Shown: in pieces, positions 1 to 64,000 of the stretch | Numbering within the stretch: the first letter of the stretch is position 1 | Layout of the letters: each line of letters begins with the position of its first letter | DNA from: Phoronis australis | Taxonomy: Eukaryota; Animalia; Phoronida | DNA: 64,000 nucleotides | Assembly: GCA_002633005.1 (NCBI GenBank) | Contig: NMRA01000078.1 | Coordinates: 629,868-693,867 of the forward strand | Direction: 5' to 3' | Notes under the pieces: model-generated | Seen by the model: only the letters and a program-made list of their open reading frames with translations | What the model was told of the DNA's origin: nothing | Database searches by the model: none | Program-made: the position numbers and the translations under genes

Positions 1-28
1 TTGAGCTAACGAGTATTTTGTTCCTAGG

Positions 29-520
29 CTAGGATCCTGGATGACGCAAGAGAGATGGTGCACCCAGTCGCCAAAATATGTTCTGTCTGTCTAGTTTCAG
101 ATAATCTTTGAATCTGGCAAGGAACGGTCTCTTGGTTTCTCCAGTGTAGGTGTGGTTGGGATCCTGGTCACATTCCAGCTGGTATATGACCCCATATTGA
201 TTAGTCATCGGGGTTGGGTCTTTGGGTCTGACGAGTAGGGAACGGAGGGTGTTGATAGGTTTCATGTATCAGGAAATACCGTGGATTCTGTAGGTGTGTT
301 GTAGGCGTTCAGATATTCTTCTTATGTATGGGATATGGCAACGGAGGGACCATCGAGTTTTTCAGTAGGTTTACGACTAGGGGGGTCAGTAAACATCAAT
401 TCCTGATATCCATTAGCTCGCAAAGCATCTTCAACGTGGTCCACCTCTTCGACATAGTCACGGTAGTCAGTGATGTAACGATCAGCTCTATCCAGGAGGG
501 TACGGGCGACAGAATGTTTA
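29..520 (-). mobile_element. Penelope-like retroelement fragment (RT C-terminal region plus GIY-YIG endonuclease), frameshifted
   Basis: Minus-strand peptides HKHSVARTLLDRA...EEVDHVEDALRANGY and KPINTLRSLLVRPKD...GVIYQLEC...TYTGETKRPFLARFKDY match the typical Penelope thumb/linker and GIY-YIG motifs (GVVY..C..YIGET.R.L..R..EH). Confidence 0.85.
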
Positions 521-2091
521 TGTTTTAACCACGTCTCTAAGAAAGTGAACATTTTATATACAATGCCTCTAGAGACTAATGACGAACATATTCTCCACAT
601 TGTTTTGTTGTATTGTAATTTTGTAAAGTTATCTTAAAAACAATTGTAATTACGGATGATTACTTGTTTGCTAATTATACTATTGATCGTCTGCTTCCCG
701 CGGAATCTGGAAGCCTTTTGTACTTCAAAGTAGTTGGATGGAATCTCGGTCCTAGCATTGAAAAATTCAAAGACTATTTCACTTCTTCTAGAAACTGTAA
801 ACGGCCTTTTGTATGGTATCAAGAAGAAACAGAGATCGGTCCAGCCGCGAGGTCTAACCCTGGACTCGAAGTCAAATTATTTTTATGTTTCTCTGTCTAC
901 TATTCCATAAACTCAAGGGAAGTGTCCGTTATACTATGCTCGAGTACATTTTGGTTTATAGGGAGGATGAAGTCGGCCATTTTGTTTTCGGATCGGTCAT
1001 TTTCATGTTCTACATTCCAATTTCAAAAAAATATATTAGTCAAGCTACACAGTCGTATGAACGTTTTCAACTCATGTGAACTGTGTCTGAGCTCTCTGAC
1101 CAATCAAGTGTGAAATTTGACCAGTTAGGCATTTTCAACTCTTTGCGACAAAAGGATTCACCAGTTATGAAGGTGCATTTAATGATTATACATAAATGAA
1201 AGGTCAAATTTTCACTTTCGTGACGAAGAATTTTTATTTTTGTCCCTAAGTATAAAAATTTTGTAATTTTCAAATTTAGAGCAAAAATTAAACTTTGTTT
1301 TTTTCTTCAAAATTCTTCGTGCAGTTTTTAAGATCATTCACATGTCCCATGCCCTCGAAGGGAGCAAAAGCGTGGTGTCAAATATGTATCTAAAACAGCT
1401 TTTGAAATCTCTCATTGTGTCGTCACTTTCGCTTGTCGGTGCTTTGCCGCACTGAGCATACAAGTTTATCATTTTCAACACGCGTGAAAACTTAATTTAT
1501 CAAGCAAAACTCACATTAATAGATCCAGAAATACTAAGTATCCTAATCCCAAACGTGTGCACTGACTTCAACTGCGTTTTCGTACTACAAGCAGGAGTAT
1601 AGACATATTTTTGGACCTCACTGGTTCGGACCAGTAAAATGTAATCTACTGGACAGGTCCTGCCATTTGATACACCTATGATACATTTCGATCTAGCATT
1701 GTGTGTGCAGGGAAAATTATGTGATTTCAGTGTTTGTGCTATTTTGTATTTTGTCTTTGTTTGTAGTTTGCTTGAAGAAAAACTATGAGCTTCAGTTAAA
1801 ACTTATATTTATTAAAAAGAGTTTGATGGTGATGCACCCACTTCTGATTGCATTTGGTGTCGATGGCCACCCACATGGCGCCATCCTGCATTTTTGTAAT
1901 ACCAAAAGTCAACTGCAGGCTGAGCACTACAATTTTCAAGCGTTGGCTCCTCTGTCATAATAATAGTCTATAAGTAATTGACTATTAATTTTCATTCAGA
2001 GCAGCTCTGTTATAGCTACTAAGCGAACATACGTATGTTGAAACCTGTGACATCCACCACTGGAACTACTGACCAGTTTATCAGCACGATA

Positions 2092-2230
2092 GCATAAGCG
2101 GATCCAGGGGGTCAAGCCGGTCCGGGCCCCTTCTTTTTTCACTTGATTTTAACTGAAGTCAAATTTAGAATTTTCAAATTGTTGAATTGGACCCACCTTC
2201 CCCTTTTAAAGAATCCTGGATCCGCGCCTG
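2092..2230. mobile_element. Short MITE-like element
   Basis: Inverted termini gcggatccagg ... cctggatccgc around a ~110 bp core. Confidence 0.55.
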
Positions 2231-2586
2231 GGAAGTACTGAATAGCTTAGTTATGATGAATCAGAAACTTGGTAAAAATTTAAGTGTTTCAACAAAGTAA
2301 CAAGCTCTTGAAGTTTGAGTGTTTGGTGAAAAATTGATGCGCAATTAGAGTACAAAAATCCATCACTAGATGTCTCTTGACATTGATGACGTCACTGGCA
2401 GGTTTCGCGATTGTGTGTGAAGTCGGCAAAGACCGTGAACTTCAAAGTCCGTTCATTAAGAAAGGAGTAGTAGTGATGTTAAACTGATATTGTCAAACAA
2501 ATTCTACATGTTTCAAATATTCTGGCTGTACGTTATGAAATGACGAAGTTATATGTATGGCAGTTTAAAGTAAGACTGCAGTAGTA

Positions 2587-3420
2587 TAGACCATTGTCCC
2601 AGCCCCCCTGTCTTTCACATGCTTGGTTACTTCAGGCGGGTGACGGTTACTTCTGATCAAATCCTTCTCCAGATGTTCAAAAGTCATTTTCAACAAAGTT
2701 CCCAAGAATACACTTGCACGTTTAGTAGGAATCTTAGTCTGAATTTGCAAAAAAACTAGCCTCAAATATTTTGCTAACCATTGGTTGAGTGTAATATAAT
2801 CAGATCAGCCAATGTAACGAGAGTAAAGTACATTGTATTGTGTCTGTGCCATTTCTGAGATGTCTGCAGTACTTCCTGAATCAGTTTGTGCTTCTCAGAC
2901 GAAACAGGTTTTGTGTCAGCAGTGACACTTCTGAGAAGACGAGTGCATGAATAATTGACATGGCAATAGAGCGCTAAGATTTCTGCCCGTTGTTGCTTTC
3001 AGATCTAGGATTCTTCTTACGTACTTGTTCTAAGCTTCTCGATTTACAGACATGACCCTGAAGTCAATGAGTTTGCAAAGAAGAGGATCAAATTTGAGTA
3101 CAACACAATATTCACCCCTAGTAAAAAGTTTTTTGTGACAAAGCAGAAATAATCTATCACAAACAGTCAGTGTTTTGGCAACTTACTGGTGTCAAGATAA
3201 GTGAAAACCTCTTAAATCTAACAGTTATGATGAGCCTGGTACTTGTTGTAGAAAGCCAAGGAAGTTTTCAGTTCTGTTTAACTGTACTCAAAGAAAGAGG
3301 CAATAGTGCGGGTTACAACTTACAGACAACCACACAAAGAAAAGGAGATATGAGTGCTTTTCGAACTTAGAAACATTGATTGATGAGTACTTTAGTTGAA
3401 AAATATGAATTACGGTTAAA
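2587..3420. mobile_element. Diverged, truncated inverted copy of the DNA transposon at 46118-48746
   Basis: Starts tagaccattgtcccagc, close to the reverse complement of the 48730-48746 terminus. cccaagaatacacttgcacgtttagt (2701) is the reverse complement of ~48607-48632. Weaker similarity continues to 47400-47700; the right boundary is approximate. Confidence 0.65.
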
Positions 3421-4306
3421 AACCTCTTTTTGTGGACAGTTTTTCTTGAGGTACGACATTGTCCCTCATTTTGGAAATTTTGCACACAATTTTATGAAAG
3501 GTGCTTACCGTAATTTTCCCTATGACAGTAATCCCATTCAAATAAATAATGTACAAATTTCCTGATATTTATTTTTGTTGCTAAATTTTGATTTTGGTAT
3601 GATATATATGTACTGCTACTACGGTACTTCTAAACATTAATGACGTGTGGTCAAATACGAAACGTTACATACATCTATTATTTTTGTTATAGTTCAAAAT
3701 GAGGAAAAACGATACTAACATCACGGTACATAAAAAAGTCAAACAAAATACAGTTTTGCCGTTATGGTGGATAATTCTGTTAACAGTAAATGTGACTTGT
3801 AATGACTCTTATGGTGTGAAAATTCTTAATACGGAATGGCTTAGGTGGCCGGCCAACGTATTACGGTATAAATTCTTCAATTTGGGACAAGAGTAATTGC
3901 TGAAATGGTCGTATTTCTGCTTTTCACAGACTTACCACTATTGTTGCAAATTCTCAAAATTTCACCAAATGTTGCTTTGTAACGACTACGCCATACACAC
4001 CATGCTAAAAGTAAATTTGTACTGAAATAGTTACTTTTGTTGAGAAATTTAACAAAATGAAATTTCACGTGCCTGCCATATTGTGAAAGCTGCTTTGACA
4101 ATGAATGTGGCGTACGCCTACTGTTAGCGGTCATAACGTGAAATTCGCGATCATATCTGTTTACAATTGGCGTGTACTGTATCTCATACCTTTCAATTTT
4201 CATTTTCGAGTATAGATGTAAAATAATTATGTATACGAAAGACATTTTCCTTGAATCTCACTTTCGTGTGTATATCATGATGTAAATGCAGTCTAATTTG
4301 TTGTAG

Positions 4307-4417
4307 GTGTCTTGAATAATGCAGTTGTGGGCAGTGAATCAGAAGATGGACTTTTACGGAGGGTCTTCAGTGGTGCATTATCAAGGAAGATACTTGAGCG
4401 GAGTGCGAGGGATATAG
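4307..4417 (+). CDS. Paralog A putative propeptide exon (VLNNAVVGSESEDGLLRRVFSGALSRKILERSARDI)
   Basis: ttgtag| acceptor, |gtaagg donor, 111 nt open, phase 1-1, ends in R-S-A-R; no counterpart seen in B. Confidence 0.55.
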
Positions 4418-4639
4418 GTAAGGGAAACGCAGCATGGTCATCTTAGGGGTACAGGCTGAAGTTAAGATTGGTCTGCTGTGAGTATTGCTCGGTGTGACAG
4501 TCGCTCAGTCCGGGGGTGAACTGCTTGCGCTAGTGGTGTCAGTCTTGCTCAACGTCATGCAGCGCCATCACCCGTCGAATGAAGTTTTCAAATTTTACCA
4601 ATTCTTTTATCGATTGAGCTAGCCTTGTATATAACCCAA

Positions 4640-4960
4640 CATCATCCTATATTGATACTCAGGGTGGTGTCAATACATGTACTCATGGTATGAAGTCAGC
4701 CACCTAACGCCATCATCAGGCTCAGAGTGGTATCATGCATGTGCTGATGGTATGAAGTCAGCCACCTAACGCCATCTTGAGGCTCAGGGTAGGCCTATAC
4801 ACGAACTGAAGGTGTGAAGTCAACTACCTTATGTCATCACGACTCTTAGGGTGGTACCGTACATGTGCTGATGGTATGAAGTCGGCCACGTAATGCCATC
4901 ATGAACCTCCAGGTGGTTTCTAATACTGGTAGTATTAAACCATCAACCAACACCACCATA
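4640..4960. repeat. ~60-bp minisatellite, about 5 degenerate copies
   Basis: Recurring gtgctgatggtatgaagtcagccacctaacgccatc at about 60-bp period. Confidence 0.85.
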
Positions 4961-6180
4961 TGTTGATGGGTGACATCACAATATAGATTTATAATCTGGA
5001 GCACCGTTAAGTTCAAGATTCAGTGAAAAACGAGCTCCAAGTAACTGTGAGGAATTGGTCTCGGTTATCCCATTATTGTTTCTTGATAGGCCGTCTGGAA
5101 TAGCCTACTTGGGACGGTCAAAATTCCAGAGCAAAATGAAATTTTTTCCCCGTATGATGAAGATTTCACTCCTTGTTGAACATATTTCTCCGAGTTTGAT
5201 TCTTTGCGGTTGCGACTACTATCAGTACTGCTCTTGAGTTAATGAAGAAGTTGCAAAATGCTTAAAAATTATATATGCACCACATTATTTTTGACATTTG
5301 ATATTTTTGTCACTTGACCTTGACATGTCATTCTAATTTGACTTTTCTGAACCTACCTTTTATTACTGTGTAAGCATTCCATCTTCATCACCTACATGTA
5401 CAGTATAATCTCGCCTGTTCAAAACATAATATGGCTGACAGCTGAAATTTTACTTTTTTCATACTGGCATAAAATACATACCGTGTCTAACTTTTGTATG
5501 GTATCTATTACAGGGTTTTATGAAAATTTGTGGGCACTCATAACGTAAGGATACCTTGAAAAGGGGAAAGGGTAATTTTGGATATTATTTTTCTCTGCAA
5601 TCGATGAGACTTTATTGTTCTTGTTGGAGTGAGTCTCAGCCTTAATTATCCTTTTTTGTAGGAAATGACCCAGTTCATTCTTGACCACTGTCAAGTTCCC
5701 CTTCTCGTGATTGGCGTTTCTCTTGTGACAACTATGTCTTGTATCGGTACTTGTAATAAACTGTTTTCAAATGTGAACAAAGTCGTCAGACAACTTTTTT
5801 TTGTTCAGTCACTCCATTTTAATCGTGTTTTCAACTATAAAACCACTTTCTAGTGATTACACATGTGATGCTGTTTTATCCTTGCAATGTGTGTTTTTTT
5901 CACTTGTGATGTTATTTTGTTTTTGTAATATGGGCTGCATTCAGTTGTGACATCTTTCACTCTTGTGGTGTGCAGTTTTCACGTGACAGTTTATCTAGGA
6001 GTCCACCTCTTACGTCTGACAATTTTTATTTCTATGACGTGCATTTTCCACGTGTAATTTCTGCCATGTGCGGTTTTTTGTGACTACTTATACTGTCGCA
6101 ATACATTGCTTTCACATGTGAGAATTTTGATTTTTGCATCGTTATGTTTACCCTAACATAACCAATCTTGATATTTGCAG

Positions 6181-6339
6181 AAGATAGGTCTGACATTGGT
6201 CAACCAAGTGTGCAACTCGATAGGTGCCATCCCAACTTCTGTCACCAATATTCCCCCGAAATTCCCCGTGGTGGAGATATACGGATATCTAGAAGGGACC
6301 AGTGCCTTGCTCATCAAGGAAAGGAGTGCTTATCTACAG
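6181..6339 (+). CDS. Paralog A Cys-rich N-terminal exon (…CHPNFCHQYSPEIPRGGDIRISRRDQCLAHQGKECLST)
   Basis: tttgcag| acceptor, |gtattc donor, 159 nt, phase 1-1; same Cys spacing and same donor as B exon 32643-32789. Confidence 0.8.
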
Positions 6340-7397
6340 GTATTCGCTGTTCATCTGTAAATGGCCAACTCAACGAATAAATGGATCAAACGTTTTGTCA
6401 GTAATTTGATTGTGCTGAGAGGATTTTTCTTATTTACGAGCACCGTGTAAAAACAAATTGATTTGAAGACATTGTTCTGTTGATTTTTTTCCAGAAATAT
6501 TCACATTGAGTTTTTACAGGCACATTCCCATACATTTAAATTCGCTACTACCAAAAGCTGTTTTGTTAACTGTGGTTAACAGCAAATTTAAGCGTTAGTG
6601 TCCCCATCAACTTTTCGATACATAGTTCAGCAAAGTTATAGCCAAGTAGCGCTACCCCGTTGGTCATATACGTTGCTGTTCTTGCCAGTGCTTGACATCA
6701 AGGGTTGGCTATTTGTTTTATATTGTTGCATGATTTTTTTTGGTTGAAATTAAACCTTCCGCAAACCCTTCTTTCATTGTAAAACTTGATTTTGCTTGGA
6801 CCACTTTCGAATTATGAAAATGACCTCAACTTGTTCCTTACTCAAATTTTGCATGATTTTGTGGCTTGGAAAGAACCTCAGACTCCATTTTTGTTTTACA
6901 TCAGGCTTGACAGTGTGGGGAAGGGTCACGACACTTGACCTTAGTGGGCTACTTGTCTCAGCTTTCAACAACATTGCATGCACATAGTAAATTGATACAG
7001 TTTTTTATAATTCGAAGTGACAGCTCTCACCTGTTTCACCAAACAGAAGTTGAAAAACTTTAAGCTGTTGGGTATTCCTGAAATGTGTAAAAGTATACCG
7101 GGATAATCGACCACTCGTTCAACAGCTGGTGCTGATAAATAAAGATCCCTGTTTTAACATTTGAATAGCTTGAAAGCAGAAAATAGTCCGTCCACATTCC
7201 TCATTTTGTGCATTTTGACCTGGTTCCTGCTAATTCCACTCTGCGCCACTCAGCGAATTTTGAGTGGTCCATTCCTTTTGAAACGCGAACAATTATCTCC
7301 AGGAAGAACTACACACTAGACAGTCGCACTGTGTATGGTGTAGTGCACAGTCTGCTTGTTTTAATTTCCATAGAGTCAATTCTTATTCCTTTTGCAG

Positions 7398-7495
7398 TCA
7401 CCAGCTCCCCACCACTGAAGATCACCACAGCACAAACCACTCCTGTGCCTCCTAAAGTGGCGCCCACTGTTGCCACGGTTGTCAGCAAAGACGAT
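7398..7495 (+). CDS. Paralog A short Thr/Pro-rich mucin exon (TSSPPLKITTAQTTPVPPKVAPTVATVVSKDD)
   Basis: ttttgcag| acceptor, |gtaggt donor, phase 1-0 as in the B mucin exons. Confidence 0.75.
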
Positions 7496-7559
7496 GTAGG
7501 TATAAGCAGTGTTTATGCTTAGGTGCCATGCTGGGGTGCCTCCTGCAGATTTGAGCTCT

Positions 7560-8070
7560 ATCCTGATGGGCTGGGCAAGCAGGACTGGGCGATATTTTTG
7601 GATTGTAGGTGGTGGCCATAATTGGAAGCAGCTGGCAATCTGCTGGTCCTCAAGGAAATGCTGACCAGTATCAGTATCAGTATCAAACGATTTCACTCTG
7701 TGGTCCACTGATGTTGTGTGACAGAGATGATCTGCATGGAGGAATTTTGATTTCATGAGGGCACACGGCATGGTCCACAGTGGTAGTCACTTCCTGTTTG
7801 AGGCTCCTGTTGACCGATGTGACACTTTTCATCTGGATACTCATCAAATCGGCATCACGAATAGACTTGAACATTAGTTAATCTGAGACTTCCCGCTTAT
7901 GATTTTGACATGAACTCGAGCAAAGCTCTTCCTTTGGTAACGCTTCACTTGTTTTTGTCTTCCTGATTGCATACATGTGTAAAGCATTGGGCAGCATGCA
8001 TGCTGCGTCAGGCCATTTGTCACGCTGAAACTCGATTTGCTTTAAGTGCTTTGCAGACTGACGCAAGTTG
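7560..8070 (-). mobile_element. Possible degenerate RTE-type LINE 3' fragment
   Basis: Higher-GC intronic patch; minus-strand peptide ...TTVDHAVCPH...SLSH resembles an RTE C-terminal Zn motif. Weak. Confidence 0.3.
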
Positions 8071-8294
8071 AAGATCCATAGGTCCTGTAAACCAATCCAC
8101 TAATTTGTAAATCAAGACTATGATGGCTTTTGAAGTTTTAATTAAAATCCACTGGTTGTTAAAAGTGCCTACATATGGTCTTTAATATAGAAAATTCCGT
8201 GATGGTGAACATGCTCAAACTAGCCTCTGGAGCAACACGGGATGATTGAGAAACAAATCCGTGTCTGGAATTTTATCTTCTTTTTTATTTGCAG

Positions 8295-8354
8295 GCAAAA
8301 CACAGTGTAAGGATTGTGATGAGGTCTGGTTCAAAGTCACACTCCCAAGATTAT
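8295..8354 (+). CDS. Paralog A SEA-like domain exon 1 (AKHSVRIVMRSGSKSHSQDY)
   Basis: tttgcag| and |gtaagg, 60 nt, phase 0-0; homologous to B exon SKQSVRIVVKTPGSVSPTETD. Confidence 0.8.
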
Positions 8355-8712
8355 GTAAGGATTTTTTCTATGTTTGCCCGATCTTGGCTATATGCTGGTT
8401 CATTACATCTGGATTAGTTAAGATGCTGAATAAAAGACCTTACCCCTGTCACCCCTCAAAAGTTTGAATCACGCTTTAATGCCCATTTTCAAAGACAAAA
8501 AGGATTGCTAAAATTACCGCTTTTCAGGACGCTTGCTGCATTGTTGCAAGTTTCCCAAATTTATCAAATGTTTGGTGACAGCTGAACAGTGCTAGTCATG
8601 CCAACCATAAGGTAAAGTTTTCTTGTAGTTTTTAATGTTGTTGATAAAATAGACAAAACGAACTTCTACTTGTTGACTATATTGCGTCCTTGCCATGTGA
8701 ACCTTATTTAAT

Positions 8713-9069
8713 AGGGCCATCCCGGATTACACGACGGTAGAACTTTCCGTTGTCCTGGAGATAAGAAAGCGCTTACTGAGCTCGTTTTGGAACTCAGGCA
8801 CATCTCGTTGATAACGGGAAGTCGTTCATGGATATTTGACCAGTTTATCAAACTTTGTCACGTCAGCACAGTAGTAATACTTCGTTGGCATTGGAAGGAC
8901 GAACAGAGTAACACGACTGAGTAAAACTTTTAAGAATCGGTCAACAAAAAATAACCTAAGAAACTTCATTGGCACAAAAACGAGACAGCAAATGTGTCTG
9001 ACGGATGTTAAGGCATTGTGCGTAAAAACAACGAGTTTCCAATGTCCCTGTGTAATGCAGGACGGCCCT
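8713..9069. mobile_element. MITE with ~20-bp terminal inverted repeats (Harbinger-like termini)
   Basis: agggccatcccggattacac ... gtgtaatgcaggacggccct. Confidence 0.65.
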
Positions 9070-9229
9070 TTTGTTCAACTCCACGACGTTGTCTCAAGCG
9101 AGACGAAATACCAGACAACTTATTTGTGTGCATCACTGTATTAAGTGTTTTGAATTATTGACTTCCGTTATTTTTCTCACTATCAAGAGCTTGGGATACT
9201 GTACCTGATGCAAGATCGGATTGCTGCTT

Positions 9230-9739
9230 ATTATAAGTTAAGGCTACTTAAATGTTAATGAAAGGATTTTCCAGCTGAACATGTCATGTATTATTTAAAG
9301 ATAACAACACATAGGGTTGTAATCGATTGGCTACATATTTTATGCTTTTTTGACTTAGCAGGATTTTTGCATCATATACTGGGGAACCCAATGTTCGTCC
9401 GCCTAAGCACAAAACCGACTTCCTGTTGTACTCACCGAATTATTCCACTTCAAAGTTATGATCTGAATAGGATTCGATTTAACTCTCACAGATATACCGC
9501 ATTCATCGATTCGGAAGTTTTCTTTAATTTGTGCCGAGTTATTTCAAATGTGCACTGCCTTCGGCAGCCATTTTATTGTGACACCTAAGNATTATAAGTT
9601 AAGGCTACTTAAATGTTAATGTACGGATTTTCCAGCTGAACATGTCATGTATTATTTAAAGATAACAACACATAGGGTTGTAATCGATTGGCTAGATATT
9701 TTATGCTTTTTTGACTTAGCAGGATTTTTGCATCATATA
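9230..9739. other. Contig join (single N at 9590) with ~150-bp duplicated flank
   Basis: 9230-9378 is repeated almost exactly at 9591-9739; the first copy continues into unrelated sequence at 9379-9589. Confidence 0.85.
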
Positions 9740-10084
9740 TCTGTTCCAACTCTGTTTGGAAAACTGGTACGTCAAACCTGTCGTCTTTTCTATTATATAC
9801 TGTAGGTACATGTTTTGAGTACTTTGTGCGTTGAGCTCCAATGTTGAAAAATCTTGCCTCTTGTTAACAACTGTTGAGTAATCTTGAGAAAGATTGCTTG
9901 CTAGTAACATAATTCAAGCTGACTAACGTTGCACTCTCACTGACTAGAGTACTCCATCACCTGTTTGCGCGTGTCCACGTAGCTTGCGCAGCACACTTAA
10001 GTGCGCTAAACTAAAGACGTCCGCATCATTGCAAGCAAGGACATTTGAGTTTATTGTAAAAATTTGAATGAGAAAGGCTTAAAA

Positions 10085-10375
10085 ACTTAAACGATATTGG
10101 CCAAGTATAACTAATATAGACCAAGCATAAATAATTGTGGCTTAGGTTAAATAATATTGGCCTGTCTTAAAAGTATTGGCTTATCTTAAGTAATATTGAC
10201 CTGGCTTAAGTTTTATTGGAACATCTGAAGTAAAATGGGCCTAGCTTAAACAAAACTGGCGTAGCTTAAATAGTATTGGCCTGTCTTAAATGTTATTGAA
10301 CTAGCTTGAATAATATTGGCATAGCTTAAATAACATTGGCTTAGCTTAAATAATGTTATATTATGCTTTAAGCTT
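10085..10375. repeat. 20-bp minisatellite (consensus ~ taaataatattggcctagct), about 14 copies
   Basis: Visible 20-bp periodicity. Confidence 0.85.
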
Positions 10376-10531
10376 ATATTACTCAGTAAAATTCAATCAA
10401 GCTTGGTGTCCATGCTCATCCTAGACCAGGAAACGTAATTTCCAGCACGGGGTTCATCTATAAATTCAACTTTGTGTTCTTTTTTCATCATGATTACTTG
10501 AACTGGTTGTCATGATTGCGTTTATTGACAG

Positions 10532-10724
10532 GTGGTGACGATAATAAATCACCTACAGTTGGTACTCAACTGGCTGTACTCCCAATTCCGGAAAGAGGTG
10601 AGATTCCAACGGGCGACTGACATTAGTGATGACATAGAGATTTTGATGCTGCCATCTTCTCCTAAAGAGCTGCCAGATGGGTCTCTAGAGATTGACTTTG
10701 TGGCTAAGAATAAAACGACCAATG
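10532..10724 (+). CDS. Paralog A SEA-like domain exon 2 (VVTIINHLQLVLNWLY...PDGSLEIDFVAKNKTTN)
   Basis: gacag| acceptor, G|gtagta donor, phase 0-1; clearly homologous to B 44377-44548. Confidence 0.85.
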
Positions 10725-11682
10725 GTAGTATTTTTAACCTTTCCAGCTAATATGCTAGATTTGCAATTTATTATTTTCAAAAGTTGATTTTGCCCACTTT
10801 ACTGTTCTGGAGATCGACATATTTTCAAAAAATGGATTTTTCTCTCCTAACTTTCAAAATAGGTTTCTTTATTCCATTAGAAGCATGTTTAAGATTATAT
10901 CTTTCTAGCACTACTCCAAGGACAATGAGACAGCACCATTTGTTTATCTGGCTCATTCAACTGCTGCAGCACCTCCTTGTGGCCCAAAGAAACTTATCGT
11001 CCGCCATTCACCTTGGGCGCATTGAATGTCCCGGCTTTGCTCTCGATAGGAAGAGGGTGGGGTTTACGTGGAAACCTCATTATGTATAGCCCATAGATTA
11101 AGATGTCTATGGTATAGCCGCAGTTGAGTGAATACCCATAATGCATGTGTCGGCTGTCACTCTCTACGGCCACCATTTAGGTGGTGGTGCACCATCAAAA
11201 ATAAAAACTAAGCAATTCAAATTAAATTCCTTTAAGTTTGAAAATATTTGGAGTTCTGTTGAACGAGCATAATTTGGACTCAAGTTTGTCTGAACTAACT
11301 ATTAGTTAAAATCTGTTTCGTGAAGTTTTTTAATAAAATAAAGCAGAATGATTGTCTTTAATAAATACTGTAACTAATATATCTGTGAATTAATGAGATG
11401 TGTTGACCGGAATGTTGGAACTTTGGTGCACTGTTCCAAATAGTCTTGCTTAAGTTACTGGTGACTGTTTATCACGTTGAAAAAAATTGGAATGAAATTA
11501 AGTCCTGCACTGTATTCATTCCTCCAACTGAAAACCTTGATCAGTTAGGCCACAGTGTTTGACACTATTTATGATCAGTGAGCTTGGTAGTTCTAATATC
11601 TATATCCACCATCACAGCCCTGGTGGTGTGAAAAGGCAGGATAGTGTTCTGTTGAATTGTAATAAAAGATTTATTTATCCAG

Positions 11683-11750
11683 AAATTATCCCGGAAGAGA
11701 AACTGATGAAGATACTAAAAGATCCTGAATTTAAGAAGGCGTTTGAAAAA
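11683..11750 (+). CDS. Paralog A SEA-like domain exon 3 (EIIPEEKLMKILKDPEFKKAFEK)
   Basis: tccag| and |gtgagt, 68 nt, phase 1-0; same length and phase in B (45624-45691). Confidence 0.85.
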
Positions 11751-12391
11751 GTGAGTTATTTACTTTACATGGTGATGGTAATCTTTCATACGCATAAAAC
11801 TCTTAAAGTTAACAAATTATAAATCCTCAGAAGGAGTCAGTCTGCTCTGTTGGGCGAAATTCACGAGTTCCAGAAGTTCTGTATCTACATTTTCTTGCGT
11901 TATTTCCGGTTAAATACATATTTAGGTAGGCGCATCTTTTTGTGAAATTGCCAATATCCAGAATTGGTGTCTTAGCATGAAACACCCACTAGGATGTCAC
12001 CTGACGCGGCTGAAGGGCTAGCAACTGAATTTTCGTGGGGAACTAGGAAGTGTTCAAATTAAACCAACTTTAAGACGTCCCGTCTCTTTTAAGTTAAATC
12101 TCCTCGCAGGCAACACTTACTATAAGTTATTGTAGCTCATGTCATTGTGTAAATGATCCTTCAATTTAGAATTTCCTCATATGTTTTTCAACAAAAGTAA
12201 GAATAAAAGAAAGGCTTCATTGTCACCAAGATTTGTAGCCGGTAGCTGTCACCATAAAACAGGTGCTGCCAGCTTGTATTGATGTAGTTTGAAAATAATA
12301 TGTGCTCCTCCTGAACTTATTTCGCAGATGTCCTATGTAGTAAATCAGATGACTATTAAGCCCGGGTCCATGTGCCTGCTTTTCTCTATAG

Positions 12392-12616
12392 GAAGGTTAT
12401 GAGTTGGTGTCATATGGCCCTGATCCCGGATTGGGTAAACCGACGCCTGATGCGACCACTGGTGATGACGATGAGACGGTATTTGAGGCACACATGGGTC
12501 TGTGGATCTCAATGATGGTTATAGCTGCCATCTGTGTCATCATCATTATCATCGGCATAATCTACATGTGCTGTCGTCAGCAACGATATGGTTTCTTGAC
12601 ACCCCGCACAGGAAAG
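12392..12616 (+). CDS. Paralog A stalk plus transmembrane exon (EGYELVSYGPDP...GLWISMMVIAAICVIIIIIGIIYMCCRQQRYGFLTPRTGK)
   Basis: ctatag| and |gtaact, 225 nt, phase 0-0; ~24-residue hydrophobic helix followed by YMCCRQQR. Confidence 0.9.
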
Positions 12617-13566
12617 GTAACTGGCAATTAGTCGTTCAGGTTATGTAACACCCAAGAAAAATGTCCCAAGTTTGTCTAACATCGTATCTCAGAAGTAGCT
12701 GGTCGGGTTCAAATAAAACTCTCAGGTGCTGTGTTTTATGCACTGTTTTACAAAGTTATCTTAGGAATTTCTTTTAAAGTTTTCCTCTTTTGTATGAGGG
12801 ACAATCAAATATAGGACTTGCATGATTTTTTTCAAAATTCCTGGACTAAATGCAGTGATGGAAATCCCGGGCAGAATATTGGGATTTTTGGGAACGAATC
12901 ACCTCTGCAGTGTTTTGTGTGATCTCTGTAAAACTTAATGACTATTTTGAAAAAAATNTTTCATACGCATAAAACTCTTAAAGTTAACAAATTATAAATC
13001 CTCAGCAGGAGTCAGTCTGCTCTGTTGGGCGAAATTCACGAGTTCCAGAGGTTCTGTATCTACATTTTCTTGCGTTATTTCTGGTTAAATACATATTTAG
13101 GTAGGCGCATCTTTTTGTGAAATTGCCAATATCCAGAATTGGTGTCTTAGCATGAAACACCCACTAGGATGTCATCTGACGCTGCTGAAGGGCTCGCAAT
13201 TGAATTTTCGTGGGGAACTCGGAAGTTTTCAAATTAAACCAACTTTAAGACGTCCCGTCTCTTTTAAGTTAACTCTCCTCGCAGGCAACACTTACTATAA
13301 GTTATTGTAGCTCATGTCATTGTGTAAATGATCCTTCAGTTTAGAATTTCCTCATATGTTTTTCAACAAAAGTAATAATGAAAGAAAGGCTTCATTGTCA
13401 CCAAGATTTGTAGTCGGTTGCTGTAACCCTAAAACAGGTGCTGACAGCTTGTATTGATGTAGTTTGAAAATAATATGTGCTCCTCCTGAACTTATTTCGC
13501 AGATGTCCTGTGTAGTAAATTAGATGACTCTTAAGCCCGGGTCCATGTTTCTGCTTTTCTCTATAG

Positions 13567-13791
13567 GAAGGTTATGAGTTGGTGTCATATGGCCCTGATC
13601 CCGGATTGGGTAAACCGACGCCTGATGCGACCACTGGTGATGACGATGAGACGGTATTTGAGGCACACATGGGTCTGTGGATCGCAATGATGGTTATAGC
13701 TGCCATCTGTGTCATCATCATTATCATCGGCATAATCTACATGTGCTGTCGTCAGCAACGACATGGTTTCTTGACACCCCGCACAGGAAAG
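13567..13791 (+). CDS. Second copy of the paralog A TM exon (likely other allele; S>A and Y>H differences)
   Basis: Same splice sites; lies inside the N-joined duplicate. Confidence 0.6.
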
Positions 13792-14731
13792 GTAACTGGC
13801 AATTAGTCGTTCAGGTTATGTAACACCCAAGAAAAATGTCCCAAGTTTGTCTAACATCGTATCTCAGAAGTAGCTGGTCGGGTTCAAATAAAACTCTCAG
13901 GTGCTGTGTTTTATGCACTGTTTTACAAAGTTATCTTAGGAATTTCTTTTAAAGTTTTCCTCTTTTGTATGAAGGACAATCAAATATAGGACTTGCATGA
14001 TTTTTTTCAAAATTCCTAGACTAAATGCAGTGATGGAAATCCCGGGCAGAATATTGGGATTTTTGGGAACGAATCACCTCTGCAGTGTTTTGTGTGATCT
14101 CTGTAAAACTTAATGACTATTTTGAAAAAAATGGCGTATTGTTGTACATGATTGCGCACAAATGGATATAATTTTTTGCCCATAGCACTGTTGTGATGAA
14201 CAAGTATTTTGACAGAATACTGTTTTCTCCAGTGAATAATCAGCGTCAAACTGGTTCCCAAAATCCGAGATCCGTGTTGCGACTATTGATGTTTCAAGTA
14301 TTAAGACTGAAATGGAAATTAATTGAAGAAGTTTATCCTCGCTGCAATGGTAGCGATTTCTCTAATTACAGGTGATTTCTCATCTTGTTAAGAACTGAGA
14401 GTTTGTTGTTTCTAGTTATGCACTGAACATGATCCTAAGTAATAGTGAACTGCCGTTTATAATTATTTCAAGCCCACAAGCGGCTTTTCATCTGAGTAGT
14501 GAACAAGTTTAGACAAGTTTCGGAGCGACTGGTGTAGTAGTCAAAACTTGCTTTCTTTTGTCGCTAAAAAGCGGTTGATAGCTTTTATTATGGGATAATT
14601 AGAGCCACTTTCTTCTCCCAATATAGCAATTATCTTGTCACAAGCCTCACTTGGAAACATCGCAGCCTTGATCCTGTGTGGTGTTTTATACGTGTATCTC
14701 TGCCTTCGCTCATTCTGTTCTGGTCTCACAG

Positions 14732-14879
14732 GGGCTAGTGAATGATCCTGAGAGGGGTGAGAACGGTCAGGGCAACCCTATTCCTGATGATGAAATTGTA
14801 AAAGATGAACAACCCATGTTAGAGAAGGAGGTGCCTAATGGAAATGGTGTGCCAATCACAAAGCTGGATGAAGAGAATT
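14732..14879 (+). CDS. Paralog A cytoplasmic exon 1 (GLVNDPERGENGQGNPIPDDEIVKDEQPMLEKEVPNGNGVPITKLDEEN)
   Basis: tcacag| and T|gtaggc, phase 0-1; homologous to B 53398-53542 including the donor context. Confidence 0.85.
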
Positions 14880-15352
14880 GTAGGCGGGACTTGTTGTCAA
14901 TCATGCAGAATTAGTTGGTTGATTGACAGGTGTCGCTCATAACTGTCTTATCTTTCATGTGAAATGTCTTATGGCTTTATTGGTGGATAAACTGTTTTTT
15001 CTTGGTTTCCCTGAATGCGCATTAGTTTATTTATACAGTATGGTATTGTCATTAGAGAAGAAATTAAACAAGAAATTCTTGTTGCAATCATGTATTACAT
15101 TTTCGATTCGGGTGATTAACATAGCACTTAAGAAGGCTTATTCGCTAGTCTTGCTCACTCTAGTCTATGCAAATAATGTAAAAATTGTCACCTTTTTATC
15201 TTTGTTATTTGCGGTGGACACACTGGGCGCATATGAAGACTGTTCCATGCTATGTCAAATGGTGCGGGTGATATTACAACTTTGCATTTTTGGTAAGAGC
15301 TTTTCTTTGGTAAATGATACAGTTAGTAATATTATTGATGTAAGGTTTGCAG

Positions 15353-15426
15353 ATTGAGTGGAACCTATCGATGAGTTAGCCCATGAAGACAAGGACAAAT
15401 CAGAAGGGGATTATACGAGACTGTAA
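15353..15426 (+). CDS. Paralog A last coding exon Y*VEPIDELAHEDKDKSEGDYTRL, with in-frame TGA at 15355-15357
   Basis: tttgcag| acceptor, 74 nt to TAA as in B (54108-54181); the sequence after the stop (ctgtaact.tggtgacgaa) is conserved with B. Confidence 0.8.
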
Positions 15427-18400
15427 CTATGGTGACGAAATTTGGGTCTTGGTGAATTTTACTACGAGCTTGCAAGTCATGTGAACATGATTTTGCAAAA
15501 GTTATGTGTATATAATATGAATGTTTCTGTTGAGTGTTTGGAAGTTGGCCTCTTTAGTACATGAATGTACTGTGAAATCTCATCAGTTTAGGGCACAGGA
15601 AGGTAGACAAGGGAAATTTATATTCACATTTTCTCATAAATAGTGATAAACACCAAAGTACTGATTTGCCATTTTCAAGCTCTGTATTGTGGTTACTGTC
15701 AGGTACTGTTTTGAAAAGGTACGGCATTGACTGGAACTGGCAGCCATCTTTGTCCAAAATTTGTGAGATTTCACAGTATATTTGAAAAATGCAGCACCAC
15801 GCTGCTTTTGTATGTTACAGTCAAATTGACTACTGTGTCAAATATGTTACATCTATGATACAGGATAAAAATCACTATTAGACTTTTAATGCTGGTGTTT
15901 GTTTTTTGATGGACTTTGTCCTGGGTTCATAACAAAAAGTATAGTCGCATCTGTGAACAAATATGGAACGTAGTGATAGAGTTGGAAACAAGAGGATGTG
16001 TTTTATGTAGTGTCCAAGTCACCAGGCGCAGTGTGTCCTGTTTCTGTGGAGAACGTGGCAGGATACGTGTCACCATTTTAGGTCATGTGATTTTAGATCA
16101 ACTTTTAACTCATCGGTATTGCGCGTCACCGTTTTTTATATTTTCAATTCAAGGTGTTCAGTTTATGCGCAATTTGTGCATCCGCTGATCCGTTTTATTA
16201 AAGTGCAATTAAACAGATCTGGTACTAGAACGTGCCAAACATTGAAGTTGTGGTTTTAATCCAAAACGCCTCAAATGTATAATGATATTCACCGTGCTAT
16301 ATTTGTTTTACTTGTTTGTCAGCAAAATACGAGTTCGTAGTTACCAGTGGTTAAGAACTGATAGTTGGTAATCATAGGACATTTTTAATAGGCAATTCTA
16401 TTTAGAAGTCTGATAACCAACTGGAATTGTGTCTACCACATGCACTACCGCTCAAGGTTGCTGGTTTTGGCTGTAAAAATCAAATTTTTGTTCCACCATG
16501 CAGGTGTGTTCAGTTTACATGTACAAATGTAATGTTTCACGCTTTAGCCAAAAGTATGTCAGGTTACAGCCCAGGGTTTTCATTCTGAACAATTTCTTAA
16601 CAGTAAGATGTGCTAGTTAACCTCCTGTCTAGCTCACAATATGTCGGAGGTGAGAGATTTTGTTTTTAAAATAGGTAATATCTCACAAGAAAGATAAATT
16701 AAGAAAAATTTAATTCATTGTTAACTTGGTGTTTACCGTGTGGAAATTGTATAAGAGCACTTGACTAGTTTCCTCTTGTTTTGGGCGAGGTAATCGGTTT
16801 TTGAAAAAGACAAATGTCAATTTTGGAAATCATTTTGTGAAAAACAGGGAAAGAGTTACCCTAACTGTCTATAACTCTTAATTGTTTTTATTATCTCGAT
16901 GTGGCCAGTTTTTGAAAAAGGGAAAATGGTAATTGTTTTGTGTGAAACACACGTTTTTCAGTCCATTCTCATGGCAATAATTTATGTAAAAGTGTCATAA
17001 TCAGTTGTAGTAATTAGTTTTAGCGTTGTAAACATGTTGTCAACTATTAGTTTTGTAGGTGCTAAGCGCAATTATTGTTCTTTGTAATCATAACTGTTTT
17101 GTACCTTTCAATTATTGTAAGATATTTTCTGGCGGTGGTGTCAGAGATGTCTTATCTTATTTTTAGGGTTTCCTAGTCCAGTTCTCTGCCCATTGTCGTA
17201 TGAGTGTATGACTCGCATGGCAATTACATATCATGATGATTTCCGATTGAAATTCTCTTCAACACACCGCATTAAGTTACCTCTTATTGGCTAGTTTTTA
17301 TTGTTCTTTCTACGTAGAAAAAATACCCTAAATTAGATTTTGTGTAGGAGTTCAGTTTCAGAACCCTAACAGGGTGTTATATTGCAATATATTTCAGTCA
17401 GTCAGTGTTTAATTTCTGTGCAGTCTTCGCTTGTGCGAAAATTGCCCTGGTCTACTCAAAAGGAACTTAGATCAGTGCTCATCATCAGGAGAATTGATGA
17501 CAGAGGTTCTTGTACAAATCTGTTGACGAAGTTCATAGTGCCATCAAAAAGCAGGGTTTCTAATGGGGCTGGTACATCACAACTTGGGCCATCCCAGGCT
17601 GGCGCGATTTTTAAAATCTAATAAGATCTTGTTTGTTATTGATTCTTTTCGGTACTCTATTATACGCAATCACAACACACAGCCCAATGGACCACTTGCA
17701 GGCTTCTCAAACTTAGCAAAAAGAGGGACAAAATCACCATCTTGTTACGTAACCTTGCATAAGGTACCTTTGGCCTTGCAACTAGAAACTAGCATGGGTT
17801 CTATCAATCCTTAGGCGAATGTGCAGTAGCAGGTTAGCACCATGCAGTGAATGGACTTGGGTTAAAGTGCTTTCCGTCGCGCAAAAGGTCTTTGGTTTAT
17901 CTGTCACACTCCTAAGAGTTTCACAATACTCAGTGGAGCTATACTTTCATCCCCAGGTGCTGTAAAGCACGCAGTGAAGATCATTAGTCGATGGCATAAA
18001 ACCGCCACATGTTGACTGCACCCTTGGCGGACTATTGAGTGAAACGAGTAGCGTGATAGGACAGAGATAAGTGAGGGGAAACGATCCCTTATTGTAAGCG
18101 TGACGTTCATAGATCCCTCGATATTGTAGGCACGTTTCTTCACCCTTCATTTGTAGATACAGTGCTGACCTGTCGCTCGTTAGTGTAAGGGCAACGGTTC
18201 CGTCCATCCAGGACTGCCTACCGTTTTAATGTCCCAACTTGAAGAAACAGAAAAAGCTTAAAATAATGAAAACTGTACTAACAGTAGAACATACATAGGT
18301 AGGATGCAAATGGGCCTGTGTAAGAGATTTATCGGTGTAAATCGAAGTCTGACGTATCTGAGGGGACGAGAGTTTTTTCCTGGGTTATGAGAGAGCAACT

Positions 18401-18773
18401 TGCACGAATTTTACTGTATGATGGTTACACAAAGGGATGGTCGGTACAAAACAGTTTTCGTACGATTTTAGCCAGCTGTAAGTTCAGGCGCGGCCGCGTT
18501 ATGCGGGAAATTGTTGTTCATTTTCTTCTTATAGTTGCTGGTGACGCTTGTTCAACATATCATGAACTGCATACCAGTTCTTCTGTAGCCTTCTGGTTTC
18601 TCGTGGTGCCCAATTGAAAGTCATAATATGATTAAGATTTGAACACTGAATCAAGAGTCTTACTTTTTGAACACGAGTTTGTTATGTGTTAGTAACGTTA
18701 AATTTTCCAGCAAGACTCGCCAAATAAAGGTCAATCAATACCAAACTTCTGTGGTCTACTTTATAAAAAATAG

Positions 18774-19546
18774 CTTAAACCGTCTATGGCAGGAAAACCA
18801 ACCGTTGAAAATCAATACCCTTCCATTCCTAAGTTCTCTGGTCAATCCTTAGTAGGGAATTAAAAAAACAGAGTTCCAACGGTTGAGTTTTCGTCAATCG
18901 GCGCAGAATTTAGCACCACTTTGCCCTACACCGAAAAACAGCGAATTTGTCGAAGATTCCTCGTCCTCACTTAAAATGTCTATGGCAGGAAATCCAACCG
19001 TTGAAAATCGATGCCCTTCCTTTCCTAGGTCTTCTGGTCCTCGCTTAGTAGGGAAATAGAAAAAAAAACAACTTCCAACGGTTGAGTTTTAGTCAATCGG
19101 CTCAGAACTTTGCACCACTTTGCCCTACACAGAATTTTCGGAGATTCCGCGCCCTCACTTAAATGATGTCACGGAATCTGAGTCAAATTCACATTTTTAG
19201 GGTAAAGTCGTACAAAGTTCTGCTGCGATTGACGAAAACTCAAACGTTTGTTTTTTGCTATTTCCCCACGAAGGGAGGGCCAGAGGACCTAGTTTTGGAA
19301 ATGCATCGATTTCCAACTGTTGGTTTTTAGGCCATAGACGATTTAATTGAGGTCGCGGAATCTCAAGCAAATTCGCAGTTTTTCGGTGTAGGGCAAAATC
19401 GTACAAAGTTCTGCGCCAATTGACGAAAACTCAAAGGTTGAAAGTCGTTTTTTTTTTGCTATTTCCCTACTGAAAGTGGGCCTGAGGACTTAGGAAAGGA
19501 AGAGCATCGATTTTCAAGTGTTGGTTTTCTGGACACAGGCGATTTA
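18774..19546. mobile_element. Foldback-like element: two forward and two reverse-complement ~195-bp units
   Basis: Unit gtctatggcagga..ccaaccgttgaaaatc...gagttttcgtcaatcggcgcagaa...ctttgccctacac at ~18774 and ~18970; inverted units at ~19198-19345 and ~19346-19546; TTAA at both outer ends. Confidence 0.75.
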
Positions 19547-21479
19547 ATGTCAGACACGGCAGTCCAAAATCGTGCTATCGATGATTTTTGTGACCAGCTT
19601 CGTCCATATGCGTCGTTAGCAGCCTGCTGGGTAGCAGTGAACACTTAGGCTGTAGCCAAGGGGCCCTAGAATTTATGTACTAGGCGTATGTCAGGTTCGG
19701 CTGGTTGCTCGAGAAAAGTATTGAAAACAGATGCCAGGAAACTAATTTACTTGTGTTTTTGATTGAGAAAAGTCAAGTTTTTTAGCCGTGAACTACTTTT
19801 GATGAACAACTGTGGCTGTCGTTTGCTTTCAACTCCTGTTGTCTGCTGTCCAAGAAACCGGGTGCTATTTCAGGTGGCTGTCAGATAGATCAAAATTGCC
19901 AAAAAGTAGCTGGTAAGGGACATACTATGACCACAATTTTAGAATTTAGATAGTGCGAGCATTCTGGATATGTAGTCGGATTTTTTCTAGCGCTTGCAGG
20001 GAAGTCGTAATTTTGTGGAGAAAACTGACTAATGTTTACGTTGATAGCCAGGATAATAATCAGTTGAGTGTTGAGGAAGTCGACATACAGAGACTGGTGT
20101 TTACTTGAACTGTTGGCCGGATGCTGTTCCAGTTGAACAACAACATAATTTTTTATGGCCTGAGTGCTCTGCAGAAATCTGGACATTTAGTAAAACTGAG
20201 AAGTATGCTTGCGTTACACAGGAAATAGTTTTTGATATGGACTTTGGTTGACAGTGACTTTCGATTGTATGATTATTCAATTGAACAGTTTGAAGTAAAT
20301 CAATTGATGACACTTTGCTCATAACACTGATTTTGATAGCGGTGTCGTTTGCTTGCACTTGGCACAAACCCGATTCCTTGTGTCGCTACGCTGTTGGAAC
20401 TGTAATCGAACTTGTCTTGGACTATGAAGAATTGCCTTCGTGTGTTTTGGCAGAAAATGGTTGCTAAGACACTGTTGAGTGGATTGAGAGTTACCGTCAA
20501 AATTTAGTGAAAATCATCTTTAGTTCTAGCAAGTCCATGGAGACAGCAGAAATCGCTAATTGACACTGCAGGATGACCAGAAAGGAAAAAACCTACATGC
20601 ATGGTGCTAGAATGAACACTGACTACATTCTGCTAAAAATGACATGAAAGCTGCGTTTTATATTATTTATAACAGGATATAACAAAGAAAAATGCATTGC
20701 TAACTTTCTTTCTCGCGTTTCTCAAAATGGGAATTTTTGGGCAAAGAAATGTTGTAAATAAAAAAACTGTTTGAGGTATACTCATAAAGGTTGGCATGCA
20801 GTATCTTTGCATATATATTTACAATACTACAGAAGCATTTTTTCAAAATCTCAACTGAAAAAAATTATGATTTCTGAAAATTTGTTTATTCTCGATTGTT
20901 TTTTTTCAACTTTCAAGGCCGTATAAAAATAATGTTACGAATTTTTAAACTTCCTTCTGTGGTTTTGTTGATCATTACTTTAACATAAATCACAGAAAAC
21001 AGATCAGAAATATGTAAACAGGTTAATGAGTTATAACGTTTCTCGTGGATGCACCAATGTTACGTATTTTTTGGCGTTACCATGACAACCGAATATTTTT
21101 TTCTCGAATTTGGTTGCCAATATATGAGTAGTCAAACCTTGTTTTAAGTGATATGTATTTATTGAAGAATACACAAGACGTACAAAGAAATGATGACAAA
21201 CCCAGAAATCGCGAAGCATTATATCTCGGTTGTAAACAATTCATAAATGAAACTAAAATACATAGAGATATATACATTTAAGTAGTATCTAATATAAGTA
21301 TCCCAATATTTAGATATGTTTTTGCGAATATATAAAAACAAAAACATGTACATATTCATGTATGGAAGTCAGGAGCAGAGATATTGATAAACGATACATA
21401 AAAATTTGCTAACGTTGCTTAGAAGGAATTCAATGAGAACGACGTCAAAAATAAGACAACCATTCAATAATAATGTAAC

Positions 21480-22650
21480 TTTAGTAGGGATATTATTACA
21501 AGAATTGAGAACATTAACAATTGAGTGCACGAAAGAGTGAGTCTCTCAGGTATTCGATGAGGGGACATTTGAAAAAAATATGAGGATAAGATAGATGGTC
21601 ACCACATTTACAGTTTGGAGAAACATTACTAAAGTTATGCCTAAACTTGTCAGAATTGAGGAAAAGACCACATCTTGATTTGTACAATGCTATTTCGTTA
21701 TCGCGTGGAAGGGAGAATTGAGTTAAGGGTGCAAAAAGCCCACACACACTTTTATCTTGGACCGCTCGAGGTCAAGGACGGTACGGAAATTGCCGGTTTG
21801 TCGCGTAAAATCACGATATCGATAACTCTACACTTAGCCGCCAGGAGAAAACTATTGAGTACTTCTGTAACTCATCGGCAATTTCCGTACCGTCCTTGAC
21901 CTCTTGCGGTCCAAGATAAAAGTGTTTATGGGCTTTTTGTGAACATTTTTGTTCTCTGACAGCGAATTTCTTACGAAGTCGCCGGAACAGGACACTGCGA
22001 ATGGTATTACAAGAAAGAACAATTACTAATGGTTTGCTGAAACCCTGTTTTGTGTAAATTCATTGAGTTTTGTGTTTGATATGGACGGCTGAAGTGAAGC
22101 ACCCGTGGAATTTCTGGTCGGGAGTGTCATACCTTGTAGTATTATATGTAGTGTATTGGGGACGATCAGAAGCTGAGGACCCTATGTGTAAGACCAGAGA
22201 AACTCACTCTTCTCGAGGCACTCAACGGATAGCCGGATTTAACAATTAATACACCAATGCTTATTGGCAATTCAAGGGTTGTTAAATGAATAAGGTAGTC
22301 TGGACAATTAGAGGAGTCATTTTTAAACAACATAATTATATCGTAGACTCGATTACAGGTAAATAAATAGCAACTTAGTTGAAAAGCGCAACATATAAAT
22401 TCACTCTTGGGAAACCAGTTAGTTCTGTTGCAAGTGAATACAAAACACATATGTATTTGAAGACATAATAAGGAAATTCGGGTGATAATGATTGACCTAA
22501 AGATATGTACAGAGGAAATATGACCAACATAGCAACAGACAAAAGAAGGTGAAAAATAAGAGTTTCAACACTCAAATGCGCTGAAGAAAACAAAAAATGA
22601 AGTATTGAAGATCTCTTACTATGGATAACTCAACTGTAACACGTTTTAGA
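21480..22650 (-). mobile_element. Degenerate LINE 3' region (CR1/L2-like), interrupted by a MITE
   Basis: Minus-strand peptide LNSDKFRHNFSNVSPNCKCGDHLSYPHIFFKCPLIEYLR resembles the C-terminal CxC..H..C motif of non-LTR ORF2; boundaries approximate. Confidence 0.6.
21732..21939. mobile_element. MITE with ~64-bp near-perfect terminal inverted repeats
   Basis: caaaaagccca..cacttttatcttggaccgc..gaggtcaaggacggtacggaaattgccg pairs with cggcaatttccgtaccgtccttgacctc..gcggtccaagataaaagtg..tgggctttttg. Confidence 0.85.
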
Positions 22651-24299
22651 ATTGATATAAGGCCATAAGTGCTTACCACTATAGGTCACCCACTAATGAC
22701 TAATCAGCTCATGTGTTCGGTGTTGTCTTCTGAATTGAAGTTAACTTTCTCACGGATAGGAACACCTTTTTTCACAGGGATTATTTGAACTTGAAACTCA
22801 TTATAAACTCAATTATGGTGACAGAAAGTGCTCAACGTGATTTTTTCACGGGCAAGATAAAACAGTAATAAATCAATTAATGTTATGTGGAACCATTCTG
22901 AAACCCACAACAAAAATCACATGTAGTTGTAGAATCTGCACCTGACTGACAGAGAACAGAACAAGTGTCTAGAAATTAAAATCAATACCATAGTAAGTGA
23001 AAGGTGTCAATAACACGACCGAACAGAAATGCCACACAAAATCAAAGTGACGTGTAAGTTTATCCTGACCAACTATTTGGTATGGAGTTTCCTCAAAATC
23101 AACGTTCTGCGAAACACAACAGTCGGAAAAATAATAATTATATAAGTGACAGCCACTAAGGCCGGAGCTCACACATAAGAATCATTGTCTTATGTGAATA
23201 TCATGCAATGTACGATTCCGTCACACATTTAAATTAAAATGTGGGAAACATGTTTTTTCGACAACCAAAAACAACACATAAGTACAGTCTGTAAGCAGTT
23301 GCAAAGATACTATATTACGTTTTTGGTAAGGGTGAGTGTTGCCGTACTCGGCTATGCGTATCTGTTCGAACTAGATTCTGGAGTGATCCTGCTCATTAAT
23401 ACGACAGCACTTAGAGTGTAATTTTGTGCATACGAGATATGACGCATAACATATCTAGAACAGAGTAAAAACTAAAAGTGACTTTGCGAATATACCAAAA
23501 ATACTGAATTTTGCGCTTTGTTGAACTGGCTAAGAACGAATATCGTATCGACCTATTTACTCTCATGAAAAATCCGGGATCTCGTAATATTCCTCACCAT
23601 TATAGGGAGATATTTCCGTTAGCAACAAGAGCACCACTTGAAAAAGCACATCAGAGTTCTTTGGGGTTGGTTGACCTTGAAACAGCGAATGGCGAAAAAC
23701 GAAATAGCGGTGGCTTGAAAATAACAAAAATGGTGACACATATCTGCATTTTGACCTACTGCTATAATTTTTCACGATGCCCACAAATTTTCATAACATT
23801 TTCTGAGTGTAGCTTGTACATGGCAAATCGTTACTTTGATGATTCTTACAACTTATGAAAAAGTGTGCAAACAAAACACAATGCCTGCCGTATTTTGTCC
23901 TGAACACTGGCTTGGTCACGAGGGTCACAAATGGGCCATGGTTCTCTGTTCGCTGGAGTGAGCCCCCTATCCAGATTGAAATTCAATTTAATATTGCGTT
24001 TGCCTACCCTTGCTCATTACTGTGTGATTAAATCAGATTTGGGTCAAGTCATAAAAGGAACATAAAAATCAGCGCAACCACGTAGATTTTTTGCTCAACG
24101 TTTTGCTTTCAAGCAGTTTAAAGACAGTAAACCAACGAACACTCAACACAGTCAATCAGACAAACACTAACTGTACAAACAACGACTATACTCAAACACA
24201 GCAAACTACCATAGAGTCAAGGCAACAGAGGTCTGCCCCGGGTCGTCTCATTAAAAATTCTTGCATCGCTATGCGAGTGGTCCTGAATTTATAAGATTT

Positions 24300-24697
24300 T
24301 ACCGCATACCACAAGGACATGGATATTATGCACTATGCACACACGGTTTTTACAAAATCATGATTGCATGACACTAGAACGAAGGAAATCCTGTAACAAA
24401 ATTAACCATCACGTAAATTCGTCACCACAGTTCCAGTCTGGTATCTCCAGCTTCAGGCACCTCTTTTTTTCAACATATATCTCATCGATAGGCAACATCC
24501 AACCTGCAAACGCGTTAGCAAAGTCAATGACGATGACAAAAGAGCAGTTTTAAAATGCAAAATAGCAACATTGGTCGCATCACTTCTCCATTACCTCAGA
24601 GTTGAAATTTAACCCGTGTCGCCAAATCACGTCAAAAAATCTCATTTGCAACACCAGACATGCTTGTCATGACCAATGCAAAATGAGTGACAGCTAC
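24300..24697 (-). pseudogene. Inverted orphan fragment of the podocalyxin-like gene: end of last intron, last exon (24431-24503) and start of 3' UTR
   Basis: The reverse complement reads tttgcag|GT TGG ATG TTG CCT ATC GAT GAG (WMLPIDE) ... GAT ACC AGA CTG GAA, with a 1-nt deletion in the A-run and TAA>GAA; it aligns with B ~53910-54300. Confidence 0.8.
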
Positions 24698-27600
24698 ACT
24701 GTAGAAGTCTCGCATAATCTCGCCTTTTCTCCTGCTTTTTATATTTGCGGTCATATCGCACATGCTCAAGACTACACACCGTCACGTGGCAGTGAGTAAG
24801 ACTTTTCAGGAGTCAATTAAACAGTTGATCAACATTTGATGAACGCACTTTGCGCGGCAGTATAATGATTGTTACCCAAGAGAATCGCAAAAGTTCACAT
24901 CCAATGAGCACAAGTATTTTTTATCACTAGTTGGACTGTTTATGACTAATCCGGTACAGTGAGACTTGATTATCTGAGTCTACTATTGTATAGCGAGTTC
25001 GGATGATCCCTGAATTTGGCTTTCGGACCATTGTTTGTTGACTCATCTTGTGGCAAAATCTTGGCATCGGACTTGAACCACGAGCTCATGTGCGCGTCAG
25101 TGGTAAGTTTACGGTCACTCAGACTGTAGTCTGAGGCCGACAGCAGCAGTCTTCAAACCCGGTAAATCGCATCTTTTCCGAGAGCCTGTCGGTACAGGTA
25201 AATTGACACAGGAAATGGTCGCTAACTACGATTCCACGTATGTCGAAGACAGCATTTGTCGTACTGCATGGGGATGAGGGTACGTAGTGATCTTTTGTCG
25301 GGTTTAGTTTTGATCCTTAGATTTTCGCAATTGATAAGGACCATAACGGACGGACAGTGCAGACAGCTAGAAACAATTCATGGGAAAATAAAACACAGAC
25401 GAATTATGACAGCGTCAGGAATTAGTCAATCTTAGACAGAGTTTTTAAGAGATGATAAATTAGGCTTCATCATTTTTAGTTTCCCCGAACATATAGACTC
25501 CGTCTCATATGGCGCAGGTAAACCAGGCAAACTATTTTATAATATTTGAGTGGCATCAAAAGAAATTTAAATACCTTGACTTTGACAAAATTGTTGATCT
25601 AATTGTATCAAATCGAAATTGGTCGCAACCACTTAAACATGAAGGCCGGAGCCTATACATATACAATGATAACTTAGGGAGACGGGTATAGCTCTTATGA
25701 AAAAAAAAACATCAACGTTTGGTCTTCTGTCAAAAATATATCTCTGTCCACCTTCAAAATATGCAATATGCATACGGTGGACTTGAAGTTCTCATTACCG
25801 GCCACTAATCCATTACTGTCGTCTGCGTCTGTAGTCTTGAGACTCTCACCAAGTTCGCACGTCTGTTGAGATATTTTGGTCATCATCATACCACGGTCAT
25901 CATTTGGCCGTCATCACGTGATCATCTGGTTTAATGAGAAAAAGAATAACACATGACACCCAAGAGTGCATCACAGGTGCAAATCTATGAAGATAACACT
26001 TTTCGTAGGGATTTTTGGACAAATTAGAACTTTTAAACTTATCAATAAGTCCAAAACAGTACAAGAAGAATACCATGACTTCCCAGAATGAGTACCGGTA
26101 TATCATTTGCAACAATTTTTATAATTGGGAAGAGTTATGGAATATGTACCGGTTATTCATATTGTCCCAACCCCCGGTTCTCGTTAAATGATGTATTTAT
26201 GCGCTAGACATTAGCGACTTGCAAGTGAGTTTCATCATCAATGCCACTAGCCAAATGTTCTCACGTGATGCTGCGTACGAAGAACCAGCATGCACATGGG
26301 TCACAAGATGTATCGTTACGCATATAACCGCAGCTCATATCAACATTACAATTCTTGCAGCTAAATATTTTTGGATATGTCGGCAGATGATGCATTTAAA
26401 AATTAAATACTTAAAAAATTTCCATAGCTTTGAAATATCGCGGGGTTGATAATAAATGTGCACGTTAGCGCCTATTCGTACGTTTTGTCAGCATCAACGA
26501 CCAAGTAAAAGTCTGTATTGGAGTATTTCTTTCTATACAGATTTGTAGTTAGAAAAGGTTACTTTTTGTGTAATTTCAAACTCACGAAGAGAGTTCTCTT
26601 ATAGCGTATTTTATTGGAAAACGTGTCCTACCTTGAGATATTTTGTCACAAAAACAATTTGACCACATCCCGTATAATCCTTCATGGGAGTAACCCCCGG
26701 GTTTAAACATTGCCCAAGTTAGTACGGTGTCACTTGTTTGTTAGTGATAACTCAGAATACTTTAAGTTGTCTCTACTTTGTCGTCGTGCGCCTTTCCTGA
26801 ACTTCTGTCGTGTTTCGAGGTCCATTAAAATCAACTACGCATCCAATCATCATGTGCAGTCACAAAGAACAACTGCAGTGTCAGAACATTTTGTCAGAAA
26901 GCTCTGGGTATGTGTGCCTCATACAGAGCACGCGCCAGTGTTAGCTTACGGAGCGCGTGAGCAAAGGGTGAGGAATACGGCACACCCGGAAGTCTGATGT
27001 TTTACATCGGGGCAGTTATCTATTTGTTTTGTATATGACTATGCAAATCTTGAACGGGCGTGGAAGTATAGTATTTGGCCAACAGGTAGAGCGGCGACCA
27101 GACTTAAAAATGTTTGAGATCTATTTGCTTTGTATTGACACCTGACGTGACTTGTAAATGAATGCATTTCAGGCGAATTTTTTTGGTCCCAAATTGTTTC
27201 TTACCCAAATGTGCAATGTTGTCTGTGTTTACAAAGAACTTGTTGATCATTATTTTTACTCGAGACCGGCTTGCTCTGCACATAAAATGGCAAGTATGCC
27301 TCGGTGATAAGCCAATTTGAAGTGTCTGGTTTCAGAAGTACATGTATACTATCAAAATGTTAGTTCTTGCGATGCCAGATCATTACCTCCAATTTGACTA
27401 AGGAACAGTTTGATACCAATTTCCTAACCGTAAGGGGTCTAAATCAAAAAGTGACGGAAGACGGGTTTACTTCCCCTTAAATAACGGTATCACTGCAACA
27501 CGAATTCCATATTCTACGCAGATATCGCTGCTGTCAGTGACCACGGAAGTGTAAGTTCTTTTCAAAAGAAGCGTCAGTCCTCCAAATCTACGTTTCAGTG

Positions 27601-28795
27601 CTATGTCGGTGAAACTTCCGAAAAAGCCCCTTTTTGTCACTTATAAGGCCCGGTATATTCATATGGGTACCAGAAAGATACCGAAGGCAGGATCTATGGG
27701 GCTTACAAACGGAAGTTCAGGTACACGTAATTGGAAGCGTGATTGAAAAGTTGGACCTATTTGTTCAAGTTGTTCACACACAGGCGCATGTGTCACGGGA
27801 TTGTTAGTAATAGCCTGGGCCTACAGGCGAGGTTATTTGTATTTTTGTCCACTCATAGCACTTCCCAATCAACACCTACATGTACTGTCAACCAAAAAGC
27901 CAGCCTTCACGCACTGAGTGTATTTCTTTCTATGACCTGGGATTAATATCATATGGGTCCTAGGAGTGGCTAAGTATGTGAAGATTTCGGGTTGTTCTAT
28001 CCAAACCCCATACGGAGTAATAAAACAATTATCTCCTCCGCCATAACCATAGACTCTTTGTTACGCAGTGTTTAATTACACAGGCCAACTGAGACAGTTG
28101 TGTGACTAAGAGGAATCACGATGATAAACAACTCTTGGCAGAATTCTAAGCCACTATGCAACCTATTTAACTCATCCAAGTCCAAAATACAAGTGTTCCG
28201 TATACATTAGCATGACATACTCGAACATGCGGCAGTTGGTGAGCATACGTTTATGGCTACATACGTTTCAGGTTTTGTCTTCTGTGTAAAAGACACGAAA
28301 ATGAATTTCTTTCGCTTATCCATCCTAATGCTATGTACATGTGGCTCCCCAGAAAATTTTTCAAACTCTCCGAAGCAATCCTTGATGCACTGTTATCCAA
28401 GTGATGTTAGGAAGTGCTATTCAAGATTTCCACTGCTTGCATGAGGGGCTGTGAAAGAAGAAGACTTTTTTGATTTTCATGAAAAACTTAAGTAGCATAA
28501 AACACAAACGAAATGATATTTCAAAAAACTGTAACAGCCGACACCTCACTCTCAACATTTGAATCAAATAAAATTTGACCCGTGTTAATGATTCCGTTGT
28601 TTTTCGATCAATGTACCTGTCTTTCTTTTGCAAACATTTATTTAAAAAAACTGGTCACGTGACCCAATTAATAACAGATTTAAAAAATTCAAAAGTAAAA
28701 TTTTAAAGACTTTACTTTCAGAAAATATTAACTTTTAACGAGTTAAAAGCTAAAATTTTGTAGATATTTGGACAAATATGCATACCTGTGATTAA

Positions 28796-30037
28796 AGCTC
28801 TTGCATCAACCTAAAACGTTCCTGCAATGGATTTTTGCAGTTTTGAGGTTTTAGACCGTGTATAATAATTTTATAACATAAAAAATCTAACTGTGGAAAC
28901 ACTTATGTCGGAAAATAACTGGGGAACTTCGAATTTTAAGGAAGAACTGATGATTTATTTTGGTTTCCCGCTACGTGATGTCATCAACGGAAGACGTTGA
29001 TCAGTTGACAGCATATACATGTATGCAATGGAGGATAAAGTTACGAAGACTTAGAGACTGAGCTTGACGAATATTATGAAGACAGGTATGGCGATTGGAG
29101 TAAAGACGTGTTTGAGGCCGTACTAAATCGACCCTCTCAAGAGTCAAACCCCTGCTCAGTCTGCGAATAGTCCTGATATCAGAGCTAACATCTATTGAAC
29201 CACTCTATAACTTTCCAGCAACTTTAGTGTCGAGTAATACGTATATGTCATGAACTGTAAATCTATAACCGAACTGTAAATTTATATCGGAAGATTTTTC
29301 ACTCACTGTCAAAGCGCAGTCGCGAATAGGTGGCATATTGATTTCATTTCTTCGAATGCCGAGTGTTTTTGTCGAGAACGATCACATCTAATTGTTGTGA
29401 TGCTAACTAGATTTTATTTCTGGTAAATGATACTGGTTTCTGTTTTGTCTGTTCCAAAATTATTGTGCTGTGTTGACGGCTCGATTGAAATTAGTGATCA
29501 CTTAATATGTTCCTGACGACCACGTTCCCACCAATGGTACAACACAATACACTGTTTTTGATGTACGTTTGAGAGGTCTTCATCAAATCTCCGTGTCTGC
29601 GACGAGTCGATGCACTAATCTTTAAAATGGCTTGCCGAGAGCCCACAGTGGCCTCTGATTGATCCGCTGCTCCACCGTGTAGGGCCTACTGCCAAACCCG
29701 TGTCCAACGTACGAACCTGTGCTATTTCTGGATGATCTTAGGGTGTTTTGGAAACACAAAAACTGTCCGGTTGCTGTTTCTGGATCCTACCCACGCGCAC
29801 CTTTACTTATTTCAGGCATTGTTTAAATCTTCTCGAGACCGCTCCGCCTCACGACTGCTTTAAAACAACACAATGGCGGAGATTGGACTTCCACTGATGA
29901 CATTACAGAAATATTTAATTTTTAATTTATTTTTTGCATTTACTACAAGTACGTAAATTGAAGAAAAAATACTTAAAAGATCATGCCAAAATTATTGGTA
30001 ACCGAATTTAAGCACTTATGATCTTGGTGTGAAGGAT
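28796..30037. mobile_element. Internally deleted Kolobok-like DNA transposon with a decayed THAP domain on the - strand (~29615-29805)
   Basis: TTAA at both ends (28792-95, 30038-41) with weak TIRs; minus-strand translation RCAWVGSRNSNRTVFVFPKHPKIIQK*HRFVRWTRVW...LSASHFKD resembles the THAP pattern C-x4-C..FP..W..LCxxHF with lesions. Confidence 0.55.
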
Positions 30038-30384
30038 TTAATTTTTGGCTATGCGGGAAATCTTTTCTGATTCGCGATTGTTGTTTTGCAGCACACTCTC
30101 TGTTGCCAAGTATTTCATTTTTAGCACTTGTCAATATTGACTCAAATGGCGCACCTAAAATTGACAGTAGCTTGCACCATGACGCTATCGATGCAAAACA
30201 AGCTGAATATAGTTAACTGACGTCATTGTCACGCTTCACTTTCACGAAATCAAATCATACAACAGAATTTCGGGACTCTATTTTCCGTTGATTGGAGTTG
30301 CATTGCCAAATCGTTGGTAGCTTCGTGGAGGAACAAAGCCGTTTTGGATTCTCCCGCCGGCAGTGCAGAGTCAACGTGTTGAGG

Positions 30385-30433
30385 ATGGGACCTGAAAAGG
30401 TGCTGATTGTAGTAGGTTTTCTATACATCCCAG
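30385..30433 (+). CDS. Paralog B exon 1, signal peptide (MGPEKVLIVVGFLYIP)
   Basis: ATG in aggATGg context, hydrophobic core, strong donor CAG|gtaagc, phase 1. Confidence 0.7.
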
Positions 30434-32642
30434 GTAAGCCAAACCTTTTTGTATTAAAATGACGTTACCACTTTATGAACTAAAAAAGGCATTTTAGGAT
30501 TGTTGTCGGATGGGGTGGACTTCTTGAAGTTAATTGGCATTCAAATGTGTTATAAAACAAAAAAATCCCATTGATTTTGTAATTCTCGCCTCGGTCTGTC
30601 AGATACTCGCTGAAATCCAGGTGGCGACTTTACCCATTAATTACTTCTAAAATGTCCTGACATTTAAGAACGGGGTTGTGCTCCGTTGTTAGTTCTCTAA
30701 TACAAATTGTCGACAGTTGAGTTTTGTTTGTTACCGGGGTCTTATCTCACAACTCCGTGAACTATCTCCCAATTTTCTCTAACCGACGGGTAATGATATA
30801 GGCGACCCGATTTTGCTTGATCACTAAATTTCCTGTACGTACATTGCAATGGATGTGGGATTGTACCAAGTCTAGTCTGTTATGAGAAAACGAATGTTGG
30901 AGAGAAATTCTAGGTTTTGCATAATCGTCAAGGTTTATTGACACAAAACTTTCGACTACACGTCCATTGATTACCGGCATGCAGAAGTGATTAACTACAC
31001 GACACTTTTCGATATTAACAGTCAGTTTCTTCACCAATGTTCACCTGAATGTAGAACTTTGTTCCGAAGATACGAACGGAACGGAGAAAAGACTGTTAAT
31101 AACGAAAAGTGTCGTTTTTAATCAACTCTGCATATCGGAAAACTTTCTCCCGAAGTACAACCATTTCGTTGTTTACTGAACAAATTTAAGATTCCATTTT
31201 TGCGTTAAGCCTTTGTATGACAAACCAACTGACAAGTACAAGACCGCTTGCCTAATCCGTTTTCAGTGCCAGAGTTTTTAAAACTGAAACCAAGTACATA
31301 ATTATATTGATGGCTACCAAGGGTCACTGAACGTATTTGGACTATCGCAGAAATTCAGTATGGGTATCTTCTGAGTCAACATGTACCTATCACAGTTAAT
31401 AATGACAACAAATAAAGTAAAATAATAGTTGCCACTAAAAAGTTCAATGTGGCTTTTTCGGTGGCAAACATAGTAATTCGTATCATTATGCATATTATTT
31501 ACAAAGCTTTGTCAGTCCTGGTGCGGTATATTTTCAATCTCTATGCTGCTTCAAATTTTTTCAAAACGCTGACGTCTGTACAGATATGGCTGTTTAGTAA
31601 TTATACAAATGCTCAAAAAGGTTTTCTGTTTCGCGACAGTCATTTGTATGTCAATATGGTCCTATGATGGCCCTATGGGTTGGCCACCGTCTCTACCAGG
31701 GCCAAAGATATACATGAAAAGAGCATAAATTGATGCTTCGTCGAATTCAGATTTCATCCGAACAAGCATAACTTCAAACAAACTTTGCAAAAGTCAATGA
31801 ATCATCGATGCGCCGGCCGATCTAAATTAGTCTTCAAAAGAACATAAAATGTTTACAAAATACGCCTGTCTAAGGTTTCGAAAGTCATTGCCATGTAATT
31901 ACATCAGCACTACACATCTGTTACATTCTTGTTCGCCTCTGTAACTGAGAGAAACTAAAAGATAAGATCAGTCCGCTGCAAATACACGAGAAGGTGGCAA
32001 CGAGAACGATCCAAGCTTCTAGCCCCCGATTTTGTAAATTTGTCCCTGTCGTTTGCACTTATATAGCAATATTTGATTGTGCTGTGTGATGCCAAATGCA
32101 ATGACTCGAATAAATGAATAGTTCGCTCAAAAAAGGAAAATTTTATTCAGATATATTTTCCTGGTCCTGTAAGAGGTTTCAAACGAAAGCTTCAAACACG
32201 GAATCAAATGCTATTTCAAAGGCAATAAAGACAAGGGATCCAGTAAGTATAGTTTATTCCGGGTTAACATTTTGTATTATGTTCAATCCTCCGCACTTTG
32301 GTTTGTCTTTGCTTATGGGACAGGACCGTTACTTCTTTCCCAACCGTACATGTCAATCATATCATCTGCCGTCATTTTAACAGAGCATACCAATAAGTTC
32401 CCGAATATCACTCTACTCGCGTGATTTTTTGCGTGGTCTTGATTTTTCGTGAGACTCCTGCGTCTACGGAACGCACCCTCCTTTCCCTATCTGGCGACTT
32501 TAAATGCTGTTTTGTGACAGTAGTCATTTGCGTGATGTTCAATTTTTACATATTGCAATTTACACTCTGCATTGTGGTGCGTAGCTTTCACGTGTGACAA
32601 CTTTCATTTTGCGTCATATGTTTACAATTCTTGTTTGTGCAG

Positions 32643-32789
32643 GATGCAGCCAGCCAGGCTCGGCTTTACCACTATGCCATCCGGACTATTGTGAAGATTT
32701 TCCCGATCCAATCTTGTCCATTGTACGTGGAGATATTACACCTAGGCAACTATGTTATTTATCACAAAGTGACCAATGCCCGACAATAG
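32643..32789 (+). CDS. Paralog B Cys-rich exon (CSQPGSALPLCHPDYCEDFPDPILSIVRGDITPRQLCYLSQSDQCPTI)
   Basis: gtgcag| and |gtattc, 147 nt, phase 1-1; Cys spacing identical to A. Confidence 0.8.
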   Translation, partial: DAASQARLYHYAIRTIVKIFPIQSCPLYVEILHLGNYVIYHKVTNARQ

Positions 32790-33677
32790 GTATTCGTTGT
32801 TCAGTTGTGGTTTGTCAACATCGAAAATGCATTACTTGATGAGCTCTTATCACGTGACAGCAATTTGATTGTGCTTGATTTGGTGTTTGTTATTATTTGT
32901 CATCTTGGTAAAGATTGTTCGATTTAAGGCACTGTTCTGTTGAGTTTACTCTCTTAGAATTGTGAAAACATCACTTTGTAATTTGTTTAAAATAAGATTT
33001 TGGGTTCAGCATCCAGTTGGGCATCATGGTTCTCTTATTGTATTTTCGGATGATTTGCGCGACCAAATTATTTCCAAAAAAAAAACATTTTGAAGCGAAC
33101 TTTGGCTAAACATGGGTGACGGATACGGGGGCAATACTTCATATTTTTTCAAAAGCGCGTATTTTGCTAAATTTACCTAGAGTTAAGAAAAATCGAGTAG
33201 AGAAGGTATAAATTTGTAGCAAGGCGAAATTCATGTAAACAATCGAGAATTAAATTCTAAGTTTTCGATCATCTGGGTTTGCTCTCGTCCTCAGAATGTT
33301 GGTTGAGTAGAATTGTGGTCACGAGATTAAATTTCCAGGATTACAAAACTTAAATTGGTCACTTGAAATTCGCCTTCAGTTGGTAATTCATTCATTAATC
33401 GGATGGAAATCAGTGTATCTTTTTGCTGTTGTGTTTATAAAGAATAGTTTTGAGAAATGATACAGTCTTAAAAATATCCTAAAGTATTTGCAGAAATTGG
33501 TTACATATGGTTACGAGGTCTATGCTTCGTACTTTTGTATGAAGTCCAGACATATTATATATTGTTTATGAATACGTCAATCTTAATATGGCGTGGAAAA
33601 TGTGTTGCAGACATGTTGAATCTTGTATATTTTATCAATTTGCCGCTTGAAAACAGTTGAACGTGTCATCCACATCC

Positions 33678-33950
33678 GGGGCCAGTTTCATGAAAAGGAC
33701 TTGAGTTCGAGACACATTTTGATCTGGTACTCCCACTTCAAAATTTCTGAAAAAAGTTTTACCGTGAAGTAATTAGCGTATCACAGTCCAGAAATAACTT
33801 ATATAGAAGTTATCTCAGTAACTAGAAATTGTGTATATACGTTCAATTTTTTGCGAGTTTTGATGAAGCAAGATGAAATGTTTTTCGAAAAGATTTGTAT
33901 GAAGCGTAACAACAACTTCCTGTCTTAAGTCGGTTGTCGTGAAACAGATC
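33678..33950. mobile_element. MITE (imperfect TIRs, Harbinger-like)
   Basis: ggggccagtttcatgaaaaggacttgag ... cttaagtcggttgtcgtgaaacagatcc. Confidence 0.5.
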
Positions 33951-33954
33951 CTTG

Positions 33955-34327
33955 AGCCCAGCTGCACGAAGCAGCCCCAAATAGGGATTCAATTTCGTTC
34001 CCTAAATCTACTGAGTATTTGAGTCTTTCTTTACTCACGGAAATACGGCTTCTCTTTGACTAATGGCATTTTCTAATAATATAATTAAAACTGAGTCCTT
34101 AAATTAGGGGCGTTACAGGAAAAGATACCTATTATTGTTGATAATATTGATAATTCAACATGGAGTTCACTCTCGATTTCAGTATAAAATTAAATATTGA
34201 CTTAGCAGTGAAACAAAAAATAACATAAGAAAGAAAATTTGACGTTGTCACACTTCCACTAATACGCAATAATAGATTTAGGGAACTTAGCTGAATCCTT
34301 ATTTGGGACTTTTTCATGCAGCCAGGC
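33955..34327. mobile_element. Adjacent MITE with ~30-bp imperfect TIRs
   Basis: gcccagctgcacgaagcagccccaaataggga ... tccttatttgggactttttcatgcagccaggc. Confidence 0.55.
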
Positions 34328-34435
34328 ACTGAAGTGGATAAATGTTTAAGCTTAAAACGTTTTGCAAAACCCAGCTCTGCAAATGGTGACTACAGTGACT
34401 TTTTAGTAAGACTCCGTTGTTATGAATTTCTGCAG

Positions 34436-34743
34436 GTGAAAAAGGTACTGAACAGCATGCAACAACACACGTTACGCCTGGCGATACAACCATTCCCAAT
34501 ACGACTGTTGCTGCGGCAACTGTTGTTACAAACAGGGTTGCAACCACCGGGGCAGAATCAACAACTGCAGCTACAACGGTTGCCCAGGCAACTGTTGCTG
34601 CTGCTACAATTGGTCAGACAACTATTGCTGAGACGACTGCTGCTGAGACGACTGTTTCGGAGACGAGTGTTTCTGCGACTACAATTGCTGAGATTATTGT
34701 CAATGAAGTAACATCTACTGTGAAGATTCCAAAAACCGCTCCA
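34436..34743 (+). CDS. Paralog B short mucin exon (~102 aa, Thr/Ala/Val-rich)
   Basis: tctgcag| and CCA|gtatgt, open in the phase-1 frame (EKGTEQHATTHVTPGDTTIPNTTVAA...VTSTVKIPKTAP). Confidence 0.8.
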
Positions 34744-35329
34744 GTATGTCTCTTCTAAGTTATTTGTTTGTCAGGATCATACGTTTTCACACTTCTAGAT
34801 ATAACCGTTTCCTTGTTTCATGATCAAGCGTGCTAATTCTTGTGGACGTTCAATGACTTTTTAGGAAACGCTTTCAAAAGATATTAAAGAAATAAGCACT
34901 TAGTCCCAAATTGCAAGTCGTTAAATACTGAGACTCAAGAAATGAAAAGAATGCGGCATGTACGCACACTAGCAAGATGGCTTCCGCTGACGGTGATCAC
35001 ACGATAACCCTGGAGTGTTTAAGGGCAGCCTAATCACCCGAACTGCTCACAGGGAAACCTGTTGTTAGTGTCTCGTGAGCGCCTGTAGCCTTGCTGGTGG
35101 CATTCGTGACTCTAGACGGTCTATTTCAGACTTGCCTTTCTCATATCACGGTAAAGTTCAGTCGCTGTCCCGGCGGCCAGAAAAATCCCCTCATAAGCCA
35201 AAATCACGTGTTCTCGTTAAAAACACGCGGCAATGTGTCACGTAATCTCAAACGTAGTCTTGCTTTTCTAGACACGTCCTAGCGAGGTCCTCAAGTGAAC
35301 CCTACCCAGTTTATATCATCATATTTCAG

Positions 35330-35402
35330 GCAGTTGATGTCGCTATGGTTACTACTGAGGGTCCAACAACACAGCAAGATGTCAGACTATCTACACAACA
35401 AG
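35330..35402 (+). CDS. Paralog B linker exon (AVDVAMVTTEGPTTQQDVRLSTQQ)
   Basis: tttcag| and AAG|gtacag; phase 0-1 is exactly what is needed to join the two mucin exons in frame. Confidence 0.65.
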
Positions 35403-35989
35403 GTACAGGCTAATATGTGGTGTATGTGATAGCGAATAGGGAGGGGCGATGTGTTTAAACATTAACTACTGTTTTATAGTAATTTTTCGATGTAGCGGCG
35501 ACCTGTTAATATAAACATTTTCGCTAGATGTCGAAAGCGTAGTTTGTGAACATCAATCTGGAGACTTTATGCAACGGGATTTCTCGGCGTTCTTTAGAAT
35601 TTTTTCGCATCTGTATTGCCGCCAAAGTCAATTAACAACTATTGAAAGGTCAGATATAAATGTGACAGGTTATCTCGGATGTGTTTGGTCATATGTCAAT
35701 TACGCTGGTACCATTACTTGAGTCGGGTTGGTGTAGTACGGTAATTCTTCATTGATTTCGCATACAACATGGCTGACAAGTGAATTTATATTTTGCCAAA
35801 ATTTTCTATAAAATACAGATTAAGAAAATTTGAGTTTATTAATAGCATGGGTTTGTACAATGTGGATGCCATAAACAATATTTTGGGGAAGTTTTCGTTA
35901 TTTACATTCAAGTGTTTTTTTTATAATGTTTATTACGAAATCTTCGATACAATGAATATACATAACCCAGAAAGCGCCAAGAGGCATTA

Positions 35990-38500
35990 CATCTGGGTTA
36001 AGAAAGTACGAAGAAATCTATATACAATTATTTTACACAAATACATAAAAAAGAAATCTGTATACAATTATTTTACACAAATACATAAATTAAAAAAACT
36101 GTTGTTAAGATTACAATGACATATGATTACGAAAGTAAATAAATCATTTTCATACACATGTATACAATTCTATCCACTCACACAAAGAGATTTAATATTA
36201 TAAAGATGATTAGATACTATTTCGAATAAAACCTTATTTTCATTTGGGTTGAGTTCTTGACTTCCATATAGAAAAACATTAATTTTGTTGTACACTTGCG
36301 GAATTTCAGAATATTTTTTTTAAATATTGGGGTATTGTTCGAGTGTCTGGAAAAGCTGTACCCTCTGCTCCTTGCATACCTCACAAGCAAAGAAAACATG
36401 AGCATTTGTCTGTGCGTCTCCACAGCAACACAGAGGCGAAATATTATTAAAATTATGTCTAAATTTCTCGTTCTTTAGGAATAGACCGCATCATGATCTG
36501 TATAGGATTATTTCGTGGTTGCGAGGAAGTTGGAACGATGTCAATGGGACTGGCAACTCTTGAGTAGTAGTATGCATTTTAAAGTTATTTTTAGAGTGAG
36601 GATTGAAGTGCTTTCTTTTATTTTGGATGGAAAGGAATTCCAGTTGTCAATACAAGTTAATATGGTAGATTTCCTGATGGCTAGGCTGAGGGAAGATGGA
36701 ATAGTGTGCATATTACTTTGCCGCAGTTCTGGTCTCTTGTTAGGTCTTTTGTTGGAGTCAAAAAGGATTTTGTTAGAGTAATTGTTTGTATTGGTTAAGA
36801 CTTTGAATGTATACATGGACAAGTGGACTTTACGACGGGTTGCTAGTTTGCTCCAGTTGAGACTGTTTAGAACCTTGATTGTGTTGGATCCTTTGTATGC
36901 TCCTGTTATGGCTAAAGCTGCTTGGTATTGTAGTCTTTCTAATTGAAGAAGTATGCCAGAGTTTGCCGATTAGTAGATTATGTCACAGTAATCTAGATGT
37001 GGAAGAACAAATGACTTGAACAGAGTGTCAAGATGCATGGAGTTGAGATGACGAGAGACAATTCTAATTGGATTGATTAATTTTTGTACTTTGTGAACAA
37101 GTTCGCGACAGTGAGGAGTAAATGTACGCTTGTGGTCGAGTAGCAAGCCAAGATGTTTGTGTGTGAACTTATTGGGAATAACTTCCCCATTGAGTGATCA
37201 TTCCAGTGTTGGATTTGTTTGGAAATGAGTATTATTAGACTTAGAAAATATAAGATCAACACTTTTTTTCAGGTTTAAATTTCGTCTTCCATTTGCAAGA
37301 CCAGTCATAGAGTTTGTTTAGGTCAGTTTAAGGAGTCATGGGATTCTCTTTTGAGAATGGGTAGAAAATTGCAATGTCATCAGCATATAAGAATGTTTTA
37401 GAGTTTATTGTGTCTGGAAGATCATTGATGTACAATAATAAAGTAAGGGACCTAGTACGCTACCGTGTGGTGCCCCAGCATTTACGAAACCTGGCGTTGA
37501 TGAGCGTGATAAGATACTCTCTATTCGGACTTTGTAAGTTCGACATTCCAGATATGATTTTAAAAGTGAGAAGAGATTTCCGAAAAAACCGTAAGATAGT
37601 AATTTATGTAGAAGCAGATCATGAGGAACGACATCAAACGCTGACGCAATGTCTAAGAATATGGATCTCACGTTGCATCCTTGCTCAAACTGGAGGTGGA
37701 TTTCGTGTACGATTTCTGTAAGTTGGGACACAGTGCTGTTACCAGGCTTGAATCCGAATGGGCGACGATATATGAGGTTTTGTGAAGAGAGGTGGTGAGA
37801 AATTATTCTTTCTAAAATTTTGGATAGGGTGTTAAGTAGAGTTACGGGGCGATAGTTGGCAATGTCTGTTTTGGGGTTCATCTTGTGTATTGGTATCATA
37901 ACACCAAGTTTCCATTTCAAAGGAAATTTTCCAGATTGTAGTGTTTTGTTATGTAATGTTGTCAGAGGAGCTGTAAGCTCTCTTGCTATTAGCTTAATCA
38001 TTTTATTGGTTATGAGATTGGTACCGTCGTTTTTGTTTTCGTCAATATTTTCTAGTAGTTTTGGGACTTCAGATGGTTGGGCTTGTATGGCAGAGAGGTG
38101 TTCTAATGTTCTGTTTGGGAATTCGAGAAGGCTTCTTGTTGGTGCAACGTGACTCTTGGCGGTGAAGTATTCTAAAAATAACTTACGTTTTTCAGCTTGG
38201 GATGACGCCAGAGTGTTGAATTCCTTTGAGTGGATGGTGGGGTATGAGGATTGCTTTACCTCTCCTCGAATTTTGTTTATTATATCCCAATATTCCTTTG
38301 GATTTTTGGAGACATTGTTGATGTTGGAGATTATTTTCATCTTATAGTCTTGTTCTGTCTTTTTAATTAGTTTTTCCACACTCTTGCACAGTTCTTTGTA
38401 TTACTTAAACGTGCACGGGTTATTTGATTTTCTGAACTATCTGTACAGCTTGTTTCTTTTATTTATTTCAGTCTTAATGTATTGTTAAACCACGGTTTGT
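35990..38500 (-). mobile_element. Degenerate non-LTR retrotransposon (CR1/L2-group LINE) ORF2 reverse transcriptase, antisense in an intron of B
   Basis: 324-aa ORF with FPLKWK..IPIHK..NYRPVTLL..SKILE, FGFKPGNST, FLDIASAFDVVPH, GAPHGSVLGPLL; LYADDIA follows in another frame (~37372-37392); frameshifted C-terminus. Confidence 0.9.
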
Positions 38501-39639
38501 TTTTGTAAATAGAAAACTGATTATTGAGTAACATTAAAAAGTGAAGTGGATAGGCGTACTACAGATGTGAGATAAATACAAATAGGTAAGAGCCAACGTG
38601 GTAGACAATTTGTACATATGTAGAACATGAATACTGTACTTTGGGATGAAAGAATATTGCCAATTACATTGCTATTATTGCACATGACGCCGCCCGAGTC
38701 AAATAGGGCTCTAAGTCAATTCTATACTCGATTGGCCACTTTTAGCTTGAACGCCAATGGTGATTAAAGTTGAATCAGCTTAAAAAGCGAATTGAACTCA
38801 TGAACTGACTCACACTTAATGGGATGACTAGATCAGTAGATGAAAATGAATCATTTGAGGTAACATAGGCTATGTGTACATGTATTCGAATGGTATAGCT
38901 GCAGTTGTCAAGTTCAGTGTAGTTTCATAGTCAAGACACAAGTGAGACGTAAAATTCCTTAAAAATATGCATTACTAAGATATAAGATGTTCTGATTTCA
39001 CTCCTTGTTGTCTCATTGTTATTAGGAAGCTATGCGTATAAGCTGTAGCTAATTGACCCAGAAGAGTATTTTAAGTACTTTATCACTTGCAAATCAAAGC
39101 TCAAGCGAGTTGTACTTTTTGCTGCACCGAGCTTCTCTGTGGGCCAAAAATTGCCATGCCAATATCAAAATCAAAATTTATCGGCAAGAGCTCGTTTGCA
39201 CCAAAAGTGTTCAACTTTTGTGCGAAGTAAAAGGAACATTACTGTAATACGTGTTTTGTTTCGAACTCGTGTGTGTTCTGCAGTAAGATTATGTCCACCA
39301 GTAATCTGTTTCACAGCACAACGAAATACTGGCGGGTAAAGCTAATTTCAGCCAATTTAACAACGTTTTCTTTAGTGTCCACTGACACTGGTGTAGTGAT
39401 CAGCGGCTTGGCTTGTCGGCTAGACCTCGTTTCCGTAAGGCACGCTGTCGTCCACACATGTTGGTTGGTTGACTTTATTAGGCTGTGCATACCAAAAATG
39501 TAGATGAATGACAGCGAAGACGAGACTGCATAAAAAGGGAATGACAGATAAATATTTGTTGAAACAAATGTGTTTTAATTAGGGTGAACTTTTACTAGCC
39601 AGTGCTGCTGCACCGAGTAAGTCCTTAAATTATGCTTAA

Positions 39640-40546
39640 AGAGTTCCCACCATGACTCTGTGTCTCGAAAAGAATTTTATTAATACATCTTAAAAGATTT
39701 AGTATACCTGTTGTTAAGAAACAGACAAAAAATTTTTAAATATATTTCTGTTATCGGCGTTTATGTAATGCGTGCCCTTGTTGTTTTTAACACTGCGATG
39801 CTGAGGAATTGTAAGGAAAGTCCAGGGGGACCCGCATTTTTCAGACATGAAAAGGTGCGTTTGTGGAGGCTACTTAACCGAGACCGTCTCTGTGTTCAAA
39901 TTTCATAACGACGTAAAAGTTTGCATAGAAGTGACGTCAGTTTGTGCTTTGTACCAGAGTGTGGAATGTCGAAGTGAAGTCGGGAGACACCCTAAATTTA
40001 TTCGGCACATATTTCAAGGAATCATGTTTCGTCCAAATACAAAAGCGGCGTTACGATAAAAGACTTGCCATCTTGTAAGGGTATTTGCAAATTTTCTAAA
40101 TAACGAACAAACTGCTTCAATCCATTCTAGGGCGAGTGATGCCAGGCCCTCGTCCCCGGCCGGCCCAGATCGAGTGCTACTACGACACGTAGGCTTATGC
40201 ACTGTGTTTAGACCGGGCTCATTCCATTGTGGTAACAGTGAATACGAGTGACCAAAGTTTGTCACTGATTATTAAGTGTATGTTTTGCAGAATAGTTGTC
40301 CAGGTTTCGCTCAAAATCGTCCTGGTCTGATGATCTGTTGTGTTCCGCCAATGCAAGATTTTGTCAAGTGATCAAACGCCTTCCACCCATTACGTCGTTT
40401 AGCGCGAAATAACTAATTTTTCTTTAAAATTAAGAAGTTCGCAACTACTTGGTCTAAAAATGCTTATTTAGTTACATTTTATCGTATTCAGTTGATATTA
40501 GCTAACTGAAACCTCAAAAACTATGAAAATACGTGGTGGGAACTCT
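39640..40546. mobile_element. Non-autonomous Kolobok-like DNA transposon
   Basis: TTAA|AGAGTTCCCACCA ... TGGTGGGAACTCT|TTAA: perfect 13-bp TIR with TTAA target duplication; second copy at 49171-51402. Confidence 0.8.
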
Positions 40547-41340
40547 TTAATGTTACCCATATTAAAACGGGTTTAAATCTGGGCCACGTGTTGAACAAAT
40601 TGTTGAATACGGTAAAAGCTACGTTCATGTGTATTGAGAATATTTTTATTGATAATAACACCCGGTGGCGCTTTTGTCGTATTTAATTCATTCGAAATTT
40701 TGGTGGAGTAGCTGCACTTAAGTTTTTATGCTTGCGTTCTTAATTCGCCCAACTTTTCATTGGGTGCATTGAATTTTGTTCATAACATCCGCCCCGAGTT
40801 GTCAGCTAATTCCTTTAAGACTTCTACAGTTGATTTTACTTTATTGACATGCGCACTCTCTGTTACTTTCATTGTAGCCATAGCAACATGAAATGTATTT
40901 TCCACACTGTGTTGTACCTCATTCAGCAAACTGCCGTAAAATCTCGCTAATTTAGGACGCGAGAAAACAGATATTGTTTATGTCTCTACACCAAATAATT
41001 GCATTATCAATATCAAGTTATATTCCAGAGCTATATTAAGACAAGGTTTCTAAAAATTGTGGGTACTCACACATGTGTTAGAAGCTCTTGGAAAATGACA
41101 AAAAGCAATTTTAATTGTTAATTTGGTCCGAGATGGGTGAGATCTTGCAAAAATCAAATGCACAGCAGTGCTATTTACTTACAACTTAAGAATTCGTCTC
41201 TATCACAGCTAACGTACTATGTCAGCTGCATTTTTTGAGGAAAATATGAAGTTTTTAGAAGCCCTGCGCTGCAGAGTTTTTAATGTTTGAAACATTATTT
41301 AACCAATGACTGCAATCAGGTTTATTCTGTATCTCTGTAG

Positions 41341-42932
41341 TGGATCCAAAAAATACATCAATCGAACAGTTTGCAACGACCCAAGTCCCAGCTGGCGAAA
41401 CAATCGTTGCCAATAAGACAGTTTCTGATACACCTGTTACCACGGCAACTGTAATCAAGGCAATTGTTGATGCCGATGCGACTACTGCACCCGTAACAAC
41501 GTCCATAGCAACGACTCCTGCTGGTACTGTTTTAAAGACAACTGCTGCTAAGACGACAGTTGCCGAGACGACTGTCGCCGAGAAAACTGTTTCTGAGACA
41601 CCTGTTGCTACGGCAAGTATCACCAATACAACCGTTGCTGCCTATATGACTACTGTACCCGTGACAACTTCTTCTAGAACGACTTCCGCTACTACTATTG
41701 CACAAACAACTGCTGCTGAGACGGCTGTTGCCAGGAAGACTGTTTCTGAGGAATCTGTTGCTACGGCAACTGTCACCAATACACCCGTTGCTGCCGATGC
41801 GACCACTGTACCCGTAACAACTTCTACTACAACGACTCGTGCTACTATTATCGCACAAACAACTGCTGTTGACACAACTGTTGCCGGGACGAATGTCGCT
41901 AAGACATCTGTTGCTACGGCAACTGTCACCAATACAACCGTTGCTGCCAATGCGACTACTGTACCCGTAACGACTTCTACTACAACTACTGCTGCTACTA
42001 CTTTTGCACAGACAACTGCTTCTGAGATAAATGCTGCCGAAACGACTGTTGCCAGGACGAGTGTTGCTGGGACACCTGTTGCTACTGAACCCGTAACAAC
42101 TTCTACTACGACGACTGCTTCTACTATTATTGCACAAACAACTGCTTCTGAGACCACTGTTGCCGGGAAGACTGTTGTTGAGAGATCTGTTGCTACGGCA
42201 ATTGTCACCAATACAACCGTTGCTTTAGATATGACTACTGTACCCGTAACAACTTCTACAACAACGACTGGTGCTACTACTATCGCACAAACAACTGCTG
42301 CTGAGGTGACTGTTGCCCAGACGACTATTGCTGGGACGACTGTTGCTACGGCAACTGTCACCAATATAACCGTTCCTGACGATGCGATTACTGTACCCGT
42401 AACTTCTACTACAACGACTGCCGTTACTACTGTTGCACCAACAACTGCTGCTGAGACGAATGTTTCCGGGACGACTGTTGAGACACCAGTTGTTCCGGCA
42501 ACTGTCACCAACCCAACCGTTGCTGCCTATGCGACTACTGTACCCGTAACAACTTATTCTACAACAACTGGTGCTACTACTATTGCACAGTTAACTGCTG
42601 TTGAAACATCTGTTGCCGAGACACCTGTTGCTATGACAACTGTCATCAATACAACCGTTGCTGCCGATACGACTACTGTACCTGCAACAACGTCTACTAC
42701 AACGACTGCCGCTGTTGCCATAGCACAGACAACTGCTACTGAGACGACTGCTTCCGATACAACTGTTGCCGAGACGACTGTGGTCGGGACTACTGTTGTC
42801 AAGACGACAACTCTTGCCGAGACGACTGTTGCCGAGTTCACTTTTGGAGAGACGATCGTTGCGGAAACTACAGCTGCTCAGACTACTTTACCTGAAGTTG
42901 CATCTACTATGAAGGTTTTGGAAAACACTCCA
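41341..42932 (+). CDS. Paralog B long mucin exon (~530 aa, about 9 copies of a ~51-aa Thr-rich repeat)
   Basis: ctgtag| and CCA|gtatgt, 1592 nt open; repeat TTVPVTTSTTTT.ATTIAQTTA.ET.VA...SVATATVTNTTVAA with NTT sequons. Confidence 0.9.
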
Positions 42933-43509
42933 GTATGTACCGTAGTCTATTGCGTTTTACGATTGTCTACAGTAAAGGTAAATCTCATCATTTTGATGTT
43001 TTGGATTACGCGTTGGAATTCCTGCGTGCAGTCAATGACTTCCTGCTACAAGTTTTGAAAAGACAATCGTGATACAAGCATTTAACGCCCAAATTAAAGC
43101 CTTTTATTGGTGAGCTGGAAGAGAAAGCCTCAAGAAATCAAAAGAAATTCAACACTTTTAAAATGCCTTCCAATGACACAGCAGTGACAGCACGATAACT
43201 CTCTTAATCCACCTATCTAAAATTGGCAAAAGAGTCCTCTGCGGGCTATTTGTGGACACACAATTACTTCGGAACCTCTTTCGGAAATCCCAAATTGCTA
43301 CTTGATGAGATTAGAAGATCTCTCCATGACCCAAAATTTTGTGAGTTAGGTCTGACGAAATCACAAACTGTCAGTTCTAGAGTCTAGAGATCGCGTCCAA
43401 ACTGAGTAAGGTACAAGATCATTTTTATAACGAAATGTGACCCTAATTAAAACTTGCCGTCTAAAATACCAAAATGGATGGGCCTTAAATTTAACCTTTT
43501 TATTTTCAG

Positions 43510-43572
43510 TCAAAACAAAGTGTTAGAATTGTCGTGAAGACGCCTGGTTCAGTGTCACCCACAGAAACAGAC
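43510..43572 (+). CDS. Paralog B SEA-like exon 1 (SKQSVRIVVKTPGSVSPTETD)
   Basis: ttttcag| and |gtaagg, phase 0-0; homologous to A 8295-8354. Confidence 0.8.
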
Positions 43573-44165
43573 GTAAGGCCTCTTTTATCTTTACTTATAT
43601 TAACAGATATCTACTATTTCTAGAGAGCGGTACTTCTCTTGTCAACCCTCAGATAATTGGGCAAGTATTAAAGCTCCCTGTGAATCCGGCAAACACGACT
43701 AACTGACGTTGCGGCAAAAATCCTCAATTGAGTACACAAATAATTGGGGAAATCTTCAATTTTCAATTATTGAAATGCTGCGTACATTGCCGCATCGTGT
43801 TTTGCCACACTGTATGATTTTGATTTAAAATCTTACGTGCAAGCTAGTCACTGTTGGCAATTTCTGGTGAATGTAAACATTGATACTATATAGTAAGACC
43901 AATTATTTAGATTTTAAATTTTACTTACCTGTATGAACAGAAGTGTAACGTTGTCGACATGCTGGAAACCAAATGTGACTTACCTGCCCCATTTGTTAAT
44001 GATTTACTCAACCGATTGAGCGTCATAAGTTGACATTTCGTACATACAAGACAGTAGGAGTGACAACGTTTTAATTGGTGCCGTTGTATGAGGATGGAAC
44101 AACACCCTTGTGGAAAGATTCAATTTGACCTTCACTAGTATTGCGTGGGTATGTTGATTAAGCAA

Positions 44166-44309
44166 GCGCCTCTCATACATGTGTCGTTGCAGTTTACGAT
44201 GCACAAGATGAGCGCCTCTCATACGTGTATCGTTGCAGTTTACGATACACAAGGTGAGCGCCTCTCATACGTGTATCGTTGCAGTTTACGATGCACAAGG
44301 TGAGCGCCT
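44166..44309. repeat. 46-bp tandem repeat x3 with internal inverted repeat
   Basis: gcgcctctcatacgtgtatcgttgcagtttacgatgcacaaggtga repeated; gtgtatcgt/acgat(a/g)cac stem. Confidence 0.9.
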
Positions 44310-44376
44310 ACCAAGGCACTGCGTTCCTTCTGTAATCATCAGTACAATGTTCTAAATGTTGTGTGTTTGTTACCAG

Positions 44377-44548
44377 CTAGAGAAGATTGTAAGTCACCTA
44401 CGGTGGGTCCTCAACCTTCTTTTCCTCCGGTCCCGGGCTGCTGACATTGATGGTGACTTGGAGATTTTGGTGCTAACGCCATCTCCCCAAATACGGTCGG
44501 ACGGATCTGTAGAGATAGTCTTTATAGCAAAGAACAAAGCGACGAACG
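44377..44548 (+). CDS. Paralog B SEA-like exon 2 (LEKIVSHLRWVLNLLF...SDGSVEIVFIAKNKATN)
   Basis: taccag| and G|gtaaca, phase 0-1; homologous to A 10532-10724. Confidence 0.85.
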
Positions 44549-45623
44549 GTAACAGTACTTTTAACCCTTCTAGTGTAAGCCGGTCATACATGTGTGCGTG
44601 GATTTGCCACGAGAAATCGATATTCTGTGAGCAACTGATCCATTTCAAAGTGGATTTCCACCAAAAACCTTCAACAAATATTCTTTCCATAGTGCATGAC
44701 TTACGCATTTTGCGATTAGGCCGTGGTTTCGGACTTTCGACCCGTTTGCAGTTTTCACGCATCCGTTTTTGGAAATGCTTTTCTGTGACTGTCTCCTTAG
44801 AGTTGTCTTTGCCATTCGAGCTTTAAGGTGTACTAGCATGATACGTCATCACCAAGCTTTGTCTGCCACAAAATACAATAACTCCAATACAGGGTAGAAT
44901 TCAGTAACGCTTGAACCTATGCTGGGACCTCGTTTGGATGGGAAGAACACATGGCCATATCTCACGTAGTTTCTTTGCGTCTGTTGTTTTTTATGAATAT
45001 CCTACACTTCTACTTTTTCAGACCACTGAATAAATAGAACATTGATTATTTTTTAGAAATAGAAAACTTACTCATGCTGAAAAAAGGTGGAAAATATTAT
45101 TTTTTTAAAAAATCTATCTGGGTTTATAGCTTGTTTAAATCTAAGAGTTCGGATGAGTTTCTGCCAGATAACATCACTCTGCCTGTAAGTCTTTGGTTTT
45201 GTGGCATGCTACTTGTCTGGGGTTGTGGGGTTAAGGTGCATTTTGCCTAACCGAATGAATGGAGAACATGTAATTGTTTAGTTTATCTATAGGTGCATTC
45301 CGATCAGGTTGTAAGCTAGTCTGTCCATAAGATGGAGCATCTTTGATACGTCACACCACCAGTACACTTTTTGTGAAAATAATATGTCTGGGTGTTCAAG
45401 CAGTGATGAGTGCTAGGTGTAATGTGCCTGAGCATTGAGTTACTTAAACTTTTGCAGTTTTTATCATTTAATTAATAAACCAGGGAGTAACATCTTAATC
45501 GGCCTACATGTACCCTTGTAAAGTGAGTTCAGTGCCTGAGCGAAATGTGAGCTTGCTACCTATACCCTGGTGGTGGGTAAACTGAGGATACCGTTGGTTT
45601 TGTAATGAGTTTTATTTGTGCAG

Positions 45624-45691
45624 AAATTATCCCGAAGAAGGAACTGATGAAGATGATACAAGATCCGAAATTTAAGAAGAAGTTGGAAGAA
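45624..45691 (+). CDS. Paralog B SEA-like exon 3 (EIIPKKELMKMIQDPKFKKKLEE)
   Basis: gtgcag| and |gtgagt, 68 nt; the intron motif catggtgatggtaatctttcatacgca is shared with A. Confidence 0.85.
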
Positions 45692-46117
45692 GTGAGTAAA
45701 GAGATTTATTGACGTCACATGGTGATGGTAATCTTTCATACGCACGGTCGTTCGTTACAATTCGTCGTTTTGCTGTCAATTTGCACCTTCGTCTTTTCTA
45801 CCGAAATTTTAAGGACCTAGAACTGTCTTTCAATAGCCTAAAAGCACACTGGCTAATGCAATGAAGATTAATTTTTCCTCCACTGCAACCATTCACCACT
45901 ATCTTCACTACAGTTCAAACGATGAATCGGCGATTTTCACATTTTTAGACATACTAAAGCTCATTACCACATTTTAAATCTTGGAGGAAACTAGTTTCCA
46001 GGCAACACACTTTTTAACCAATCGTATCAATTTTACTTTGAAATCCAGACCGAATGAGCATTTTCACGGCATCCTGCTTTCTCTGCACTAAAACTCGACA
46101 GAGTGAAGTTTGAACAA

Positions 46118-48746
46118 TAGGCCATAGTCCATTCGACTCTAGGAAGCCCAGAAAATCACTTCCATGGCCACTTTTTGGGGCAAGATAATTTTGATGTTTT
46201 TAAGTTCAATAAGTACTATACTTTAAGAATCTAAAAAGTTCCCAAGGTTTGACTTGCACGTTTTCGAGAAATTTGACCTCAAAAATCTGACTTTTTGCAA
46301 AATTTTAAACAGAAAACCAATATTCAAAAACCAACAACACTAGACAAAAACTGAATGATAATCTGATTGGGCTTTGTTCAATTGAAGTTATTGAACAAGG
46401 AAAGTGATAAATAATATGACATTAGGCGGAAAATTGCTCAAAAAAGACCAGCTCCTCCTGTTGGCCAGAAAACATGTTGCTGTATTCTGAACTCCTACAA
46501 AAAGAACTATACTGTTAACCATTTGGAACTTGATAAAGATTTGACATCACAACCTACATGTGAACACCACACATTTCCAATGCTTCTGCAACAAATTTTC
46601 TGTCATCAATTTCATTATCATAATTAACATTATCCCATATTGCAGTTCACTGTCAACTGTCACAGGGAACGACACACCGAGCAGTGTCAATCATGAGCAT
46701 GATAAAATGTTGTCCATATTTTCCATTAGGTTGAAAATTTACAGTTCTTTAACAACATAGCATACACTTATTATGTTTCTTCATCCACTTCATCATCATT
46801 TATATCATCATTATTGTCATCAAAAGTTGTTTTTTGACAGAGACACCGTATTCACACAGTCTGTACAGTCACACAACTTAGAACATGGCATGCCTGACTT
46901 CAAACAAGAGCGCAAGTTTTTACTACAACCACTTATTTTACACTTGCTTTGAAAAATAAAGGAATGGTCATGTTGGCAATAGTTTTGTTTGAAGTTGAAA
47001 AGCGTCTTCTTTACCGTAGAGCTAAAATTTCATTTGAAGCTTCCTGTTTTAAATAGTACATAATTGGAAGAGTAGTAATTTTCCTTTGCTAAAAACTCCA
47101 ATTCAAGAATCTTCAAAATGTGAGATACTGAAATCTGCACAACATTTGAATTTTCACGATAAATAAATTACAGAACGCAGGCAAAATGTCTCAAATTCCA
47201 AACTGCTCATGATTTTACATATCTCAAAATAGGCTAGAAGTTCATAAAAAGCAGTGCTGAGCACTCACATGTAGGTAAAAACTACTACCAGTATATTTGA
47301 GATTGAGACCACTATTACTACAAAATTATCAAGCAAAATAATTTTTATTTTGTGACCTAAACTAAAGATTATTTACCATAAATGACACCTTTTCAAATTA
47401 AGAATAGGTAGGCCTATTTACAATTGAATGTTTGGAACTTGGATAGGTTTTCAACTTTCTTTTGTTTGTGAAGTTCCCCTGTGATGAAATTTGATTTGTT
47501 GCAAAAGGTTCATTGTGGTGGCAAGACATACACGGTATATTTCTTTGAGCACTGATAAATGTACATGTAACTGACGGTGACAATGTCCTTAATTTTCTAG
47601 TGGGCTCAACATTATTTCCATCATCAGCTTGGTCTTTTCTTTTTAAGAGCTCTTTCAATTTTAGTTACATCCGTTCAGTGTCTGTAACACTGCTTGTCAG
47701 ATAGAAGGTTGCACGCACCAAGCCTAAAAATGGGGGGCTCGAGTTTTTGAGAATGTGAACATTTATTAAGATTCACGGGGTACTTCAGAGCTACGAATTG
47801 TGCGTTCGTCGATTTTTTTTAGTTCCTACCTTTTAAGTGAACTTTTATTTCATTTGTTGTTTCTTTGAGGCAAACCTTTTACCTACTTTACCAAATGGGG
47901 GAGGCTCGTTCAAGCCCCCGAGCCCCCCCCCCTCCGCTGGGTGCACGCATGACAAGAGCTCTGTTTTTCACAAAATAAATCTTAAAAACTTATCAGCAAT
48001 GATACTTCTCTTGCACTCAATGTTGATACGTTTGTTTGCAGTAGCCTTAGACCAGATAATATCTGAAAATTCCAGCTCAGAAATTTGAGCAGAAGCTGAC
48101 ACATGAATGCAACAAGGGGCAGACATCTTGCCAGCCTATTGTGAAGTCGCACACTTGTTGAATAATTCATGGTTTCAGCAGAGTCCTAGCTGTACCAAAA
48201 CTGTTCTTTGCGAAACACAAAATGATTCAGGAATGTGCCAAGAATTGTTTCAGTACGATGACACTCGTGGCCACTTGATTTGGCTTTCCTCAATTCGTAA
48301 CTGCTGCCCGCTGGTTTTTTAGCCTTGGCCCTAGGTAATTGCCTGTTACTTGCAAACCCATCCAAGAATTAATACTATCCAATGTAGTCAGTAGCAGTAA
48401 ACAAGCTAGCTAAGCCAGCAGGATAACATCAGCTGACTGTCCTCTGATGATGGTTTTCATGCCAAGCAGACGACTTTTGAAGGGGAAAGATATGGGCACA
48501 ATATTTTCCTGGTATTTGATTGGCTTTTCGGATCATTTTGCGCTGACACCTGGTGGCTAACATATTAGTTAAGATTATATTTTTCCAACTTTTAAATTAA
48601 AATTCTTACTAAACGTGCAAGTGTATTCTTGGGAACTTTTTTGAAATTGACTTTTGAATATCTGTAGATGGGTTAAATGCAAAGTTCCGTTGCATCCAGA
48701 AAGTGGCCATGGAGGTGAAAGATAGGAGAGCTGGGACTATGGCCTA
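46118..48746. mobile_element. 2.6-kb non-autonomous DNA transposon, Academ-like termini
   Basis: CAA|TAGGCCATAGTCC ... GGACTATGGCCTA|CAA: 13-bp TIR, 3-bp target duplication, plus subterminal inverted tccatggccactt/aagtggccatgga. Superfamily assignment is inferred from the TAG termini and 3-bp TSD. Confidence 0.7.
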
Positions 48747-49170
48747 CAAGTCACCAAGCAAAATTCATACACGTTATTGCCAAACGCACGCGCTATGACA
48801 CTTTTGTGATAGTGATGTGTAAGTGCTTTTTATTGTAAATATCACGAAAAGATCGTGTACCGCGAGTGGCACAGAGAACTAGTTCGTAGTTCGAATTGTG
48901 TAAACTGGATGATTTTAAATCGTCTTAAAAGACGTATTTTGAGTAGAGCGAACGGGGATGTGGTGGAAACGATTGCCAAGATGTCGGTGACTATCCAAAT
49001 AGCCTCGAAGTTTAACGGGAAAGTCTAAATATTTATTCCAAAGTATGGTTAACCCGCAAAATTTATTGCAAAATCTGACATTACTACTTGTGGTAATGTA
49101 CACGATAACGTCACACAGATATGGACGAACATAGTATCGAATGAACACTATCATAAATGCAAACTTCTCA

Positions 49171-51402
49171 AGAGTTCCAACCTTGACCTTGCGTCTCAAA
49201 AAGAATTTTTAATACATCTTTAGAGATTTAATAGCATTTAGTATACCTGTTGGTAAGAAACAAGGCAAAAATTTTTAGAGAAGTATTTTTTTGTTATCCG
49301 GTTTGTGCGTAATGGGTCTCCGCCGTTGTTTTTACCAGTGAGATACTGAGGAGTTATGAGGAAATCCGCCGAGAGCCGTCTTTTTCAGACATCAAGTGAG
49401 TTGGCTGCAACATAACTGAAAACCTCTCTGTGTTCGGATTTCCAAAGGACGTGAAAGTTGCACAGAAATGGCAACGATTTGTGCGCGGTGGAACATGTGA
49501 TCAGTCGGGAGCCACACTTTGTTCGGCATATTTCAGACAAGGAATTGTGTTTCAACCAAACACAAAAGCGGAGTTACAATGAAGGACTCGCCACCTTGTA
49601 AGTGTATTTCCAAATTTTATAAATAACGAACAAACTGCTTCCTTCTAGAGCGAGTGATGCCAAGTCCTCGACCGCGGTCCAGATCGAATGATACAAACAC
49701 GTTAGCTTATACATCAATGCATTGTGTGTAGACCGTGCTAATAGCTCACTTTTTTCGCTAGTCAATGTGACGTCACCGGAAGGGGGTTCAAAACCCGCCA
49801 TATTGCTCTTGTTTTGCCCCGAGTCTTTGCTACACACGCTAAATCTTACTGGAGTTCTTGTGGTGAATTTTACGCTTAAAACGTTATCACAACATAAGAG
49901 ATGGTAGATGGGTCGTGGAATAACTGTGAATGGACGAAGAAAATCTGATTTTTTTATGTTGTGCGAAGCTGTGAACGGACTGAAATTGAAACTCAACCCG
50001 CTCTAGGCCTGAATGCCGCAGGCATACAGCTTTCCAGGGGCGATAGCATATCTCCATAAAAACTTACTCACTTCAAAATACAGCAAGTAAAATCAAATGA
50101 AACATGCATATGTGCACATGGAGTTATAATTAACACATACCCTAACTCTGGATACAATTTAGTCTACAAATAACTTGAACATATCCATGAAAACAGCGGT
50201 TCGCTCTAGTTTCTCTCACCGGGCGCTTTTTTGAGGAAGTTACGTGAAATCACGCATGTTGACGAACAAAAAGTCCAAGGGACACAAATGTTACACTTGA
50301 TATTTTCTCATGCTATTTTACAAGAGTCAGGCGCCAGGTCTCTCGTTTTGCTCAGTCTCGCGCTAGACTTTGCCTTATACTCACCTGACTCAGTTGAAAT
50401 ACTTTGTGGTTATCGCGCGCGCGGTCTAAGTTAACAGTAACCACAAAGTGGAGTTTGAATTCTTCGCCAAAGTCACCTGAATTCCCGTAGTTATGCTTCA
50501 TCGAAGATATATTTAGAAGCAGAAAGGATCACTGCAGAAAGTAAGCGCCTTTTTAGGTGACGATTTTAGGTGTAAAATGTATTTTTAACGAGGTGAAAAC
50601 TTAATCAGTGAGCGAATTTCGCCTACCGCCCGTTTAAAATACACCGTACGAAATTAGTAAAGAACGCGATAGAACGTATTGTAGTGCGAATCTGAATTTC
50701 ATTTGCCATAACAGCAATGCTTATTTGGCATTTTTTTGAAGAAAATAACAGAATACGCTCTGCTAGTATTGGGCAAATGGCCAAACGACAAGCTTTTGCC
50801 CCACTTCCCTTGACGTCACAGTTAAGTCTCGGATAATCTCGCGTTATTGTTATAAACTCGAAAAAAGACTATTCTATCATGGCAACAGTGATTACGAGTG
50901 ACCCAGGTTTACTGTGACCTTTTTCAGTAATTATTAACTGTCTGTTTTGTGAATATTGATCACCTTTGGTTCAGTTGGTTGTGGCTCACATACGTCTGCG
51001 GCATTTCTCCTGCAAGTGGATCGAGTTCATGTGGTTTCAAAGGCAACGAAATTTTGTTAAGTGGCAAATCAAATTCGTTGTCTGGTTCTTGTAGTGCCTG
51101 ATTATGATACTCGCGCTGTCCTCTTTCTTTGCATAAGAATTGTACAATTTCCGTTAAAAATCGCCATCGTCTTCTGATCTGCTGTGCTCCGTCATTGCAG
51201 TTGCCGAGTTGCCAATTGACGAAACGTCTGCCACCATTACATCATTTGGCGGAAAACTTGGAAATAACAATTTTTTCTTCAAATTTAAAAAGTTCATAAC
51301 TATTTATCATACAAAGCTGTTATTTAGTTAGATTTTATAGTATCCATTTCATATTAGCTTACTGAAACCTCCAAACCTAAACAAAAGCATGGTGGGAACT
51401 CT
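49171..51402. mobile_element. Second Kolobok-like copy carrying a nested ~1.1-kb insertion (~49741-50870)
   Basis: Begins agagttccaacc and ends tggtgggaactct|TTAA; colinear with 39640-40546 on both sides of the insert. Confidence 0.75.
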
Positions 51403-52542
51403 TTAAAGCGGAGGAGTCACGTGGCTCAATCGGATGTCCCAAAAGTGAGATAAAACCAAAACGAAATGATTTCATAAAAAGTTGTAACAGCGTTTTGAGG
51501 TTCCATCTCGAACCTTTGTCTGAAAACAAAATTCAACCATGTTACTAATACGTTGTTTTCCTATGAATGGTTCTCACTTATTTCGATCAAGTTTGACACA
51601 TATACTTGGTTATGTGATCTAACTAATTGCAGTTTGGAATAAAATTAAAAAAACACTACGTCTACTTTTGTATTTATATTTATGTTTAAGTTCTCTATAT
51701 TCTCCGTACTGTAGAACTAGCTTGTATTTTAGCTCTGTATTTTTATTTCGTAGATTTTAAATTTGTCGGATAATAGCACTTGTGCTTACGTTTCATTGTT
51801 AAATCTCACCGACTTTTAAATAAAGATTATTACTACATTACTACTACAAGGCTAAAAATCGTTCATAGTCTGCCATTTTTTCACGATGTTGTAAAGCTAA
51901 CCAATGACTGTCGGGGTTACATCAACCAACGCGAAAGCGCGTACCACTGCGTGACACCTGCGTGCTGACTAGGCACGGAGGGGAACAGCGAGTAATATAA
52001 TAAGCCTTTAAAGGCGAAGGCAACCTTTTTTCATGTCATTTTTAGCAAAAATAAGGTTCGTTGATTATCCCAGACATAATTGTCACTTATTTACTGCTTT
52101 TCGTAATTCAATTAATTACTCGTCGTCTACTCCGAAAGTGACGTTTTGGGAGGCAAGAATTTCGCGCCAATTTCTTTTCATATAGTCTGACTGTGAGAGC
52201 AGTCGGGTCAGTCATTGTTCTACCTCGGTTGTGATAAGTTCGGTCGCCGTTTGCTTTTGCTTACGAGTCAGTCAACATGCCACGCTGTTGCTGCGTACTG
52301 GGGTGTACTCATTATCGTCTCGCGTACAGACGAAGAACTATCCCACTTGCCCGAGTGTCCCGCGACACACTCCCACTGGAGGGTGTTCTGAGCACCCAAA
52401 CTGCTTACATCCCGCCGTGGGACTCCCTCGCCACACACCTGGCACCTTCTAAATAGCTCCAATACAAGTCCACAATAAACTTATCAAACTTAGGCTCACC
52501 GATCTGTTCATTGGATGACGAACTGTCCTCTTCACTGGGTGT

Positions 52543-52703
52543 NNNNNNNNNNNNNNNNNNNNNNNNNNNNNNNNNNNNNNNNNNNNNNNNNNNNNNNNNN
52601 NNNNNNNNNNNNNNNNNNNNNNNNNNNNNNNNNNNNNNNNNNNNNNNNNNNNNNNNNNNNNNNNNNNNNNNNNNNNNNNNNNNNNNNNNNNNNNNNNNNN
52701 NNN
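52543..52703. other. Assembly gap (161 N)
   Basis: Run of N. Confidence 1.
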
Positions 52704-53397
52704 ATGCCTCTGTAACTACGGGATAACGAATCAGAATTTGGAAGTTTTTTTGTGAAATCCTCCTTTTCTGAAGTTGCTTTGATTTTTGAGAACATTAATG
52801 ATGGCTTAGAAAATATGTGGTCACATGACTGTTGACAGCTGGGCATGATTTTTTTAGTAATTACTTTGTGTGATTAACGAGTTCTAGGAAATATCCTATT
52901 TCATTTGGTAAAGATTGCATTTAAAATTTGCATTGAAAATACAAGCTATTTTTTTACTGATATAAAGGCAAAATGTAAGCAGTTTCCATTAAACTGTTAG
53001 AAACCCAACTTCCGCTAAGAAAAGCTTTTGATTCATATCAAACTTTGATAGGAATGTTTAGCATGACATCATTTTGACGTCATTAAGACGTCTTGGACCC
53101 AGTGTGATTACATAATTATTATTCCCGGGTTCAAATTGTGTCATCTACTGCCATGACACGTCATCACTAAATATCCGCGTCATGAAACTGGCCCTAGATG
53201 GTTCCTTTTTAAATTAGAAGGGTTAAGTAGGAACTGTCAGTTTGCTGTGGCTTGTTACGTATCCAACAAGAGACACTACAATCACTTTCTGTTGTTTCCC
53301 ATCGTGGTCTCAAAACGGAACACAGTATCCACAGCATTGTCCAATGCCATGTGTTCTATACCTGAGTGCCTCTACTCATTCTATGCTGGTCTTACAG

Positions 53398-53542
53398 GGC
53401 TTAGAGAGTGAACCTCGGAGTGGTACTGAGAATGGCCAGGGCAACCCCGTTCCGGAGGATGAAATCGTGGGAGATGAGCTATCCATGCAAGAGATGTGTA
53501 AGGTCAACGTCAAGGCAGTCGCGACGCTGGACGAATATAGTG
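53398..53542 (+). CDS. Paralog B cytoplasmic exon 1 (GLESEPRSGTENGQGNPVPEDEIVGDELSMQEMCKVNVKAVATLDEYS)
   Basis: ttacag| and G|gtaggc, phase 0-1; homologous to A 14732-14879. Confidence 0.85.
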
Positions 53543-54107
53543 GTAGGCGAGACTTGTTTTGCATGCGCGCACCCAGCCTTTAATATGGGGAGCTCGAATT
53601 TCCGACGACGTGGACCTTTTACCGACAAAAGAGGCCAAAGGACTGAAAAAATAAAAAAATAAATAAAGTAGGTACCACGTCCAGAGCTGCGCATTGTGCC
53701 TTTGCGCCTTTTTAGTGGACTTTTTGTGTCGTTATCTGGGACTTTTTTGTTTCTCTGAGGCGGACCTTTTCTCCACTTCGCCAACTGGGCGATCAAACTC
53801 TCTGCCTGGCCACGCCCACCGTAGTACTATTGGGGCAGTTCCACAAACATAAAACAAATGTGGCACAAGAGCACTTCCACAGTTAGACCAATGCAATCAA
53901 CTGAGTGACCCATCTGTCACTCATTTTGCGTTGGCCATAACAAGCATGTCTAGGATTGCTTACAAATGAGATCTTTTGACGTGACTTTGCGACACAGGTT
54001 GAATTTCAGCTCCGGTAATGGAGAAGTGATGTGAGCAATTTTGCTATTTTGCATTTTTAAAAATGCTCTTTTTGTCATCGTCTGTGACCTTAGTAATGCG
54101 TTTGCAG

Positions 54108-54181
54108 GTTGGGTGGTGCCAATGGATGAGATGTGTGTTGAAGAAAAAAAGGCGTCTGAAACGGAAGATACTAGACTGTAA
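54108..54181 (+). CDS. Paralog B last coding exon (GWVVPMDEMCVEEKKASETEDTRL*), class I PDZ-binding C-terminus
   Basis: tttgcag|GT TGG GTG GTG CCA ATG GAT ... GAT ACT AGA CTG TAA; 74 nt as in A. Confidence 0.85.
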
Positions 54182-55770
54182 CTGTGGTGACGAATTTCCG
54201 TCATAGTGAATTTTGTTACGAGATTTTCTTTGTTCTAAAGTCGCTTGATTGTAATTTTGTAAATATCGCGTGTGCATAATATTCATATCTTTGTTGAGTT
54301 TGCGTGGAAGTCGTTACGTGCAATTTGGAGTGGAATACATATCGCGGTTCTAAGGCTTGTCGTGAATTACTTCAACTTTTAACTCACTGGTACTACATGC
54401 AGATATGAGTCACCATTTTTGTTATTTGCAAGTCACCGTGTTCATTTTATGTATAATTTCTACATTTGTAGTGCCAAAGACCCTTTATTTGTTTTGTCAA
54501 AATGCTATTAAACAGATCTGCTACAAGAATTTGCCAAACATTGGATTTGCCGTTTTAATCCATAACCTCTCTGACTCGTATTTCTAGTATGATATTTCCC
54601 GACATGTTATTTTCTATTTTATTTCTTGTTTGCCACCCAAATAACGAGATCGCAATTTCCAGTTGTTACGAACTGATAGCTGGTATCTTAGGATAATAGC
54701 CAATTCCTTGAAGCAGTCAGAAAATCAAATGTAATTTTGCATAACGCACATGCAACATCTCTTCCAGACAGCCGGTATTACTGGTACTGGTTGCAGAAGT
54801 TAGTTAAAGCTTTATTCCTCCGTGCTGTTCGGTTTAATTTCAGAAGGTCGTTACTTTTAATCTTTTAAACCCACACCATGTCGGACTACATCCTACGCTT
54901 GTCATTTTGCGCAGTTACTCAAAAAAGGTAACTGGAATTCTTGATAAATTTCTCGAGGTATTCAATCTTTGAAAAAATTATGTCATGTGGAACAACTGAA
55001 GAAATTGTATGCGCTTTATTTCTGGCCATTCCCTCAGCAATGATTTTTTGCAATTTGACGTGCTGAGTTGGTGCACCAAGTTCAACTTTGTTAATACATG
55101 TATGTTATAAATTATAGTTTTGTACATGCTAATGATAGTTAAGGTTCTTATAGTTGTTATAACTGCATTGTGCATTTGAATTATTACATCATTTAGTTGG
55201 ATAATGAGATATTTACTGGCAATGGTATGAAAGATTTTGCTGGCCTGTAAATTGTTTATTATAACATGTTCTTATATAAAGTGTTGCCGTTTGCGTCACA
55301 GGAGTAGTTAAGTGAAAGAGACTTGCACTGTTACTCCCTCGGCGCGAGGACGGATCATTACAACTTTCCTTCCTTCAGTTATCATTCCAGTGAAAAGTGT
55401 CGCAGGGGTAGGAATCTCGCTAGCACAGTTAGTGTTGTTACGTGTTTCGCTTGCAGTGCGTGGCAATAATGACGTCTTGCGAAATCTTGCGAATTCTTGC
55501 TTTTTTGCAAGAAAGTTGGATTACGGAGCGCGTGCCAAATAGAGGCGCGGTAGCACAACATCTAAAGATACCAAACCCGCGATTTTGGCGAATTCCCAGA
55601 TATCAACAATTACTTTCCATTCAGTCCTCAGAATCAAAATAATGCTCTGTAATTCTCGATAACCCTCAAGAGTTTGGAGGAATATTTGAAAACTGCTTAC
55701 AAAGTCTTGTAAACACGGAGCGTGATCTACGCTTTAAGGTGAGTTACACGACAACTGTGGAGAAAGACCA

Positions 55771-55965
55771 TCACATACATCTACAAATACACACTCACAT
55801 ACATACATACATACATACATACATACGTACACACATACATACACACATACATACATACATACCTACATACATACGCACATACATACATACATACATTCGT
55901 ACATAACTAAAAACATGCACATGAATACACAACTACATACCACCACATACACATATGTACATATG
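55771..55965. repeat. (TACA)n microsatellite, probably the 3' tail of the adjacent LINE
   Basis: Imperfect acat/taca run directly 3' of the minus-strand LINE relic. Confidence 0.9.
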
Positions 55966-56029
55966 AATAAAAAATAGTCTGATATGGGGATACTGGATGT
56001 AAAATTGCTAAACAGAACACATCTACGTG

Positions 56030-56720
56030 AAGTTAAATCTATTTCTTATAATTCTTCTAGAGGTTATAAAGGATGATGCAGATTTGGCATCTGCAGGGAG
56101 AGAGTTCCATAAATTGGACCCGCTGTAGGAACATGATTTTTCCCAGTTTCGTTTTTGGGTTTAGGAAGATTGAAATTTGATGATAATGAGGACCTAGTAT
56201 TGTAGCGATTAGTAGTCATCTTAAATTTAGCACTTAAGTACGTTGGGACAAGTCGTTTGAAACATTTGTACATACAACGAGCTGAAAGGAATTGATATCT
56301 TGTGTGTATTTTCATTATTCCAGTCTTTTTATGAAGGTTTTCGATGTTAATATCTCTAACACCAGCTCACAGAATAATCCGGGCAGCCCTATTTTGGATA
56401 ACTTCGACGGTTTTCATATCCTTGTCTGATGCAACGCCCCACACTGGGAGGCAATAATCTAAGTGAGGTTGAATGATAGCATTAAAAGGGTTTTCAGAGT
56501 TACTCTGTTCACAAATTTACTGATGCGTTTCAATACGCCAATTTTCTTTGACACCTTTTTCGAGACTTAATCAACGTGGTGAGAGAATTTAAGATTTTGA
56601 TCATATATCAGTCCAAGATATTCAAAGGAAATCACTTTCTCAGTTGGTCTTCCATCCATACTTAATGACAGGATTTGGTTTCTAAGTCTTCGGGACGTGC
56701 CAAATAAAGAGTTTTAGTTC
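56030..56720 (-). mobile_element. Degenerate CR1/L2-like LINE 3' fragment
   Basis: Minus-strand peptides IIQPHLDYCLPVWG and MYKCFKRLVPTYLSAKF..RYNTRSS..FNLPKPKNETGK are typical of the ORF2 C-terminus. Confidence 0.8.
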
Positions 56721-58707
56721 ACGTTCAAGCTACCTTGAAACGCCAATTAAGTCCTACTAGCTGGCCAAAATTTGCACATAGGGCAGTTACAACTTTACAT
56801 CGAATGCGTAATAAAGAGCAGTTCGACCTTCTACTGCTGCATCGCTTCCATCGCTCAAAATGACTCTGCAGATTGAATCTACAGTAAAAACATGCAAAGC
56901 CGAAACTTCCTTTCAGGTGGGATAAAGTTGAAAAAAGTTAATATGGTTTAGTTTATCAAATAAAATCTTATTTTGAAATGAAATAGTGGACTTATCGTAC
57001 TATAAAACATATCGAATTGAGAAAATGCAAGGCATCTAGAATCCTTCACAGCCAAATTCCTAAGTTCTACTCAAATGTTGGTCGTACAACTGAGGTCAGG
57101 TGCATAAAAACACTCTTTTTATCGTGAACCAACCTCAGAAGTTTTCAAAAAAGGAAAACATCGAAACTCGACAACTTTCACGCACAAAACAGTGACTAAA
57201 TATCCACTTCTTTTCCACGAAAACAATTCTCGGTGTCTCACCAGGCCATGGTGTTGCACCTCGCTCTAAGTTGCCTCCAGTGTCCATTAATTTCACAAAA
57301 AAATCATAATAGCGGCAAGGCAAAGTAACTTCATATTGGATTCTAGTATTGGACAAAAATGCTATTTAATCAATACAAAGGTTTGATTTAACGACGAGAA
57401 GTTCGTCCAAGTGTGGTAGGGTCTAATGGAGTTCTGTCGAAGCCTAGTTTATTTAGAAAACTACTGTACTGACGATTGGGAGCAAATGCACCTAAGTGGT
57501 AACCAAATATTGGTGTAAATTGTGGATTTAAAATGTTACCTCTAGGCCAATTATAAACGTAAAGAACGACACGCTAATGTTTGTGTTATAATTCTATATT
57601 ATACAAGCAGTCCTGCGCCTAATGTGACATGTAAGACTGACCAGTGACCATCATGATTATTACTTAGTAAAAGCATTGATCGTGTATAGCACAGGCTGAC
57701 GAATTTCCCAATGACTCATAGCCACACGTTTGATTACAGTGAGTTGTGTCAGTGGTAATCGAGGAGCAGATAAACTCAAGGGCCTGTGGTGCACAGTGTG
57801 AAACAGAAAGACAATCAATAGGATACAGTAAAATACATATTATTAAGAGCTGTGTAAAGACAATATAAGTTAAAACTAACAGTTGGGCGTGAAATCGAAT
57901 TAACTGGACCTGAAACAAATATTGTGCATGGCGTTTTTAAGCAATATCGTTGAGAATCCCTAAATCAAAAGTCAGTAGCAGGCGGACTAGCTGTCTATTC
58001 TGTGTTTAGTTCTGTAGAGCTGTGGCCTTCGGAAGGGCAAAATTAATGACATTTTACTGGTCGTTGTCACCTCCTAAAGAAGCATTTTGCCACCGCTAAG
58101 CTATCAACGTTGAATTCTTAACCAAAGCATTTCGGGGTTTGAAAGCATTGCAAGACTAATTTTTGAATCATTGACTCCAATTACAGGCAATGCAGACATG
58201 AGCCATATTGGAATTCACAATTTTAGAGTAAGCCAAGGCCAATAAAGTTTGATAACTTTTCTTGGGTAGCTAATTGTTTCTGAAATCCTTTCAGGGTAAG
58301 CAAATTGTGAGAACAATTTTATGAAAGTGAAAGGCCTAATTCGATTTTCATTTTTAGCCAGCTTTAGTAATAGTAAATCCCAGGAATCATTTGCATAGAT
58401 AAAAGCTTATGGCCATTCATGGAATCATGCGTTTCTTAGTTTTTGCGGATTCTGTACATTTTTCTTAAAGTTGCAGTCTTTCAAAACTTAAGGCTTGAGG
58501 CTACTTTAGATGCACGATTTTGTTGAAAAAAATTAAACTACCTTAAAGGCATCAAATGTTCAGTTAACAGTTCAAATGACCCCAACACTATTCCATACAA
58601 TGTACATGGCTTCAGAACAGCTTCAAGAGAGTCAAAATGAAGTTGCAACACAACACAGACCCACAAAGCAATGTTCAATTTGTTCAATGTGCTAATCAGT
58701 GCACAGT

Positions 58708-60663
58708 TCAAATATCAGCGTACTTGAACACCTTCACCTTACCACTAGAGTCCTCCAACACGGCCACTTCACCAGGACCAGTAACAGCAAGGTCAGTAGG
58801 ACAGCTGACGTCATCAAATGTAATGAGCACACGTGGGTGCTCTGACTGATCTGACATTAACACAACCTGGTTATTATTGTAGTCAGCAACAAGAATGTGT
58901 CCCCACTCATCAACACATACACCCCATGGATATGCACTCAGTCCTTCACTGAATGTTTTTACTATGACTGACTGTTTGTAGTCAATAACGTGTACACAAC
59001 CTTGACCATGATCACTCACCACCAGATGTCCCTCTTTGTCTACACACACATACAATGGTGAGAATGCACTCAGTCCAAGTGACACCTTAGTGATCACTTT
59101 ATTAATGTTACATTCAAAGTCAGCAATAAGAAGTCGTCCACAACCACCACGATCTGTCACAATAATCTGGTCATCATGACATGTGATACCACTCTCACCA
59201 CTACACACATTGGGTGTGACCTTCATCACCTGACCCTTACTATTGTACCTCACCACACCACCAATACTACTATATGTAACAAATATATCACCCCCATCAG
59301 TACATGTTACACTCCTCGGGTACTGTAGGTTATGTTGACCACGACCCATCTGAAACACTAAACTACCACTAGACCTGTCAAAGACTTTAACTTGATGACT
59401 ATTGAAAAATGTAGCAATCAACCAATCATCATTCAGTGTCAGGCCACAACGGAGATCATTGTACTCCCCTACATTCTGCGAGTTGAGCATATCGTAACTG
59501 TGCACTAGTGCCACTTTCTCCCTTATAACAGGCTGATGACGTATCTCTGACACCCACAATGCAACACGCTCTTTCTCATGCTCTGTCAATGTCTTTCTTG
59601 TCAAATCAGGGATTGCCAAAGTGCTCGGATGCTGTCTGAACACTGGTTTGATCACATCTTTTTCCATCTTCCGAATGTCTAGGTTATCGAGTCGCGCTTT
59701 AATGTCCTGAAATTGTTGCAGTTTTTCAACATCCTGTGCAGAGTCGAGGATTTTCTGGCAATATTTCAAAGTGCTACTTATGTTCACTCTGCTGAACTCA
59801 GCTTCATTGTACGCCATCTCAGCTTGTTTGCGGGCTTTTGCGATCTCCACTTTCAGTTCCTCAATTGACTGATTCATCTTTGATTCAATTTCAACCAAAA
59901 TGTCCTCTTTAAATGTGTTGTACACTTGTTGTATTTCGTTAATCAACCGTTCTTCCTCTTCAACAAGATTGTCTAAAACTTTCTTCCGTTCTGCAGACAA
60001 CATAATGGAATGATCTGAAGCCACTGTCCAGGGCTTCAGTAAACCTTTCATGACTTCACCAGCTTCCTCCGCAGCTTCTTCTAGATTTTTCAACTCGTGT
60101 TGTTTATGTTCAAGCATTGCGCACAAGAGACAAAGAGGTTTTACGCAATTTTTGCAGTAAATCTCCAACGTCTTCTTGGCGTGTTTTGAGCAGTGAATTT
60201 GCTGAAACTGGCGAATTTCCTCCAAGTGCTGACCGCTCCTGACTTCCTCCAAACTGACCACATGGTGTTCGACAGTCAGTTTAGTTAAACAATGAATATC
60301 CGCACATCGTTGACACAGGTGGTCCCTACACTGAATGCACATAGAGGTAGCCGAGTTGTCGGCGCCTTGAAGCTTACAAAAGTCACATTTGACTTCGGAC
60401 ACTACTGGGAATAACTCACTAATCTGTATCAGGTAGAAGTTAGGTTTGAACCCTGTCACGCCATCTGGTGGAACCTTGAACAACAATGTGCACACTGGAC
60501 AAGGGAAGGAGCCGTCTTTTTGTTTTTCGTCCATGTGTTGCCCAATGCATTTTCCACAGAACGAGTGGAGGCATGGTAAACAGCGTGGATCTGTGATACG
60601 TTCCAGACAAATTGGACACTCTAGTGTTCGCTGAAAGTTTTCTTCGTCAGAGCATTCAGCCAT
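58708..60663 (-). CDS. TRIM-NHL family E3 ubiquitin ligase (RING, B-box1, B-box2, coiled coil, NHL beta-propeller), 651 aa, single coding exon
   Basis: CPICLERITDPRCLPCLHSFCGKC..CPVC (C3HC4 RING); CDFC..CIQCRDHLCQRCADIH; CSKH..IYCKNCVKPLCLLCAMLEHKQH; charged heptad region; repeats P.GVCVDEWGHILVADYNN. The likely start is the ATG at 60663, 3 nt after an acceptor (ttttttattacag), not the ORF-track start at 60786. Confidence 0.93.
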   Translation of the reverse strand: MAECSDEENFQRTLECPICLERITDPRCLPCLHSFCGKCIGQHMDEKQKDGSFPCPVCTLLFKVPPDGVTGFKPNFYLIQISELFPVVSEVKCDFCKLQGADNSATSMCIQCRDHLCQRCADIHCLTKLTVEHHVVSLEEVRSGQHLEEIRQFQQIHCSKHAKKTLEIYCKNCVKPLCLLCAMLEHKQHELKNLEEAAEEAGEVMKGLLKPWTVASDHSIMLSAERKKVLDNLVEEEERLINEIQQVYNTFKEDILVEIESKMNQSIEELKVEIAKARKQAEMAYNEAEFSRVNISSTLKYCQKILDSAQDVEKLQQFQDIKARLDNLDIRKMEKDVIKPVFRQHPSTLAIPDLTRKTLTEHEKERVALWVSEIRHQPVIREKVALVHSYDMLNSQNVGEYNDLRCGLTLNDDWLIATFFNSHQVKVFDRSSGSLVFQMGRGQHNLQYPRSVTCTDGGDIFVTYSSIGGVVRYNSKGQVMKVTPNVCSGESGITCHDDQIIVTDRGGCGRLLIADFECNINKVITKVSLGLSAFSPLYVCVDKEGHLVVSDHGQGCVHVIDYKQSVIVKTFSEGLSAYPWGVCVDEWGHILVADYNNNQVVLMSDQSEHPRVLITFDDVSCPTDLAVTGPGEVAVLEDSSGKVKVFKYADI

Positions 60664-63600
60664 TGTCTGTAATAAAAAATCAAAGAAATTTGAAAAAATA
60701 AAATAAAACCAGGAAGTTGGTTTGCATGCTTTTTTAATACATTTCCTTGATCGTGCAGCATTATGCGTAAATAGTGGATTCCACATATTATTATGTAACG
60801 ATGGATCAATCCAGATAACAAAATATCAGATTTCAAACACCACCAATTACTATTTTGTTCTCTGAATGGCTAAAACACCATCAGATTGTTTTTAAAGTTA
60901 TGTAAGACCCTGGAAAAGCGCCCAAATTTAGCCAACTTCATAACACAATCTTGATTCATAACTTTCAGACACAATACTATATGCACTGTTAACCAAAACA
61001 ATGTTAGAAATTGAGGGTTCATCAAAAATAGCACTTCTATGATTGTCACTAACAAATTTATGAAAAAAAAATATTTGTGGTTACTTTAATTTAGTTCAAT
61101 CCATAAGCACCAGAAGACCCCTAAAGCAAAAGAATTAATTTTAGAACCATTTTGATTTTAAAAAATTGTTTCAACTAATTACATGGAGGCATAAAAGTTA
61201 AACAATCCCGATAGAACCAACAATAATAGACTTTTTCCCCGCTTCTAATAACCTTAGCCACACTGTCAGTGACCTAATTATTCAAAGTCGTTATTTCTCC
61301 GACTGTAAGGTGTTCCACTGTGTGTCAAATTAAAATTTAGAGAATCTACTTCGGGAAAGTATCTGTGGAATTTCAACAACAGTTTGTAAGATGACACGAA
61401 ATGCGTTAAACAAATTAGAAGCAAAATAAATTGGAAAATTCATTTATGATGAGGATACAGAGGAAGGCATGCAAAATAATGAGATCCAATTTAGAATTGA
61501 TGATAACATTATCTTCAGATGTATTATTTAAGAGAACAGATAATTGCTTCATCAATGAATAAAAAGAATTTTCGAGTCTCAGACAGAACAGAAACAAAAC
61601 TTGAAGTAATATTGTATTTGGAAAACTTTCCTTTTCTTGATAAATATGATTCAGAAACTTTGTAAAGCAAATGAACCGACTTGTTAAATATAAGAAAAGA
61701 AAAGAAAAAGTGGTCAAATTATTCACTAAAAGGCAAACTTGGTTGAAAACAAAGAGCACTCAACAAAATACTTCAGTAATCTAGAACATGGACCTTGTTA
61801 CAAATCAATAAACTTGTTTATAGCACCGAATTACATTCCGAACATGTACATCTGTCACACTCATTGAACTTACATGTAGCAGTCTTACAAAATGACTTCA
61901 AGATATCAAAAATGTGTGTGATGTGCTTCACAAAAAATCCACTATCAGCATAAAAAACAAACCTTTTCTACAATTCACAGAAAATTAGTTGTCCAATTTT
62001 TATTCAAACTGGAAATTCAAATTCTCTGCACATGTCTGCCAATGTCCTCATCAAACGAAAAGAAAAAAATTGACATGTCATGCATTGAAAGACACCAATC
62101 ATTGGTGTCATTGTTGATGAAACCTTACACTTAATGAATTTATTACTTTTTAGTCAAAAACAATGTAAATCACAATTAACCAAAATGTTGGTCTCAATGT
62201 GGATTGCCCTTGGCATTCGCTGGATCATCATGTACCAGTATGTCTGAGCCCATAGAAATGTTTACGAGTGGAAAATTCGTTTTCAACCCTGCTTGTGTAA
62301 AATTTAGGTGGACAACGCAGTTTCACATCCATGCTGTACCTGTCTAAGGTTGTCATAGACTTTTGACAGTGTTTCAGAAAGAATTACAAGCAGCTTTCAG
62401 CTGTCATACAACTATAGAGTTGTGTATAGTGATCTCAATAGTAGCTCAGGTGAACAAGTGGAGTTGAGCCTACAGTCCCATCATTCAAAAAGACAATCTC
62501 AATATAACAAAGAATTGCTCCTCAAGAATTTCATGTACTGTATACACTTATGTATGTACAATCTGCATTTCGAAGTAAAAGATAAGAATAAATGCTATAG
62601 AAATATGCCCTCGCATCTGAAAGGAATCGAAAGCAGTAAATGTAGTTCTGTGCCTAATGGAGACAATCTCCAAGGTGCAGTGAAAAACTTCTGCGGTCCG
62701 TCATGACCATAGTTTCACGAGCATAAGACGTGCGCCTTCATTAGGATGTGTGCACCAGTAAATATTAACATAGAAGTCACCAAAAACAACAAGTGAAGAA
62801 ATTAATCTCTTAAGTAACTCAGATATGTATGCCACATATCTGGTCAACACTGCTACTGTATTGTCGATGCACGTCTCTCTATTCCTGCTAGGGTTCAGTT
62901 TTCGGTTTTACCCAGTGTTCAGGTGCTGACCGGGAAGTTCAAGTTGGTCTGTGATGATGTACGGATGTGAGTGGAGATTGTTACAATAAAACACTGGTAA
63001 ACTGTTAGCTAGACACTGGTGCTGAACATTCTAAAGTTCATATGTCTTCAAACTACTGAGCAAGTGGTTTGTTGATGTGGTGAGCGCATTCAACTGTGAA
63101 GACAGCTACGTCTGCTCTTGTGCGTGGAACTCGTCTGCAACATTTAGCGGGAAGCTGTGGACAATGTGGGGGCAACTAGGTGATGACGGCGACTCGAGAT
63201 ACCACAAGCTCAAGTGATGGTGTTGGCGTTCGTCCCAGTCTTTGTCCTTGTGCTATATTTTGTATAACTTGTCAAGTGTTTGTAAACGTTAATAGATGTA
63301 AATATTGTACGAAATCACTAGAGGAGTAGTTATATTCGTTTACATTACCGTAACAACACTTATTTAAGCATGCAGGTTTAAGAAGACGAATGTGTAGCCT
63401 CTCTAACCCTCTCATTAAGAAAACACGCCGTATGGACGCAGGAGTACATGCATTATGAGATTGAAGAGCTTGAACATTAGCTAGTTTAATCACCATATAT
63501 TTAAGACCTCTATTCATATCCTAATACGGAGGCTCTTAATAAAAACAGCAACAGAAAATCAACCGCTCCATTTATAGTCAGGTGCAGAATTTGTTGGCGG

Positions 63601-64000
63601 GAAATTCTGAACAATGAACATGACAGGCGTGAGCTGTGAGTCGCGGCACGCTTATGCTAGTTAGGTACAGCCAGATGTCAAAGAGGAAAATCGTTTTAAT
63701 GGTAGTCAAATTAAATGAGAATTTTTGATTTGAATGTGAACGCTATCACAACATGTTTTGTCCAACTAATGGCCCTGCATTAACTTAAGCCCGCAAAGTA
63801 TCTAATAAAATTCATTTAGGAACGGTTGTAACATCACAGTTAAGCTGTTCAAAAAACAACTGCTGCAATGTATCATTTGCACATAACAAAGCATGGCCTC
63901 AGGTCAGTTTCATGTTCCACTCAAACTCAGGCTGGGTGAGAAGGCAAAATATCACAAGAAAAGATAATAGTTTCTATGAATTACATGCACAATTTAATTG

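Follow-up and report, generated by a model that had tools for sequence, protein, structure and literature searches.

Paralogous membrane mucins in Phoronis australis belong to an invertebrate family that is probably related to CD34 and podocalyxin

Introduction

CD34, podocalyxin and endoglycan are described from work in mouse and human as a three-gene family (PMC2193439), defined by a mucin region, a globular domain, a stalk, one membrane helix and a tail with a PDZ ligand, DTHL or DTEL (PMC7692987; PMC2193439). Podocalyxin and endoglycan share the C-terminal motif DTHL (PMC2193439; PMC7359396), binding of NHERF and ezrin by the tails of the vertebrate proteins has been described (PMC7359396), and the formation of podocyte foot processes requires podocalyxin (PMC2193439). 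Studies of how excretory organs arose have tracked nephrin, kirrel and ZO-1 in the filter cells of invertebrates, and podocalyxin has no occurrence in the listed text of that preprint (bioRxiv 10.1101/2020.11.15.378034). Our literature search, with subscription papers outside its scope, returned no report of CD34-family genes in invertebrates and no paper that describes the family as specific to vertebrates.

Here we analyze a window of 64,000 nucleotides from Phoronis australis (contig NMRA01000078.1), in which a preliminary description had recognized two tandem CD34/podocalyxin-family mucins, referred to below as genes A and B.

Two spliced and transcribed paralogues

The motifs on which the preliminary description relied were all found on the forward strand, where it had placed them. 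YMCCRQQR is located at 13738, with a second instance at 12563, and ENGQGNP..DEIV at 14759 in gene A and at 53428 in gene B, while the terminal motifs are stop-VEPIDE...DYTRL-stop in A (15355-15426) and WVVPMDE...EDTRL-stop in B (54110-54181). The exons that carry them are bounded by GT-AG and join in compatible frames (Table 1). Junctions were checked against three sets of RNA reads (X1/X2/X3, with counts given in that order), which supported seven of the eight introns of A and two of the six testable introns of B. Genes A and B are spliced, transcribed paralogues that cluster together in the tree (support 99/98). The proposed local expansion also held, and it comprises at least three versions, namely A, B and a more abundant one seen in reads only. 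The host had been taken for an invertebrate, in agreement with the nearest relatives (Lingula, Owenia and Tubulanus) and a CpG observed/expected ratio of 0.79. The TRIM gene was of no help in placing the host, as its 36 matches showed 21-36% identity and the one with a name was a coral. An Rfam scan gave no matches.

Table 1. Features of the two mucin genes in the window (read counts as X1/X2/X3).
Feature	Position	Strand	Details
Gene A, first exon found	4307..4417	+	phase 1-1; joint 4415>6179 GT..AG, 4/5/4 reads
Gene A, small 4-cysteine exon	6181..6339	+	homologous to 32643-32789; no Pfam match
Gene A, short mucin exon	7398..7495	+	31% Ser+Thr; phase 1-0
Gene A, SEA-like exon 1 (first strand)	8295..8354	+	phase 0-0; joints 7495>8295, 8354>10532; alignment
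Gene A, SEA-like exon 2	10532..10724	+	helix 1, R-x-x-R loop, strands 2-3; phase 0-1
Gene A, SEA-like exon 3 (helix 2)	11683..11750	+	phase 1-0
Gene A, second copy of membrane exon	12392..12616	+	inside 1178-base duplicate; probably assembly leftover
Gene A, membrane exon	13567..13791	+	last SEA strand, stalk, membrane helix, YMCCRQQR; phase 0-0
Gene A, cytoplasmic exon 1	14732..14879	+	phase 0-1
Gene A, last coding exon	15353..15426	+	in-frame TGA 15355-15357 (relatives: Trp); ends YTRL
Orphan last-exon copy with flanks	24334..24693	-	frameshifted; 82% like 53914-54278
Gene B, signal-peptide exon (predicted)	30385..30433	+	phase 1; outside both stretches compared with reads
Gene B, cysteine exon	32643..32789	+	homologous to 6181-6339, 61% nucleotide identity; outside both stretches compared with reads
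Gene B, mucin exon	34436..34743	+	34% Ser+Thr; joint 34743>35330, 3/7/0 reads
Gene B, short mucin exon	35330..35402	+	read-supported joint from 34743
Gene B, Thr-rich mucin exon	41341..42932	+	530 codons, 153-base repeats, 40% Ser+Thr; phase 1-0
Gene B, SEA-like exon 1 (predicted)	43510..43572	+	phase 0-0
Gene B, SEA-like exon 2 (predicted)	44377..44548	+	phase 0-1
Gene B, SEA-like exon 3 (predicted)	45624..45691	+	phase 1-0
Assembly gap, 161 N	52543..52703	.	likely site of B's absent membrane exon
Gene B, cytoplasmic exon 1	53398..53542	+	phase 0-1
Gene B, last coding exon	54108..54181	+	WVVPMDE...EDTRL stop; joint 53541>54107 GT..AG, 5/5/0 reads

Nine coding exons of gene A lie in the window, with the signal exon missing; a scan of positions 1-4306 found no signal-peptide exon, which is expected upstream, and 63 X1 reads extend upstream from the first exon found into sequence outside the stretch compared with reads. 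The mucin region found in A comprises only 32 codons, and the 3' UTR reaches at least about 16200, with stranded read depth over 15185-16352. The membrane exon of A occurs twice because a 1178-base stretch is duplicated (11780-12957 and 12955-14132, with 28 differences, across an N), probably as two haplotypes kept side by side in the assembly. Both copies are joined by reads to 11750 on one side and to 14732 on the other. A real tandem pair of membrane exons was considered and rejected, given the lack of a joint between the copies among the 15 listed of 23 joints and the 28 differences per 1178 bases beside an N. At the last exon, acceptor 15353 places a TGA in frame ahead of the last motifs of A, and the gene as assembled may lack the PDZ tail altogether. 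An AG six bases further on (15359) offers an in-frame alternative acceptor that would bypass the stop; among the listed joints of A-type reads, none reveals the acceptor used.

Gene B has ten coding exons in the window, with the membrane exon missing. It combines the predicted signal exon with more than 600 mucin codons (34-40% Ser+Thr), for which glycosylation is predicted, and stranded read depth over its longest mucin exon is 4-6 in X1 and 2-6 in X2. The majority of the reads on the short mucin exon run into an exon resembling that at 7398, outside B as found here (75 + 67 loose ends). A profile scan of the window for the membrane exon gave nothing above 6.8 bits besides the two copies of A, and the exon likely belongs in the 161-N gap; the single membrane helix after the stalk is thus present in A, and shown for A only.

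The most abundant transcript is the third version, which is not encoded in the window. At position 10572, reads depart from A in 89 of 100, 65 of 80 and 16 of 32 cases, and 22/18/11 reads that span the last intron code Trp where A has its stop. Together with that in-frame TGA, the membrane exon missing from B and the frameshifted orphan last exon, these reads favor the view that the family is homologous to CD34/podocalyxin, with A and B of the window being decaying or re-purposed duplicates, A cut before the PDZ motif and B deprived of its membrane anchor, and the third version being the working gene. However, all other exons of A and B are open, including the one of 530 codons, A-type junctions occur in X1-X3 and the last junction of B in X1 and X2, the alternative acceptor could bypass the stop of A, and the assembly gap sits where the membrane exon of B is expected. 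We consider this view of the two genes rather unlikely, and it would be compatible with the explanation that we prefer, in which A and B are paralogues within an ancient mucin family.

An invertebrate family of membrane mucins

By sequence comparison, A and B belong to an invertebrate family that consists of a mucin region, an SEA-like domain, one membrane helix and an acidic tail whose C-terminus is [DN]-T-[KRH]-L. The family was found in an annelid, a nemertean, a brachiopod, a tardigrade, a hemichordate and amphioxus, a reach much wider than the locus itself that bears out the pre-vertebrate origin suggested earlier. A search of 1.84 billion representatives with the membrane exon gave 12 matches, and the ten that were looked up included Saccoglossus, Tubulanus, Owenia, Lingula and Branchiostoma; Hypsibius and other records were retrieved with a profile, and five loci were found besides. 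The records comprise Saccoglossus XP_002738036.1, Lingula XP_013416967.1, Owenia CAH1783961.1, Tubulanus XP_074645784.1, Hypsibius OQV11693.1 and Branchiostoma CAH1266208.1. Database entries of the family are named 'mucin-like', 'uncharacterized' or 'hypothetical', and a precomputed PF06365 label is attached to the amphioxus ones only. The family profile gave 17 matches, none of them a vertebrate protein, which is weak evidence from a word-limited search. When the membrane exon was used in a word-based search, none of the 19 candidates held up, an Atlas search with cytoplasmic exon 1 gave no match at 0.8, and the PDB, searched by sequence with the last exon, two family profiles and one amphioxus protein, returned nothing meaningful.

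A tail-only profile built from nine protostome-type relatives scored 60.3 bits on spliced A and 46.3 bits on B, while 1000 shuffled tails of each reached at most 9.8 and 9.0 bits, respectively (0 of 1000 as high); the tardigrade and Saccoglossus members scored 29.8 and 22.4 bits. For the SEA region, a profile of seven proteins gave 24.2 bits for A, 22.1 for B, 38.7 for amphioxus and 16.6 for Saccoglossus, with 0 of 500 shuffles as high. The protostome-type tail profile matched amphioxus weakly (3.1 and 1.0 bits, with 44 and 358 of 1000 shuffles as high), so that the link to amphioxus is carried by the SEA region, the helix and Saccoglossus.

Seven relatives share 20 invariant columns. Among the four motifs that the preliminary description had matched to podocalyxin, 'ENG', which we rejected as a family motif, and the double Cys are not conserved in the family alignment, whereas [NS]P..D[DE]E, M.E[KR], NG, GWVVP[IL]D and the C-terminal four residues are. 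The C-terminus reads [DN]-T-[KRH]-L in 17 of 18 relatives, and DTHL in the four deuterostome ones (amphioxus and Saccoglossus). Gene B ends in DTRL behind a supported junction, and gene A in YTRL behind the in-frame stop. It could be argued that unrelated membrane mucins with acidic tails of low complexity resemble one another by chance and that no deep family exists, and the absence of Pfam or Atlas matches for single short exons, as well as the lack of conservation of 'ENG', would fit. The tail and SEA profiles nevertheless place the window proteins far above shuffled sequences, and the invariant columns also argue against chance; we regard this alternative as extremely improbable, and for the invertebrate family the profile comparisons already refute it.

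The SEA-like domain and the collectrin/ACE2 alternative

Cysteines are absent from the membrane-proximal domain of A, of B and of eight of nine relatives, which have a compact SEA-like domain there instead. The vertebrate CD34-family globular domain has an SEA-like fold as well. Fold models were made on two homologues of the window proteins, and in both the SEA-type domain stands immediately before one membrane helix. By Z score, the best match of both was protocadherin-15 MAD12, with Z 7.8 (rmsd 3.3, 103 aligned) and Z 10.4 (rmsd 3.1, 107 aligned). Protocadherin-15 MAD12, CELSR1, IA-2, GPR126, MUC16 and dystroglycan are alike in this membrane-proximal fold (Z 6-10.4), although identity is 6-20% and their ectodomains and tails are unrelated. 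The models thus suggest an SEA fold adjoining the membrane in the family, and the mucin plus SEA-like ectodomain of the preliminary description was borne out, with the fold predicted on homologues. None of the four fold searches listed a CD34-family chain, which counts neither for nor against a link to CD34.

Collectrin (TMEM27/CLTRN) and the neck domain of ACE2 (PF16959) likewise have a ferredoxin-like SEA-type domain with a single membrane helix next to it. The family might accordingly be a separate branch of SEA and membrane-helix proteins nearer to collectrin/ACE2 (or to KIAA1549 or dystroglycan), with a podocalyxin-like tail that is a convergent PDZ ligand and a role as chaperone or scaffold for apical transporters rather than as a podocalyxin. 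The top Foldseek match of each model was ACE2 (E 5.8e-4 and 2.9e-4), and in the Atlas the first matches of the amphioxus protein were three collectrin clusters at 0.91-0.93 (169, 158 and 164 shared features), with CD34 at 0.88; the domain without cysteines fits as well. However, the Atlas itself warns of agreement in only three of the ten best family matches, and the lead of ACE2 in the fold lists may reflect the missing CD34-family competitor. The amphioxus SEA region scored 15.2-15.3 bits with PF16959, far under its cut-off of 27.1, whereas PF06365 was passed; searches of the PDB with family profiles, at E up to 10, did not retrieve an ACE2 chain, and the SEA exons of the window gave no match to PF16959. 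The long mucin stalk and the D-T-x-L end also set the family apart from collectrin/ACE2, and a mucin stalk with a DTHL end suits CD34-family proteins. We thus believe that a collectrin/ACE2 affinity is improbable, and that kinship with the CD34 family is the better reading.

Relation to CD34, podocalyxin and endoglycan

The vertebrate family was compared through the Pfam model PF06365 (CD34_antigen; cut-off 26.3 bits) and published descriptions. All six amphioxus members scanned passed it as top family (26.8-35.3 bits), in a match that spans the membrane helix and the tail to the last position of the model. None of the 21 relatives from other animals passed. Window exons scanned singly did not pass either, the best reaching 17.1 bits on the membrane helix only, behind KIAA1549, and none of five tail-only stretches, one of them from amphioxus, was reported. 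Direct membership of A and B in the CD34 family, as first proposed, was thus not upheld, in view of these exon scores, the domain without cysteines and the presence of more than eight exons. Homology of the invertebrate family to the CD34/podocalyxin family, reached by way of the amphioxus members, nevertheless appears quite probable from the sequence comparisons.

In human PODXL a phase-0 intron follows 11 residues past the membrane helix (c.1480-1, helix 462-482), and a further intron lies at c.1101 (PMC12026838). Phase 1 after the signal exon and phase 0 after the helix agree with the same paper (PMC12026838). A phase-0 intron is present in that region in the window and in two further loci (L003 and L004), which have the remaining tail on one exon. 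The phase-0 intron at c.1101 and three further boundaries of PODXL probably match the window genes as well.

The two families are alike in having a signal peptide, a mucin stalk, a compact domain, a stalk and one helix, followed by a charged tail of about 70-90 residues that ends in a PDZ ligand, DTHL in the amphioxus and Saccoglossus relatives. They differ in the compact domain, which is cysteine-bonded in vertebrates, and in the separate small cysteine module at the N-terminus of the window genes. The eight-exon layout of the CD34 family also contrasts with at least ten (A) and at least eleven (B) coding exons, and the tail is interrupted by an additional phase-1 intron. Unlike the CD34 family, most protostome-type members carry a basic, furin-like loop, and protostome relatives score below the Pfam cut-off, as do single window exons; some relatives have added uromodulin-like D8C, trefoil or F5/8 domains.

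Proposed function and significance

The exons, their transcription, membership of the invertebrate family and the conserved tail are established. The explanation as a whole, that A and B are paralogues of an ancient mucin family sharing an ancestor with CD34, podocalyxin and endoglycan and working in a podocalyxin-like manner, is in our view likely. The family occurs in protostomes and invertebrate deuterostomes, and its ancestor was likely common with that of the three vertebrate proteins. By analogy with podocalyxin, a single-pass mucin of this kind would form an anti-adhesive surface brush, its Thr-rich stalk would be O-glycosylated, and most protostome-type members may be cleaved at the basic loop. 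The class I motif x-T-x-L of the tail would bind PDZ domains, and the tail is predicted to dock on an NHERF-type PDZ adaptor and, through ERM proteins, on actin, a system that may hold apical surfaces, lumens or filtration slits open.

A bolder proposal, to which we give somewhat less than even chances, is that the protostome-deuterostome ancestor already had a podocalyxin, a cysteine-free SEA membrane mucin with a D-T-x-L tail that organized apical membranes and filtration cells via NHERF/ERM and that persists unrecognized in annelids, nemerteans, brachiopods, tardigrades, hemichordates and amphioxus. The new part is the reach into protostomes; for amphioxus, automatic Pfam labels already imply as much. 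An invertebrate homologue reveals which tail residues have been retained since the protostome-deuterostome split, and provides named genes for expression tests in podocytes, coelomic linings, vessel-like spaces and blood cells. If the proposal is true, the family would join nephrin, kirrel and ZO-1 as a structural marker, missing so far, for a shared origin of kidneys and nephridia.

Organization of the Locus

A six-frame motif scan recovered on the + strand, at the positions originally proposed, all motifs that the preliminary description had named for genes A and B. Self-comparison of the window revealed homologous exons in the two genes with a nucleotide identity of 61-81%, and because of this divergence A and B are, on sequence grounds, old paralogues and not haplotypes. 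The remaining features of the locus are collected in the table; both near-identical duplications in gene A resemble overlaps between haplotypes that the assembly has retained.

Features of the two genes and of the surrounding sequence
Feature	Positions	Strand	Remarks
Homologous exons, A/B	8282/43497, 10610/44434, 11618/45565, 14701/53367, 15345/54100	+	self-comparison
Near-identical duplication	9230-9378 / 9591-9739		beside single N
1178-base near-identical duplicate	11780-12957 = 12955-14132		across single N; self-comparison
Inverted copy of last exon	24334-24693		self-comparison
161-N gap	52543-52703		self-comparison
Related ~200-base units between A and B	18774-19548		four units, 2 forward and 2 inverted, 71-80% alike; long imperfect palindrome
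3' UTRs, A / B	16098-16444 / 54372-54754		69% alike over ~390 aligned bases, as high as between coding exons; no Rfam match
Intronic minisatellites	4658-4904, 10086-10354, 44165-44309		62, 20 and 46 bases
N-terminal small cysteine modules, A / B	6181-6339 / 32643-32789		C-x3-C...C-x7-C; no Pfam match
Fragmented LINE-type retroelement	36541-38400	-	inside gene B intron; reverse-transcriptase match PF00078, 61.5 bits
Single-exon TRIM gene	58708-60825	-	RING, B-boxes, coiled coil, NHL repeats; no filamin match; best database relatives just 21-36% identical

Transcription and Gene Structure

Three raw RNA runs and one contig set were mapped to 1-17500. The reads on A were stranded, and supported introns were GT..AG with 4-56 reads per run per joint. 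Seven of the eight introns modelled for A were found among the joints listed (15 of 23), the eighth not being among them. The model opens with an unassigned exon, followed by one with 4 cysteines and a mucin exon of 32 codons; the compact SEA-like domain takes up the next three exons and part of another, and after it come the membrane helix and an acidic tail of 87 residues (21 acidic, 11 basic). With the acceptor at 15353 the frame runs into a TGA at 15355, which an AG six bases further would skip in frame. The listed reads over this last intron (22, 18 and 11, plus one X4 contig) carry 33 other letters and encode Trp-Val-Val-Pro-Ile, where A has stop-Val-Glu-Pro-Ile.

The model of B is open over 824 codons (30385-45691), with a predicted signal peptide, a cysteine exon, mucin on three exons (530 codons and 40% Ser+Thr in the largest) and three compact-domain exons; the tail, on 53398-53542 and 54108-54181, ends in DTRL. 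When reads were mapped to 34401-54400, the proposed junctions were recovered for two of the six modelled introns in this interval, among the joints listed (15 of 37). Introns 34743/35330 and 53542/54108 had 3, 7, 0 and 5, 5, 0 reads, respectively, and the large mucin exon had thin sense-strand coverage in two runs (X1 and X2). No membrane exon was found between 45691 and 53398. It probably lies within the 161-N gap, although a phase 0-0 skip could also account for its absence.

In addition, reads differing from A at position 10572 amounted to 89/100, 65/80 and 16/32. Most reads are thus unlike A; they begin in a signal-like exon absent from 1-17500 and 34401-54400, and in them an exon resembling B's 35330-35402 is spliced to one resembling A's 7398. 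Such reads could derive from an allele; since both kinds, A-type and unlike A, are present in all four runs, a third paralogue is favoured. The most abundant transcript (reads on 4307-15610 and 35330-35402) combines A-like with B-like exons and also has exons that do not occur in the window, a mosaic that suggests the paralogues have exchanged sequence by exon shuffling or gene conversion.

An Invertebrate Family

With the membrane exon of A as query, a word-based search gave no match and a full HMMER scan 12; ten were looked up, among them five named ones (Saccoglossus kowalevskii, Tubulanus polymorphus, Owenia fusiformis, Lingula anatina and a Branchiostoma hybrid). A profile from six helix-plus-tail stretches retrieved 17 proteins, including further Branchiostoma entries, unnamed records and Hypsibius exemplaris (E 1.4e-8), with no vertebrate among them, and a metagenome scan added 5 loci. 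The tails share [NS]P..D[DE]E, followed in protostome-type members by EAPM.E[KR], NG and GWVVP[IL][DE]. Of 18 sequences, all but the Lingula entry end in [DN]-T-[KRH]-L.

Profiles built without the window proteins gave these proteins scores far over shuffles for both the tail (A 60.3, B 46.3 bits) and the compact domain (A 24.2, B 22.1 bits). The same protostome-type profiles gave 22.4 (tail) and 16.6 bits (domain) with Saccoglossus. For amphioxus, the domain profile reached 38.7 bits, and the tail profile just 3.1 and 1.0 bits, values matched or exceeded by 44 and 358 shuffles in 1000. A tree of 15 rows groups A with B as its sister (99/98), with Lingula nearest by path and no supported deeper placement. 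The family of A and B is real, widespread and unnamed. An Atlas search with an amphioxus member (P0045) returned, as low-scoring leads, an unnamed cluster with cnidarian members (0.87) and nematode DUF8077 proteins (0.84), possibly further relatives. The ectodomains of other family members include trefoil, uromodulin-like D8C or F5/8 domains.

Vertebrate genomes are CpG-depleted. The window has a GC content of 38.7% and a CpG observed/expected ratio of 0.79; this ratio, the protostome-type tail and the lophotrochozoan nearest named relatives bear out the invertebrate host first suggested and make a vertebrate one very unlikely. The TRIM gene was of no help in placing the host.

For the Tubulanus and amphioxus homologues, AlphaFold models based on alignments of 15 and 11 sequences (mean pLDDT 60 and 51, mostly 70-90 within the compact domain) predict a four-strand, two-helix domain ahead of the membrane helix. 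The best structural match of both was the SEA-type MAD12 of protocadherin-15 (Z 7.8, rmsd 3.3, 103 aligned; Z 10.4, rmsd 3.1, 107 aligned), with further SEA-type matches to Nup54, CELSR1, IA-2, GPR126 and MUC16. Basic, furin-like clusters occur within the domain in 6 of 9 relatives, with a weaker dibasic site in the remaining lophotrochozoan and amphioxus ones and none in Saccoglossus; the loop of A has R-x-x-R, and B no basic site.

Relationship to CD34 and Podocalyxin

Both genes were initially put forward as members of the CD34 family. At the profile level, their single exons reached at most 17.1 bits against PF06365 (CD34_antigen, cut-off 26.3 bits), and none of five family tails alone was reported. 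All six amphioxus proteins pass, with PF06365 as top family and a match through the last model position that includes the membrane helix, a label already present in databases; none of 21 non-amphioxus relatives does. The four deuterostome relatives end in DTHL, described as the motif of podocalyxin and endoglycan (PMC2193439, Fig. 1 legend; PMC7359396). The domain order equals that of the CD34 family as defined in PMC7692987, whereas the compact domain lacks cysteines and the exon count is not 8.

According to PMC12026838, the splice sites of human PODXL include c.100+1 (phase 1), c.1101+2 (phase 0) and c.1480-1 (phase 0), the third of these lying 11 residues past the helix at 462-482. In the window genes the signal exon is followed by a phase 1 intron, and from the mucin end to just past the helix the phases are 0, 0, 1, 0, 0, over exons of 60/63, 193/172, 68 and 225 bases. 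PODXL and CD34 show the same 0, 0, 1, 0, 0 series, and their exons are comparable in size. One related locus (L004) shares introns 1, 0 and the post-helix 0, and another (L003) the last two of these; both have the rest of the tail on a single exon and the membrane exon split once more. Gene structure adds an independent line for the link to CD34/podocalyxin.

A collectrin/ACE2 affinity was also considered. Foldseek gave ACE2 as top match and Atlas ranked collectrin (0.93) over CD34 (0.88); PF16959 (collectrin) reached just 15 of 27.1 bits, and no ACE2 chain was found by sequence with the family profiles. We place the window genes not within the CD34 family as defined, but in an invertebrate family that is probably homologous to it and likely the bilaterian precursor of podocalyxin. 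No report of invertebrate CD34-family genes was found in literature outside subscription papers, including the accessible parts of PMC11136496, PMC12652124 and bioRxiv 10.1101/2020.11.15.378034; in those of PMC2607016 and PMC5787515, podocalyxin is mentioned just for mouse cells or within a list of fish genes.

Possible Function

Transcription, splicing, domain order and the conserved tail are established for A and B. From tardigrade to hemichordate the most conserved part is the tail, not the ectodomain, which suggests that the intracellular partner is a fixed one. If podocalyxin is taken as the model, the terminal T-x-L would bind a NHERF-type PDZ protein linking the tail to ERM proteins and then actin, a coupling described for the vertebrate proteins (PMC7359396). 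The predicted glycosylated stalk, short in A and very long in B, would hold adjacent membranes apart, and the SEA domain, which may be cleaved in its basic loop, would position or release it. If A stops early, PDZ coupling would differ between the two copies. The protein may thereby build apical surfaces, lumens or filtration slits and keep them open.
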